NCBI GenBank assembly: GCA_047495785.1
Contig: JBLDXI010000003.1
Span: 4,030,001-4,094,000 of the forward strand
DNA length: 64,000 nt
Direction of reading: 5' to 3'
Source of the DNA: Lepidodermella squamata
Lineage: Eukaryota; Animalia; Gastrotricha
The notes below the pieces were generated by a model that saw only the letters and a list, made by a program, of their open reading frames with translations, did no database searches and was not told the DNA's origin. The position numbers and the translations under genes were made by a program. The first letter of the stretch is position 1. Every line of letters starts with the position of its first letter. Below are positions 1 through 64,000 of the stretch, one piece after another.

Positions 1-92
1 ATTATAAATCGCAATAAAACATTATATAACAGTAAACATCAGCTTTTCGACTCGCCGCACCCGCGCTCAGCGTGCTCATCTTCTCTGTGCCA

Positions 93-121
93 TCGTCGTC
101 GTCGTCGTCGTCGTCGTCGTC
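93..121. repeat. (TCG)n microsatellite
   Basis: About 9 perfect tcg units, followed by gcc/gct triplets. Confidence 0.85.
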
Positions 122-2791
122 TTCGCTGCCGCTGCCGCCGCCGCCACTGCTGTGCTTCTGCTCGCTCGTCTTAAGTCGCGCAGCGCCGGTCGCCGAATAA
201 TAATACAGCGTGCGCGCGCAGTTCCGCTATCTGCTCGGCCCCTGCTTTCCGCCCGCGTTGTCTCTGCGCTCGCCGTTGTTCGCGGCTGCGCTTGATCAGC
301 GGCCGATATACAGCTGCGGCTACGACGAAGGAAGACTACGGCGACGTCGGCAAAATAGCCTCTCCAATCATGTATATTATAATATTATTCGATTCGGCTC
401 ATAGTTTAAGCTGCACGGCGATGCGCAACACACGTCGCGCAGGCATTTTCGATTACGATTAGTATAAAAATAATAATTTGGCCAAGTAGCTTCGCGGAAA
501 CAGCTAACCGGCCCCGGCCAGCTAAATCGATCAGCTACAAAGTCGGCAGCAATTTAGCTTTTATATCTTTAATTACCTGCCTCGATTTTGACCAGTTATT
601 TCAACCCGATAGCGACACGCGCGCATACTTTCACGGCGCCTGGATGTCAAATAACTTGATTTTTTTCGATGCACTAGCACTTACGTTAATCATGTACCGG
701 CGCGCTATTTCTCGCATCATCCTCATCATCATCAAGTTTTGCGCGCAGCTAGTCGCGGATGACTTATTTCGCGCGCGAGTAAATCGTAGCCTATATCGAT
801 AAATGCGCGCCGCGTTATTATTGTCATGGGTAGACCGAGCAGATAAATACTCACACTCATTAGGTATAAATTAATGTCAACCTGTCGCCTGCTCGATGGC
901 GGCGCTTTGCTTTGCGGAAAAGGAATGCCGCGAAAACTGCACTAAAGCAACTTATCATAACGATATCGATTTTTAATTTCACTTTACTCTTCGCCATGTT
1001 CCTGTAAAAAAATTCAATTTTACCATATACATTTTGCAGTAAACAGATTGAATATTTACCCAGCTTTACGTTAATACGTTATATATTTCCCCTACCCAAT
1101 TCGTCATATCCATTTTGTCGTTCCCATTCGAGTTTACGTCGCACCGATGACTTTTCTTCTTATTATTGATATACAGAATAGTTGCATTCCTTATGGTGGT
1201 TATACATATGCGCACTGGCTCCATTGTCTCTACTGGGAATTTCGAACATAATTTTTAAAACTTGTCCCTACGCTGGCGAAGAACTGCTTCTTTTATACTG
1301 ATGAGCGCTTCCGCATCCAGGCGTGCATATCGGCGGATTACACAGTATATGGTCGCAATATTAATACAATATTATAATGATGCGAGCCATCACTTTGGCA
1401 GCGGGGATGCGCTCTAGTAGCGCCCGCTGTTCTCGAAATGGCTCTGATTTATATGCCAGTCGTGGGACGGGCGGCGGACGATGAGCTAGTGACGCGCGTT
1501 TTTACATTTCTGCGCGCATGCGACTCGATAAAAATTTGGAGCTGTGGTGACATTTTTCGGCCGTTTTGTCTATGAGCGCGCGCACTTTTTACTGCTGTCT
1601 TTGATTTTTCCTCTTCTTCTCTTCTCTGGTTTATTATCATTTAAGCGGCGGAATTTGCGCGCCAAACAGCGGGCGGCGCCCATCGCCGAATTTCACGGGC
1701 CGAAATTTCGTATGCTGGCGATGCGCTTGAGTAATAAAGTTTACTCGCGCGACACTGAGTGTTGTTGTAAAGATAATTATTATTAAGCTATTTGTTTGCG
1801 CTTTTCATGTCGAGCCGCAAGTGAAGAACAGCCGCGCGCAGATCTCAGGAGTTGAATTTCGCCGGTACTTGGCTGCTGGCGAGGACTAGTGGCTGATACT
1901 CTATTACAGTAATAGAATGCGCCGCAGAGAGGGAGGAGTGACGCACACGCGTGCCTAAAATATATCTCTCAAATTTTATGCACGCGCCTTGTATTGCGAT
2001 GATATCACAAAGACGGCACTAATGCGACAGTGTCATAACAAAAACTCGCAAAAATGTTTGTTGTGAGCGCGCGCTTCTTCAGCTGCTGTGATAATATTAA
2101 TAATAGTATAACAGCAAAACCGCGCCGACAACAAGTGATTTCCGGCAAAACCTATATTATCATATAAAAGTGAAAATTAGTCGATATATCTCTTGCAAAC
2201 ACAGCTGCTGCTGCTGCTGCTGTTCGATCCTAAGTTGATAGCGAAAAATATTGCGCACCATTTTTTGCTCGCGCGCTCAACTCCCTGAAGCATGAAATCG
2301 CGAGTGAGTTGATTTTTTGCTGCTGTTATTCTCCCAACAGATACCCGCCTCGCCATCGGTTTTTGTCTTGTCTTTTTTCGTAACGTTTTCACACGTATTT
2401 TATATAGGCTGAAATATTATGTTAATTTGAACCTCGAGTTGTTAAGTATCCACCCAGAAGGACTGGCAGTAATAAATGCAGGCATCAATCGGCGACGATA
2501 ACTTTTAGTAGCCATCGTCGTTTTTATTACTACAGCTACTTACAAGCTAGGACAATAATTTAAGCGCACACCTGGTCAATCGTGTGCGGTCTTATAACAC
2601 GAAAATAATTTCACGCGCTCATCGGCAGCAGCATTTGCGCGATATCTAATCACTCCGTGTGGTTTTCTATCGCTTGGAATCACGCAATTTTTTGTGTTCT
2701 CACAACTGCTGCTACAGCATCGTCACATCGGCTCGGCGACTATTCCTAATCTTCCAAAGTCCTAATTCCAAAGACACCGAAGAGCTAGAGA

Positions 2792-4487
2792 ATGGGAAAC
2801 AAGAAAAGCAAGGCGCTATCCAAGGAGGATATGGACTTTCTGCTCAAAAATACCAGTTTCACCAAAGAGCAAATTAAACAGTGGTACAAAGGATTCATGG
2901 TGAGCTTGAGGCTATGAAATTAATCGAATATTTCGTTAATTTGAACCCTTCCTATAGCGCGACTGTCCATCAGGTCAACTGAGCCGGAAAAAGTTTATGG
3001 AAGTTTACTCACAATTTTACCCGAATGGAGATGCAGAAAAGTTCTGTGAGCACGTATTCAGAACTTTCGATACAGACAACAGTGGGAAAATTGACTTCCG
3101 AGAGTTTCTTCAGGTAAGAAGCTTAATTTACCTTAAAATCTGCAGAATATTAGGTGACATTCTAATTGCTTCGTAGATTTTGAGTTTTTTAGTATAGGGC
3201 TGAATTATGATTTCATCTATCATCATTGTTTTTTTGTTATTGTTCCTCATTCTTTCAACCCCTGCGCCCGATGAATGATGATCTTCATCTATCAACGAAT
3301 GTTGAACTTAGGGCTTAGCCGTATGTTTTCAAAACATCGATACTAAACTTGTTGATGCAAGCGAAGTGGTTGATATGTCGTGAAATTTTTTCATGTTTCC
3401 CCTGTTGAACATTCATGGACAATTTTTGACATTTTATCAGTATTACCCGCCATCATGAATATTATACATCAATTTTTATCGAAAAATTATCAATTGTTTT
3501 GCTTGAACTCGCTAGCTGCGCCCTGATCTATTCAACAGGCATTTGCTATAGGACTGAAAAAAGCACAGGACAAATGCTCGCATCGCTTTTGAGTCAGCCA
3601 TTCGTCGGAATGGCTATATGCTAAAATTCAAAATGTCGCTTAATCAAAATAAGTAAAATCAAAAAATAAAACGGCCGAGTGTTAAATCATGTGTTGAAAA
3701 AATGATTTGTGAGAGGAGCAAGGTGCGCCTGATGCTAATTGGAGCACAATTGTGGACTATTTCGGACAACACACCCTAATTTCCGAATCTCTAAAATCAT
3801 CCTCCCGATTTTTATCGAAAACTAAAAAACACCGCCACAGCGCAAACCTGTTCACGCTCACGAATCATTTTCAATTCCGATCCTTTTGTGTTAACACTCG
3901 GCAATATATTGTTACAAGGCAATATTATAGCACAAATTTGCAGCAATCTTTTTTTACATCGATATATATCGCTCCATGTTTCCCTATTAGCCGTAAATGA
4001 TGCCAAACCGTGCTAACAAGATTTCTCGAACTTTTTGTTTTTGTTACTTGAACAACGAAATACAGGCCATCAACATCACATCAGCTGGAAAGCCGGAGGA
4101 CAAGCTGAACTGGGCCTTCAGCATGTACGACATTGACGGCAATGGCACCATTGAGAAACATGAAATGCTCGAAATTATCCGTGCCATCTACAAAATGGTC
4201 GGTGATGCAGTTGAACTCACGTAAGCCTTGTTGCTAAATGTCTCTTGCTTATATACAATTTTCTAAAAAATTCAGAGCCGATGACAATCCTGAGGCGCGA
4301 ACGAAAGAGATTTTCGATAAAATGGATCAGAATAAAGACGGCGTGTTAACCAGAGATGGTAAAATAAGAAAAAAATGCGCATTAAATTTTTATAAAATTC
4401 TTGAAATTTTCAGAATTTATCAACGGTTGCCTCAAGGACGATCAATTGCGGCGGATGCTGACAGCCGAAGCAGATCCAACCGAGTGA
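2792..4487 (+). CDS. Neuronal calcium sensor family protein (NCS-2/neurocalcin-like), 5 coding exons
   Basis: Exons 2792-2899, 2958-3113, 4066-4220, 4276-4358 and 4414-4487 join in frame through GT-AG introns. The product has a myristoylation-type start MGNKKSK, the motif WYKGFMRDCPSG, EF-hand loops [24 protein letters not shown] and [12 protein letters not shown], and [12 protein letters not shown]. Confidence 0.93.
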
Positions 4488-5641
4488 TGTCGAGCTAATC
4501 GCCTTCACTCACCCGGCTTTTATCGAGAATGTTGAACGGACGAACTGCCACTGGTCTTCTCTCAAACGTCTTTTTATATAAACTCAGCAGCAGCAGGCTC
4601 TTTTAAAGTTGACTCGTTATAATTTAAGGCGCTAAAAAACATGACCTGATTTTTTAGGAAATATTCTATTTGTAAATTTATGTCACTAATTTACTACTTC
4701 GTTCCAGTGCCTTATACATGAGGATAAATCATCACTTATGGGCCGTATCTTTTTTCGTTTCATCTGATGAAAAAACCCGTTGGTTCGTTCTGTCTACGCG
4801 CCTTCTCTCCTGCTGTCTTTGCTTGTTGATCTGGAATAATTTTGAAGACATATTTAGAAAAATTATGGCTAATAATCTCAAAGCGGCAAATTTTTTATGT
4901 ATAATTTTAAGTGAAATACAAACAGCCCTTCTTTTGCTCCTCTTCCGGATCAAATGATGATCACTTCGCCAGTTGTTAAGGTTGTAATAGACTAGGCATC
5001 CCACGACCATTGAGTTAGCTTTGAGATGTGGGATTTAGCGACCTGAGATTTTGTTACGAAATTTACCACCCTTAATATATTAGATTTAGTTCCTTATCTC
5101 TCTGTGTTTTTTCTCATTTCTCTCGCGTCTTCAGATTTTCGATTGTCAGAAAGGTGTGCTTTGAAACTGCAGTATAAATACGGAAAGACTCAGTGTAATC
5201 GATTTTTTATTCATTGTCATTTTTAGGCGTAGAAAAATCGGGTATGTGCTATAATTCAACTTACGGAAATCTATGTTACATTTTATGTTTTGTCCAAGTC
5301 ATTACTTTAAATGGAAGCCAAACATATTTGTGCACGCAATCAACATCTACTATATAATTATAATTAAAAAATTATTTATCTATAAAAAAATATATATCTA
5401 TAAAATGTCTTATTCGGCTAATCTCATCTTGAAATTGACTACAAATAAATAAAGGAAAATGCCTCGAGCTTGATCGATAAATGCGTCGTTTTCTCAAAAA
5501 AAAATATTCCATTTTACAGTGGATGTTTCATCATCCAGGAATCATCCAGCCTCAACACTTCATTTATGACTGTCGAGTCATCACCGCCACACTAAAAGAC
5601 CAAAAAATCACACCTATGTGCTACCTGAAGATGAAACACTC

Positions 5642-7010
5642 ATGAAGTTAGCTGGCAATTACGAAATAACCAACTTTGACGAGCCATTCTTTGAGAGAAT
5701 GAAGAAGCCAACCATTAGGATTTACTTGTACGAAAGGACGTTTTTCTTTGCTGGTGAAGAACTACACGGCCTTGCCCGTCTCAGTCCAATTAGGATCGTC
5801 GATATTGTCAAGCCGATCCATATCCGATTGAAAGGTGTCATCACTGCGACGAATGATTCGGCGACTTTCGAGAGGGAATGTCTCCGTATGAGTGTTTACA
5901 TAAATGCGGCAACAGGTATAGCACCAAGTTTCCAAAGCAAATTTTCATCGATATTCTGAACTATTGCAGGTTATGAAAAGCGGCCTGATGTGTATTATTA
6001 TGACTTCAAATTTCAACTCCCTCATACGTAATTTGAACTTCCAAAATAATATTGATTTATTCAGCTTCGGTTTCAGCTTGCCACCTACTATCAACCACCC
6101 TGTGGCCGATACAACAATTACGTATACTCTGAAGCTAGAAACTGAGATTCAACATGGGTTGCGGACAACCGAGACCGTTCAATCTGAGATGGACATAGCC
6201 CTGCGCCGCGTTATTCACGTTCACGACCCGCAGTTTCTGGTGCCGATCGAAAGATCTTGTGAAGGTTCAGCGACTGGTTGCTGCATTGCGGCAGGCAGGT
6301 ACTCGGTCGATACGCGCATAGAATCAACTGCCTATACACCAGGTATAAGATTTGGACTGATTTATCCAGCCATTCAAGTTCCGTTTCAGGCGAATCTGTC
6401 GTACTAACTGTGCATCTGAAAAATGAAACCAACAGGAAAGCGAGACCGTACATCAACTTAGTCCAAAGGGCTCGAAGTTTGATTGCTTCATCTTTTAATC
6501 ATTCATTTTGCGAATTTTTCTCCAGATCCTTACTGCTTGGATTTTGAGGAATTCGAGTTCCCGATGCCTCTGTATGGAGAATATCGTAATGCTTATGTAG
6601 CTGCGAGAAGCGAAGAAAAGTGGAACTCGGTTCTGGTGCATCTTCCTTCTGACTGTGTCGAATCTTTCTCTTACCCTGTCGAGCAGCCATTTTTCAAAGT
6701 CCTTTACTTCATCGAAGTGGGCCTGACTGGGTCATTCGGCAAAACGGGAGCGCGTCTTCCCATTCAAATCGGAACGGCGCCCTTCCATCGCAGCGAGGCG
6801 ATAACGAGTCCTAGAATGTCGGTCGCGAACGGGGACAATTTGAGCAATCCGGCTGCTATTAAAGCCCTGACACTGAAGCCCCCTGATGCCTGGTCGATGT
6901 ATAGCGGTGGCGCGGGGAGCGTCGCGCGCAGCAAATCAAGCACTCAGCGGCGAAGTGCTAAAAAAACAAGAAGCCTAAAAAGCGCCGACTCTGTCCCTAG
7001 TGACAATTGA
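5642..7010 (+). CDS. Arrestin domain-containing protein (alpha-arrestin), 5 exons
   Basis: ORF pieces join through four ~50-nt GT-AG introns. Arrestin-N motifs: FFAGEELHG...IHIRLKG, YDFKFQLP...LPPT...ITYTLK. Arrestin-C motifs: AYTPGESVVLTVHLKNET, VLYFIEV...LPIQIGT. The start codon is the first in-frame ATG and is uncertain. Confidence 0.75.
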
Positions 7011-7922
7011 CATTATTTTCTCCAAAATCGTGTCCTGATTTTGCGACTCGTAGTAAAACACGGCTGATCATAGATTCGCAATTTTTATTAAATTTTTAGT
7101 CTTGTGGTTATACAATGGCTTCTTCATTCTGCATAAATTCATGTCGCTTTCGTGTGGCCACGAATACAACAAAATTATTTTCATTTTTCCAAAAATTACC
7201 TCGTATTTACAGGATATTCAATCACCTTTTTGAACGCATAATAATTTCATCAGACGCGAGCACACATGAACGAAAACAGTCGTGCATGCGTGTTTAAATT
7301 GCAATTTATATTATAAAGGTTAGGTATACAAGGAGGCTGTTATAGAGAATAAACCTCTAGGCTGCTTTAAACGCACGGGGCTTGTGGAACCTCATTACGT
7401 CGACAAGTTTTCTCGTTATATCAAAAAACTCTGCGTTAAAAATTCGGAATAGAAGCAACACGGGGCAAACTCGACTGACTAAACACGAATCACGTTGTAC
7501 AGAGCAGCTACTACAACAGTTTAGTAACGGAGAAAGATGGTCAGGTGCTTTCCCGCTTGAAAATACAAACAGCGACGACGAAACGATTGTGCAAAGGAAA
7601 TAACAGTGTGTGTGTGCGAGATAACAAGCTTCGTTTCATCATTATTTCCCGTCTGAGAGAGAAGAAAGATTGTGAGGTATTTTTTACTGCAGCAGTCAAC
7701 GAAACATTCAGTTAGCATCATCAAAACCTTCAACTAGGATAAAAGATCTGAACTAAAATGGTTATTAATTAGTTCAACAATATCACGATAGAAACTTAAA
7801 ATTTTCTTGTAGAATAATCTTATTTTAGTCTCCTGCGGCACAAGTTTTCAGCGTGAAGACATCGGAAAAATATCTCTGAATTAATTCTACATTTTTCCTC
7901 ATTATACATAAATTGGGTTTAA

Positions 7923-10127
7923 TCAGTCAGCATGGTGATAGCCGTTTTTCATCGGGGAACCGTCGACTGCCAGTCTGACTGCGCATAAATCACCAGAGCC
8001 GTTGCAAATGATTCGAGCCTTGGAGACGGGCACAGCTGGCGAGTGGGGCGAATTCGACGGCGACGGCGGGATGTAGACGTAGCTGCGACGATATCGCTCG
8101 TCGACTTTCTCCAGAACAAACACCCCGCTTTCGATGAAATTCGCCGCCACTGCCGATTCAAAGTCGATATTTTCGATAGGCGCCTTGCCGAAATTTGCTT
8201 GACGCCTGTCCAAGGCGGCAACTAGATCGGCCGGAGACACGCTTTGACGGCGAGCCAAACGGTTACGAACATCAGAATTTAATTTCTCCTGAAAAATTGA
8301 GTTTTAAAAATTCCTCCTTAATTTTTCAAATACTTACACATAAGCTGATGAAACGCGGGGAATTGACCTTGAGACGAATGGAAAACATGGCCGAAGCTAG
8401 GCCTGAGCCATAGGAAAAGAGCAGGAGACGAGGATCAGCAGCGAGCTGGTGGTCTAGATTAGCGGATTTGCCATTCGAATGATGGCCGTTCATCACATTT
8501 CGCGGATCGCTATCGCAGCAGTTGGCGAGAAACGACACGAGGCATGCGTACAGCGATGGCGTATACATATTGCCAACCTCGCGAGCCAGCCACAACGCTG
8601 GTGACGTGAGGCATTCGAAGTGCCGCCGGGCAACGGCTTGCAACTCGGCACTCGGCTGCAAATTCGGCTGCGACGACTCGGTGTGGCCGTTGAGCTGCGT
8701 CGCCGTGAAATCAGGCGATTTCTTCACAGCCGCTAGTTCTTCATCGCTCAGCCCTGCAGCAACACCTCGCTGGACGTCGGATAGAACGAGGCGAGAAAAC
8801 GCTTTTTCAACCAAACGAGTGTACGGCGAGTGGAATAACACGCCGCAAACGTCTTTCAGGCCGAATTCCGGGTGCTTCAGATGAACACCGGCCTTCGCCG
8901 CGTAACCTTCGTAGCAATGAATCGCTGCGTTAAGATAGGAGTTGACCGATAATAAGCCGTCGACAAGCGGGTACAGGGAAGACGGGTTCGGTTTGTAGAA
9001 GTCGTAGACGTGAGCTACGTAGAACGAGCGAAGGCGGGGTTCTAGCACCAGGGGAGCGTTAGGGCCCAGCAGCATTGCTACGGCACCCGCGCCACCGGTT
9101 GGCCGAGCCGGCCCGGCCGGGTATACGGCGACATCGCTAGCCACCACGACGGCGTAGCGGCCGTCCCACGACGCCGAGGTCAGCCAGTCGACTGCATTGA
9201 GCAACGCCTGGGTGCCGCCGAAGCAGGCTTGCACGGTATCGAGACCACAAATGTCGTGGTTCTCGCCGAACAGTTGCATAAGATAGGATTTGATCGATTT
9301 CGAGCGATCCACGCCACTCTCAGTCCCTACTTCAAGTCGACCAACCTAGCAAAATAAAAATGTTAACAGTAAATTATTGTTGAACAAGGCGAATTTATAT
9401 AAAGCAGGACCCCAGGAACCTATAAAACCAGCAATTTTAAAATAGCCCGGTGAGAATCGATTTTCTAAAAATACTTCAGATTTTCAATTTTTAGATCTCA
9501 ACGTTACAAATTTATTGGTATCGAGCGAGATTCCCTATCTAAAATGACCCCAAATAGAATCGAATGAAAATAAAGTGGAGAGTAAATTAAGGCGAACAAA
9601 TAAAATGGTAAATTATTTAAAAAAAAATACAATTGAAAAATTATTCGTATATTACCAATTTCTGGCCTCTTTGAAGTTAATTTTCTCGGTAATCCCGCTG
9701 GCTACCAGCCTTGTTTTTATGTAATTCGAATCTTTGTTCATCGGTCTTAAAAGCGTCATAAAAATAGCACGATGTCAAACATTTCGAAAACCCACTTTCA
9801 GTTTGCTAGCATTCAAATGTTCAGAAAAATTTCAAAAATTCAAAAATTCCTCCTTAAAATTTCGAAATATTGTATAATTTGATTTTAGCTTGTTATTCGA
9901 CTAACCTGGTCTGGTGAAATGCTGTTCTGTTCGAGTAGCCGCTTTGTAACAGTTAGTGCCATTGAAATGGCATCTTCACAGTCGGCACAAAAGCCCATTC
10001 GAAGCTGACCAAGACCTTTGGTGTATTTGCCCGCCGAGGCGCCGTCGTACTTCTCGAGATCAGTCTGCTCGACGAACTGGGTAGGAAAGTAGATTTCCAT
10101 GGCAAGAATGCCGACATCTTCGCCCAT
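7923..10127 (-). CDS. HMGCS: Hydroxymethylglutaryl-CoA synthase, 3 exons (~531 aa)
   Basis: Exons 10127-9906, 9345-8338 and 8288-7923, all phase 0. Motifs [30 protein letters not shown], catalytic [34 protein letters not shown] and FSYGSG. Confidence 0.96.
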
Positions 10128-10308
10128 CTTATCGGCAAAAAGTAAGAAGCTAACACAACAAAATCTAGAAAATGAGAAATCAGCACATGTAATTATGGCG
10201 ATTCCATCCGAGAATCGAGATAACGTTTTCTTATGATATTTTTTCAGCATATGTGCTACCACATGGTGAAATAGCAATATAATTGAACAGGATAAGGATT
10301 AAGCAAAT

Positions 10309-12972
10309 TTAGACCGCAGCCCCGAAACGAATGCCGAGACAAAGCAGAGCCAACTTGGCGCCGTCCTGCGACTTGGCAAAGGCGCGACACCCGACCTCTT
10401 CTAGCGTGCTCGCAATTTCCGACTGAGACGAATCAGACGATGTCAGCGTTGACCGCAGTAACCTAGCAACCGGTTCTGGCACTGTGCTCAGCAAATTCAA
10501 TGCATCGACAACCCGCGGCAGTAAACGTTCGGCATCTAACAAAAAACAGCGAATTTAGTCGAATTTTAAGGTGGATTTATTTTGTTTACTTGGTTGGGTA
10601 GATGGAGTCAAGTGGCGAGCCAGGAGATAAACAACCCGAGTTCGGATGAATTCGTCGAGTTCTCGCGAGATAACCGGCGCTAACACAGCCTTGCGAATCG
10701 CAAGTCGTTCAAACAACTGGGCGAACAGCACCGAGTCGACGCGAGCTGCGAGTCGCGAGCCAACGAGCCGGCGAAGAGCGGACGACCCTCCGAGGCCGAG
10801 GCGAAGTCGGTCGAGCAAATTGTGTAGAGCAATAGCGGCGCAGTGTGCTGTTGTGATGACGACATGCGACGACTGCTCCTCCGGCAGGTCGACGCCACTC
10901 TGCTCGCCGCGGGCGTGGTCTTCAGCCGCGGTGACACACGCTTTTGTCAGCTCCATTTCGAGGGCGCCCACTACGTCGTCGGCAAGTTCGCGAACGGCTC
11001 TGGCGAAGAGAGCCGCCTCGTCGGTGAAATCGCACGTCGCAGAAATCGATGCCTGCTCGGCGAGGCGTTTCGAAATTGCCGCGTTTTCGCCAACCGTTTC
11101 GCTGCTTTTGACAGGCGACGGCGGTTTATTAGATACGATATTAGTTGATATCGCTAGTGACTGACATGCGACGACAACTGGTCTGTGAATCCAGTCAACC
11201 GCGAGTGCGTCTTCAAGATGCCCCGCTGCAGCCAAGAGCGCCAGCCCACGAGATGATAGCGCATCTGAGGACCTAAAAAAATCAATAAAATCAACGATTG
11301 AGCTCAATTTCCACAAAACGTGCATTTACCTGCCAAGTTGAAGTAAACGAATACGGAAACCATCCACCAGCCCAAGCACCATGATTAAAAATTGACAGAA
11401 AGCCGGGGTTTCTTCCTTTTTGTTTTGCAAATGATAGACAGACATGATAACATCACACCGGTCTAGAAGCCCAGAAACCAAGGCGGCAAATTCGACAACG
11501 CAAGTCGGGGCAATGGAGATTTCTTTCGCGTTCGGTGTGTCACTGACAACTTTCTCGCTAATACTCAGCGCGTCAGATTTAGATAGAAAAGCATCGATTC
11601 TACTTAGAGCGAATCGCTTCTCAACCTCGAGCCAGCGGTCAAAAACAGCAGATGAAACAAGAATTCGAAGAGGGTCGATATCAACGTTGAAAGCGTTGTT
11701 TTTCGCCAAAAACGCGAATAAAGAATGGCGAAACAGCAATGTTTCATCAATCAAATGGGCGAAAATTGCGTCTGAATCGAGAATCGCCGGCAAATCCAGG
11801 CTCAATTTCTCCACCGATAGACGAACAATCACTGCAGCCCAGGAATTATACAGCGAATCTGCGGTTTCATCTCGATGTTGCCGATCCAACCCACTGCAAG
11901 CGTCGGTGAAAAGTGCCTTGACGAATGCTGAATTTGACTCCAGCCAAGAAAGAACTTGGGTGTGATACCATTCAGGGTGTTCGGGTGAATTCGTCGGCCT
12001 TTTACCGTAGAAATGGAACCGAAATCGGCGAGACATGGGCGCTGTTAGTTCCGAAATCAGAATATGTCCATAATCGCTCGGCTTCCCGATTTCGAGAAAC
12101 TCAGATGCAAAAGTGGACGATATTTCGATCGGTTCAGTCGGCTTCCACGTTGGAGGAGCTCTTAAATCTAGCAAAAGCCGAGTTGCCTCTACCAGGGGTT
12201 GCTGATCTAAAGGTAGCGGAGATTTGAGTAACTGCTTAGGGGGCGGTTGCATTGCTGTTGAAAACGGGTACTTGATCGCTTCCAGCTTAGAAGATAAATC
12301 TTTCGAAAAACGAGCAAGAAGTTGTTTAAACCAATATTCAGTTGCCGAAGTGACTGCGGCAACCAGATTACGACAGCTTGAATTTTGAATATTAATGGCG
12401 ATGTCTAACATCTCAAGGTAGGTACCGAGGGCAACTCGATCATCCCAGATCGCACCATTACCGCCGCCAATATTTCCTTTTCCACTGGAAGAAGCAGTCG
12501 CAATTGCAAACAATTTCTCTAGTTTTTGATCCAAACGCTTAACTGAGGATAGAGTTATGAAGTATATCGCCCGTCGGCTATCACCAGAAGTCATTTGCAA
12601 TGCGTCATTTACGGTTTTGAAGTCGTCCTCGTTAATCTTTGGACGATCATGCAAGGATTTACGGACTTCCTCGCACATTTTCAGAGCAGATTCATACGCG
12701 GCATGCTGCTGGGTAGCTATTGACTCGGCTTCGTGTTTCAAATTGGTCACCTCATCTACTACGTTTTTCCTATCTCGAGTGAGCCTATTTTTGGCGGCGA
12801 TAACGGTCTCCAATGATGCTACGTCGCCCTCAGCAAACAGTGAGTCGACCATAGCAATAATTTCAGCAGAGGAGACGTTGGATAACTTTTCGCTTACTTC
12901 CGTTTCGTCCATTGGGCTTTCTGCTCCACAGACTTGGATGTCGCCAGTTGAAATGACTTTTTCGTGCGACAT
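10309..12972 (-). CDS. RINT1: RAD50-interacting protein 1 / Tip20 homolog, 3 exons
   Basis: Exons 12972-11330, 11272-10590 and 10535-10309, with 57- and 54-nt GT-AG introns. Signature RFRFHFYGKRPTNSPEHPEWY, plus FAHLIDETLLF, FDRWLEVEK and FRIRLLQ. Confidence 0.88.
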
Positions 12973-13254
12973 TTGTTCTTCCGCAGATTAGAAGGTTTCT
13001 TCTTCAACAAATGTTGCTCGCGCCAATTAGCAGCAGGATCAACAGTCGCAAAATTCTTCTTTGACTTTGATTCGAGCGCGACTATCTTAATTTCGCCGTG
13101 CTTGGCAGATTTCATCAAATTTGTAACAATTCTATTTCAATCTGAGGGAAGTTTAATCAAAATAATATAATTAAATAATCAAGTTTCGAGTGATTGTCCA
13201 GAAGTCTAGAATTAATCTTCTGATAGCTTCATTGTCAACTGTCACACTGCCAGG

Positions 13255-14090
13255 TCAATTGGCTTTGAACCCATTTTTCTCTTCGCGTAACTTTCCCATG
13301 GCTGCAATCGGATCAGTACAACCCGTGTGCTTTTGGACCGGTTCAGTGTTAACACGCATGAATGGATTGGTCAACAGTTCTTCAGCAATCGATGACGGAA
13401 CAGTAAATTTACCAGATTCTCGAATTTTTGTGACCAATTCAACTTTTTTAGCAATGTCCGCGTTATTTGGTTCAACATGGCGGGCAAATTTCAAATTGCT
13501 TGCGGTATACTCATGGCCACAGAAAACTTTCGTCTCCTTCTTTAAAGACGCCAGTTTATCCATGAGGGCTGCATGCATTTGTTGAGCAGTACCCTCGAAG
13601 AATTTCCCGCACCCAGCGACAAATAAAGTATCCCCAGTGAATACGTTACTGTCGGCGTCGTTTGCAACGTGGTAGCAGATATGCCCACTGGTGTGACATG
13701 GGGTCGCCAAGCATTTAATAGTGAAGTCCCCGAGAGAGAAATGATCCCCATCCTTCACAATATTCGTGACTGCATCTACGCGTGAGTCACCGCCCAGAAT
13801 TGGGACGTCCGGTTTTAGCTCGTGGAATTTTTTGTTTCCACCAGCATGATCCCTGGTAGCAACAAATTGCACAGAACTATTTAAAAAGTCGCATATATTT
13901 ACCAGTGATGATGAGTTGTGAGAACATATTTCAGTTTCCAAGACGAGCCAATTTTCTCCAACTCTGCCAACAATTTGTCCGGCTCAACCGGGTCAACAAC
14001 TGCACAGACACCTTGTTTCTCGCAAGCGATAATGTACATGAAGTTATCTTCGAGAGCCAATACCGGCTTAACAAATAGGCTTTGGCTCAT
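13255..14090 (-). CDS. HAGH: Hydroxyacylglutathione hydrolase (glyoxalase II), 2 coding exons
   Basis: Exons 14090-13903 and 13852-13255 with a 50-nt intron splitting TTHHHW-DHAGGN. Other motifs: DNFMY, VVDP, TPCHTSGH, FTGDTLFVAGCG, CGHEYT, NPFMR. Confidence 0.95.
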
Positions 14091-15069
14091 CTTGCTGGCA
14101 AAATTTCTGGTAAAACGCAGAGGTAGATCAAATAGTGGGAATTTCATGCAACTATTTAATGAGGAATCCAATTACGGTTAGAAGATTCAAGTTAGGGGAA
14201 AAGACAGATGATAGAACGCAATATGGAACGTGGTAGGTTCCCATGCAAAACTAATCGCAGAAAGAATGGAGCAGAAAATGCATCCAATAGAGAACTCCAC
14301 ACCGGTGCCACACCCTTTCGAGTCAACTGATGATCGAGAATAGTGAAAAGGAAGATTCAATCGCCGAAGTCCAAGGTTCATTTTTCGTTGAAAATGGAAA
14401 ACTCGCTGCCATTGAAAATACTTGTCGTTTATTTAGTCGGAATTATTTTTCGGAATGTTAATAAAAAATAGCATAAAATGTAGATTTCAACAAAGCCCAT
14501 TATTTTCTGAAAAATAAAATAAAAAAGGCGGCTTTTTTGAAAACGAAATGCAAAAGATGCGCGAAGTAGGAACAGTCGGTCGGTATTCCGGGCGATTGGA
14601 ACGTCTTCTGCATTTACTGTCAATGGTGTTATGCTTACCTCTTAGCGTTTCATCTATCCTATCTATGCACCAGCATTATTAGCCGTTTTATACTCAGTGA
14701 CAATCCTAACACAGTTAAGGACAATCTAATTTTCTTCAAAAGAATAGTCAGGCGCCATCAGTACCAAAAAGCCATTGCAGTTCTCAGATGGACAATTGAC
14801 TTCGGCATATGCCCGATGGGTGATTGTGAAGTACTTTCAACTGACATGTTTGTAAAGATAAGAGCCATCTAGTCTATTATGACCCACTATGACCAATGGT
14901 GAATTAAGTTCGCTAGAGGGACCCAAGAGCCGTTTCAACAAGTGTCAGTTCGATGTCATCCCGCAGTGCCAACATTAAGCGAAATAAATATGGCAATAAG
15001 TCTGCTAGGGTTAACGCCGATAAACAAGTATGGAGCGATTTCAATTTCTTTATCTCGTTACCGCTATTG

Positions 15070-16190
15070 GTTACCCGAGTGCTTCCGAAAAATCGTACGT
15101 GGTACAGTACGCAGACGACACAACAATATATTTTTCCGCAAAAAATGACTCCGAAGTCCAGGCCACACTGCAGAAGGACATAGACGAAGTTGTAAAATGG
15201 TTGGGCAGCAACTCACTGAAAGTAAACGGGAAAAAATCCCAATTGATGATTATCTCTTACAGTTCATCAGAACCAAAAATTGAAATCAAAATCGATGGGA
15301 AGAAAATCGATCAGACAAACTCGATGACATTGCTGGGCGTCATTTTAGATAACAAACTAATTTTCAATGACCATGTCGAAAAGGCATGTGCTAAGGCGAG
15401 AAAAGGGCTTTTCGCACTGAAATTAGCAGCGCAAAATGGCTTAAACCGAAATTGTCTCAAAGCCATGGCAAATGGGCTCATCTTTTCGCATCTGCATTAC
15501 TGCGACACAGTTGTCGGTGAGGCATGTGATACATCTTTGCAAAGAATGCAAAGCCTTCAAGATAGGGCTGTCCGTATAATCATGAACGCCCCAGATCATG
15601 CCGACGCTAAGGCCTTACGAAAAGAATTGGGATGGCTAGACCTAAAGGGCAAACGAGGCGTTCATTTAGCCACCTTAATGTATCGCTGTTTGGTCGACCA
15701 AGCCCCCAAGTCCGTACAATCTATTTTTTCAGCAAATCAGGCCATTCGGCAAACACGTGGTGCCCGACTGACATTCAAAATTCCCAACATGCGGCTGAAA
15801 ACGGGTCAGATTAGCCTCGCTTATCGGGGTCCTACTTTTTTTAACAAACTTCCTTTATACATACATTGTCCTTACCATCGTCCTATTGATATTCTTGCTT
15901 ATACTGAATTACCTCCGGCTTGTACTTGTGGATTTAATGCTTGCCACAGCGCGAACGCGTGCCGTCAAATTGTTTATAAACACCTGATTTCAATAACGGA
16001 TGAACGTGTATATAGCAAGCTGCTGTCGATCTCAAATAATTGTTAATTTTTGTACATCTGCTTGACTCTTGGATTCTGAACAGGACCGAATAGCCATGAC
16101 TTGTTGCTACCTTTTTTCTCATTGACAATTTTTTATAACCGAGCTCTCAACTGTGGGATAAATGCTCTTAAATAAATAAATAAATAAATA
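15070..16190 (+). mobile_element. 5'-truncated non-LTR retrotransposon (CR1/L2-group LINE), C-terminal half of RT plus 3' UTR and (TAAA)n tail
   Basis: Open frame from VVQYADDTT through LKVNGKKSQLM, LLGVILDNKLIF..HV, SHLHYC, LQDRAVRII and ELGWL to the stop at 16046. Tail taaataaataaataaataaata lies at ~16169-16190. RT motifs upstream of YADD (GVPQGS) are absent, and no TSD was found. Confidence 0.88.
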
Positions 16191-17212
16191 CGTCAGATTG
16201 CGTCAGATTGCGATTTGACCAACATGAATAGAACGCTTTTTAATGAATAATATCGCCTCGAAACACATCACATTGCCGCTGAAAGAAGTTGATTCTGCGC
16301 TGGAGACGCATGATCACAGATCGTAGATGGACCTCCTACTAGCCTGTGTTGTAAACTGAAATAGACACGAGTTAAAGATAATGGGTGACTATGACTGATT
16401 TATGCTTGCCAAAAGTGGTGGCTGATTTTCATGATTGTTTCCGTGTATACCATGTGACGTATATATCTACGTGACGTGATTGCGGCTTTCCAACATGCGC
16501 TTCCGCAAGATACTTGATTATTGTTTTATTTAACACAAAAATGGCACTTTTAAAGTTCTCGTTGTGGAACCACTAATAATTGGTCGTTGTCCACCTGTCT
16601 GAGCTTTAACTGTCGCGAGGTTGAATATATCCTGTCTTGCATTGCTTGGCTTAAAATACTTCAATCTTACGACTGGAAGAAGAATATTTCGAGGTCAAGA
16701 AAAAATATTAATCCTGAAAACGTGGGTGGCGAAAAGTAAAAGTAAAAACGTTTCATTGCATTCGACTCAGATGCACTGGCGTTGGTCTGTTACCAGTCGC
16801 TTCGGCCCAGGTAATTCAGATGCTAGTCAAATTACTACAGAAATAAGCACGTTATACTACACCAGACGCCAGAGTTGATACTGAGTTTTGTCAATGATAA
16901 TTATACATACTGAGTTTGACGGGGTAAAACAGCTACCGTTAGTTCGTTATGTGCCCGAAATTTAACAGGGCTTGGTGCAGCAATAACGTATTTTTACTTT
17001 TTTATTTACCAACGACGTGGCCACAACCATCGATTCCTGACTTCAAATTACCCTAATCGGGCTCATGGAATCTCGCGACGACTACTGAGACACCCTTCCG
17101 AGAAAGCCCTTGAAAAGCTCGACAAAGCACAGCGTGAGCGACATCGTGCCGGAATTAGGGCACTCATTGTGAAGCCGGACGATCTTTTTCTCTGAAGATC
17201 CCGGACCACAGT

Positions 17213-17582
17213 GGGAGCAAGTGGTCGAGCGGTCCAAGCACCTCACTGGCGGCGAAGAGGCACGGATTCAATCCCCAGAACCGCAACACCAATCATTCTT
17301 CTACGCATTGAATGTGGCGTTTCTGGGACCGTTAATCAAGCTGACAGGAAGACGTGTCGCCGACTACGGAGCCAAGGGCACAATCCTCGAGTGCGTACCT
17401 GCTGGTAACACCGCCAAGCAAATCCACCCGGTTTCCTCCCGCGCGGTGTAGGACGCCATTCACCGGCAATCAAGATATGGCTACTCAGCACACAAAGCCT
17501 GGGGACCATGGTTCGACCATCAACCATGGGAATAGTTGACTCATAAGCCTTGTGATGATGTCTCATACTCATACTCATACTC
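17213..17582 (+). mobile_element. tRNA-derived SINE, apparently full length
   Basis: Pol III A-box-like tggtcgagcgg (17222-17232) in a tRNA-Leu/Ser-like context (gtggtcgagcggtccaag). B-box-like ggattcaatccc (17264-17275). A ~290-nt body, a (catact)3 tail and a second copy of the body immediately downstream. Confidence 0.7.
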
Positions 17583-17620
17583 TTTATTCATGCAAGTTGC
17601 CTTTCGACATTTAGCATTTG

Positions 17621-17888
17621 GTATCAGACATCATCACAAGGCTTAATAGTCAACTATTCACATGATTGCTGGTCGAATCATGGTCCCCATGCTTTCTTGC
17701 GTGCTGAGTAGCCATATCTTGATTGCCGGTGAATGGCGTCTTACACCGGAAGGGAGGAAACCGGGTGGATTTGCTTGGCGGTGTCGGATGGATTTACTTG
17801 TCGGTGTTACAAGCAGGTACGCACTCGAAGATTGTGACCCATGGCTGCGACACGTCTTCCTGTCAGCGTGATTTACCGTCCCAGAAAC
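17621..17888 (-). mobile_element. Second, 5'-truncated copy of the same SINE in inverted orientation
   Basis: The reverse complement aligns to ~17318-17568 (e.g. caccggcaatcaagatatggctactcagcac is shared). It carries a ~21-bp internal duplication and small indels. Confidence 0.75.
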
Positions 17889-18675
17889 TCGGGGTCTCAA
17901 AACTATTACGTCGGTTATTGGTAGGCTCAATTGATGCCTGAAAACCACCGACATTGCGCCCTCTTGTGGGGTCACCATTAAAACCTAACATATCCTCAAA
18001 AGCTGAAACAGAGAAGAGAGAAGTCAGCTGGTCGTTCCAAGCTGGAAACTGAAAGCTGCCCAAATAACTGCGGCAAAATTATAATTTTTTAAATTTGTAA
18101 TACAAATCTGCCTGAATTAGTATAATATTTTAGTTACAAATCAAATGCTTTTAGTAAAATTTTGAAATTGTTGCTTTGAGCGCTTTTCTGAAAATCGCAG
18201 TTCTGCGCGCGGTATGTAGAGTTTTGGCTCGATGTTCCAACCGTGGTTCGGTTTTTACGGAAGGCAAGAGTACTTGCACTTTGCGCATTGTGCATTTGTA
18301 CGATGCATTTTATATTCCGCAGTTATTTGCTTTGCTATTAGTTTTCTAATAGCTTCTTTTCATGCGGTTTCTTGTTTCGCGTTACCGACTTGCAACTTGA
18401 TGCTTCACGTTTGACGTACGTAGTAGACCGCAGACCTCCTTGACTCGTAAGTGTTTTTGTTGCGCCTAATGTGGTTATAGGTTTTTCATTTTTTTGGCGA
18501 AAATTAAATATATCTTGGTATTGGTTGAATACAATAGACGAATTTAATTACGCTTGTGACTTATTTCGGGTTTACCGACCTTGATATGCCGCATCATTTG
18601 TGATCGGTGAAGAATGTAAGTTGACCGATTTGACGTTAGTTCCAACGCCTAGTGTATACATTTTTTCACAGGAGT

Positions 18676-20685
18676 ATGATAAGAGATGGTTGCTTTGGTG
18701 CAACGCCTCCGCCAATTCACTGGGCATCTGATCCTAGTGGCCTACCTGCAGAGGCACTTGGAAATTTGGACAATGAGATGATTAGTGCCTGCACTGGACC
18801 GGACACTGGTCTCAGAATGATTGAGCAGAAGGAAGCTCCAAACGGATTTGTTGAGTGGACAACTCGACCTAATCCATCAGATAAAGCTTTTGGAAATAGC
18901 ATTTCCCTTTACGAAGTATGCTTCCGATATCTTGAACGGTGAACGAGTTTTTATTAAACGAAATCTCTTTTTAGCAACACCCGCTCACTCGCCGCAGATC
19001 GGGTGACCCGATAGCCGACGCCTTTGCAGTTGTTTCTCGGCGAAATTCTTGCGTCATGGTAGTTGCCGATGGAGTCAATTGGGGCGAAAAGTCGATGCTT
19101 GCAGCTCGATGTGCTGTCTTTGGCAGCATTCGGTTCTTGGAAAAGATGATGTACACTAATAATGATTCTAATAATCACATCCCGCTGAAAACTTCCCGTC
19201 ATCTCGCGGTCCTACTTCGCGATGCTGTCACAGAGGCTCACAAGACTATTATTGAACACGGCGGAGGACTTACAAGTAAAATCTTTGTACTCGATGCGAC
19301 CAATTTTTCAATTCCTTATTGATTTAGCAATTTGTGCCTGTGCTGTCGTTCCTTTGTTTGCTCCGAAGCGATACGCCGTAGTCACCTGCAATGTCGGCGA
19401 CTCTCTGGGGTTTCTTTACAGTCGGAGATGGGGTGTTCGTGAAATAACTGCTGGATCAAGAAATCTTCAGGTAGTAATTACTATATTGTTTGTGTCTATG
19501 ATTAATTTGAAATAACTCTTAGGTGGAACGCAATATTCGTGATGCTCTTGGAGCTATCGGGCCTGTGAATGGAACGGATCCTGAACTTGGCAACCTCACT
19601 TGTTCCTACTGTCGATGCGATGAAGGGGACATTGTATTCCTGTTAGTTTACATTGTTTTAGTTATTCCTATATATTAAGCGTAGTATTATTTGTTTACCT
19701 TGTTGTCAATCTTGCTTATTATTGATTACACGAGCGATATGGCGATGTGTTTGCTAGCCTCAAGTGCTATATTGTGTATGGACTCATGTTTAAGAGCAAC
19801 TTTTTACTGAATTTCAGAACCAGCGACGGCGTATCAGACAATTTCGACCCGGTTGTTTGTCGGTTGGCTCGACCGCAAAATCATTCCTTCAAAGAAATAA
19901 TAGCGGAAGCTGCGGCAGCCGCAGCCGCAGAAGCAGCTCAGCAGAATAAAGCTAATGGAGCTAATGGTAACGGTAATGGTCATGTGAATGGCGATTCGAG
20001 GTCGGATGAAAATGCGCCAACCATTTTACCTCCCATACAAAACGGCAATGGACATCACGTAAAAAATATCCATTAATACTGTTTATTCAGCGTTTTGACG
20101 TCAATATTTAATTAATGGATTAGGGGTCGACTGACAATGTCTCTATATCGCCACCAAAGCCGCAATCTCTCCCTGACCTCGAACCTCTCGAAAGACACAT
20201 ATACTCATGTAAAGAAATGGAGCGAGTCATTTTGGAAGCTGAATTAGCTGTCGGGGCTCTGCCATCGGCGAAAGACGTTGTTAATGCGCTTCTGGATCAC
20301 GTTACTAATGTACTTGACGAAGATTTATCGCGTGATCTAGTCTAATTATGTGTCATTATTATCTTTGCAGAAAACTCAGTCAAAGCGGGCCATTTTGGAA
20401 GATCCTTTCTTGTATGAGCGTCTGAAACCGAGTGAAAGAAAACGCCGCGAGTCGGAAACGTCAGCCGCGTTGCACAAAGCCCCGGGGAAACTTGACCACG
20501 CGACAGTCGTGGCGTATGAAGTTGGTAAAACATCGGTGGCGCTCGAGACTTCGTCGACGAGCGGCGATGAGCGACCGACTTGTTCTGCGATGATGATCAG
20601 CATTGAAGAGTTGTTGAATGACAAAGACGAACGTCTCGCACCACTTGCTACAATAGCCGAAATAGAATTTGAAACTGTTTTGTGA
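18676..20685 (+). CDS. PP2C-like domain-containing protein (Drosophila CG9801-type), ~7 coding exons
   Basis: Spliced motifs SISLYE, GDPIADAF, VADGVNWGE..LAA, CNVGDSLGF, RDALGAIGPVNG.DPELGNLTCS, GDIVFLTSDGVSDNFDP and GKLDHATVVAY. The 5' end is uncertain; upstream exon-like blocks lie at ~18420-18617. Confidence 0.8.
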
Positions 20686-23093
20686 AATTGAGACTTTCAA
20701 ACTATTACTAACGATGATAAAAACTGCTCTTATTAATACCTATCAATTAAATTAAGATATCTTCCATCTTAGTTTTCTTCAAGGACTTGTCTTGCCTTGA
20801 CATTGTTCAAAATTTCAATAAATCCGCCTCATCCAACGAAATTGACCACGAATAGCCAAACCTTAACACATCTTCCTCAATGTTTTTTTTCTTGACGACG
20901 CTCACTTTATGTGAATTCGACTTTACGTGTCACTTATCACTATTATCTCATTCAAATCAAAACTTGCTGTCTGATCGCACTCATAAAACGCACCTTGGTG
21001 CTTGCCATTCATCATCAAGCCCCTACTCCTCATTTCTCTGATTACTGCAATGAGTTTTTATTTGCTGCGACTAATATAATGCGCCGTTCGATTGTTGTTA
21101 TAAATGTCACTTCCGCCCTTCACTTCGGACTTCATTTTATCGCTGCTCTGAAAGAAAGTTATATGCCGCTCACGATTTGTTCGCGTTAGCTAGCCGGCTC
21201 CCTAACGCAATGATGAAAAAAACGAGGGATTTATCGATTTTGAGTTTCGTCGCGCGCCCTCGTATGTGCCGTTTTCAGCCTAATACTACCACCACAATGC
21301 TAGTCAGAATTGGGTCGAGGGGCAGAATCCGAGTTGATGCACAATTCACTTATCGTTCAGCTCCGTGCTTCTCTCTCGTTGCTCTTTTCAAAAACCATCC
21401 TGCAGCTGCCGATATCATCTGTGTTTCATTGTTGTTGCAATAATAATAATAATAACGCGAATGTAATAGTAATACGGAATCTGTGTCTGTTGTTGTGTAT
21501 GCTATACAACAATTCACGCCTAGTTATGAGCGCGCGCGCATTTTTCGCAATCTTGATGCGCGCCATTTTTTCTTCTTGCTTGCGCCTAAATCGAGCGGGG
21601 AGATATGGGCGCATCTGTGCATTCCGCGTTGTTCGATAATATCATAATTCTCGCTAAAATATCGCCGATGAAGATTATTACGAGGAAGTGCTGTTGATAA
21701 AAATAATCGACTGTCGGCAGATGTCTAAAACCCTCTTCGCTCTCGATTATCAAGCGTGTTTCAGGGCGGCGAGACAGGCCTCGATCTACCTTCTTCACCT
21801 GCTGCTGTTTCTGTTTCTGCATTCAATGCGGCAGTGATAGATTGTTTTTGTTTTTGTTTTTCTTGTTTTGACGCTTCACGGATGAATGTTATACAGCGGC
21901 GGTTGATAACAAGAGTTTGTTGCATTTCCAGTGCAAAGTCTAAGCAAATGACTGATCAATAATTGTTTCTATCAAAACGCCTTATCCATCGCTGCACAAT
22001 CGTTGTTGACGTTTCGGCTGAAGTCCACATGTCTTTGCACGTTCACTACTAGTACTAATACCACTTTTCTTATTATGCAGCGCGAAACTATCGAACGCAA
22101 AAAATGAGTGCCGAGCGTGCTGTTGTGTGCCACGTCTGCCCTGGTCGTTGTCACAGAGAGAAAAATTATGCATATAATACGAAAAAAACAATAATTTCAC
22201 ACCTTGAGAACTCGTCAGCGCGATATTTATTTTACCACATGACCCGAAGGATGTAAAAAAGAAATGAAAAAACGTTGTTATTGAGCGAGAAAATGCTGAA
22301 GAATCGTCTATTTGGAAAATGATATATTATCAAATTATCAAATGAATAACTACATAATCAGAATTTTTTACTTATATATAAAATATATTTAACAATTTGT
22401 GATCTTCGCCAGAAATTTTGTATAAAACGAATCTATTGAGAGGGAGAGAAAACATAGTTGTTTGAGATGATATAATATCAATAATACTTATCTATTATTC
22501 AAAAAGAAATTATGATGAAAGGTTTATGTATATATAATTACGATTTTATGAAGAGTGTTTATTGCCCAGAGCTCATTATCATAATAGCACAAAAATAATG
22601 AACTGTAATTTCTATGAAAAGTTATTATATTCTGTTTACGAATTCACCAGAACTATTCAAGGGTGTTAATTTTACGGCATCCTCTAGCGCGGCTCTCCAT
22701 TATTTCTCTGTTTTTACGTGTGACGTGTCTCTCTCTCTCTCTCTTCATCTCGCTTTTCTGTCTCATTTTTACGTCAATTTTGTCATTTTCAATGACATTA
22801 TTATGGACCCTCGTTAGTCCATGAATGAAAACCATCAAGCGCAGTGAAGTCGTTGACGAGAATTAATAGTTCATAATTATGTGAATATAATGAAAAAAAA
22901 TTATCTCCTGAATATTTCTTTACGACGAGGATGATGTGTGGAAAAAACGGATTATTCGATCGCGTTGTTGTTGATGATAATGAAGAGAATTAACTAATAC
23001 AGAAGAAGCAATTGTTAATGACAAATAATAAAACAAAAATTCAATCTGTAACTGATTTTTTTGTGTATTTTCTTAGAAAACCAGCATTTAAAA

Positions 23094-23354
23094 ATGGGTG
23101 ACAGATATCACATTTTGTCGCAAATGGAGCATTTGCAGTCCAAGTACGTCGGTACCGGGCATGCAGATACAGCAAAATGGGACTGGATGGTGCAGCAACA
23201 TCGCGACACTTTGGCTTCATACGTTATGCACAACGATTTGTTGAGCTATTTGTCGATTGCCGAGAACGAAACGAAGGCGAGAATGCGGTTCAACTTGCTG
23301 TATCGCATGGTCTCGCCCTGCGGACCGCCGCCTGAAAAATCGCCGTTTGAGTAA
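23094..23354 (+). CDS. SF3B5: Splicing factor 3B subunit 5 (SF3b10), 86 aa, intronless
   Basis: MGDRYHILSQMEHLQSKYVGTGHADT.KWDW..QHRD...AENE.KAR.RFNL...M..PCGPPP is the canonical SF3B5 sequence. Confidence 0.97.
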   Translation: MGDRYHILSQMEHLQSKYVGTGHADTAKWDWMVQQHRDTLASYVMHNDLLSYLSIAENETKARMRFNLLYRMVSPCGPPPEKSPFE

Positions 23355-23479
23355 TATCCAGCTACTTATGTGTCTTTGTCTATTCGTTATCGATTCCTTT
23401 TTCAATAAATAACAATGCGCTCAACTGATTTTATTCGTGTCTGGTTCTCGTTATTATTAGGATTAATCGAATTATTGAG

Positions 23480-26400
23480 ATGAGTGCGAGCAGGACGTCG
23501 CAGCGCCTGCCGCCGGCGCCGGGCAAGGGCATCGGCCGGCTGTTTGCAAAGCCTGATTTCGACCCTAATGCCTTTTGCATCAATGTGCTGAAGAACGGGC
23601 GAGAAGAGGTGGACGACGTGGCTCGCGCCGCCGAGAGTGAGATGCTAGCGGCTGAGATGCAACTCCACGAGGCTGTTTACGCGAGTGAGGGCCTGTCTGT
23701 CACCGCGAGCCGGCAACTCCGCTCTGCCCAGGCCGATGTTTGCCTGCTCTCGAGCCGGCTTAGCGAGCAGCGTGCTGAAATCGGAAAATTGATCGCCGCA
23801 CCACTGTTTTCATCAGAGGCCTCCAACCAAAATGCGCCGAGGCGAGATTCAGACTCAGACCAGGCTAATACCAGTGGAGGGGGTGGTGGTTTGCTGGCCG
23901 AAAAAGTGGAGGGCTGCGGCTTTTTGGGTGATGCGCCTGGTCGGGGGCTGGTTTTTGACGGCCAACTCACAGAACTCGACCCAAACCCGCCAAATCAACC
24001 CATCAGGCGAATTCATATGTATCTACTGACTGACTGCATAGTGACTGCTGTGGTGCCTCAACACCACCCTAGGACGGTTGTGAGAAACAGATTTGACCGG
24101 TTATTTCCATTGGACCAGGTCGCGGTAACCCCTGCGCCTTTGCCGGCGCCTTCAACCAGGTTGAGGCTTTTATCATTCCCTGAATCCCGGCTTTTCGATA
24201 CTGATAATGCCGGCGTTCGAACGGCCTGGTTACATCAAATTGATATAGCGAAACGGAGCCGTTCTAGAAACCGGCCTCAGCAAGATAGCGCTAGTAAATC
24301 ATCCCCGAAACATCAGGACGGGACGGTGTCTCATGAAACATCAAGTCGTCCACCTGAATGGTTACAAGAGGCGCTGGATGAGTTGGATGTGTATGTTGCT
24401 GAACGTGCGTTAGAGTCGGCGGTTGACTCGTTGCTAGCGATTCGTAAGGAATGGAAACCAAATGAGGTGTCCATTCTGGCTAATCAGAACCAGGACGGGC
24501 TGTTTTCCGACTCGCAGGCCACCGCGACGACAAACCGCCTACGCCAGCGCCAGAACGAGTTGGTGTTTTTGCTGTTTCGTGAGCTCGATACGTCGGTGAC
24601 GCGCGGCGCGTTTGTTGACGCTCGCCAGGCTGTTACCTTGCTGTCGCGAATTGATAAGGCAACAGAGGCAACACACCGCCTTCTGGGCCACGGGACGACT
24701 ATTTTGCGTAATAGAGTCCAGCAACAAGCGAGTCTCGGCAGCAGCTCGTCCACTGGCTCACTGAGTCGACAATTGGCCGAAAACATGGCCAACACCGGTT
24801 AGTATTCTCTCGTTCAGAAATGAAAATAATTTAAGAAATATCGAGGGGAATTTTTATAAAAAAAACGATGTTTTTCGAATTTTGAAACGAAGATTATTCT
24901 AATTTATATGCAAATTTTGAGAATTTTTATACTGATTTTTAACGATTTAAAAGGTTTTTGGCTAATATTTGAAAATTGGCAGTTTATTGTGGGTATTCAA
25001 CGGGCTTGAAATTCTGGTCGAATTTTGAAGATAATTGAGAACAGACCAGCTTTCTTTTAATTCGAGGAAACTTGCCCGATTATACTCATGGACTACAGAT
25101 AGATACCCTGCTGAAACTCATCGTCTGAATTTTATGCAGAAAAATTCCATTTTTTTCCGGTTTACCTTGAAAAGTTAATCACGGTTAAAGCCCAAAGTGT
25201 CGAAGTCCTAATTTACTCCCCTTTGCGAACATCTGATGCAATTATCCCGAAATTTCCTTGAATTATTATGGAATTGAAATCCAATGGCTCTATATGAATT
25301 AATTATTTCATGGGTTTATTTATTACTTTTTTTCTGTTTTTTCCTCTGTCAGGTTTCTCTACCATCGCTGAGTTTGTAGAGGTGATACGAGGTGCGATGG
25401 CGTCATGTGGATTTGGCGTGCAGATCGCGACCGAAACTACTGCGTCGTCCGCAGAGTCAGGCGAAGGTGCGGCTAAAGCCGGCGTGCTCGCCTCCTGCAC
25501 TGCCGCGCTCACAGCTTGGGTCGGGCAGCAGACCAATTGGCTGACGGCGCAGGTCTACAGCCAGAGCGAGCAGCAACAGGGTCCTAATTTGCAGCTACTG
25601 GCCGACTGCGCCGGTATTACACACACTCACTCAGTGTTTATTATAATTGAATTTATTATGTGCCCTTTGTCGCGTTAAATAGACATTTTACGGCGTGCTA
25701 TCAACAGCCAGGCCGTTTTCGCCGGAGTGGGCCTCGACTTGTGGCCGCTGGTCGAGTTGTTTCTGGCGCCGTACACTACCGAGGCTGTAAAACAAGCGCA
25801 GGCTGTACTTGCCGAAAGCATCAAAAAACACTTGGTCCTCTCTGGTCATTCGTCATCATCATTGTCGCCGGCCGGCGGAAAGCAACCTGCAGCGCTTGCG
25901 GCCTCGCTGCCGGCGGCTCTTGTCGCCAAAATCGGCCAAGAGGCGCTCGAGAAACATTTCCAGGCATGGTACGCCGTTTTACTTGTTTTTGTTTCGCATA
26001 ACGAATTCAGTTGTTCCCACACTAATGCTTCAGACACAAAAGCTGCTGGCATAATTTATTTATTTTTTCAAGCTGTCTAGCTGCGATAAATCTCGCGTAA
26101 GATAATCCACACTAATCGAGAAAAAATAAGCATCGAGGGTATTTTACGGTGATTAGTAAGGTGCAAGATCTGTGAATTTCAAGCGTCTGTGGTTTACGCT
26201 TGACTGGCACGAAGTAATTAGTTGGAGAAATGCTTACAGAAAAAACGACCTGAAAGGTTATTGAAGAAAATATGTATAGTCGGAGGCTAAAAACGACTAT
26301 TACAGAGGAGATCAAATACGAATTCAAAGCGCGTTTGAACACGTTCACTGCCGAAACATCTGAGCAGAAAGAAGCTCGTGTTATTGACCAAGATCTTAGT

Positions 26401-29400
26401 ATGCTTGAAGGGCATCCTGAAATCCTTCAATTATAGAGCAGATAGGAAAGCAGTTGCACATCTTTGGAAATTTTTACAGCTTGAATCTTAATTCGAATAA
26501 CGAGAAACAAATTGCATAAGCAAACGGCGCTATTTGTGATTTTTACATTACATTATCTTCATTCCGTTCGTCAAATTCACAGCATTTTTTCTTATACTAG
26601 CAGAACCGAAAGGACGACGGTATGAATAAAATGCACTCCCGTGGATCAGCCATGGTTGGATCAGATTTTAGCTATGATTTTAACGAGTAGTAATCTTAAT
26701 CGTAGTGCCCTTCAATCTTTAAATAAATCCTGTTTCAGATCAGAAGATAACTGTGCATGATAACTGTAGAGGTCCGGCGAGGAATGATTTCCTAATCGAG
26801 ACTTGATGGCGACATTTTCTCCTTTAAGCGACTGTACCTACATGATGTTATGAATGATACATAGTTTGTAGACGCAGAATGCTGATCCCTGTCCCGCGAC
26901 AATCTGGGTTTTAAGGGCAGCTGAAGTCGCGCAGTTCCGAAAAGCAACCAAGGCGTCGAGTTGACTCTCCGCGTCCGCTTTCGCGAACTCGGCAGAGAAG
27001 GCTAGGAAACCCGAACGCGTTGCGCAGTGTATTTTACCAGGTCGTTTACCAGATACCTGATAATTTGCAGATAATTTGCAGATAAATCAGAAATCACCTC
27101 ATAAATCTTTCTGCCAAATGTCATGATTTCCCGAAATTGGGGCTGATTTTAAATATCCCCGAAAAAGGTGCGCTGTTCTGCTCGGTTCTGCAAAATCTGT
27201 CGCAAGATGAAGGAAATAGCAGGAACGGTTTAATTTCCAATTAAAGACTGAAAGGTAATTATTCTTCTTAGTTTTCCGAGACCTTCACAAATTACATTAC
27301 TATTCACACAGTCTGTTAGATTAGTAATTATTTGCTCTTGAAAAAGAATGTCATTTGGACGATCCCAACCTCGCCAATGTCATCTGACCTAAGAAATACC
27401 CAGATAAGCAAGGATCAAGGCTGAATTTAGAGTGAAACGTACTCGCTCCGAAATCTAGAGATGCCGGTCGCATACGGGCCGGCCCGAAGCCCGAACGCGT
27501 ACGGGCCGAAAGCGGGCTCGGGCCCCAACAACATACAGGCCCAGCTCGCGGAAAACATGCCTCCAGCGTCGAAGCAGCATCGACCGTTATTCATTTCCCG
27601 TAGCCTCCGTAGTACTGTTGTTGTGCAGGACCGCGGAATCCAGCCGCGCTGAAAGGGTCACCGTAGTGCTGTACAGGGGCCACGTCCCGACTGGGCCGAA
27701 CTAAGTCACCTTTGAAGTTTACAAAGATGGTGACATCTGGTCCAATTCCAGCCTGTCTTCATTGAAATATAAATCGTGATAACCAAAGGCACATTAGCCG
27801 TCGTTACGTATGGTTTGTATCGCCCAAGCAGGACTCATATCGGTAATACGTGTTGTCGCGGCAAAGGCCCACTTCGGTCGAACGCCTATTAGAGCTTCTA
27901 CTTAACACTTCTCCCACGCCCAATTACGATGGGAAGTTTGACTGCCGACAAACTTTCTGTTGGTGTCGCCGTCACAAATCTAGCTTTCGACAGTTCATCT
28001 AGTAGATGCAAATAAATATAAAACAAACGCCAAGTCTTTTCGTCGTTAAATGGCGTATCGGCTTTTCTTTTGAACGTTGTAGAACAAGGTCGAGGAAATT
28101 CAGAACTTGACAGAAGTTCATGGTCACGTCAGAAGCACCAGAGCTTAGAATTATCAGGGATCAGGGAAATAGGGACCCAATCTTGTCGTATAAAATGAAA
28201 GTCGAGATTTTTTCTTTTGAATCTCGATACGGCAAAGGGAAATGAACTTGCGGAGACTATAATAAATAACTTAGCAAACCCAACAGCAATACAAAATTAG
28301 TTGATTACTTCTCCATGAAGCTTGCCATAGCTAGGCCAGAATTTTGCACCATCCATTTGATAAGGAGGTTTACGCCATGGCGCCCCCAAAAAAGTTGAGC
28401 GTAGGAAAAATTCGACCCCTTGTCGGTGGTCGCAATACTGAAGCCTATTAAATGGAGGAAAATATAGTTAGCATTGAGACGGAAATAAACATGAATCTCC
28501 TGCCGAGCTTGTTTCGAGGCTTTTTTGCCAGCTTGTCCATGATGACTTTTTCACCTCTTCACATTTGTCGCTGAGGATGGAAAATGTTCAAAATCCAGCG
28601 TGGTTGAAGTCGGTTTCAATTTTTTAATATTATTCGGCGAAATGTGAGCAAATTGGCCTGTGATGGTGTTAAATTTTTGCTATGAAATGAAACAAATAAT
28701 TTCAACCATTGTAAGCACCAATAAGAATTAAACCAGAAGCACCAGAGCTTAGAATTATCAGGGAAATACCGGATATGCCGAATTATTATCCCATGCTCAA
28801 TTTAATTCCCCAGCCTGTTTAAGCCCCCAGTTTCCAGGTCGTTTGAAACAATAGGAACCCACGCCTACACTTGCAGCCCGCGACACAAATTTAAACGCCG
28901 CCCAAGAATATTTTGCATTAATTTTCAATTGCGTAACCCGTAACTGGTCACGAGATCGTTTCCGAATTTGAATTGCGAGAAAGAATTCATGTTTCGACGA
29001 ACTAAAACTTGAAACCTTTGCTCTGAAGGCGATGAAAATTAAAAAATCTTCCTGATCATCGAAGAAGACGCGAAAGAAAATGAAAAAAAAACGAAAACGA
29101 CTACGCCGATGAAATTTGGTTTTTGATGTCATGAACGTTCAATTTCTTTTTTATTCTATTTGTGCTAAGCACCTTCAATATTGCGTTGCAATAAATAGTA
29201 CCCCAGCTCATTTTTGGACCCCGGCCTGAATAACCCCCCAGTTGTTGTTGCTTTGAAACAATAAGATATCTCAGGATATTAATTCGGCATTTACGGTATG
29301 TCTTAATAGGCCAATTTGCTCGTTGCATAATTTGAATAAATAATTATTGAAGTATTCGATTATCTTATTATTGGAGTTCTGTTCTATAGCTGAGTACCTA

Positions 29401-30330
29401 CCTATATATTTGTTGTATTTTAGCCCTTTGGCGCCCCCAAGTCGAGTCAGAGACTTCGCCGATGCGATCCTGGCCTTCGCCTCTCAAATCTGCTCACTGT
29501 ATTCGACCATGCAACATACTGCTCTTTGCCGCGCTGTTACCAGTGTGCTGCGATTGGCCGCCGACCAACTCGCGGCTTGCAAAAGCTCCGAACGTTCTAA
29601 CGATGAAGTTCTAGCTTCATGTAAGTCGACATATTCACTTGATAATTTCGCTTCGGATATGCAATGAAAATTATTAATCAGTTTGTGAGGAAAGCCACCT
29701 TAATTTCGCTAAAAAGTTTCCTGAATTCGAAATATACAGTCGGGAATGAATTGAGAGGAAAAATTGGTAAGAAAAAATTCCTATTCAGTCCATTAACCAA
29801 TTTCATTTTGACAACCCTAAGTGTAGTAAGAATTTAGCGACTTACTTTCTGTTATTTTCAAGTAAAATGTCGCCAAACCCCGAGTATTTTCTCACTAAAA
29901 GAAAATCCAAAGTCACTGGAAAACTGGAAAACACGGAAAATTGAAAATTAACGGAATATTGCAATTGAATAATTTTAATTCTTCAATTCTTCGCGGTAAT
30001 TCCTTCATTTTCCTTTTTCTTCATTTTGCAGTTGCATTCTTATTTGGTCCGGTACTCGAGCGGATCATGCTGCAATTCCGGAAAGTTAGCAAGTTGGAAA
30101 CTCGCGATTTTGTCCAGCTTCACAAAGAATGCTACGCGGGCAACCCACCGCCGGTTCAGTCACCCGCGAGTCTCACTTCGACCCCGAAAAGTCCGAAGCC
30201 GAGCTCGAGACATCGAACTCCGATCGCTGAGGAACCTTCGCCCGCAACGAGGCCGCCAACTAGCGGCAGTAGCAGCCGATCAGCGAACCGGCCGCCGACG
30301 CCTAAACGGAACGGAAATGAGTTCGTGTGA
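23480..30330 (+). CDS. EXOC8: Exocyst complex component 8 (Exo84), 5 coding exons
   Basis: Exons 23480-24797, 25353-25613, 25683-25968, 29424-29620 and 30032-30330 are phase-compatible. PH domain PGRGLVFDGQLTELD..IHMYLLTDC and the EXOC8-like PEWLQEALDELDVYVAER..E.AV; also GLDL in exon 3. Confidence 0.85.
28130..28764. repeat. 31-bp direct repeat pair within EXOC8 intron 3
   Basis: cagaagcaccagagcttagaattatcaggga occurs at 28130-28160 and 28734-28764. Confidence 0.8.
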
Positions 30331-33300
30331 ACTCGACAATTAACAGCAACTGCTGCGCTGCGTTTAACAATATAATTTAAATTCCCTGCTGCTCGCTCGA
30401 CTAGTCAAGTAGTCGCTTTTAATTCATCTATGTATGTGGTGCAATGTTTTCTACGCCAAAATGACAGTAATAAAAATCGATTGATTTTATTCGCACTCGA
30501 AAAGGCCAAGTCGTTGCGCAACCGCCGGTGCGCCTTTGAAGTTTTAAGGAGGCGTTTACAACTGGGTGTGACTTGATTATTATTATTATGATTACTCGAG
30601 CACTTCGGCTCAAGAAGAATTACGCTGGACAGCTGTTGGTGGTGCCCGGGTGCTGTAACTCGCGAAATTTGATTTACTTTTCAAGGTCGAGGTCAGGCGC
30701 CGATGCCTTAAATGACGTGATAATAATAATAAAAATAGAGTACTGCTACTGATGACGATGATGCCGAGTGATGTCGATCGGCCGGGGAAGAGACAGTAGC
30801 AGCAGCAGAGCACGAGTTCGCGCTTCCTCAGGCCGCGGACATGTGTAATTAACGACGTGGTACGCGGCCGATGTCGCTTGAATCCACACTCGAGCTCCTC
30901 CTTATCCGCCTTAATTTGGTTATAAAATTTGGTTGTGAGGCACACGACGACGCGGCTATCTGTTGCGTCTCATAGCCACTAGGAGGAGTGGCTCGCCGCG
31001 TATTATAGACGGCGGCATCGTTGCCTGTAGATAAAATAATTATTCGCGCACTACTTGGATAACGTCGTCGTCGCGCAGCATCGATGATTGCGACACGGGC
31101 GGGACACACGCGCGCGTCGGTAAACCCTCGATGCTCCTGTGCAAGCCGCCGCGCCCGTGAACGCAGCACCACGCGTCTCATCGTGCTTATGAATGAATGA
31201 ATTATTTCCTCGTTATAGGCCTGGTGCTCTTTTTAATTCTTAATTTATTTATTCTATTATCATGATTATTTACATCACCCAGAGCCAGAGCGTCGCATCA
31301 GCTGCGGGAATAATTTTGTGCCCATTAACGCGTTTTCTACGTCGTTTAACATGTTTACGGCCGAAACGCTCAAATCGGCGAACGTATCTGGCCTCGAATT
31401 TTTCGCCTGTCATTAAGCCTGTTATTTAGCGCGTCATCGCCATTAGCTGATCCACCCGGTCGTCTCTCGGGCGACGGCAACTCTGTTAGAAATACTTCCG
31501 GCCTCGTGTGTTATTTTTGACGTTGTTGTTGACTCGTGATTTGTTGCGCACATATCAACTACTCGTCAAAAATCGACTACTCGCCTCGCTTCATTATTTA
31601 AACATTTCGATTTTTGACCCACGCGCGCCTCTTGTTATTGTTGTTAGTATTAGTATTGTCAGTCATTGTTGTCGTTGTTGTTCTTTGCGCCGGGCGGACA
31701 CAAAACGATAAATCGGCGCAACAAAAAGCGCGCATCCGGCCTTGGTTTTAGTTTTAGATGCTCTTTGCTGTTACTGCATATTTGTCGCCATCATTCAATT
31801 ACACTTCATGTCAATCTAGTTGGCTGTGAGATGACAGGGCGGATGGCCGTTGTTTACTATTGTGTTCTAGCCACATTATTTTACGACTTGGCTTCTTCGC
31901 AAATGCGCCCAACAAAACGCTTCCGAGTCACTACTACAGAGATTTTCGATTATTTATACGACGGCATCATCAGGTGCCCGTGCGCTGCTTTTCTCAACTC
32001 GGTTGTCCACAAAAAAAATTGGGTCTCGCAAACTTTTCCCGGCGGCGGGTTGTGTTATTTGCGCAGATGTCGGTCATGATTTTTGCCGGACTCGGGTAGG
32101 TCGCGGTGCCTGGTCAAAGTGAGCAAGCACCTGTTTACCTGATGCGAGGGAGATGCGCGCGCCAGATAGCAAGCGGTTTCGCTTTCGCTTCAAGAGGCCG
32201 GTCAACTACAAAACAAACAGCTCGCTGACCCCACTCGACGCCTGGAAAGTATTTGTAAGTGACTGCGTATTTAGTAGCTCTAGTATAGTAGCTGCTTGCT
32301 TAGGGAAAGGCCGGCACAATTTGCTAACCTTATCGCCCTCTCTTTTTTACATCACTCATCGACTGGCGCTCTCTCAGACACAAAACCGCCGCGCTTAATT
32401 AACCGATCACGTCCAGGGCGGCTCGCGACCGTTTGAAACGCCCGCCGTTACTGTTTTTGACAAGTCACTCGCTGATAATAACATAGGTTTTAGCCGGTTA
32501 TTTACTACTACAACGTGCATAGGTAATACACAGCGCCATGTGCATTAAAACGCAGGAGAGTCTATTAAGACCTACGCGCTAGCGTAACAGATAAGCAAGC
32601 CCGGTTTATCGGTTTAGTCGATCAACGGTGGGATGAGATGATTAAGAGTAAGATCATTATAATCACCCTTTATTTTCATTATCCAAATGTTCGCTGTTGG
32701 TATATGATGGTGTTGTTCTTGCAATATTATTTGGCTTTGGTCATTATTATGCCATTTACATCCTGTGTACAACCAACGTATGGTGGCTCGTCTGCCAGCC
32801 AATAATCAAGCCTAGAAAATCACCTATTATTTATTATCGCGGCCGCAAATGAACACCCATTCGCATTCCGATGGGGCCTCTTGAATACAATAATACAATA
32901 ATATCCACCTTAATACATAGCCTGCAACACCACGCCTTTATTTTGTTAAGATTGTAGCGTGTGATTCCTTGGCTAGAAATCTCGCCTCGGACAAATAGCT
33001 ATTCATCCTCTTTATCCGCACCAGTGGCAATTGTGCGCGATTCGCAGACATCAGGCGCGTGTTCGCCCAGGTAAATCGGCGATTAGCGTCGAGCGGGGTC
33101 AGCAGGCGCTGGTTTTATTAGTCCTCCATCTTACGCACACCTAGAATCTCATCTTAATTTGCGTCAAAATTGTGTTGCGTAATATTCCCGAATTATAAAC
33201 AGGATACGTAGGAATTTTGCTATTTATCTTACACCAGGCGAGTTCATATTTTCTCGCCGCCGTCACTCGATGATCGACGGGCTAGAAGCATCACAAGGGT

Positions 33301-35613
33301 CGCCTTTTAATAGCCTTTAATGGACGACTAACGTGTCGTAAATGTTATTTAGTTTACGCAAGTCTGTGTTTCTGTTATTTCACAGCAGTAGCAACTTCGC
33401 ACTGCTGCTAACATCGTTTTGTTATGGTTATCACTGCAAAAGTTTACCTTCTTCTTCTTCATCTTCGTCGTCGTCTTCGTCGAAGTGCGTTATGTCAATA
33501 TAATATTTCTCTATTTAGCTTTATGCATCGCGCCATTCCGTCCCAGCATGCGCGTTGTTGTTTGCAGGCTCCGCCACTCGCCGGGCCTCGCACTCGATAA
33601 TTAATTAGTTGACGCAGCAGATGAGGTGACGACGCCCGTCTTTAGGGCCTTCCTCGTCTTGCCTCATCATCATCATCATCATCGCCGCCACTGAATTCTG
33701 GATTCAACACGCGCACCACCTTAAAATAACTCACCTGCCCGATCGATCGATTGAAACGCGTGTACACACAGTGCGGCAGTGTCTTTCTAATACTCTCACG
33801 GACGCCTTAACAATAATTACTGTAAATCGTATTGCACTGACTTCACTCGAAACGAGACACGCCACTAATTGCCCTGCGGACGCCAAAACAGCGCCATCCG
33901 TTGCTCGAGCGTCAACTGGATTAGCCGCGTTTCACTCAGCTGAAAAATCACGACTAACGCCTGGCGAATTTATTGTCGATTATTAGGACATCTTTTAAGA
34001 TTGGCATGAGCAACATCTCGAGACTGCTCACCTGTGAAAAGTTTCTGTATTATCACAGCCAGGTGCCTTCGCTCTAATTATTTTATATTCACTCCTCGTC
34101 TTACAACCCATCAACCGCCTGTGGTGCGAGTTGCCCGCCATAACACATGTCGAGGCTACTCGACAACGTCACTCACATGCCCGCTTACGAAACGGGGTTG
34201 TTTTACACACCGACCCGGCGACTGCTCCGTTCGCTGTTTCGTTATTTGTTCGCGCCCGTCGCCAGGCGACAGATTTGCATCGCAATAGATACGCGACGAG
34301 GTAAACGCGCGATAGATAATCCTTAGGGAGGACATGCATGCGTCAGATGCCACTCCGGAACTTCGATAATCCTCCCGGTTCCGATGTCAATCGACTCGAG
34401 AGGCTGAAGCATGGTGCCCGGCATCCGGTCATATAACATTATATAAATAAGCCTTGTCGTGCGGCGTTTATATGCGAACCATTTTTCTCAGCAGTCGCGA
34501 AAAAGCTGCGCTACAAGTTATCGCAACGCGACTTGTAGGCGTGCTCAAGTAGCTTGCTGTCAACACTTGTCGTCGTGTTTTGACCACGACTTTTCGCGAG
34601 TGGCGCACCCGTCTTATTGTCTTCTTTTCGTTTTGTTATTTATATTATTATCTGATCGGTCACGATGCGCCATTACTTATTAGAACGGTCTTACCTGGTG
34701 GTGGTGGTGTTAAGTACGTAATATTATAGCGACTTGCTGATGCCTGACCAAAATAGATAGTAGGCGCGTTGTTCGGCGTTGCTGCCACCATTGTCGTCGT
34801 CGGCGGCGGCGTCGTTCGCTGTCTCTTTTGTCGTTCTGTGTCTTTGAGGCGGCGGCGCGATGCACATCACGAGCGACGCCGATATATTGCCCATTACTTA
34901 TTGTTATATGGCGCACGACGACGTCGCGCGTTTCACCTGCAAAGTAGGTAGCATTAGTTGTAGTAGTAGCAGGTTGCTGGCTCAGGATGTCGGCTCTTGC
35001 GACTACTTTACAGCCTAGTTCTTTATAGTAGTAGTAGTCGTAGTAATATGTGTTGGCGAATTTGTAGACACTTTGCTCGGCTTTCAAGCACCACTCAGCA
35101 TAGTTGTTAGGCTCGCTGAAACAACACGAACAGCGCGCCAAAACACGCGAGGAAGTATTTCAGCGGCACATCAGCCGTGTTTGCCTACCTGTTATTGTAA
35201 TAATCACACTAGGAAGGGGCGCCGCGGCTCGGAACGTGGCCGGCTTGGCAACACGGTGGTAGTGTAGGTATGGTGGTGGGTCAACTCAACCCCTGCTGCT
35301 ACTGCTACTGAATTCCCCGAACGTGATAATCCTCCAAGACAACTAGCCAGTATCCCGTTTCGCAACGACTCGCGCATTATCATCAATTACAGCTAGGCTT
35401 AATGCTAATTCCCGCACGCGCCCCATCGAATTGCCACGTTTTGACCCGTGAAAACTGCGCCTATAGAATTTATTTTGTTTATCCTCACTCTCATGTTCTG
35501 CTTCATAGAGCAATTTATCCAAATTGAGTTTTATCTCGCGAGACATGAAATTCTGCTAATCTTTTATCGACGACATTCTCAATCATCGCCGTACGAAAAC
35601 AACAACAACAACG

Positions 35614-38600
35614 ATGCTCAACAGCGCCAGCTCGCTGAGCGTCGACCAGCTCATGCAAAATCAGACGAAACGTGAAGGCACCGTTCTCAAACTCGAATGC
35701 GAAATCACCGGCAATCCCAAGCCCATTTACAAGTAAGAATTTTTAACAATTTCATGGTATTTTATTTAATTTTTTGATCATTTTTTTAGTTGGTTCAAAG
35801 ACGATGAACTCATCGCGAGTGCGAATCAGGTCAAGCATGAAAATTACACGCACCGGCTCAAATTGCAGGACGTGCCGTTCGGCGGCAAACTGCGCCTTGA
35901 ACCCATTTTGAACACGGACGCTGGTTGGTACCGATGCGTAGCCGAAAATTCCAACGGCGCACGCGAAACTTCGGCCTACGTCGAAGTCAACCCAGACGCG
36001 TTATTTCGTGAAAGATGTTAGTTTCGCACACTTGGAATTGTACTTTGATTTTGCTCTGATTTTCGATTTTAGACCACCAGAAGCAACTGCGTGAGAAAAC
36101 AAACCCAGGGTCGAAAAATTCCGTCGCCAGCATGTCGTCCCGCATCAAGTCGAGCGCCGCTCAGAAGCACGCAATGCCGTCGTCGATTATTGACGAGAGC
36201 GTGTCTGAGATGATCTCGAGTTTCGGCGCCGGCCACCCGCCAGCCGCCTCGCCCTCCCGCCTCGGCGACGGTATTTTCTACTCGTCACACAACCGCGACG
36301 ACGCCGCCCAACCAGCTGACGCCCTCACAACGTCCCAACTCGGCAAATGCGAGCCTTACACTGGCTCGATTTGCAAAGACACGCTGCACGGCCGAAATGG
36401 CGCTCACGTTTTCGTGTCATCTCGAACATCGCAAGAGCAGATCGAGCGAATGTTGGAGGCAATTATTACCGAAATTAACTCGCAACCGGGCGCTGTCGGC
36501 CAGGACTGTTCGCCCTACATCGCGCCCATGCTCTGCTACCACCACTTACCGCCGTGTGCCGATCAACACGAAAAGCTGCCAGCTAGCGACCAGAACCAGG
36601 TCGAACTGCGGTTTCAACGCCAAATTCGGCCCGAAACTCGCTACTTGCCTCTCGAGATTTGCCAGGAAGATTGCATCGCAGTTCAAACTCGCCACTGCCG
36701 CGCTGAATATTCGAAAATGTGGTCGCAACAGCAGCCAGCTGCTGATCAGTTCAACCGCGGCCAACGGTCTTCGATGATGTTGATCGGCGACCGGCCGCTT
36801 GTTCCGGATTGCTCCATCCTAAGACGTAGCAACCAGCCGAAAACCGGCGAAGACTACGTTGGCTGCGTGAAATTTCGCGACGATGAACCAGCTAAGCCAT
36901 CAGCGGGAATTGAGCTAGACTCGACAGCGACTTCACGGCTTGTCCACCTAGGCCATGAGGAGCAGGGTGACTGCTACGCTGGCAGCGGGTTCGGATATCG
37001 CGGCAAGGCGAGGCGGACGAAGAGTGGGAAAAACTGCGCGAGTTGGGCCTCGACCGAGTACGCGCAGCTTGTCGGCGAAGATGGCCAGCATAATTATTGC
37101 CGCAACCCAGCCGGCGATCTGCCAGCGCCGTGGTGCTACACATCGGCGCCATTCCAGCGTGAACTCTGCGACATTCCGAAATGCAACAGCCGTTCTAACG
37201 AACTGGCGACTCGTCTCCTTGGCCCTAGCCCGCCGCTTCACGTTCAGCCGCCGTCGCTGTCACACAACACGCCCGTCGTGCAGTCGACGCCGCTTACCTT
37301 TGCCAGTTTGCCTGTTTTCTTGCCGATTGTTGCCGTGCCCATTCTTGTTTGCCTCATCGTTCTTCTGCTGCTTTGCCTGTGCCGAAATCGCCTCGTTAAA
37401 CGATGCCGCCGGTCAGGTCGTTGTCGAAGCAATAGCAACGGCAGTGGTGGGAAAATGGCCCCGACCGAACAGGAACGATCAACCAGCAGCAGCCACTATT
37501 ACGCTGGTGGATTTAGGGTGAGTAAAATTTTTTTAAATTTTTGGAATATTATTTATTTTATTTTTTAATTTTTTCTTAAATACCTAAATCATTTACTAAA
37601 AATTTTTTTTATTATTTTAAAATTTTAAGGAGGATTTTTTTTTTAATTTTAATTTTAAAATCTTTTTAATCTATTACCATATTGATCAATATTTTTTTAT
37701 TTTAGTCGAGTGCGTCTCCTGGAGCTGGACTTTTTCATCAGCACAGCAATTTTATGCTGTACGGCCAGTCTCATTGCGGCTCAGTGCCCAACGCCGTTCA
37801 CCCAAGCCAGGTCGACCCGGGTTACCTCGCGAAACCTCACCAAAGCATTCAAATGCCGACGTACCCGCTTGCCGCTCTTCGTTTCTTCGAGCAAATCAGC
37901 GATTCGCCTAGTGCTAGGGTGTTCCGCGGTGAGATAACCGCCGCGTTCTGCGAATCCGGCATGCCATCACCCGTCGTCGTGAAAATGCTGCGAAACTCCG
38001 AGCAAAGCGCGGCGTCGTTCAATCAAGAAGTCGAAATGCTAGCCGGTCTGCAGCACCCTAACATCGCGCACCTAGTCGGCGTCTGCTTCGGCCCGCGGCC
38101 TTGGTGTTTGCTATTCGAATGCCTATCATCCGATTCACTCCGCCAGTTCCTCGTCAACAGCATTCGACTGCCGTACGGCGACGATCAGGAGTTGATGTAC
38201 GACGAGGCTGGCTCGCCATTCCTTACCCAGAAGAACAATCAATTAGGCTCGTCGTCCCTTGAACACTCTGATTTGATTTACATCGCTATTCAAATCGCCG
38301 CTGCCCTGGAGCATATGGCCGGCTCGCAGCAGCAACTTGTTCACCGCGAGTTGAGCTCGCATACAGTTCACGTTGGCGATCATCTTCTCGTTAAAATTCT
38401 ACCATTCTCCGCCAGCCGGTCTGGCTCGGTCGGCTCGGCTGTTCTACCGCCATCGGTTATTCAGGGCGGCGGTAGTGGTCCGATTGCTAGCCGCGGTCGA
38501 CTGTCATCCCTCTCGTCAAACGCGACTGTCTTACCTGATTCCGCCAACAGCTCGCCCGCAATTTCGCCCCACAGCGGCCGCGTTGCCTGGCTGGCACCCG

Positions 38601-39523
38601 AGACCATCCTATACGGCCGGCAATCAGCTGAATCTGACGTTTGGTCATTCGGAATTATTCTATGGGAACTTTTCTCATTCGGCTGCGAACCGTACTCGAA
38701 GGCCTCGCAAATGCCTGGCGTTGACGATCGCCGTATTGCCGAGTTGATCTTAGGCCGTAGTTTACTACAACGCCCGACCGCCGCGTCTGGGTTGATCTCC
38801 GAAAACTCCCCCGACTGCCCGCCGTTTGTCTACGAGCTAATGCTGGAATGTTGGGACGAGATTCCATCGCGACGCCCTACCTTCGCCGATATCCACGCCA
38901 GGCTGTTGCAGTGGCGGTCTGAAGGTCTGTTCAAGCTTCGCCCGGCGTCATCAGCCGCCATCCCGGGCATGGGGTTCGAATCAGCCTTCCCGTTGCCGCC
39001 GATTCCTCGCATCTGCTCATCATCCGGCTCGTCGCAGAACAACCAGGGCGATGCGGCCTCAGCGTCGACCCATCACACAATCACGTCGCAGGACAGTAGC
39101 GAAAACGGCATGAATCACCATCGATCAGCCGCGCCGCCTGTCCCGCCGCCGCATAGCTACGAGTTCGAATCGACGTTCACGAGCGAAAACGGCGGCGTCT
39201 ACTGCGGCGAGTCGTTGAGTAAGGACACGATGTTGGAGGCGCATTTAGCCGACGAAAGCGACAACTTGTTGATGAGCCATCCGCAGCACAAGCAGATTCG
39301 CCGCCCGTCGGCCAACGCGTCGCCTCTACTACCGCCTCGGCAAATCCACCCGCAGCCGCTCGGATCGTTTTCGACAACGTTCGGCGGCCAGTTCTACGCG
39401 AGCAACAACGGCAGTACCGGCAAACGTCGGCTCGTTGTTATGGCGTCGGAAACATCAGGTGAACAGCAGCAGCAGCAGGTTGCGACGGTCACTGCTCGGG
39501 CTGGACAAACAACCGCCATGTAA
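35614..39523 (+). CDS. Ror: ROR-family receptor tyrosine (pseudo)kinase: Ig - Frizzled CRD - kringle - TM - degenerate kinase - Ser/Pro-rich tail; 5' end unresolved
   Basis: Exons 35614-35732, 35790-36016, 36073-37517 and 37706-39523. Ig: LECEITGNPKP.YNWFK...DAGWYRCVAEN. CRD: CEPYTGSIC...LCYHHLPPC...ICQEDC. Kringle: CYAGSGFGYRG...HNYCRNP...PWCY...CDIPKC. TM: VFLPIVAVPILVCLIVLLLLCLC. Kinase C-lobe: WLAPE..SDVWSFGIILWELFSFG. Confidence 0.88.
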
Positions 39524-39871
39524 TTATTATTGCTCACCTGCCTGCCTGAAGCCAATTCCTTACAACAACTTGGTGCAGATTTTCATATGCGCGTGTAGAT
39601 ATTATTAACAAAAATTAAATGAGTGCTCATTTCTTGTTGCTTTTTCGTTACATTTTTTTTGTTAATATTATCAACTGAAATTTTATTGTAAATTCACGAT
39701 AACTATTATTGATGCTTGTTCGGGATAATGCCAAACGTAATGACGGAAGAGAAATAATTTTGAATAAAATGCGACAAATCATTGAATATTTATGCGTGTT
39801 TTTACTACGGAGTTTGGGAACGTTGTTTCCGAGCTGCAGGCGAGAATGGGCGCTAAATACCTAATTCATAA

Positions 39872-40845
39872 ACCAAGAAAGGAAATAAGTGCTTCTCTTG
39901 TAGATTTTTCTGTTCGAAGATTCGAAATAGAATGCAATTCCTTAATACCTTGATTTTTCCTATTCTGGCGACCTTAGATCAGCGGTTCTCACGACTGGGC
40001 ATTTCCCGACCCTAAAAGTTGCTTTCAAGAAAATTGTGCGACCCTGGCGTTTAAATTTTGTGCTATATTACTCAAAATGACTAGTGATTTCAACCTAAAA
40101 ACGAGCGAAGCGAGGAAATTTCGAAGATTTTTCACTGAAAAACGCTTCAAAACCTGTTAAAATGTCTCGTGGCTCGTGAAAATTGAGTGATTTCTTCACT
40201 TTTATCTCACCACTCATCATTTATTTAGTTTTTTATATATTTTCGCCTTGCGACCCATGCGACCTGCTGTCCACCTAGCGACCCATCAGAAAAGCCTCTG
40301 CGACCCAATTTTGGGTCGCAAACCCCCTCATGAGAACCGCTGCCTTAGATCATGAAGATGAGGGTGGCGGTTGGCTTATTCCGAAATCGGAACGTTTAAT
40401 GAAAACCAATGAGCTGGCTGCGTATTTCATGGAAAATGCCCATGGTGCTGCCGAAAAATCTAGCTGTCGAAGTTGGGATGAGAACGAATTTCACGGAACG
40501 TGTTGATATCGATTTCAGTGTATTGCTGTTACGGTGGATGATATTCAGAAAAGCTTGTCAATGTTTATTGAGAGTGGCATCAATTGGTTGATTCCTTGCG
40601 ACCTAGGGTTTCGCTGATTGGGTCTACCGCATGTACCCAGAGAGTGTATTCTTTTGGAAAAATCTCAGCGATATGTGGTATCCGAAATGTACCCATTTGC
40701 CTTAATCGACTCTCGATTCCTCTTGAAAAGTGAGTTAATCTTTCAAATTGGGAGTGAAATTATTGTATTCTGTATGAATAGGCTGATTGAGAGGATAATG
40801 GCATTTCTGTTAGAAAAAACCCAGCCGGTGAAACCAAAAATGTAA
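39872..40845 (+). pseudogene. Decayed coding sequence of unknown family, interrupted by the hAT MITE and running into array unit 1
   Basis: Removing the MITE and one TSD restores a single frame (MQFLNTLIFPILATLD/HEDEGGGWLIPKSERL...TQPVKPKM*) of about 200 codons with only 2 internal TGA stops. Confidence 0.4.
39980..40342. mobile_element. Non-autonomous hAT (Charlie-like) MITE, 363 bp
   Basis: 12-bp perfect TIR cagcggttctca / tgagaaccgctg; 8-bp TSD ccttagat at 39972-39979 and 40343-40350; repeated subterminal gcgaccc motifs. Confidence 0.92.
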
Positions 40846-40922
40846 AAAATTATTTTATCAGTTTTTATTGCGAGCGTCATCGATTGCATTTCATTTATAG
40901 TTATTAATGTTGGCACACTTAC

Positions 40923-42755
40923 TTATTCAGACATTAGTTTATCGAATAGCTTCGGGCTACCAGGCCAAATAAGTGTCAACTCGGCAAGTCGTGACGGCCA
41001 CTGCTTGAAATGCTTCCGGCGCATGTTGCTGTCAAGGTGGCGGAAAAGCGTTGCAGGGAAAACGAGGGCTGCTTCTAGAGCATGGATTTTCATCAAAGCT
41101 TGATAGAATTCTTCCATTAAAGCGGATGCTCGAAATAGTCCTCGATCGGTAGTTGCGAGACCTGAGCAGAGGCTAGGAATGATGTGAAGGGCGACAGGAT
41201 TTAACTCTAAACATGGACGTATCCGGCATGCTTTCGCAAGTAATTCTTCCAAATGGCCCAAGTTTTGTTTTGAAAATTTCTTCGAGGCGGTTATCCTGTC
41301 AGCCGAGAGCTTGATCATGCTGAGAGCGGAAAGATTTGCGGCTGAATCTTTCCGATCCATTTCGCACAGGCGGCATCTGCATTCGAAGCCAAATTTCTCT
41401 CGCAGCGACTTTTCCCTTGTCTGGAAGTCTTCGAAAGGTGTACAGTAGTCCCACAAGAGTTGTTCGCCTTTTCGAACTTTGCGAGTTACGCGGACAAATA
41501 AAAAGCGGCCGATGAAAGTTCGGCAGCAATTTGTGTCTACGCAGCTGTGATTTATATAGCTCGGCATTATCCAAAGTCCACAGCCATAGTTTCCTTTGTT
41601 ATTAGCAATATACGTCTCCATTGAAAGAGAATTGTGGTTGACGATAGCAGCTAGGGTTTCAGCGCCTTCATCCGTAAAGGGATCTCTGCTTTTCGACTTG
41701 ATTTTCGCGCCACAATATAGCTTATAGAACTCCTCGGATATATCTGGTCGAGCGTCCAATTTTTCTATTACCGCTACAAGAAAATCTGCTGACTGACTCT
41801 CATCACACGCAGAGTGAGGCTGAGGGAAATAGTTGAAAGCTCGCTCTGCTATTACCAAAGTCCCAGGTTCAATATCGGTTGTTGCGACTAGGCCTCGCCC
41901 ATAACCATCAATTTCCTCGATTTGAAGCATATTGCTTGCAAAGTAGTTGGCATGGTTGCTCAGCATAGGATCGCTTTTAGCCTCGTCGATCATTTTCATT
42001 TCATCGAAATCTCCAGTAGTTGATTCTTTCAAGCCTCGCTCAGCCTGAGCCAAGAAAAGCTTTTCAAAACCTGGCTTCCCGCAGACGAGTTCGATACATT
42101 CTTGGTATCGATCAAGTTTCATCAGCGAGCTAGCTTTCCGCAATAGAAGCTTTGGATTGCTAGGATCGATTTCCAGCCCTATTTCAGCATCTTTCAAAGC
42201 TTGAATTGGTCGGTCCATTGCAAGGAAAGCCGCTGATTTGTTCACCAAGATTTTTACTATGGCGTCGTTGTCAGAATTTCCAGCTAGCTGTTGAGCTCTT
42301 TCGAAACAGGCTATCGCCAACTCGAATTCACTTGTTTTGTAGAAGCCAACGCCGAGTGAGTTGAAGTTGATTGCATCAATAGATCTATGCCATTCTATTC
42401 CTTCTAGAAATTTGTGATCGTCCGGAAGAATTACGATGTCTCTGGTAGATAGGCTAGCTTTAATAGCCATAGAACTGCCGATAGGTTCGATGCAGGGATT
42501 TAAAATCATCGCTTTGGCCCCAGGCTGGATTTTCTCAAAAAATCGACCTTTTAAATCAGTGATGACCAATCGAAATACGACGTTGCCATTCGCGTCATCA
42601 ACAAGAGTTGCGACTTGAAGAGGCTTGAAAGGATTCCTTGATCGCACTACAACACCAATGAATCTGACAATCAGCGATTTTTGAATAAAACTGAACCCTC
42701 TGGCTTGATAGCCGAGGTTTGCAATGCTCTGCAAGTCGATGCTAGTGCTCTCCAT
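40923..42755 (-). CDS. TPR + SET-domain protein lysine methyltransferase, 610 aa, intronless (copy 1, K353)
   Basis: TPR helices (NSLGVGFYKTSEFELAIACFERA; NKSAAFLAMDRPIQALKDAEIGLEIDPSNPKLLLRKA). SET motifs GYGRGLVA, YINHSC..N and GEQLLWDY; post-SET FECRCRLC. Confidence 0.9.
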   Translation of the reverse strand: MESTSIDLQSIANLGYQARGFSFIQKSLIVRFIGVVVRSRNPFKPLQVATLVDDANGNVVFRLVITDLKGRFFEKIQPGAKAMILNPCIEPIGSSMAIKASLSTRDIVILPDDHKFLEGIEWHRSIDAINFNSLGVGFYKTSEFELAIACFERAQQLAGNSDNDAIVKILVNKSAAFLAMDRPIQALKDAEIGLEIDPSNPKLLLRKASSLMKLDRYQECIELVCGKPGFEKLFLAQAERGLKESTTGDFDEMKMIDEAKSDPMLSNHANYFASNMLQIEEIDGYGRGLVATTDIEPGTLVIAERAFNYFPQPHSACDESQSADFLVAVIEKLDARPDISEEFYKLYCGAKIKSKSRDPFTDEGAETLAAIVNHNSLSMETYIANNKGNYGCGLWIMPSYINHSCVDTNCCRTFIGRFLFVRVTRKVRKGEQLLWDYCTPFEDFQTREKSLREKFGFECRCRLCEMDRKDSAANLSALSMIKLSADRITASKKFSKQNLGHLEELLAKACRIRPCLELNPVALHIIPSLCSGLATTDRGLFRASALMEEFYQALMKIHALEAALVFPATLFRHLDSNMRRKHFKQWPSRLAELTLIWPGSPKLFDKLMSE

Positions 42756-43520
42756 TTTTTCAAATGTAAATTGAAGTGGCGAGTCGCGCTGCTTTTACAC
42801 GCAACTGGCGTGACTCATCTTACAAAATACGTCCAAAATGAATAATATACTCATTGATAAAGCACACGTTATTCTGTTTATTTCCCAAAGATAAGAAGGA
42901 ATAATTCCTAGGAAATCTGCTCTGCTGAGCACTTTGCCCATATCATTCCTTTTTGGGTCACTTCGGTTAGACTTGATGCAGAAATTGCCAAGCAGCATTG
43001 CTGGAAAGTATTTGCAGATTCGAATGTCTTGTTTTAGAAGAACAAATTTCCCAAATTCAATTGAAGAGAAGAAATTCAAGAATTTATTACCTCAGATGCA
43101 TTAGCGACCGCCAACGGAAAATTGATGCAGGAACGAGGGGAGCCACTTGCCACATAAGGACCGGGTGTTTTATTGACGAAGCAAACGCCCTGAACAGCAT
43201 TGTCTTTTCCCGCCATTCTAACGCATGTACCCAGAGAGCGTGTGTATTCTTTTGGAAAAATCTCAGCGATATGTGGTATCCGAAATGTACCCATTTGCCT
43301 TAATCGACTCTCGATTCCTCTTGAAAAGTGAGTTAATCTTTCAAATTGGGAGTGAAATTATTGTATTCTGTATGAATAGGCTGATTGAGAGGATAATGGC
43401 ATTTCTGTTAGAAAAAACCCAGCCGGTGAAACCAAAAATGTAAAAAATTATTTTATCAGTTTTTATTGCGAGCGTCATCGATTGCATTTCATTTATAGTT
43501 ATTAATGTTGGCACACTTAC

Positions 43521-45353
43521 TTATTCAGACATTAGTTTATCGAATAGCTTCGGGCTACCAGGCCAAATAAGTGTCAACTCGGCAAGTCGTGACGGCCACT
43601 GCTTGAAATGCTTCCGGCGCATGTTGCTGTCAAGGTGGCGGAAAAGCGTTGCAGGGAAAACGAGGGCTGCTTCTAGAGCATGGATTTTCATCAAAGCTTG
43701 ATAGAATTCTTCCATTAAAGCGGATGCTCGAAATAGTCCTCGATCGGTAGTTGCGAGACCTGAGCAGAGGCTAGGAATGATGTGAAGGGCGACAGGATTT
43801 AACTCTAAACATGGACGTATCCGGCATGCTTTCGCAAGTAATTCTTCCAAATGGCCCAAGTTTTGTTTTGAAAATTTCTTCGAGGCGGTTATCCTGTCAG
43901 CCGAGAGCTTGATCATGCTGAGAGCGGAAAGATTTGCGGCTGAATCTTTCCGATCCATTTCGCACAGGCGGCATCTGCATTCGAAGCCAAATTTCTCTCG
44001 CAGCGACTTTTCCCTTGTCTGGAAGTCTTCGAAAGGTGTACAGTAGTCCCACAAGAGTTGTTCGCCTTTTCGAACTTTGCGAGTTACGCGGACAAATAAA
44101 AAGCGGCCGATGAAAGTTCGGCAGCAATTTGTGTCTACGCAGCTGTGATTTATATAGCTCGGCATTATCCAAAGTCCACAGCCATAGTTTCCTTTGTTAT
44201 TAGCAATATACGTCTCCATTGAAAGAGAATTGTGGTTGACGATAGCAGCTAGGGTTTCAGCGCCTTCATCCGTAAAGGGATCTCTGCTTTTCGACTTGAT
44301 TTTCGCGCCACAATATAGCTTATAGAACTCCTCGGATATATCTGGTCGAGCGTCCAATTTTTCTATTACCGCTACAAGAAAATCTGCTGACTGACTCTCA
44401 TCACACGCAGAGTGAGGCTGAGGGAAATAGTTGAAAGCTCGCTCTGCTATTACCAAAGTCCCAGGTTCAATATCGGTTGTTGCGACTAGGCCTCGCCCAT
44501 AACCATCAATTTCCTCGATTTGAAGCATATTGCTTGCAAAGTAGTTGGCATGGTTGCTCAGCATAGGATCGCTTTTAGCCTCGTCGATCATTTTCATTTC
44601 ATCGAAATCTCCAGTAGTTGATTCTTTCAAGCCTCGCTCAGCCTGAGCCAAGAAAAGCTTTTCAAAACCTGGCTTCCCGCAGACGAGTTCGATACATTCT
44701 TGGTATCGATCAAGTTTCATCAGCGAGCTAGCTTTCCGCAATAGAAGCTTTGGATTGCTAGGATCGATTTCCAGCCCTATTTCAGCATCTTTCAAAGCTT
44801 GAATTGGTCGGTCCATTGCAAGGAAAGCCGCTGATTTGTTCACCAAGATTTTTACTATGGCGTCGTTGTCAGAATTTCCAGCTAGCTGTTGAGCTCTTTC
44901 GAAACAGGCTATCGCCAACTCGAATTCACTTGTTTTGTAGAAGCCAACGCCGAGTGAGTTGAAGTTGATTGCATCAATAGATCTATGCCATTCTATTCCT
45001 TCTAGAAATTTGTGATCGTCCGGAAGAATTACGATGTCTCTGGTAGATAGGCTAGCTTTAATAGCCATAGAACTGCCGATAGGTTCGATGCAGGGATTTA
45101 AAATCATCGCTTTGGCCCCAGGCTGGATTTTCTCAAAAAATCGACCTTTTAAATCAGTGATGACCAATCGAAATACGACGTTGCCATTCGCGTCATCAAC
45201 AAGAGTTGCGACTTGAAGAGGCTTGAAAGGATTCCTTGATCGCACTACAACACCAATGAATCTGACAATCAGCGATTTTTGAATAAAACTGAACCCTCTG
45301 GCTTGATAGCCGAGGTTTGCAATGCTCTGCAAGTCGATGCTAGTGCTCTCCAT
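43521..45353 (-). CDS. TPR + SET-domain methyltransferase (copy 2, K353)
   Basis: Protein identical to copy 1. Confidence 0.9.
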   Translation of the reverse strand: MESTSIDLQSIANLGYQARGFSFIQKSLIVRFIGVVVRSRNPFKPLQVATLVDDANGNVVFRLVITDLKGRFFEKIQPGAKAMILNPCIEPIGSSMAIKASLSTRDIVILPDDHKFLEGIEWHRSIDAINFNSLGVGFYKTSEFELAIACFERAQQLAGNSDNDAIVKILVNKSAAFLAMDRPIQALKDAEIGLEIDPSNPKLLLRKASSLMKLDRYQECIELVCGKPGFEKLFLAQAERGLKESTTGDFDEMKMIDEAKSDPMLSNHANYFASNMLQIEEIDGYGRGLVATTDIEPGTLVIAERAFNYFPQPHSACDESQSADFLVAVIEKLDARPDISEEFYKLYCGAKIKSKSRDPFTDEGAETLAAIVNHNSLSMETYIANNKGNYGCGLWIMPSYINHSCVDTNCCRTFIGRFLFVRVTRKVRKGEQLLWDYCTPFEDFQTREKSLREKFGFECRCRLCEMDRKDSAANLSALSMIKLSADRITASKKFSKQNLGHLEELLAKACRIRPCLELNPVALHIIPSLCSGLATTDRGLFRASALMEEFYQALMKIHALEAALVFPATLFRHLDSNMRRKHFKQWPSRLAELTLIWPGSPKLFDKLMSE

Positions 45354-46118
45354 TTTTTCAAATGTAAATTGAAGTGGCGAGTCGCGCTGCTTTTACACGC
45401 AACTGGCGTGACTCATCTTACAAAATACGTCCAAAATGAATAATATACTCATTGATAAAGCACACGTTATTCTGTTTATTTCCCAAAGATAAGAAGGAAT
45501 AATTCCTAGGAAATCTGCTCTGCTGAGCACTTTGCCCATATCATTCCTTTTTGGGTCACTTCGGTTAGACTTGATGCAGAAATTGCCAAGCAGCATTGCT
45601 GGAAAGTATTTGCAGATTCGAATGTCTTGTTTTAGAAGAACAAATTTCCCAAATTCAATTGAAGAGAAGAAATTCAAGAATTTATTACCTCAGATGCATT
45701 AGCGACCGCCAACGGAAAATTGATGCAGGAACGAGGGGAGCCACTTGCCACATAAGGACCGGGTGTTTTATTGACGAAGCAAACGCCCTGAACAGCATTG
45801 TCTTTTCCCGCCATTCTAACGCATGTACCCAGAGAGCGTGTGTATTCTTTTGGAAAAATCTCAGCGATATGTGGTATCCGAAATGTACCCATTTGCCTTA
45901 ATCGACTCTCGCATCCTCTTGAAAAGTGAGTTAATCTTCCAAATTGGGAGTGAAATTATTGTATTCTGTATGAATAGGCTGATTGAGAGGATAATGGCAT
46001 TTCTGTTAGAAAAAACCCAGCCGGTGAAACCAAAAATGTAAAAAATTATTTTATCAGTTTTTATTGCGAGCGTCATCGATTGCATTTCATTTATAGTTAT
46101 TAATGTTGGCACACTTAC

Positions 46119-47951
46119 TTATTCAGACATTAGTTTATCGAATAGCTTCGGGCTACCAGGCCAAATAAGTGTCAACTCGGCAAGTCGTGACGGCCACTGC
46201 TTGAAATGCTTCCGGCGCATGTTGCTGTCAAGGTGGCGGAAAAGCGTTGCAGGGAAAACGAGGGCTGCTTCTAGAGCATGGATTTTCATCAAAGCTTGAT
46301 AGAATTCTTCCATTAAAGCGGATGCTCGAAATAGTCCTCGATCGGTAGTTGCGAGACCTGAGCAGAGGCTAGGAATGATGTGAAGGGCGACAGGATTTAA
46401 CTCTAAACATGGACGTATCCGGCATGCTTTCGCAAGTAATTCTTCCAAATGGCCCAAGTTTTGTTTTGAAAATTTCTTCGAGGCGGTTATCCTGTCAGCC
46501 GAGAGCTTGATCATGCTGAGAGCGGAAAGATTTGCGGCTGAATCTTTCCGATCCATTTCGCACAGGCGGCATCTGCATTCGAAGCCAAATTTCTCTCGCA
46601 GCGACTTTTCCCTTGTCTGGAAGTCTTCGAAAGGTGTACAGTAGTCCCACAAGAGTTGTTCGCCTTTTCGAACTTTGCGAGTTACGCGGACAAATAAAAA
46701 GCGGCCGATGAAAGTTCGGCAGCAATTTGTGTCTACGCAGCTGTGATTTATATAGCTCGGCATTATCCAAAGTCCACAGCCATAGTTTCCTTTGTTATTA
46801 GCAATATACGTCTCCATTGAAAGAGAATTGTGGTTGACGATAGCAGCTAGGGTTTCAGCGCCTTCATCCGTAAAGGGATCTCTGCTTTTCGACTCGATTT
46901 TCGCGCCACAATATAGCTTATAGAACTCCTCGGATATATCTGGTCGAGCGTCCAATTTTTCTATTACCGCTACAAGAAAATCTGCTGACTGACTCTCATC
47001 ACACGCAGAGTGAGGCTGAGGGAAATAGTTGAAAGCTCGCTCTGCTATTACCAAAGTCCCAGGTTCAATATCGGTTGTTGCGACTAGGCCTCGCCCATAA
47101 CCATCAATTTCCTCGATTTGAAGCATATTGCTTGCAAAGTAGTTGGCATGGTTGCTCAGCATAGGATCGCTTTTAGCCTCGTCGATCATTTTCATTTCAT
47201 CGAAATCTCCAGTAGTTGATTCTTTCAAGCCTCGCTCAGCCTGAGCCAAGAAAAGCTTTTCAAAACCTGGCTTCCCGCAGACGAGTTCGATACATTCTTG
47301 GTATCGATCAAGTTTCATCAGCGAGCTAGCTTTCCGCAATAGAAGCTTTGGATTGCTAGGATCGATTTCCAGCCCTATTTCAGCATCTTTCAAAGCTTGA
47401 ATTGGTCGGTCCATTGCAAGGAAAGCCGCTGATTTGTTCACCAAGATTTTTACTATGGCGTCGTTGTCAGAATTTCCAGCTAGCTGTTGAGCTCTTTCGA
47501 AACAGGCTATCGCCAACTCGAATTCACTTGTTTTGTAGAAGCCAACGCCGAGTGAGTTGAAGTTGATTGCATCAATAGATCTATGCCATTCTATTCCTTC
47601 TAGAAATTTGTGATCGTCCGGAAGAATTACGATGTCTCTGGTAGATAGGCTAGCTTTAATAGCCATAGAACTGCCGATAGGTTCGATGCAGGGATTTAAA
47701 ATCATCGCTTTGGCCCCAGGCTGGATTTTCTCAAAAAATCGACCTTTTAAATCAGTGATGACCAATCGAAATACGACGTTGCCATTCGCGTCATCAACAA
47801 GAGTTGCGACTTGAAGAGGCTTGAAAGGATTCCTTGATCGCACTACAACACCAATGAATCTGACAATCAGCGATTTTTGAATAAAACTGAACCCTCTGGC
47901 TTGATAGCCGAGGTTTGCAATGCTCTGCAAGTCGATGCTAGTGCTCTCCAT
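46119..47951 (-). CDS. TPR + SET-domain methyltransferase (copy 3, E353)
   Basis: Same ORF with K353E. Confidence 0.9.
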   Translation of the reverse strand: MESTSIDLQSIANLGYQARGFSFIQKSLIVRFIGVVVRSRNPFKPLQVATLVDDANGNVVFRLVITDLKGRFFEKIQPGAKAMILNPCIEPIGSSMAIKASLSTRDIVILPDDHKFLEGIEWHRSIDAINFNSLGVGFYKTSEFELAIACFERAQQLAGNSDNDAIVKILVNKSAAFLAMDRPIQALKDAEIGLEIDPSNPKLLLRKASSLMKLDRYQECIELVCGKPGFEKLFLAQAERGLKESTTGDFDEMKMIDEAKSDPMLSNHANYFASNMLQIEEIDGYGRGLVATTDIEPGTLVIAERAFNYFPQPHSACDESQSADFLVAVIEKLDARPDISEEFYKLYCGAKIESKSRDPFTDEGAETLAAIVNHNSLSMETYIANNKGNYGCGLWIMPSYINHSCVDTNCCRTFIGRFLFVRVTRKVRKGEQLLWDYCTPFEDFQTREKSLREKFGFECRCRLCEMDRKDSAANLSALSMIKLSADRITASKKFSKQNLGHLEELLAKACRIRPCLELNPVALHIIPSLCSGLATTDRGLFRASALMEEFYQALMKIHALEAALVFPATLFRHLDSNMRRKHFKQWPSRLAELTLIWPGSPKLFDKLMSE

Positions 47952-48712
47952 TTTTTCAAATGTAAATTGAAGTGGCGAGTCGCGCTGCTTTTACACGCAA
48001 CTGGCGTGACTCATCTTACAAAATACGTCCAAAATGAATAATATACTCATTGATAAAGCACACGTTATTCTGTTTATTTCCCAAAGATAAGAAGGAATAA
48101 TTCCTAGGAAATCTGCTCTGCTGAGCACTTTGCCCATATCATTCCTTTTTGGGTCACTTCGGTTAGACTTGATGCAGAAATTGCCAAGCAGCATTGCTGG
48201 AAAGTATTTGCAGATTCGAATGTCTTGTTTTAGAAGAACAAATTTCCCAAATTCAATTGAAGAGAAGAAATTCAAGAATTTATTACCTCAGATGCATTAG
48301 CGACCGCCAACGGAAAATTGATGCAGGAACGAGGGGAGCCACTTGCCACATAAGGACCGGGTGTTTTATTGACGAAGCAAACGCCCTGAACAGCATTGTC
48401 TTTTCCCGCCATTCTAACGCATGTACCCAGAGAGCGTGTGTATTCTTTTGGAAAAATCTCAGCGATATGTGGTATCCGAAATGTACCCATTTGCCTTAAT
48501 CGACTCTCGCATCCTCTTGAAAAGTGAGTTAATCTTCCAAATTGGGAGTGAAATTATTGTATTCTGTATGAATAGGCTGATTGAGAGGATAATGGCATTT
48601 CTGTTAGAAAAAACCCAGCCGGTGAAACCAAAAATGTAAAAAATTATTTTATCAGTTTTTATTGCGAGCGTCATCGATTGCATTTCCTTTATAGTTATTA
48701 ATGTTGGCACAC

Positions 48713-50545
48713 TTATTCAGACATTAGTTTATCGAATAGCTTCGGGCTACCAGGCCAAATAAGTGTCAACTCGGCAAGTCGTGACGGCCACTGCTTGAAA
48801 TGCTTCCGGCGCATGTTGCTGTCAAGGTGGCGGAAAAGCGTTGCAGGGAAAACGAGGGCTGCTTCTAGAGCATGGATTTTCATCAAAGCTTGATAGAATT
48901 CTTCCATTAAAGCGGATGCTCGAAATAGTCCTCGATCGGTAGTTGCGAGACCTGAGCAGAGGCTAGGAATGATGTGAAGGGCGACAGGATTTAACTCTAA
49001 ACATGGACGTATCCGGCATGCTTTCGCAAGTAATTCTTCCAAATGGCCCAAGTTTTGTTTTGAAAATTTCTTCGAGGCGGTTATCCTGTCAGCCGAGAGC
49101 TTGATCATGCTGAGAGCGGAAAGATTTGCGGCTGAATCTTTCCGATCCATTTCGCACAGGCGGCATCTGCATTCGAAGCCAAATTTCTCTCGCAGCGACT
49201 TTTCCCTTGTCTGGAAGTCTTCGAAAGGTGTACAGTAGTCCCACAAGAGTTGTTCGCCTTTTCGAACTTTGCGAGTTACGCGGACAAATAAAAAGCGGCC
49301 GATGAAAGTTCGGCAGCAATTTGTGTCTACGCAGCTGTGATTTATATAGCTCGGCATTATCCAAAGTCCACAGCCATAGTTTCCTTTGTTATTAGCAATA
49401 TACGTCTCCATTGAAAGAGAATTGTGGTTGACGATAGCAGCTAGGGTTTCAGCGCCTTCATCCGTAAAGGGATCTCTGCTTTTCGACTCGATTTTCGCGC
49501 CACAATATAGCTTATAGAACTCCTCGGATATATCTGGTCGAGCGTCCAATTTTTCTATTACCGCTACAAGAAAATCTGCTGACTGACTCTCATCACACGC
49601 AGAGTGAGGCTGAGGGAAATAGTTGAAAGCTCGCTCTGCTATTACCAAAGTCCCAGGTTCAATATCGGTTGTTGCGACTAGGCCTCGCCCATAACCATCA
49701 ATTTCCTCGATTTGAAGCATATTGCTTGCAAAGTAGTTGGCATGGTTGCTCAGCATAGGATCGCTTTTAGCCTCGTCGATCATTTTCATTTCATCGAAAT
49801 CTCCAGTAGTTGATTCTTTCAAGCCTCGCTCAGCCTGAGCCAAGAAAAGCTTTTCAAAACCTGGCTTCCCGCAGACGAGTTCGATACATTCTTGGTATCG
49901 ATCAAGTTTCATCAGCGAGCTAGCTTTCCGCAATAGAAGCTTTGGATTGCTAGGATCGATTTCCAGCCCTATTTCAGCATCTTTCAAAGCTTGAATTGGT
50001 CGGTCCATTGCAAGGAAAGCCGCTGATTTGTTCACCAAGATTTTTACTATGGCGTCGTTGTCAGAATTTCCAGCTAGCTGTTGAGCTCTTTCGAAACAGG
50101 CTATCGCCAACTCGAATTCACTTGTTTTGTAGAAGCCAACGCCGAGTGAGTTGAAGTTGATTGCATCAATAGATCTATGCCATTCTATTCCTTCTAGAAA
50201 TTTGTGATCGTCCGGAAGAATTACGATGTCTCTGGTAGATAGGCTAGCTTTAATAGCCATAGAACTGCCGATAGGTTCGATGCAGGGATTTAAAATCATC
50301 GCTTTGGCCCCAGGCTGGATTTTCTCAAAAAATCGACCTTTTAAATCAGTGATGACCAATCGAAATACGACGTTGCCATTCGCGTCATCAACAAGAGTTG
50401 CGACTTGAAGAGGCTTGAAAGGATTCCTTGATCGCACTACAACACCAATGAATCTGACAATCAGCGATTTTTGAATAAAACTGAACCCTCTGGCTTGATA
50501 GCCGAGGTTTGCAATGCTCTGCAAGTCGATGCTAGTGCTCTCCAT
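48713..50545 (-). CDS. TPR + SET-domain methyltransferase (copy 4, E353)
   Basis: Same 610-aa ORF. Confidence 0.9.
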   Translation of the reverse strand: MESTSIDLQSIANLGYQARGFSFIQKSLIVRFIGVVVRSRNPFKPLQVATLVDDANGNVVFRLVITDLKGRFFEKIQPGAKAMILNPCIEPIGSSMAIKASLSTRDIVILPDDHKFLEGIEWHRSIDAINFNSLGVGFYKTSEFELAIACFERAQQLAGNSDNDAIVKILVNKSAAFLAMDRPIQALKDAEIGLEIDPSNPKLLLRKASSLMKLDRYQECIELVCGKPGFEKLFLAQAERGLKESTTGDFDEMKMIDEAKSDPMLSNHANYFASNMLQIEEIDGYGRGLVATTDIEPGTLVIAERAFNYFPQPHSACDESQSADFLVAVIEKLDARPDISEEFYKLYCGAKIESKSRDPFTDEGAETLAAIVNHNSLSMETYIANNKGNYGCGLWIMPSYINHSCVDTNCCRTFIGRFLFVRVTRKVRKGEQLLWDYCTPFEDFQTREKSLREKFGFECRCRLCEMDRKDSAANLSALSMIKLSADRITASKKFSKQNLGHLEELLAKACRIRPCLELNPVALHIIPSLCSGLATTDRGLFRASALMEEFYQALMKIHALEAALVFPATLFRHLDSNMRRKHFKQWPSRLAELTLIWPGSPKLFDKLMSE

Positions 50546-51306
50546 TTTTTCAAATGTAAATTGAAGTGGCGAGTCGCGCTGCTTTTACACGCAACTGGCG
50601 TGACTCATCTTACAAAATACGTCCAAAATGAATAATATACTCATTGATAAAGCACACGTTATTCTGTTTATTTCCCAAAGATAAGAAGGAATAATTCCTA
50701 GGAAATCTGCTCTGCTGAGCACTTTGCCCATATCATTCCTTTTTGGGTCACTTCGGTTAGACTTGATGCAGAAATTGCCAAGCAGCATTGCTGGAAAGTA
50801 TTTGCAGATTCGAATGTCTTGTTTTAGAAGAACAAATTTCCCAAATTCAATTGAAGAGAAGAAATTCAAGAATTTATTACCTCAGATGCATTAGCGACCG
50901 CCAACGGAAAATTGATGCAGGAACGAGGGGAGCCACTTGCCACATAAGGACCGGGTGTTTTATTGACGAAGCAAACGCCCTGAACAGCATTGTCTTTTCC
51001 CGCCATTCTAACGCATGTACCCAGAGAGCGTGTGTATTCTTTTGGAAAAATCTCAGCGATATGTGGTATCCGAAATGTACCCATTTGCCTTAATCGACTC
51101 TCGCATCCTCTTGAAAAGTGAGTTAATCTTCCAAATTGGGAGTGAAATTATTGTATTCTGTATGAATAGGCTGATTGAGAGGATAATGGCATTTCTGTTA
51201 GAAAAAACCCAGCCGGTGAAACCAAAAATGTAAAAAATTATTTTATCAGTTTTTATTGCGAGCGTCATCGATTGCATTTCCTTTATAGTTATTAATGTTG
51301 GCACAC

Positions 51307-53139
51307 TTATTCAGACATTAGTTTATCGAATAGCTTCGGGCTACCAGGCCAAATAAGTGTCAACTCGGCAAGTCGTGACGGCCACTGCTTGAAATGCTTC
51401 CGGCGCATGTTGCTGTCAAGGTGGCGGAAAAGCGTTGCAGGGAAAACGAGGGCTGCTTCTAGAGCATGGATTTTCATCAAAGCTTGATAGAATTCTTCCA
51501 TTAAAGCGGATGCTCGAAATAGTCCTCGATCGGTAGTTGCGAGACCTGAGCAGAGGCTAGGAATGATGTGAAGGGCGACAGGATTTAACTCTAAACATGG
51601 ACGTATCCGGCATGCTTTCGCAAGTAATTCTTCCAAATGGCCCAAGTTTTGTTTTGAAAATTTCTTCGAGGCGGTTATCCTGTCAGCCGAGAGCTTGATC
51701 ATGCTGAGAGCGGAAAGATTTGCGGCTGAATCTTTCCGATCCATTTCGCACAGGCGGCATCTGCATTCGAAGCCAAATTTCTCTCGCAGCGACTTTTCCC
51801 TTGTCTGGAAGTCTTCGAAAGGTGTACAGTAGTCCCACAAGAGTTGTTCGCCTTTTCGAACTTTGCGAGTTACGCGGACAAATAAAAAGCGGCCGATGAA
51901 AGTTCGGCAGCAATTTGTGTCTACGCAGCTGTGATTTATATAGCTCGGCATTATCCAAAGTCCACAGCCATAGTTTCCTTTGTTATTAGCAATATACGTC
52001 TCCATTGAAAGAGAATTGTGGTTGACGATAGCAGCTAGGGTTTCAGCGCCTTCATCCGTAAAGGGATCTCTGCTTTTCGACTCGATTTTCGCGCCACAAT
52101 ATAGCTTATAGAACTCCTCGGATATATCTGGTCGAGCGTCCAATTTTTCTATTACCGCTACAAGAAAATCTGCTGACTGACTCTCATCACACGCAGAGTG
52201 AGGCTGAGGGAAATAGTTGAAAGCTCGCTCTGCTATTACCAAAGTCCCAGGTTCAATATCGGTTGTTGCGACTAGGCCTCGCCCATAACCATCAATTTCC
52301 TCGATTTGAAGCATATTGCTTGCAAAGTAGTTGGCATGGTTGCTCAGCATAGGATCGCTTTTAGCCTCGTCGATCATTTTCATTTCATCGAAATCTCCAG
52401 TAGTTGATTCTTTCAAGCCTCGCTCAGCCTGAGCCAAGAAAAGCTTTTCAAAACCTGGCTTCCCGCAGACGAGTTCGATACATTCTTGGTATCGATCAAG
52501 TTTCATCAGCGAGCTAGCTTTCCGCAATAGAAGCTTTGGATTGCTAGGATCGATTTCCAGCCCTATTTCAGCATCTTTCAAAGCTTGAATTGGTCGGTCC
52601 ATTGCAAGGAAAGCCGCTGATTTGTTCACCAAGATTTTTACTATGGCGTCGTTGTCAGAATTTCCAGCTAGCTGTTGAGCTCTTTCGAAACAGGCTATCG
52701 CCAACTCGAATTCACTTGTTTTGTAGAAGCCAACGCCGAGTGAGTTGAAGTTGATTGCATCAATAGATCTATGCCATTCTATTCCTTCTAGAAATTTGTG
52801 ATCGTCCGGAAGAATTACGATGTCTCTGGTAGATAGGCTAGCTTTAATAGCCATAGAACTGCCGATAGGTTCGATGCAGGGATTTAAAATCATCGCTTTG
52901 GCCCCAGGCTGGATTTTCTCAAAAAATCGACCTTTTAAATCAGTGATGACCAATCGAAATACGACGTTGCCATTCGCGTCATCAACAAGAGTTGCGACTT
53001 GAAGAGGCTTGAAAGGATTCCTTGATCGCACTACAACACCAATGAATCTGACAATCAGCGATTTTTGAATAAAACTGAACCCTCTGGCTTGATAGCCGAG
53101 GTTTGCAATGCTCTGCAAGTCGATGCTAGTGCTCTCCAT
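51307..53139 (-). CDS. TPR + SET-domain methyltransferase (copy 5, E353)
   Basis: Same 610-aa ORF. Confidence 0.9.
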   Translation of the reverse strand: MESTSIDLQSIANLGYQARGFSFIQKSLIVRFIGVVVRSRNPFKPLQVATLVDDANGNVVFRLVITDLKGRFFEKIQPGAKAMILNPCIEPIGSSMAIKASLSTRDIVILPDDHKFLEGIEWHRSIDAINFNSLGVGFYKTSEFELAIACFERAQQLAGNSDNDAIVKILVNKSAAFLAMDRPIQALKDAEIGLEIDPSNPKLLLRKASSLMKLDRYQECIELVCGKPGFEKLFLAQAERGLKESTTGDFDEMKMIDEAKSDPMLSNHANYFASNMLQIEEIDGYGRGLVATTDIEPGTLVIAERAFNYFPQPHSACDESQSADFLVAVIEKLDARPDISEEFYKLYCGAKIESKSRDPFTDEGAETLAAIVNHNSLSMETYIANNKGNYGCGLWIMPSYINHSCVDTNCCRTFIGRFLFVRVTRKVRKGEQLLWDYCTPFEDFQTREKSLREKFGFECRCRLCEMDRKDSAANLSALSMIKLSADRITASKKFSKQNLGHLEELLAKACRIRPCLELNPVALHIIPSLCSGLATTDRGLFRASALMEEFYQALMKIHALEAALVFPATLFRHLDSNMRRKHFKQWPSRLAELTLIWPGSPKLFDKLMSE

Positions 53140-53904
53140 TTTTTCAAATGTAAATTGAAGTGGCGAGTCGCGCTGCTTTTACACGCAACTGGCGTGACTC
53201 ATCTTACAAAATACGTCCAAAATGAATAATATACTCATTGATAAAGCACACGTTATTCTGTTTATTTCCCAAAGATAAGAAGGAATAATTCCTAGGAAAT
53301 CTGCTCTGCTGAGCACTTTGCCCATATCATTCCTTTTTGGGTCACTTCGGTTAGACTTGATGCAGAAATTGCCAAGCAGCATTGCTGGAAAGTATTTGCA
53401 GATTCGAATGTCTTGTTTTAGAAGAACAAATTTCCCAAATTCAATTGAAGAGAAGAAATTCAAGAATTTATTACCTCAGATGCATTAGCGACCGCCAACG
53501 GAAAATTGATGCAGGAACGAGGGGAGCCACTTGCCACATAAGGACCGGGTGTTTTATTGACGAAGCAAACGCCCTGAACAGCATTGTCTTTTCCCGCCAT
53601 TCTAACGCATGTACCCAGAGAGCGTGTGTATTCTTTTGGAAAAATCTCAGCGATATGTGGTATCCGAAATGTACCCATTTGCCTTAATCGACTCTCGATT
53701 CCTCTTGAAAAGTGAGTTAATCTTTCAAATTGGGAGTGAAATTATTGTATTCTGTATGAATAGGCTGATTGAGAGGATAATGGCATTTCTGTTAGAAAAA
53801 ACCCAGCCGGTGAAACCAAAAATGTAAAAAATTATTTTATCAGTTTTTATTGCGAGCGTCATCGATTGCATTTCATTTATAGTTATTAATGTTGGCACAC
53901 TTAC

Positions 53905-55737
53905 TTATTCAGACATTAGTTTATCGAATAGCTTCGGGCTACCAGGCCAAATAAGTGTCAACTCGGCAAGTCGTGACGGCCACTGCTTGAAATGCTTCCG
54001 GCGCATGTTGCTGTCAAGGTGGCGGAAAAGCGTTGCAGGGAAAACGAGGGCTGCTTCTAGAGCATGGATTTTCATCAAAGCTTGATAGAATTCTTCCATT
54101 AAAGCGGATGCTCGAAATAGTCCTCGATCGGTAGTTGCGAGACCTGAGCAGAGGCTAGGAATGATGTGAAGGGCGACAGGATTTAACTCTAAACATGGAC
54201 GTATCCGGCATGCTTTCGCAAGTAATTCTTCCAAATGGCCCAAGTTTTGTTTTGAAAATTTCTTCGAGGCGGTTATCCTGTCAGCCGAGAGCTTGATCAT
54301 GCTGAGAGCGGAAAGATTTGCGGCTGAATCTTTCCGATCCATTTCGCACAGGCGGCATCTGCATTCGAAGCCAAATTTCTCTCGCAGCGACTTTTCCCTT
54401 GTCTGGAAGTCTTCGAAAGGTGTACAGTAGTCCCACAAGAGTTGTTCGCCTTTTCGAACTTTGCGAGTTACGCGGACAAATAAAAAGCGGCCGATGAAAG
54501 TTCGGCAGCAATTTGTGTCTACGCAGCTGTGATTTATATAGCTCGGCATTATCCAAAGTCCACAGCCATAGTTTCCTTTGTTATTAGCAATATACGTCTC
54601 CATTGAAAGAGAATTGTGGTTGACGATAGCAGCTAGGGTTTCAGCGCCTTCATCCGTAAAGGGATCTCTGCTTTTCGACTCGATTTTCGCGCCACAATAT
54701 AGCTTATAGAACTCCTCGGATATATCTGGTCGAGCGTCCAATTTTTCTATTACCGCTACAAGAAAATCTGCTGACTGACTCTCATCACACGCAGAGTGAG
54801 GCTGAGGGAAATAGTTGAAAGCTCGCTCTGCTATTACCAAAGTCCCAGGTTCAATATCGGTTGTTGCGACTAGGCCTCGCCCATAACCATCAATTTCCTC
54901 GATTTGAAGCATATTGCTTGCAAAGTAGTTGGCATGGTTGCTCAGCATAGGATCGCTTTTAGCCTCGTCGATCATTTTCATTTCATCGAAATCTCCAGTA
55001 GTTGATTCTTTCAAGCCTCGCTCAGCCTGAGCCAAGAAAAGCTTTTCAAAACCTGGCTTCCCGCAGACGAGTTCGATACATTCTTGGTATCGATCAAGTT
55101 TCATCAGCGAGCTAGCTTTCCGCAATAGAAGCTTTGGATTGCTAGGATCGATTTCCAGCCCTATTTCAGCATCTTTCAAAGCTTGAATTGGTCGGTCCAT
55201 TGCAAGGAAAGCCGCTGATTTGTTCACCAAGATTTTTACTATGGCGTCGTTGTCAGAATTTCCAGCTAGCTGTTGAGCTCTTTCGAAACAGGCTATCGCC
55301 AACTCGAATTCACTTGTTTTGTAGAAGCCAACGCCGAGTGAGTTGAAGTTGATTGCATCAATAGATCTATGCCATTCTATTCCTTCTAGAAATTTGTGAT
55401 CGTCCGGAAGAATTACGATGTCTCTGGTAGATAGGCTAGCTTTAATAGCCATAGAACTGCCGATAGGTTCGATGCAGGGATTTAAAATCATCGCTTTGGC
55501 CCCAGGCTGGATTTTCTCAAAAAATCGACCTTTTAAATCAGTGATGACCAATCGAAATACGACGTTGCCATTCGCGTCATCAACAAGAGTTGCGACTTGA
55601 AGAGGCTTGAAAGGATTCCTTGATCGCACTACAACACCAATGAATCTGACAATCAGCGATTTTTGAATAAAACTGAACCCTCTGGCTTGATAGCCGAGGT
55701 TTGCAATGCTCTGCAAGTCGATGCTAGTGCTCTCCAT
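53905..55737 (-). CDS. TPR + SET-domain methyltransferase (copy 6, E353)
   Basis: Same 610-aa ORF; the 4-kb TIR element sits about 520 bp upstream of its ATG. Confidence 0.9.
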   Translation of the reverse strand: MESTSIDLQSIANLGYQARGFSFIQKSLIVRFIGVVVRSRNPFKPLQVATLVDDANGNVVFRLVITDLKGRFFEKIQPGAKAMILNPCIEPIGSSMAIKASLSTRDIVILPDDHKFLEGIEWHRSIDAINFNSLGVGFYKTSEFELAIACFERAQQLAGNSDNDAIVKILVNKSAAFLAMDRPIQALKDAEIGLEIDPSNPKLLLRKASSLMKLDRYQECIELVCGKPGFEKLFLAQAERGLKESTTGDFDEMKMIDEAKSDPMLSNHANYFASNMLQIEEIDGYGRGLVATTDIEPGTLVIAERAFNYFPQPHSACDESQSADFLVAVIEKLDARPDISEEFYKLYCGAKIESKSRDPFTDEGAETLAAIVNHNSLSMETYIANNKGNYGCGLWIMPSYINHSCVDTNCCRTFIGRFLFVRVTRKVRKGEQLLWDYCTPFEDFQTREKSLREKFGFECRCRLCEMDRKDSAANLSALSMIKLSADRITASKKFSKQNLGHLEELLAKACRIRPCLELNPVALHIIPSLCSGLATTDRGLFRASALMEEFYQALMKIHALEAALVFPATLFRHLDSNMRRKHFKQWPSRLAELTLIWPGSPKLFDKLMSE

Positions 55738-56254
55738 TTTTTCAAATGTAAATTGAAGTGGCGAGTCGCGCTGCTTTTACACGCAACTGGCGTGACTCAT
55801 CTTACAAAATACGTCCAAAATGAATAATATACTCATTGATAAAGCACACGTTATTCTGTTTATTTCCCAAAGATAAGAAGGAATAATTCCTAGGAAATCT
55901 GCTCTGCTGAGCACTTTGCCCATATCATTCCTTTTTGGGTCACTTCGGTTAGACTTGATGCAGAAATTGCCAAGCAGCATTGCTGGAAAGTATTTGCAGA
56001 TTCGAATGTCTTGTTTTAGAAGAACAAATTTCCCAAATTCAATTGAAGAGAAGAAATTCAAGAATTTATTACCTCAGATGCATTAGCGACCGCCAACGGA
56101 AAATTGATGCAGGAACGAGGGGAGCCACTTGCCACATAAGGACCGGGTGTTTTATTGACGAAGCAAACGCCCTGAACAGCATTGTCTTTTCCCGCCATTC
56201 TAACGCATGTACCCAGAGAGCGTGTGTATTCTTTTGGAAAAATCTCAGCGATAT

Positions 56255-57501
56255 CGATGATTTTGCGCTAAAGCCGACCAACGAGAAAAAAATTCCTATA
56301 CAGAGTACTGCGCACAATAAGAAGTACTACGCGCGCAAAATATTATAAGATATACTTATAGCCCGCATTCTGTGTGAAAAAATGAATGTACTGGACAAAT
56401 GACCAACAAATATAAGTGCGCTTTTGTGGATGTTACCATGAAATCTTCTGCTTACCTGGTAGAGAACTGTCGAAAGTATCAGGAAATCGATAGAAAAGCA
56501 TGTGCAACCGTGGGTTATTCACCGCTAGGCGACTTGAAAGTGATCTGAAAGCGCAAAAACCTTGGAAAAATGCACCCACTGGTGTCTTGAGCGGCGTTTC
56601 TGCGAAAACAAAATGGGTTCACCCACAGTTTTTTCACATTCCCTAGCCGAGCACATGGAGGGCTTATTAGGGAAGTAAGAAATAGCCAGTTAATATGGAG
56701 GACATCCACGGCTTTTCAGTATTTTTCCTCCCGGCTTGAAAATCGTGGAAAAAGCGAAAATTGTATGTTTTTAGTCGCTCTTATCTCGAAAACACCCATG
56801 GTTGCACCATAGCTTTTTGTAGTCAAATAGGAGAAGGCACTAGGAGGAAGGTTTTAACAGGGAAAACAGCAAGAACCACCCCAACTTATCCAAGACTTTT
56901 TCGTCCTGATTAGCACTCACTACGTCACACCCAACACCTCGAAAATGCATGGCCTGGCGTCTTTTGGGGCATTGCTGCAAAAAAGAGCATGGGTTCAACC
57001 ACAGTTTTTCACGTCCTTTAGCAGAGCACAAGAAGATCTTACTCAGGAAGTAAGAAATTGCCAGTAAATGCGGTGTTTATCCACGGGTTAAGAGTCTTTT
57101 CTCTCCACATCCGATTCAAGTCCGAATCGAAGAGAAAGTGAGGATTTTTCATCTTTCATGGCACTTATCTTGAAAAAACCCATGGCTGCACCATAAGTGT
57201 TTGTATTCAAACAGTAGAGGAGATTGAGAAGAAGGTTTCAAAAGAGAAAACAGCACGAACCACGACAACTTATCCACGACTTTTTCGCCTTGATGGACAA
57301 TCACATTTTAAGCTCAAAATCGAACTTCAAAACTGGGCTATTCACCTTACCTTACGCGGCAGAGCCCTTATTTCACCTGTAACAAGTTGAATGAAGCGCA
57401 TACTTCTTATAAAATAGCAAATAATATGCGGGTGCTACCATGATTTGCCATGATTTTCCATTCGGTCCCAGACCGCGGTAACAAGACGGTTATGGTAAGG
57501 A
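56255..57501 (+). repeat. Left terminal inverted repeat (1247 bp)
   Basis: Runs from cgatgattttgcgctaaagccgacc to tatggtaagga. It is the reverse complement of 59026-60272; I noticed only two mismatches. Confidence 0.93.
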
Positions 57502-59025
57502 GTCATCCGATTTCAATCTCTCAATGAAGTCATGGTATCTATGGACTGACGTATTAAAGATGCATTTTCGATCATTTTTATCAACGGTAATTGCTTCCTT
57601 GTATCTGGTACGTTGTTCTTTTCGTATTCTCAAAAACTTCCATGCAAGTTGCAACTTGATTTTGCTCATTCCTTTTGCGAATGCTCCTTATGGAGCGCTA
57701 ATTGCTGGGCTCAACTTAGCTTTTGTTATCCTTCCATTTGTAGGGTGTAGAGTGGAGTGTGGTTCAGAAGTGCAAGAAGCCGTGGATAATAACGATTTGA
57801 ATCAGCACTTCACCTCCAAAGAAAGATTGCCTTGTTCCCCTCATTAGAAGGAAATGAGAGAAAACTTGGCTTACATAGTCTGAGTGATAGAGGAAAAGAA
57901 AAACCGCCGACAGCGCCATCTGCTTCATCATGTCGGTGTATTGTGTGGTATTCAAGAAAATCAGCTGGAGTGAACACTTTTGCAACGATGGATCGAAACG
58001 TTTTCAAGTCGGATTAGCGGTTGTTATAGAAAGAAAAGATGTTCCTTGAAACCTCTATCGACGGAGCGGTCGACAGTAGGTGGGTCAATCGCACAATAGA
58101 GGCCGGCGAGGGACACGCAAGAAATCGTTTGTGTTGTGCAATAATGTAGCTTAACGACAGCATTCTCTTCCACACTGGTCAGATTAGAGAAAAATGGCCA
58201 TCCGTCGCGGTTTTTTTTATTACGGACGGTAAACATCAGCCAAATTCATTAAATTGACTGATCTGAGAAGAGCGATAGATTCAAGTGCTGCTACAGTCCC
58301 TCGGGATAACTTTTCCCATTGGCGCTAAAACGTGATACAGTGCCATCTCATGTAGCTAAAATCCTTGCTTTTTAGTAATTTCAATCAACGCTGCACTCAA
58401 CTCAACTTTCCAAACCGCGGAAACACCTTGATCCGTCATTTTCCCATATTTTCCGTCAAATGCGTCTATCGCGTTCTATTGTTGGCGCCGCCCACCGTCA
58501 ACTTTTTTGTTTCCTGTTCAAAGAACTAACTAGCTTGCAAGTGCCTTTAGATAGGAAGCATCATCTTCGGGTAGCTGAGTTTGTGACCAATGTATGTAAG
58601 TTGGGTAGGTTACATTTGGTTAGGACCAGAGGGCAGACTCCCGTAGCCCGATACCTCCACGCCCATCTCCTTTTGGTCCGATGTTGTGAGCATTTTAAGC
58701 ACAGGGACGTCGGTCACTCCAAGTCTCTGGTAAACCAAGACCAAGTCTCCCAATTGGCTGGTAGCTAGTTAGCTAAAGCTTTTCTAGACGATCGTTTTGC
58801 ACTCGCTGAGAGTCCGCTTTCGACGACAGCAGGGCGTACGCGACGCGACCCAACGTTTGCCGTGAATTACGTTGCCCGCTACCGCCACGGGGAGGCTGCC
58901 GTTGTCGCTTGAACAGCAGTCAGCTCTACGATCTAACACTCATTTGTGTAATTTTGTCAATAGGGCTTTCCATATTAGCAGTGTGGAACTTTAGCTCAGG
59001 GGATGGAAGGTTTTAGCGAACTGAA

Positions 59026-60272
59026 TCCTTACCATAACCGTCTTGTTACCGCGGTCTGGGACCGAATGGAAAATCATGGCAAATCATGGTAGCACCCGCA
59101 TATTATTTGCTATTTTATAAGAAGTATGCGCTTCATTCAACTTGTTACAGGTGAAATAAGGGCTCTGCCGCGTAAGGTAAGGTGAATAGCCCAGTTTTGA
59201 AGTTCGATTTTGAGCTTAAAATGTGATTGTCCATCAAGGCGAAAAAGTCGTGGATAAGTTGTCGTGGTTCGTGCTGTTTTCTCTTTTGAAACCTTCTTCT
59301 CAATCTCCTCTACTGTTTGAATACAAACACTTATGGTGCAGCCATGGGTTTTTTCAAGATAAGTGCCATGAAAGATGAAAAATCCTCACTTTCTCTTCGA
59401 TTCGGACTTGAATCGGATGTGGAGAGAAAAGACTCTTAACCCGTGGATAAACACCGCATTTACTGGCAATTTCTTACTTCCTGAGTAAGATCTTCTTGTG
59501 CTCTACTAAAGGACGTGAAAAACTGTGGTTGAACCCATGCTCTTTTTTGCAGCAATGCCCCAAAAGACGCCAGGCCATGCATTTTCGAGGTGTTGGGTGT
59601 GACGTAGTGAGTGCTAATCAGGACGAAAAAGTCTTGGATAAGTTGGGGTGGTTCTTGCTGTTTTCCCTGTTAAAACCTTCCTCCTAGTGCCTTCTCCTAT
59701 TTGACTACAAAAAGCTATGGTGCAACCATGGGTGTTTTCGAGATAAGAGCGACTAAAAACATACAATTTTCGCTTTTTCCACGATTTTCAAGCCGGGAGG
59801 AAAAATACTGAAAAGCCGTGGATGTCCTCCATATTAACTGGCTATTTCTTACTTCCCTAATAAGCCCTCCATGTGCTCGGCTAGGGAATGTGAAAAAACT
59901 GTGGGTGAACCCATTTTGTTTTCGCAGAAACGCCGCTCAAGACACCAGTGGGTGCATTTTTCCAAGGTTTTTGCGCTTTCAGATCACTTTCAAGTCGCCT
60001 AGCGGTGAATAACCCACGGTTGCACATGCTTTTCTATCGATTTCCTGATACTTTCGACAGTTCTCTACCAGGTAAGCAGAAGATTTCATGGTAACATCCA
60101 CAAAAGCGCACTTATATTTGTTGGTCATTTGTCCAGTACATTCATTTTTTCACACAGAATGCGGGCTATAAGTATATCTTATAATATTATGCGCGCGTAG
60201 TACTTCTTATTGTGCGCAGTACTCTGTATAGGAATTTTTTTCTCGTTGGTCGGCTTTAGCGCAAAATCATCG
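59026..60272 (-). repeat. Right terminal inverted repeat (1247 bp)
   Basis: Runs from tccttaccata to gcgcaaaatcatcg. Mirror ORFs 56515-56709(-)/59818-60012(+) and 56840-57031(-)/59496-59687(+) confirm the inversion. Confidence 0.93.
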
Positions 60273-60520
60273 ATATGTGGTATCCGAAATGTACCCATTT
60301 GCCTTAATCGACTCTCGCATCCTCTTGAAAAGTGAGTTAATCTTCCAAATTGGGAGTGAAATTATTGTATTCTGTATGAATAGGCTGATTGAGAGGATAA
60401 TGGCATTTCTGTTAGAAAAAACCCAGCCGGTGAAACCAAAAATGTAAAAAATTATTTTATCAGTTTTTATTGCGAGCGTCATCGATTGCATTTCCTTTAT
60501 AGTTATTAATGTTGGCACAC

Positions 60521-62353
60521 TTATTCAGACATTAGTTTATCGAATAGCTTCGGGCTACCAGGCCAAATAAGTGTCAACTCGGCAAGTCGTGACGGCCACT
60601 GCTTGAAATGCTTCCGGCGCATGTTGCTGTCAAGGTGGCGGAAAAGCGTTGCAGGGAAAACGAGGGCTGCTTCTAGAGCATGGATTTTCATCAAAGCTTG
60701 ATAGAATTCTTCCATTAAAGCGGATGCTCGAAATAGTCCTCGATCGGTAGTTGCGAGACCTGAGCAGAGGCTAGGAATGATGTGAAGGGCGACAGGATTT
60801 AACTCTAAACATGGACGTATCCGGCATGCTTTCGCAAGTAATTCTTCCAAATGGCCCAAGTTTTGTTTTGAAAATTTCTTCGAGGCGGTTATCCTGTCAG
60901 CCGAGAGCTTGATCATGCTGAGAGCGGAAAGATTTGCGGCTGAATCTTTCCGATCCATTTCGCACAGGCGGCATCTGCATTCGAAGCCAAATTTCTCTCG
61001 CAGCGACTTTTCCCTTGTCTGGAAGTCTTCGAAAGGTGTACAGTAGTCCCACAAGAGTTGTTCGCCTTTTCGAACTTTGCGAGTTACGCGGACAAATAAA
61101 AAGCGGCCGATGAAAGTTCGGCAGCAATTTGTGTCTACGCAGCTGTGATTTATATAGCTCGGCATTATCCAAAGTCCACAGCCATAGTTTCCTTTGTTAT
61201 TAGCAATATACGTCTCCATTGAAAGAGAATTGTGGTTGACGATAGCAGCTAGGGTTTCAGCGCCTTCATCCGTAAAGGGATCTCTGCTTTTCGACTCGAT
61301 TTTCGCGCCACAATATAGCTTATAGAACTCCTCGGATATATCTGGTCGAGCGTCCAATTTTTCTATTACCGCTACAAGAAAATCTGCTGACTGACTCTCA
61401 TCACACGCAGAGTGAGGCTGAGGGAAATAGTTGAAAGCTCGCTCTGCTATTACCAAAGTCCCAGGTTCAATATCGGTTGTTGCGACTAGGCCTCGCCCAT
61501 AACCATCAATTTCCTCGATTTGAAGCATATTGCTTGCAAAGTAGTTGGCATGGTTGCTCAGCATAGGATCGCTTTTAGCCTCGTCGATCATTTTCATTTC
61601 ATCGAAATCTCCAGTAGTTGATTCTTTCAAGCCTCGCTCAGCCTGAGCCAAGAAAAGCTTTTCAAAACCTGGCTTCCCGCAGACGAGTTCGATACATTCT
61701 TGGTATCGATCAAGTTTCATCAGCGAGCTAGCTTTCCGCAATAGAAGCTTTGGATTGCTAGGATCGATTTCCAGCCCTATTTCAGCATCTTTCAAAGCTT
61801 GAATTGGTCGGTCCATTGCAAGGAAAGCCGCTGATTTGTTCACCAAGATTTTTACTATGGCGTCGTTGTCAGAATTTCCAGCTAGCTGTTGAGCTCTTTC
61901 GAAACAGGCTATCGCCAACTCGAATTCACTTGTTTTGTAGAAGCCAACGCCGAGTGAGTTGAAGTTGATTGCATCAATAGATCTATGCCATTCTATTCCT
62001 TCTAGAAATTTGTGATCGTCCGGAAGAATTACGATGTCTCTGGTAGATAGGCTAGCTTTAATAGCCATAGAACTGCCGATAGGTTCGATGCAGGGATTTA
62101 AAATCATCGCTTTGGCCCCAGGCTGGATTTTCTCAAAAAATCGACCTTTTAAATCAGTGATGACCAATCGAAATACGACGTTGCCATTCGCGTCATCAAC
62201 AAGAGTTGCGACTTGAAGAGGCTTGAAAGGATTCCTTGATCGCACTACAACACCAATGAATCTGACAATCAGCGATTTTTGAATAAAACTGAACCCTCTG
62301 GCTTGATAGCCGAGGTTTGCAATGCTCTGCAAGCCGATGCTAGTGCTCTCCAT
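60521..62353 (-). CDS. TPR + SET-domain methyltransferase (copy 7, D7G, E353)
   Basis: Same ORF with a private D7G change. Confidence 0.9.
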   Translation of the reverse strand: MESTSIGLQSIANLGYQARGFSFIQKSLIVRFIGVVVRSRNPFKPLQVATLVDDANGNVVFRLVITDLKGRFFEKIQPGAKAMILNPCIEPIGSSMAIKASLSTRDIVILPDDHKFLEGIEWHRSIDAINFNSLGVGFYKTSEFELAIACFERAQQLAGNSDNDAIVKILVNKSAAFLAMDRPIQALKDAEIGLEIDPSNPKLLLRKASSLMKLDRYQECIELVCGKPGFEKLFLAQAERGLKESTTGDFDEMKMIDEAKSDPMLSNHANYFASNMLQIEEIDGYGRGLVATTDIEPGTLVIAERAFNYFPQPHSACDESQSADFLVAVIEKLDARPDISEEFYKLYCGAKIESKSRDPFTDEGAETLAAIVNHNSLSMETYIANNKGNYGCGLWIMPSYINHSCVDTNCCRTFIGRFLFVRVTRKVRKGEQLLWDYCTPFEDFQTREKSLREKFGFECRCRLCEMDRKDSAANLSALSMIKLSADRITASKKFSKQNLGHLEELLAKACRIRPCLELNPVALHIIPSLCSGLATTDRGLFRASALMEEFYQALMKIHALEAALVFPATLFRHLDSNMRRKHFKQWPSRLAELTLIWPGSPKLFDKLMSE

Positions 62354-63114
62354 TTTTTCAAATGTAAATTGAAGTGGCGAGTCGCGCTGCTTTTACACGC
62401 AACTGGCGTGACTCATCTTACAAAATACGTCCAAAATGAATAATATACTCATTGATAAAGCACACGTTATTCTGTTTATTTCCCAAAGATAAGAAGGAAT
62501 AATTCCTAGGAAATCTGCTCTGCTGAGCACTTTGCCCATATCATTCCTTTTTGGGTCACTTCGGTCAGACTTGAGGCAGAAATTGCCAAGCAGCATTGCT
62601 GGAAAGTATTTGCAGATTCGAATGTCTTGTTTTAGAAGAACAAATTTCCCAAATTCAATTGAAGAGAAGAAATTCAAGAATTTATTACCTCAGATGCATT
62701 AGCGACCGCCAACGGAAAATTGATGCAGGAACGAGGGGAGCCACTTGCCACATAAGGACCGGGTGTTTTATTGACGAAGCAAACGCCCTGAACAGCATTG
62801 TCTTTTCCCGCCATTCTAACGCATGTACCCAGAGAGCGTGTGTATTCTTTTGGAAAAATCTCAGCGATATGTGGTATCCGAAATGTACCCATTTGCCTTA
62901 ATCGACTCTCGCATCCTCTTGAAAAGTGAGTTAATCTTCCAAATTGGGAGTGAAATTATTGTATTCTGTATGAATAGGCTGATTGAGAGGATAATGGCAT
63001 TTCTGTTAGAAAAAACCCAGCCGGTGAAACCAAAAATGTAAAAAATTATTTTATCAGTTTTTATTGCGAGCGTCATCGATTGCATTTCCTTTATAGTTAT
63101 TAATGTTGGCACAC

Positions 63115-64000
63115 TTATTCAGACATTAGTTTATCGAATAGCTTCGGGCTACCAGGCCAAATAAGTGTCAACTCGGCAAGTCGTGACGGCCACTGCTTGA
63201 AATGCTTCCGGCGCATGTTGCTGTCAAGGTGGCGGAAAAGCGTTGCAGGGAAAACGAGGGCTGCTTCTAGAGCATGGATTTTCATCAAAGCTTGATAGAA
63301 TTCTTCCATTAAAGCGGATGCTCGAAATAGTCCTCGATCGGTAGTTGCGAGACCTGAGCAGAGGCTAGGAATGATGTGAAGGGCGACAGGATTTAACTCT
63401 AAACATGGACGTATCCGGCATGCTTTCGCAAGTAATTCTTCCAAATGGCCCAAGTTTTGTTTTGAAAATTTCTTCGAGGCGGTTATCCTGTCAGCCGAGA
63501 GCTTGATCATGCTGAGAGCGGAAAGATTTGCGGCTGAATCTTTCCGATCCATTTCGCACAGGCGGCATCTGCATTCGAAGCCAAATTTCTCTCGCAGCGA
63601 CTTTTCCCTTGTCTGGAAGTCTTCGAAAGGTGTACAGTAGTCCCACAAGAGTTGTTCGCCTTTTCGAACTTTGCGAGTTACGCAGACAAATAAAAAGCGG
63701 CCGATGAAAGTTCGGCAGCAATTTGTGTCTACGCAGCTGTGATTTATATAGCTCGGCATTATCCAAAGTCCACAGCCATAGTTTCCTTTGTTATTAGCAA
63801 TATACGTCTCCATTGAAAGAGAATTGTGGTTGACGATAGCAGCTAGGGTTTCAGCGCCTTCATCCGTAAAGGGATCTCTGCTTTTCGACTCGATTTTCGC
63901 GCCACAATATAGCTTATAGAACTCCTCGGATATATCTGGTCGAGCGTCCAATTTTTCTATTACCGCTACAAGAAAATCTGCTGACTGACTCTCATCACAC
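63115..64000 (-). CDS. TPR + SET-domain methyltransferase (copy 8, partial at window edge, R422C)
   Basis: 3' half of the same ORF; FVRVT reads FVCVT. Confidence 0.88.
   Translation of the reverse strand, partial: CDESQSADFLVAVIEKLDARPDISEEFYKLYCGAKIESKSRDPFTDEGAETLAAIVNHNSLSMETYIANNKGNYGCGLWIMPSYINHSCVDTNCCRTFIGRFLFVCVTRKVRKGEQLLWDYCTPFEDFQTREKSLREKFGFECRCRLCEMDRKDSAANLSALSMIKLSADRITASKKFSKQNLGHLEELLAKACRIRPCLELNPVALHIIPSLCSGLATTDRGLFRASALMEEFYQALMKIHALEAALVFPATLFRHLDSNMRRKHFKQWPSRLAELTLIWPGSPKLFDKLMSE

Follow-up and report, generated by a model that had tools for sequence, protein, structure and literature searches.

A gene for a TPR-SET protein that is repeated many times over in an animal genome raises the question of whether the copies are real and recent, how they came about and whether together they amount to a higher dose of one protein. 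We addressed it in the window, i.e. the whole 64,000-nucleotide stretch of DNA analysed, in its extension in the assembly and in three independent runs, X1 (DNA-like), X2 (cDNA, containing a SMART oligo) and X3 (cDNA). These runs are represented by Logan contigs, the depth of which does not equal copy number. We consider it quite probable that the array is a genuine, very young gene amplification in an animal, an event of a familiar kind. It would be a clean and datable case, in which the sequence itself discloses the junction, the order of events and expression.

Twelve nearly identical units at a single locus

Tandem Repeats Finder reported no array because the longest period it considers is 500, and we therefore compared one unit with the extended sequence using BLAST. 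There were 12 matches with 99.8-100% identity across whole units, arranged head-to-tail with a period of 2594 or 2598 bp. The earlier note had recognized the array but placed its start at 40628; by BLAST it starts at 40623 and ends 11,789 nt beyond the window end (G000:C3:4105789), both edges falling at the same position of the unit (~2295-2299). It is also larger than the "8 or more intact copies" claimed there, since the whole-assembly search found 12 full-length intact copies, an exact count that comes from the assembly alone. All lie at one locus (G000:C3:4070926-4105323), to which identical copies are confined in the 121 Mb genome. Units show at most five mismatches per 2.6 kb, in line with the amplification having been called very recent, and the measured period agrees with the spacer of ~765 nt reported before.

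40623 to 64000, minus strand: array portion inside the window (single-unit BLAST against the extended sequence)
40923 to 42755, minus strand: copy 1, OB-TPR-SET ORF, 610 aa, variant E353K (ORF list, Pfam SET and TPR)
43521 to 45353, minus strand: copy 2 ORF (copies 2-7: ORF list, pairwise differences)
46119 to 47951, minus strand: copy 3 ORF
48713 to 50545, minus strand: copy 4 ORF
51307 to 53139, minus strand: copy 5 ORF
53905 to 55737, minus strand: copy 6 ORF
60521 to 62353, minus strand: copy 7 ORF
63115 to 64000, minus strand: copy 8 ORF, variant R422C, truncated by the window end, whole in the assembly (63115-64947 in extended coordinates)

The claim that all copies are intact extends to the entire array: 12 of the 12 ORFs are open (1833 nt, 610 aa), with SET motifs present. 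Seven ORFs are complete within the window, and in pairwise comparison the copies are 0-2 nt apart. Coding variants among the copies are limited to E353K, D7G and R422C. About 10 variant sites are spread mosaically across the copies; unit 6, for example, has the spacer variants of units 1-2 and the CDS variants of the remaining units. Such sharing fits unequal exchange or conversion. The regular 2.6-kb repetition described earlier stands as far as the identity of units (at least 99.8%) is concerned, but a 4012-bp insertion in the spacer that separates copies 6 and 7 interrupts it.

56255 to 60266, no strand assigned: non-autonomous long-TIR (foldback-type) transposon, 4012 bp (inverted-repeat search, insertion junctions)

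The inverted arms of this transposon (1255 nt) are 100% complementary. Elsewhere in the genome there are at least five copies at 97-99% identity and some 15 at 80-90%, whereas in the array it occupies one unit only.

Near-identical 2.6-kb repeats are difficult to assemble, and it might be argued that the assembler inflated what is really a single- or low-copy gene. We find this very improbable, as the units carry distinct mosaic variants and fall into two length classes, one of them holds the unique 4-kb transposon, and the inter-copy variants of the assembly recur in both X1 and X2. Moreover, a 2624-nt contig of X1 closes one unit on itself and covers the junction between units, which means that the tandem junction exists in the DNA of another sample. 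The depth of this contig is 463, compared with 65-87 in the flank; the ratio points to fewer copies in X1, ~5-7, although depth is unreliable as a count.

A contig closing on itself is also what a 2.6-kb circle would be expected to produce. That the array represents a mobile or extrachromosomal element (transposon cargo or circular DNA) instead of a chromosomal duplication nevertheless seems extremely improbable: the unit has neither terminal repeats nor a target-site duplication, units are joined at a simple microhomology, identical copies occur at only one locus in 121 Mb, and contigs connect the unit to both native flanks. In particular, a second X1 contig crosses the left edge of the array, and an X2 contig crosses the right edge, its loose end mapping uniquely to the right flank. 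Another X2 contig (over 43213-43333) spans the unit junction. A loose 30-mer at 43221 in X2 was considered as a spliced leader and rejected, since its single genomic match coincides precisely with the array's right edge.

The likening of the locus to rDNA or histone arrays appears to be a loose analogy. Arrays of that type are large, conserved species-wide and subject to concerted evolution. Here, a single locus carries 12 copies, and another sample may have fewer (X1, where ~5-7 is a contig depth ratio and not a true copy number).

Segmental duplication at a 4-bp microhomology

36132 to 39523, plus strand: left neighbour, Ror-type receptor tyrosine kinase, convergent with the array (Pfam)
36132 to 37568 and 37754 to 39523, plus strand: the two large exons of Ror
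42907 to 43220, minus strand: U1 3' fragment, in every unit (gene model; splice joint in cDNA)
43091 to 43220, minus strand: part of U1 exon 3
43028 to 43090, minus strand: U1 intron, 63 nt, GT..AG
42907 to 43027, minus strand: U1 exon 4 with stop codon
43217 to 43224, no strand assigned: unit-to-unit junction, 43220/43221 (junction sequences compared)

The presence of Ror beside the array was recognized correctly in the earlier note, the left neighbour having Fz, Kringle and PK_Tyr_Ser-Thr domains in Pfam. The upstream same-strand neighbour, U1, encodes a secreted Cys-rich protein of 190 aa according to a gene model derived from the right flank and unit 12; a Pfam search returned no domain for U1 exon 3 or for a 388-aa ORF beyond the array. 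Because the right breakpoint falls inside exon 3 of U1, each unit also bears a U1 3' fragment. The junction 43220/43221 is the sole sequence newly made by the duplication, and the native edges of the array, at 40623 on the left and at 75789 (extended coordinate) on the right, have a 4-bp microhomology, TCTA, in common. The duplication took place at the level of DNA, as a segmental event, with this microhomology at its junction.

An array formed by retroposition would be bounded by mRNA ends, carry a remnant of poly(A) and be free of foreign introns. The unit starts 227 nt past the poly(A) site, its other end lies inside a U1 exon, and the 63-nt intron of U1 is kept in every unit, so the amplification itself was not retroposition. 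The splice joint 43027/43091 is present in cDNA runs X2 and X3. We rejected an assignment of this intron to the 5' UTR of the SET gene, as the right flank shows it to be U1 intron 3.

Mechanistically, a 2.6-kb DNA segment would have been duplicated head-to-tail at the 4-bp microhomology and then expanded to 12 copies, most likely via unequal exchange between copies, with the transposon inserting only after the expansion. The duplicated segment comprises a complete single-exon gene, ~150 nt upstream of it, its own poly(A) signal and a dead 3' fragment of U1.

Expression of the amplified gene

40850 to 40922, minus strand: 3' UTR of copy 1, 73 nt (X3 cDNA contig end)
40869 to 40864, minus strand: AATAAA signal of copy 1
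42756 to 42906, minus strand: presumed compact promoter and short 5' UTR, 151 nt (sequence)
42849 to 42844, minus strand: TATA-like motif in the 151-nt gap
42817 to 42811, minus strand: TGAGTCA in the 151-nt gap

The SET gene is expressed and polyadenylated; two cDNA runs hold it, one of them with poly(A). In X3, a 1.85-kb contig is collinear with 40850-42702, which bears out the earlier view of the CDS as intronless, and has a non-templated poly(T)/poly(A) end: it stops at the poly(A) site, 40850, and continues with 20 non-templated T (plus strand). Absence of expression had been named beforehand as a possible refutation of the amplification, and the gene was found in both X2 and X3.

The 151-nt gap lies between the stop codon of the U1 fragment and the ATG of the SET gene and is identical in 12 of the 12 units. 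It may act as a promoter. A contig of the X2 run ends at 42767 and contig depth falls upstream, which is suggestive only. Each unit is probably a self-sufficient transcription unit, and internal copies may be driven by a promoter of their own. Yet read-through from the outermost copy would account equally well for the low-depth cDNA contigs that cross unit junctions; Logan contigs reveal neither transcript starts nor which copies are expressed.

Gene dose and selection

On balance, we are fairly confident that the locus is best explained as a young tandem segmental duplication that expanded to 12 copies and raises the dose of one protein. The array would then provide more of a single OB-TPR-SET protein; this enzyme may be active, and having more of it may be of consequence. 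Young tandem amplifications such as the metallothionein, esterase and amylase arrays are alike in that each near-identical head-to-tail unit contains a whole gene, the junction shows microhomology, variants are mosaic owing to unequal exchange and copy number probably differs between samples. They differ in what is amplified, which here is a SET-domain enzyme, a putative methyltransferase.

By analogy with metallothionein and esterase amplifications, a higher dose of the enzyme might have been positively selected and have recently spread through the population. Such a scenario draws on the 12 ORFs and 12 upstream regions all being intact and identical or nearly so, and on X2 contig depth, which is far higher on the CDS (roughly 600-2200) than on Ror (10-30), even if depth is flagged as unreliable. 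In addition, the X1 unit contig equals the majority unit of the reference along its 2.6 kb, and the flank next to it diverges from the reference by ~1.5-3.4%, a pattern expected after a sweep. However, identity of units across haplotypes can also be obtained by concerted evolution within the array, with no selection involved. The coding variants, all three of them nonsynonymous, are too few for a selection test, and the X1 depth ratio of ~5-7 means that copy number may simply drift. We regard positive selection as possible but rather doubtful. If copy number tracks environment or scales with expression, the function of the family could conveniently be approached through this locus; if it tracks neither, this would be an ordinary young copy-number variant.

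Architecture and predicted activity of the protein

The protein consists, in this order, of an OB fold, TPR, a SMYD-like SET domain that has a post-SET zinc motif and no MYND finger, and a helical C-terminal domain. Pfam detects SET (E 1.6e-12) and TPR_1 (3.4e-8), with TPR_1/TPR_2 at residues 132-160, and no domain for the N-terminal region. All four SET motifs described as intact in the earlier note (GxG, NHSC, GExLxxDY and post-SET CxCxxC) could be located in the 610-aa protein, as GYGRG (284-288), NHSC (402-405), GEQLLWDY (430-437) and CRCRLC (459-464). In the AlphaFold2 model (pLDDT 85), the N-terminal domain is an OB fold (Foldseek; Teb1/RPA/SSB, TM 0.74). TTC5/STRAP likewise combines TPR with an OB fold, and the OB domain of TTC5 is among the Foldseek matches of the N-domain, but its domain order is reversed, it has no SET and the match (TM 0.48-0.58) is weaker than those to the OB folds of RPA and Teb1.

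The three-repeat TPR (residues 121-250) aligns to the TPR domains of TOM70, RPAP3 and SGT1. For the Hsp70/Hsp90 carboxylate clamp, following HOP and TOM70, we take the positions to be K and N in repeat 1, N in repeat 2, and K and R in repeat 3. Compared with TOM70, N172, K202 and R206 are kept and the K and N of repeat 1 are replaced by N and V. Two of the five clamp residues are thus replaced, while several paralogues keep 'GN'.

Among known structures, the protein is most like SMYD1/2/3. Sequence comparison with PDB ranks SMYD3 and SMYD2 first (E 1e-10), and these alignments bring NHSC, the catalytic Tyr and the post-SET Cys into register; GYGRG, NHSC and Y437 align with SMYD3 motifs. The top 39 Foldseek matches are all SMYD1/2/3 (E 2e-10, ~430 aligned columns), sharing the SET core, the SET-I helical insert, the post-SET Cys motif and a C-terminal TPR-like helical domain; the alignments to SMYD2/3 cover the C-terminal helices 471-608. 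In contrast to SMYD proteins, there is no MYND finger splitting the SET domain (zf-MYND has no Pfam match in the 610 aa, and the SET insert, residues 312-388, is helical and devoid of a Cys/His cluster), OB and TPR are added at the N-terminus, and sequence identity is only 13-19%. Since the SAM-binding and catalytic motifs are intact, the protein most likely has lysine methyltransferase activity towards proteins (possibly histones) and may find its substrate or partner via the OB and TPR modules.

Family and origin

A TPR-SET family, with a SET5/SET6/SMYD-related SET domain and TPR upstream of it, was reported as occurring only in filamentous fungi (Veerappan et al. 2008, PMC2474616). Some of its members are labelled in databases as 'methyltransferase FGSG_00040' and 'ATXR2'-like; a literature search on FGSG_00040 found only a cluster listing. 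The array protein has both the SET domain of this type and the upstream TPR. It has the same domain order over its full length (TM 0.72-0.74 for residues 19-609 with two Ascomycota SET+TPR clusters in an Atlas fold search), and the OB-type N-domain can be aligned in fungal and fern members. What sets it apart is the animal host, an identity of only 28-36% and the animal copies forming a clade of their own. In claiming that no standard metazoan SET gene is organised this way, the earlier note overstated the case: the TPR-SET architecture had been described in fungi (PMC2474616), there are springtail relatives, and this genome itself has at least 15 paralogues, several of them in older tandem clusters.

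These paralogues are old, with 25-37% identity, the nearest being only 35-37% identical to the amplified gene. In a quick LG+G4 tree, for which SH-aLRT is the only measure of support, 15 paralogues from this genome group as a single, long-branched clade (SH-aLRT 100), and a weakly attached neighbour clade includes a springtail protein. One could suppose that the amplified gene was recently acquired from a fungus by horizontal transfer, or that it is a recent retrogene. Its closest named outside relatives in phmmer searches are indeed fungal (Glomeromycota, Endogonales and Ascomycota, E down to 8e-43), its full architecture equals that of the fungal family and its CDS has no intron. We nonetheless give such an origin very little credence. 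Identity to outside sequences is at most 36%, no orthologue above this value having been found anywhere searched. The old paralogues, at least 15 in one clade, lend no support to recent horizontal transfer. A canonical GT..AG intron is present in one or more of them, the springtail protein is found in the neighbour clade, and G+C content of the array is similar to that of its neighbours. The amplified unit is not bounded by mRNA ends and contains the U1 intron, so it was not retroposition that multiplied it.

The host genome is of animal type, encoding Ror, Exo84, RINT1 and an animal-like HMG-CoA synthase, the identity of which to named relatives does not exceed 48%. Given such a host and the springtail protein in the neighbour clade, the TPR-SET family is wider than first described. 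An animal thus has, in strongly expanded form, an OB-TPR-SET family that was initially regarded as peculiar to filamentous fungi, and one member of it has reached 12 copies. A bolder proposal, which we consider improbable, is that the array encodes a recently swept, dosage-selected, lineage-specific OB-TPR-SET enzyme, with the OB fold directing it to single-stranded nucleic acid or a specific peptide, and that this 'fungal-type' family of more than 25 genes was recruited for a stress or defence function absent from model animals. In an Atlas look-alike search, which compares features only, involves no alignment and serves as a lead and not a test, similar clusters were commonest in rotifers.

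Structure of the tandem array

The minus strand of the window carries seven complete 1833-nt ORFs and an eighth truncated at the window end. Pairwise, these ORFs show 0-2 nucleotide differences, and their starts are spaced 2598 or 2594 bp apart, with a single exception of 6616 bp. When a single unit was compared by BLAST with the window and the adjoining assembly sequence, 12 units were identified, 99.8-100% identical and extending from window position 40623 to 11,789 nt past the window end (G000:C3:4105789). Searched in six frames, the 121-Mb assembly yielded exactly 12 full-length copies, all at the array locus and all stop-free, which bears out the open tandem copies described in the earlier note; its coordinates, spacer length, motif list and Ror neighbour (Fz, Kringle, Tyr kinase) were likewise correct.

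The left and right array edges fall at the identical unit position. Four bases, TCTA, are common to the native left and native right edges, and all internal junctions are simple joins at this microhomology. The array's upstream neighbour on the minus strand is U1, a gene of four exons (introns of 55, 63 and 63 nt) whose product is a secreted, cysteine-rich protein of 190 aa. The duplication has its right breakpoint in exon 3 of U1, near codon 108.

Composition of the array unit in transcription order (minus strand)
1. 3'-terminal 130 nt of U1 exon 3
2. U1 intron 3
3. U1 exon 4 and stop codon (stop at 42909-42907 in unit 1)
4. Gap of 151 nt
5. SET ORF, 1833 nt
6. 3' flank, 300 nt

Since the units carry exon parts and an intron of U1 and cut across gene boundaries, the amplification was a segmental duplication at the DNA level, and retroposition as its source is ruled out by the same features. 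There are 11 dead U1 3' fragments within the array. The 205 nt preceding the SET ATG are without difference in all 12 units, and a TATA-like motif and TGAGTCA can be seen there in the sequence. U1 and its neighbour U2 are themselves tandem paralogous four-exon genes immediately right of the array (L034:1370-2940; G000:C3:4105659-4107229, minus strand), and their small secreted cysteine-rich products of ~190 aa have no match in Pfam.

Variation between units

About 10 sites vary among the units, and a 4-nt indel directly after the stop codon gives rise to the two period lengths.

Coding variants of the SET ORF
E353K: copies 1-2
D7G: copy 7
R422C: copies 8 and 10

Variant sharing is mosaic: unit 6 resembles units 1-2 in the spacer and the remaining units in the CDS, a pattern that unequal exchange or conversion would be expected to produce. 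The spacer between copies 6 and 7 contains a 4012-bp element (window 56255-60266) with perfectly complementary arms of 1255 nt and a core of 1516 nt, a long-TIR foldback-type non-autonomous transposon. The palindromic ends of the transposon leave its target duplication ambiguous (ATAT or TA). Elsewhere in the genome the family has at least five copies at 97-99% identity and ~15 older ones at 80-90%, and it appears to have been recently active, since near-identical copies exist beside older ones. The transposon arrived after array formation and did not spread into other units.

Independent sequencing runs and expression

Three independent runs were seen as Logan contigs: X1, which is DNA-like, and the cDNA runs X2 (containing the SMART cDNA oligo) and X3. 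In X1, a 2624-nt contig over 40644-43271 corresponds to one unit plus the k-mer overlap and takes in the junction to which the duplication gave rise. This contig has a depth of 463 versus 65-87 in flank contigs, contig depth being indicative only. Another X1 contig spans the left edge, and an X2 loose end at 43221 has 30 letters that map uniquely, to the right flank, so that the right edge is also confirmed. Wherever the X1 unit departs from copy 1, the majority of reference units do so too, whereas the X1 flank is ~1.5-3.4% divergent from the reference. An identical unit despite 2-3% flank divergence fits a selective sweep, but also concerted evolution.

The earlier note named expression of the CDS as a check, and X2 provides numerous CDS contigs, one spanning a unit junction. 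A 1869-nt X3 contig is collinear with 40850-42702 and continues into 20 non-templated T, the poly(A) tail of a minus-strand mRNA 19 nt beyond AATAAA. Thus, the SET gene yields a polyadenylated transcript with an unbroken CDS, in agreement with the intronless gene proposed earlier; these contigs speak for the gene as a whole, not for individual copies. The 63-nt intron removed in X2 and X3 transcripts belongs to U1, not to the SET gene.

For the 3' exon of Ror and the intergenic region (window 38800-40673), X1 and X2 also contain a second haplotype, 1.5-3.4% from the reference; both alleles are seen at 39239-39424, so nucleotide diversity of the species is high. Between the array and Ror, 39982-40375 has an X1 depth 10-20 times that of flank contigs and many loose ends, and is probably a dispersed repeat.

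The protein and its relatives

Pfam detects SET and TPR in the product. The closest solved structures by sequence are SMYD3 and SMYD2, with which NHSC, the catalytic tyrosine and the post-SET cysteines align; the TPR part matches TOM70, RPAP3 and SGT1. The best 39 Foldseek matches of the full AlphaFold2 model (alignment of 22 sequences; pLDDT 85, pTM 0.83) are SMYD1/2/3, over ~430 columns, yet unlike these the amplified protein is without a MYND finger. Modelled separately (pLDDT 85.5), the N-terminal 112 residues are predicted to form an OB fold, best matching Teb1, RPA and SSB (TM up to 0.74), with the TTC5 OB domain also among the matches. Of the five positions that we take to be the TPR chaperone clamp, three are retained and the two in repeat 1 carry other residues; the expected repeat-1 residues are retained in several paralogues. 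The enzyme is probably a protein lysine methyltransferase.

Word-based and exhaustive HMMER searches returned 773 matches at E <1e-10 and no protein above 36% identity. The best named matches are from Glomeromycota, Endogonales and Ascomycota, and over its full length the protein structurally resembles Ascomycota SET+TPR clusters (TM 0.72-0.74 over residues 19-609). The gene belongs to the TPR-SET family; the 2008 description (PMC2474616) relates this family to SET5, SET6 and SMYD and considers it specific to filamentous fungi. An Atlas feature search also returned clusters that occur most often in Rotifera and clusters auto-named ATXR2, look-alike leads by features only.

At least 20 other loci of the genome are 25-37% identical to the array gene; most are single open frames of 460-690 aa, and at least one has a canonical intron. 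Several lie in older tandem clusters, one pair being 75% identical, and the family has been repeatedly enlarged by tandem duplication.

Older diverged OB-TPR-SET clusters (29-75% identity inside clusters)
G000:C29:1522004-1528689
G000:C54:1487284-1497077
G000:C19:1563781-1568407
G000:C46:1530078-1531961, a member with at least one GT..AG intron

A quick maximum-likelihood tree places all 15 usable paralogues in a single long-branched clade (SH-aLRT 100) and pairs the array gene with the paralogue L014 (35%); the weakly attached neighbour clade includes a springtail protein. One clade of old paralogues, together with outside identity of at most 36%, gives no support to a recent transfer from a fungus; the family may have entered the animal by ancient transfer or reflect patchy vertical descent.

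Probable course of events

Most likely, the array formed in four steps. A 2.6-kb segment would have been tandemly duplicated via microhomology; unequal exchange would then have raised the number to about 12 copies, and a transposon would have inserted into one spacer. The outcome would be a higher dose of the OB-TPR-SET enzyme, which is intact and expressed.

Farther left in the window, among ordinary genes (HMG-CoA synthase, 8326-9312; RINT1, 11326-12972; Exo84, 23480-24802), a 338-aa ORF at 15030-16046 with a partial reverse-transcriptase (RVT_1) match is probably a retroelement remnant.

Follow-up and report, generated by a model that had tools for sequence, protein, structure and literature searches.

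Organization of the locus

The window, by which we mean the whole 64,000-nucleotide stretch of DNA that was analyzed, holds 40 kb of animal genes and, next to a Ror-type receptor gene, a tandem array of a methyltransferase-like gene. The main features are as follows.

36132 to 39523, plus strand: Ror-type receptor tyrosine kinase gene of at least two exons, adjoining the array (Pfam)
40623 to 64000, minus strand: tandem array of 2594-2598-bp units, continuing past the end of the window (self-BLAST, tblastn)
40923 to 42755, minus strand: coding sequence of array unit 1, an intact 610-amino-acid ORF encoding an OB-TPR-SET protein (ORF list; Pfam SET and TPR)
56251 to 60276, no strand assigned: 4-kb insertion within a spacer of the array, carrying perfect inverted arms of 1255 nt at its termini (self-BLAST)

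Separate Pfam scans of the Ror ORFs gave Fz and Kringle domains for the first (36132-37568) and a tyrosine kinase domain (PK_Tyr_Ser-Thr) for the second (37754-39523). Both adjoin the array on a single contig, as an initial annotation made from the sequence alone had stated, and the same contig carries the animal genes Exo84, RINT1 and HMGCS. A repeat at approximately 39980-40341, between Ror and the array, breaks short-read contigs. Rfam found no RNA families in 39500-64000.

Copies of the coding sequence begin at positions 40923, 43521, 46119, 48713, 51307, 53905 and 60521, and an eighth, at 63115, is cut by the window end. The encoded proteins are 99.3-100% identical, and self-BLAST identity across the array was 98.7-100%. 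Tandem Repeats Finder made no array call; the 2.6-kb period exceeds the 500-bp limit of the program. Read depth in run X1 was 463 for the unit contig compared to 65-76 for the flank, a difference of about six times. The array has been recently amplified or homogenized and comprises at least eight near-identical tandem copies beside Ror, which upholds the amplification claimed in the initial annotation; the total copy number is probably greater than 14.

Domain layout of the unit-1 protein

The full-length AlphaFold model of the unit-1 protein had a pLDDT of 87.2 and a pTM of 0.85. From its N-terminus onward, the protein is built of an OB-fold-like domain, three TPRs, a MYND-less SET domain, a post-SET cysteine cluster and a SMYD-like helical tail, located as follows.

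42426 to 42677, minus strand: OB-fold-like N-terminal beta domain, residues ~27-110 (strands in both models, Foldseek, HMM)
41973 to 42374, minus strand: TPR module, residues ~128-261, three TPRs and capping helices (Pfam TPR_1/TPR_2, PDB sequence matches)
41445 to 41927, minus strand: SET domain with a helical I-SET insert and without MYND, residues ~277-437 (Pfam)
41364 to 41387, minus strand: post-SET zinc cluster FECRCRLC (C459, C461 and C464, with C405) (alignment, SMYD3 post-SET)
40929 to 41342, minus strand: C-terminal helical (TPR-like) domain, SMYD-like, residues ~472-609 (helices in model; Foldseek)

Modeled separately, the N-domain was beta-rich (pLDDT 74.5), and its closest PDB structures in Foldseek were the OB folds of Teb1, RPA70, Pot1 and Stn1 (E ~3e-3, TMq 0.55), so that the beta-rich N-terminal domain of the initial annotation is borne out by structure prediction. 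In a shape search of the Atlas, the N-termini of fungal SET proteins matched at TM 0.66-0.67. Pfam placed TPR_1 at residues 132-158, and a sequence search of the PDB matched the module to the TPRs of TOM70, RPAP3 and SGT1.

The SET domain (Pfam residues 286-437, E 1.6e-12) was modeled mostly at pLDDT >90, and alignments showed its motifs to be present and conserved in the family: G286/G288, N402-H403-S404-C405 and Y437. C405, C459, C461 and C464 are invariant columns in an alignment of 93 sequences, and the post-SET segment aligns with that of SMYD3. As the initial annotation had noted, the MYND finger is missing: Pfam, at E-values up to 0.1, found SET and TPR and no zf-MYND. Helices make up the I-SET insert, which contains no Cys/His cluster; residues 310-390 include just two cysteines. 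Helices fill the C-terminal region from 472 to 609. By its fold and its GxG, NHSC and Tyr motifs, unit 1 is a SET-domain lysine methyltransferase, with activity predicted from sequence.

Transcription and residence in the animal genome

Two older and independent RNA studies, labeled as the same or a related animal (X3 from 2014 and X2 from 2015), contain mRNA of the unit at 99-100% identity to the array sequence. Their contigs define two further features.

43028 to 43090, minus strand: spliceosomal intron of 63 nt (GT..AG) in the leader/spacer transcript upstream of the coding sequence (X2 and X3 RNA contigs)
40850 to 40869, minus strand: polyadenylation signal AATAAA (40864-40869) and cleavage site (40850) (sequence, X3 contig end)

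In both X2 and X3 contigs the joint 43027/43091 omits these 63 nt, whose plus-strand ends are CT..AC, and the splice sites were confirmed in the sequence. The X3 contig (1869 nt) stops at 40850 with a loose end of 20 T, which is a minus-strand poly(A) tail, while the X2 contig carries a SMART cDNA adaptor. The GC3 of the unit coding sequence is 0.45 and that of host genes 0.44-0.66; codon and GC3 comparisons revealed no compositional anomaly. Because this GC3 lies within the host range, any transfer would be old. The unit gene is a resident, expressed gene of the animal genome, and its leader intron is removed by the host spliceosome.

These data bear on whether the array could be an artefact, that is, an array from a culture fungus or protist joined to the Ror contig by chimeric assembly. 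Should the contig come from the published gastrotrich assembly, its DNA had been through MDA, a method that generates chimeras (PMC11660948), and the repeat described above does interrupt short-read contigs between the two loci. Against these points stand the unit mRNA in both independent studies, the leader intron together with a metazoan-type AATAAA, and the host-like GC3. In addition, a single-copy X1 contig (40319-40673) shares a 30-nt overlap with the unit contig, the closest fungal or protist match is no more than 36% identical, and the array copies carry variants of their own, which shows that they are not one read duplicated. Contamination is an unlikely source of the array, and we consider the chimera highly improbable. 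Unit 1 is a real, domesticated and amplified gene; the domestication proposed in the initial annotation agrees with the leader that is spliced, the AATAAA, the poly(A) tail and the host-like GC3.

The initial annotation had also described the gene as intronless where every long host gene nearby has introns. This holds for the coding sequence but not for the transcript, which has the leader intron, and as a contrast with the host it is weak evidence, since host ORFs of 1.3-1.77 kb are themselves free of introns (the last Ror exon is 1.77 kb; others in the window are 1.3-1.6 kb). An intronless coding sequence might also mark a retrocopy, retroposed from an intron-bearing TPR-SET gene of the same genome and later tandemly amplified. 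A retrocopy that recruits an upstream exon can gain a leader intron. However, the genome shows no A-tract beyond the poly(A) site, the unit is not flanked by a target-site duplication, and long intron-free exons are usual in the host. Homologues on the contigs of other organisms are likewise continuous ORFs, so the intronless state may be normal for the family. We regard retroposition as improbable.

Distribution of the OB-TPR-SET family

In 2008, Veerappan et al. (PMC2474616) described a family in which TPRs lie directly upstream of a MYND-less SET domain related to SET5/6 and SMYD, and assigned it to filamentous fungi alone, apart from a single Arabidopsis gene, At1g26760. By that definition, as well as by Pfam and by alignment, the unit-1 protein belongs to the TPR-SET family, as the initial annotation had proposed. 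The order of motifs given there also fits the family consensus column for column: the N-domain block, G.YD, GRGL.AT.DI..G, GLW..PS..NHSC..N..R.F.G and GF.C.C.LC. The consensus of the family N-domain is H.G..LLCRT ... IED..G ... LYN ... IKEPY.K ... R.D.PSD, and the unit-1 N-domain aligns along its entire length at 13-26% identity, with D54 and P87 invariant.

The description of this architecture as fungal-type draws the family too narrowly. Among fungi, the order N-domain, TPR, SET was found in Glomeromycota, Mucoromycota and Dikarya, and outside them in Amoebozoa, plants, both rotifer classes and Tylenchina nematodes; an HMM of the N-domain matched 115 of approximately 180 collected family proteins, including those of plants, Amoebozoa, nematodes and rotifers. 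The family is common in fungi and rare in animals, and members occur in diatoms as well. Because it spans fungi, Amoebozoa, plants and diatoms, the family is ancient.

Word-index protein searches, whether started from the query or from a 21-sequence profile, returned few matches, in which TPR words dominated, and an exhaustive search of 1.84 billion representatives was used instead. The closest match to unit 1 was a protein of the fungus Ambispora (36% identity), with a bit score of 163 compared to 120-123 for the best animal matches, and the best named matches were fungal. No broadly sampled animal group had the family among the named matches. The searched libraries gave no self-match; they lack the proteome of this animal and probably those of its relatives, so that an absence of close animal relatives there says little. 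We found no earlier report of the unit-1 gene in the literature, that on gastrotrich horizontal gene transfer included.

Fungal TPR-SET proteins, and the Arabidopsis member, resemble unit 1 in having upstream TPRs followed by a MYND-less SET domain related to SET5/6 and SMYD. The fungal proteins align with it from end to end, with the OB-like N-domain, the catalytic Tyr and the motifs G.YD, GRGL, NHSC and CxCxxC all included. Yet identity does not exceed 36%, and in the trees unit 1 has a long branch of its own, apart from the Dikarya clade. It also differs in being encoded by an animal and tandemly amplified. These fungal relatives carry UniProt-style names such as 'methyltransferase FGSG_00040' and 'SET domain-containing protein', and literature searches for FGSG_00040, TPR-SET and ATXR1/SDG35 found no tested function for the family.

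Among solved structures, SMYD3, SMYD2 and SMYD1 are nearest to unit 1 by sequence (SMYD3 E 1e-10) and give full-length Foldseek matches over ~430 columns (E 5e-11). SMYD proteins and unit 1 share a split SET domain with an I-SET insert, a post-SET CxCxxC zinc site and a C-terminal TPR-like helical domain, and SMYD4, like the unit-1 protein, has N-terminal TPRs (PMC4521844). In contrast to metazoan SMYD proteins, unit 1 lacks the MYND finger, has an extra OB-fold N-domain and shows ~14-18% identity in structural alignments; it falls outside the SMYD3/4/5 classes known for animals. Toxoplasma AKMT, the apical complex lysine methyltransferase, similarly combines a MYND-less SMYD-like SET domain with a helical C-domain (structural match E 3e-6) but has another N-terminal region, and the match is much weaker than those to SMYD2/3.

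Within animals, genes with the same three-part architecture are present, often in multiple copies, in Tylenchina (Ditylenchus, Aphelenchus, Aphelenchoides, Panagrolaimus, Acrobeloides) and rotifers (Brachionus, Adineta). They are not orthologous to unit 1: a clade supported at 96-98% joins them with Dikarya and leaves the gastrotrich gene out. OB-TPR-SET is a pan-eukaryotic architecture of the SMYD structural class that is patchy in meiofaunal animals, where the copies do not form one clade. On the contigs of relatives, the neighbors were of piggyBac type for the rotifer-like gene and PolA type for the P0016/P0020 group.

Phylogeny and AU tests

In the trees, unit 1 fell within OB-TPR-SET diversity, in a basal polytomy, on the longest branch (2.2-2.4 substitutions per site); its sister groups were weak and it was not nested inside any donor clade. 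AU tests were performed on a 24-row set under LG+F+G4 and LG+C20+F+G4 (values given in that order). They rejected grouping of unit 1 with nematodes (p = 0.005 and 0.0015) or with the Adineta group (p = 0.0025 and 0.0004) and rejected all animals as a single clade (p = 0.0002 and 0.005), as well as unit 1 with Ascomycota and with plants, though the fast constrained tree searches that were used may exaggerate rejection. Three non-animal placements were not rejected: Amoebozoa (0.59 and 0.52), Mucoromycota (0.47 and 0.49) and Glomeromycota (0.26 and 0.55).

The headline of the initial annotation, a fungal-type architecture as a candidate for horizontal transfer, goes beyond these results, as there is no donor-clade nesting and all three of these placements are equally compatible with the AU tests. 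A phylogeny and an alien index had been suggested there as checks. The former excludes the other animal copies (p ≤0.005) and leaves unit 1 on a long basal branch with no single donor clade; the latter, with best matches that are non-animal, gives a score of ~28-30 from the search E-values, in the indeterminate range. A placement within a broad metazoan SMYD clade, which was named there as contrary evidence, was not seen; the best match is Ambispora and no such clade holds unit 1. Given the lack of donor nesting and the indeterminate index, the either/or wording of the initial annotation, 'foreign-origin or patchily retained', fits. Judged from sequence comparison, the position of unit 1 would suit an old transfer from a non-animal and, equally, vertical descent with massive loss.

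Origin of the gene

Horizontal transfer of the OB-TPR-SET gene is plausible. Our overall reading, to which we assign an even chance of being correct, is that the array encodes an expressed and amplified OB-TPR-SET methyltransferase of the SMYD class that was acquired long ago from a non-animal eukaryote. Such a gain would most likely have occurred in the gastrotrich lineage, from a donor outside Dikarya, at the grade of early-diverging fungi or Amoebozoa, and would have been separate from the acquisition of the nematode and rotifer copies. The gene would then have become fully adapted to the host.

The same tree position can be read differently. The family may date back to the common ancestor of Amorphea or of Opisthokonta. 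In that case the gastrotrich gene would be a rapidly evolving remnant of a gene gone from almost every other animal, and the nematode and rotifer copies would be either different paralogues or separate transfers. The family is spread across fungi, Amoebozoa, plants and diatoms, and a basal placement with Amoebozoa, Mucoromycota and Glomeromycota is where a true animal lineage would fall. Gene structure and composition are of host type throughout, and the searched libraries, which gave no self-match, lack gastrotrich proteomes. Descent of this kind requires many independent losses across Metazoa, however; no named holozoan or animal sequence groups with unit 1 among the best 150 of 3906 matches, and the other animal members nest within Dikarya, apart from unit 1. 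We view a vertical relic as a real possibility, but one with a chance well short of even. If it is correct, the gene marks an ancestral opisthokont methyltransferase lost by almost all animals.

Under the transfer reading, the gastrotrich gene may belong to a wider pattern. OB-TPR-SET genes would have entered small stress-tolerant invertebrates from a fungus or protist at least three to four times (Tylenchina with Brachionus; bdelloids; the gastrotrich) and multiplied each time, here to an array with over 14 copies and high expression. This would be convergent domestication of an enzyme whose targets might include chaperones or other plentiful non-histone proteins. We offer this scenario tentatively and think it rather unlikely as a whole. 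If the transfers are real, this would be a recurrently captured gene moving from eukaryote to animal, a route that is rarer and less documented than transfer from bacteria. A family first described as filamentous-fungal (PMC2474616) is here pan-eukaryotic, patchy in meiofauna and, in its animal copies, not a single clade.

Predicted function and TPR clamp residues

The unit is predicted to encode an enzymatically active protein lysine methyltransferase that belongs to the SMYD structural class but lacks MYND. The OB and TPR modules would recruit a substrate, the SET domain would methylate a lysine on it, and the tandem array would raise the dosage of the protein. The near-identical and highly expressed gastrotrich array would be a convenient system in which to study the function of the enzyme.

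The TPRs of Hop, CHIP and TOM70 bind the EEVD carboxylate through a clamp of five residues, K-N-N-K-R, at fixed spacing. Among 21 sequences of the OB-TPR-SET family, the corresponding positions are K (12/21), N (19/21), N (20/21), K (20/21) and R (19/21). By alignment, the family TPR bears the signature of the Hsp70/Hsp90 EEVD clamp. Unlike the fungal TPR-SET proteins, the gastrotrich protein has two of the five residues replaced: its clamp positions are N132, V136, N172, K202 and R206, so that three of the five are kept.

Array, expression and genomic residency

The OB-TPR-SET gene is repeated in a tandem array with its left edge at about 40623 of the window. Each array unit measures 2594-2598 bp, DNA identity between units is 98.7-100%, and K353E and D7G are the only differences among the seven complete proteins. 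Near-identity of this degree implies that the units were amplified very recently or are still being homogenised.

Features of the array and its flanks (window coordinates)
36132-37568, plus strand: ORF with Frizzled-CRD and Kringle, upstream of the array
37754-39523, plus strand: tyrosine-kinase ORF, upstream of the array
about 39980-40341: MITE-like element between the Ror 3' end and the array, 12-nt inverted ends CAGCGGTTCTCA / TGAGAACCGCTG
40923-42755, minus strand: OB-TPR-SET coding sequence of unit 1, uninterrupted from ATG to stop, 610 aa
Starts at 43521, 46119, 48713, 51307, 53905 and 60521, minus strand: further copies of the same ORF
56251-60276: 4.0-kb insertion in one spacer, upstream of the 53905-55737 copy
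63115: eighth copy, partial, cut off by the window end

Judged by sequence, the two upstream ORFs make up a Ror-type receptor, and further upstream in the window lie Exo84, RINT1, hydroxyacylglutathione hydrolase and HMG-CoA synthase; the contig around the array is plainly animal. The OB-TPR-SET gene has a GC3 of 0.45, compared to 0.44-0.66 for host ORFs in the window, and thus falls within their range.

Three public sequencing runs from three studies contain the stretch and were compared over window 38500-44400. X3 (2014, RNA) holds a 1869-nt minus-strand contig running from 42702 to 40850 and ending in 20 T's that are absent from the genome and therefore represent a poly(A) tail, 14 nt after an AATAAA at 40864-40869. 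X2 (2015) is cDNA, since it carries a SMART cDNA adaptor. One contig each in X2 and X3 skips 43028-43090; read on the minus strand, these 63 nt form a GT..AG intron in a leader upstream of the ATG. X2 word depth was ~1000-2700 across the coding sequence compared to ~20 across Ror; the gene is thus probably strongly expressed, but contig depth adds up every copy and is a rough guide only. Upstream of ~42767 (window 42756-43450) the X2 depth is down to ~20-50, so transcripts with the long, spliced leader may be a minority or come from read-through between array units. One RNA contig ends 12 nt ahead of the ATG, and most transcripts may start, or receive a spliced leader, directly at the ATG.

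In X1 (2024, apparently DNA, possibly amplified before sequencing; PMC11660948), the whole unit collapses into one 2624-nt contig at a depth of 463, compared to 65-76 in the flanks. The amplification is therefore visible outside the window assembly, although X1 is possibly the assembly's own sample. A single-copy X1 contig (40319-40673) shares 30 nt with the unit contig, which supports the left junction of the array. The gene is thus real, resident, amplified and processed like a host gene, as the initial annotation proposed in calling it domesticated, and it lies on the same contig as Ror; contamination or chimerism is unlikely.

The insertion at 56251-60276 has perfect 1255-nt inverted terminal arms, made of ~190-nt subrepeats, around a 1516-nt centre; it is without a long ORF and resembles a foldback-type transposon. 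Because the arms are not array sequence, it is less likely to be an amplification palindrome. The MITE-like element has an X1 word depth of 500-950 versus ~70 in its flanks and is therefore a dispersed repeat; it breaks contigs between the left junction and the Ror 3' end. Over the last exon of Ror (38500-39500), X1 contains paired contigs, one identical to the window and the other 3-5% different, which suggests two diverged haplotypes or strains in the X1 sample.

Protein architecture and predicted activity

Pfam identified SET at residues 286-437 (E 1.6e-12) and TPR at 132-158 (E 3.4e-8) of the unit 1 protein (the query), and no MYND finger in its 610 aa at a threshold of E 0.1. A full-length structure model built from a 93-sequence alignment (pLDDT 87.2, pTM 0.85) comprised five parts.

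Domains of the modelled protein
Residues 27-110: beta domain
Residues 128-261: TPR module of eight helices
Residues 277-437: SET domain with a helical insert
Residues 444-469: post-SET segment
Residues 472-609: helical C-terminal domain

The motifs, their order and the beta-rich N-terminus had all been read correctly from the sequence. In Foldseek, human SMYD3, SMYD2 and SMYD1 aligned with the model at full length over ~430 columns (E 5e-11 and above), and Toxoplasma AKMT matched more weakly; the same SMYD proteins are the nearest solved proteins by sequence too, over the second SET half and post-SET. G286 and G288 (SAM-binding), N402-H403-S-C405, the catalytic Tyr437 and the zinc ligands C459, C461 and C464 show little or no variation across the family, and the enzyme is predicted to be active. 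The query is a MYND-less, SMYD-class OB-TPR-SET enzyme.

Modelled alone (pLDDT 74.5), the N-domain matched only OB folds in the PDB (Teb1, RPA70, Pot1, Stn1 and HIN domains; E ~3e-3, TMq ~0.55) and, in the ESM Atlas, the N-termini of fungal SET proteins (TM 0.66-0.67); 'OB-like' thus describes the domain correctly. The TPR module resembles those of TOM70, RPAP3 and SGT1, which bind Hsp70/Hsp90. The carboxylate clamp rule is known from Hop-type TPRs. At the five clamp positions the family has K-N-N-K-R, of which the first two are replaced in the query by N132 and V136. An intact clamp, as in the family at large, points to docking onto Hsp70/Hsp90 tails; in the gastrotrich copy a different partner would be at least as likely, because the clamp is degenerate. 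As in SMYD enzymes, a lysine-binding cleft would be formed by the SET, post-SET and C-terminal domains, the OB and TPR modules may choose the substrate, and the array would raise the enzyme dose.

Distribution of the family

An exhaustive search of 1.84 billion representative proteins gave 3906 matches, the top one just 36% identical (E 8e-43); with no self-match, the library evidently lacks this animal's proteins. Among named sequences, members were found in Glomeromycota (Ambispora, Acaulospora, Glomus), Mucoromycota (Jimgerdemannia), Ascomycota and Basidiomycota, and also in Amoebozoa (Ceratiomyxa, Balamuthia), plants (Humulus, Adiantum), Tylenchina nematodes (Ditylenchus, Aphelenchus/Aphelenchoides, Panagrolaimus, Acrobeloides, often with many copies apiece) and monogonont (Brachionus) and bdelloid (Adineta) rotifers. 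Atlas clusters added groups whose commonest phylum was Bacillariophyta (diatoms), Streptophyta (plants) or Rotifera. An N-domain HMM matched 115 of the ~180 collected proteins, spread over all the named groups and the Atlas groups. The family is absent from a survey of metazoan SMYD proteins (PMC4521844), and our literature search found no functional study of it; the gastrotrich gene adds an animal member to a family that is known but unstudied.

A TPR-SET subgroup without the OB domain (P0016, P0020) adjoins a 5'-3' exonuclease / family-A DNA polymerase gene. Loci of this type (L003:1247-6506, L004:134-4979, L005:107-5523) are on compact contigs without introns, which come from two different sources; their host may be a protist, a giant virus or a bacterium. 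The rotifer-like homologue P0001 (L001:396-1885) lies 3.4 kb from fragments of a piggyBac-type (DDE_Tnp_1_7) transposase on the same contig.

Phylogeny and origin of the gene

Rows for the trees were hand-picked from the best 150 of the 3906 matches. Four trees were built: FastTree with 153 rows, careful IQ-TREE runs with 52 and 24 rows and a quick IQ-TREE with 44 rows and more named taxa. The terminal branch of the query was the longest in both careful trees (2.2-2.4) and among the longest in the other two, and the query fell in a basal polytomy. A clade supported at 96-98% left it out and contained Dikarya, the Adineta group (P0073/P0001/P0005), the Brachionus group (P0206, P0211) and the nematodes (P0081, P0031, P0184-P0186). 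Within this clade the Adineta group was sister to Ascomycota, and the Brachionus group plus Tylenchina nematodes to Basidiomycota. Topologies from LG+F+G4 searches were compared by AU tests (24 rows, 644 columns), the p-values of which are tempered by the very long query branch, by many unnamed rows and by most constrained trees being fast searches.

AU tests (p under LG+F+G4; p under LG+C20+F+G4)
Query + nematodes: 0.005; 0.0015; rejected
Query + Adineta group: 0.0025; 0.0004; rejected
All animals one clade: 0.0002; 0.005; rejected
Query + plants: 0.007; 0.004; rejected
Query + Ascomycota: 0.009; 0.034; rejected
Nematodes + Adineta group: 0.004; 0.006; rejected
Query + Amoebozoa: 0.59; 0.52; not rejected
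Query + Mucoromycota: 0.47; 0.49; not rejected
Query + Glomeromycota: 0.26; 0.55; not rejected
Query + (Adineta group + Ascomycota): 0.10; 0.08; not rejected

Of the histories considered, an old transfer from a non-animal eukaryote would be the likeliest, and we give it about an even chance, because the query stands outside every other animal copy and its best matches are non-animal. In our trees, however, it is nested in none of the donor clades. The alien index computed from the exhaustive-search E-values was ~28-30 (bit-score gap ~40), a value that published thresholds make suggestive, not decisive. A vertical relic that evolved fast would be expected to take the position at the base of Amorphea that the query has; we consider this distinctly less probable than an old transfer, yet a serious contender. 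The initial annotation, which proposed a foreign-origin or patchily retained gene, was largely right in what it observed and partly supported in its interpretation.

That annotation also set a gene with no introns against intron-bearing host genes. The coding sequence is indeed uninterrupted, but the leader is spliced. Missing introns carry little weight for origin because host exons in the window are similarly long, the contigs of other organisms likewise carry the relatives as unbroken ORFs and the array transcript does carry a spliced intron. A retrocopy of an intron-bearing paralogue is possible.

The signal of transfer appears clearer for the nematode and rotifer genes than for the gastrotrich gene, because they nest within Dikarya. 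They look like products of separate transfers from fungi to animals, after which the nematode genes multiplied into many copies.
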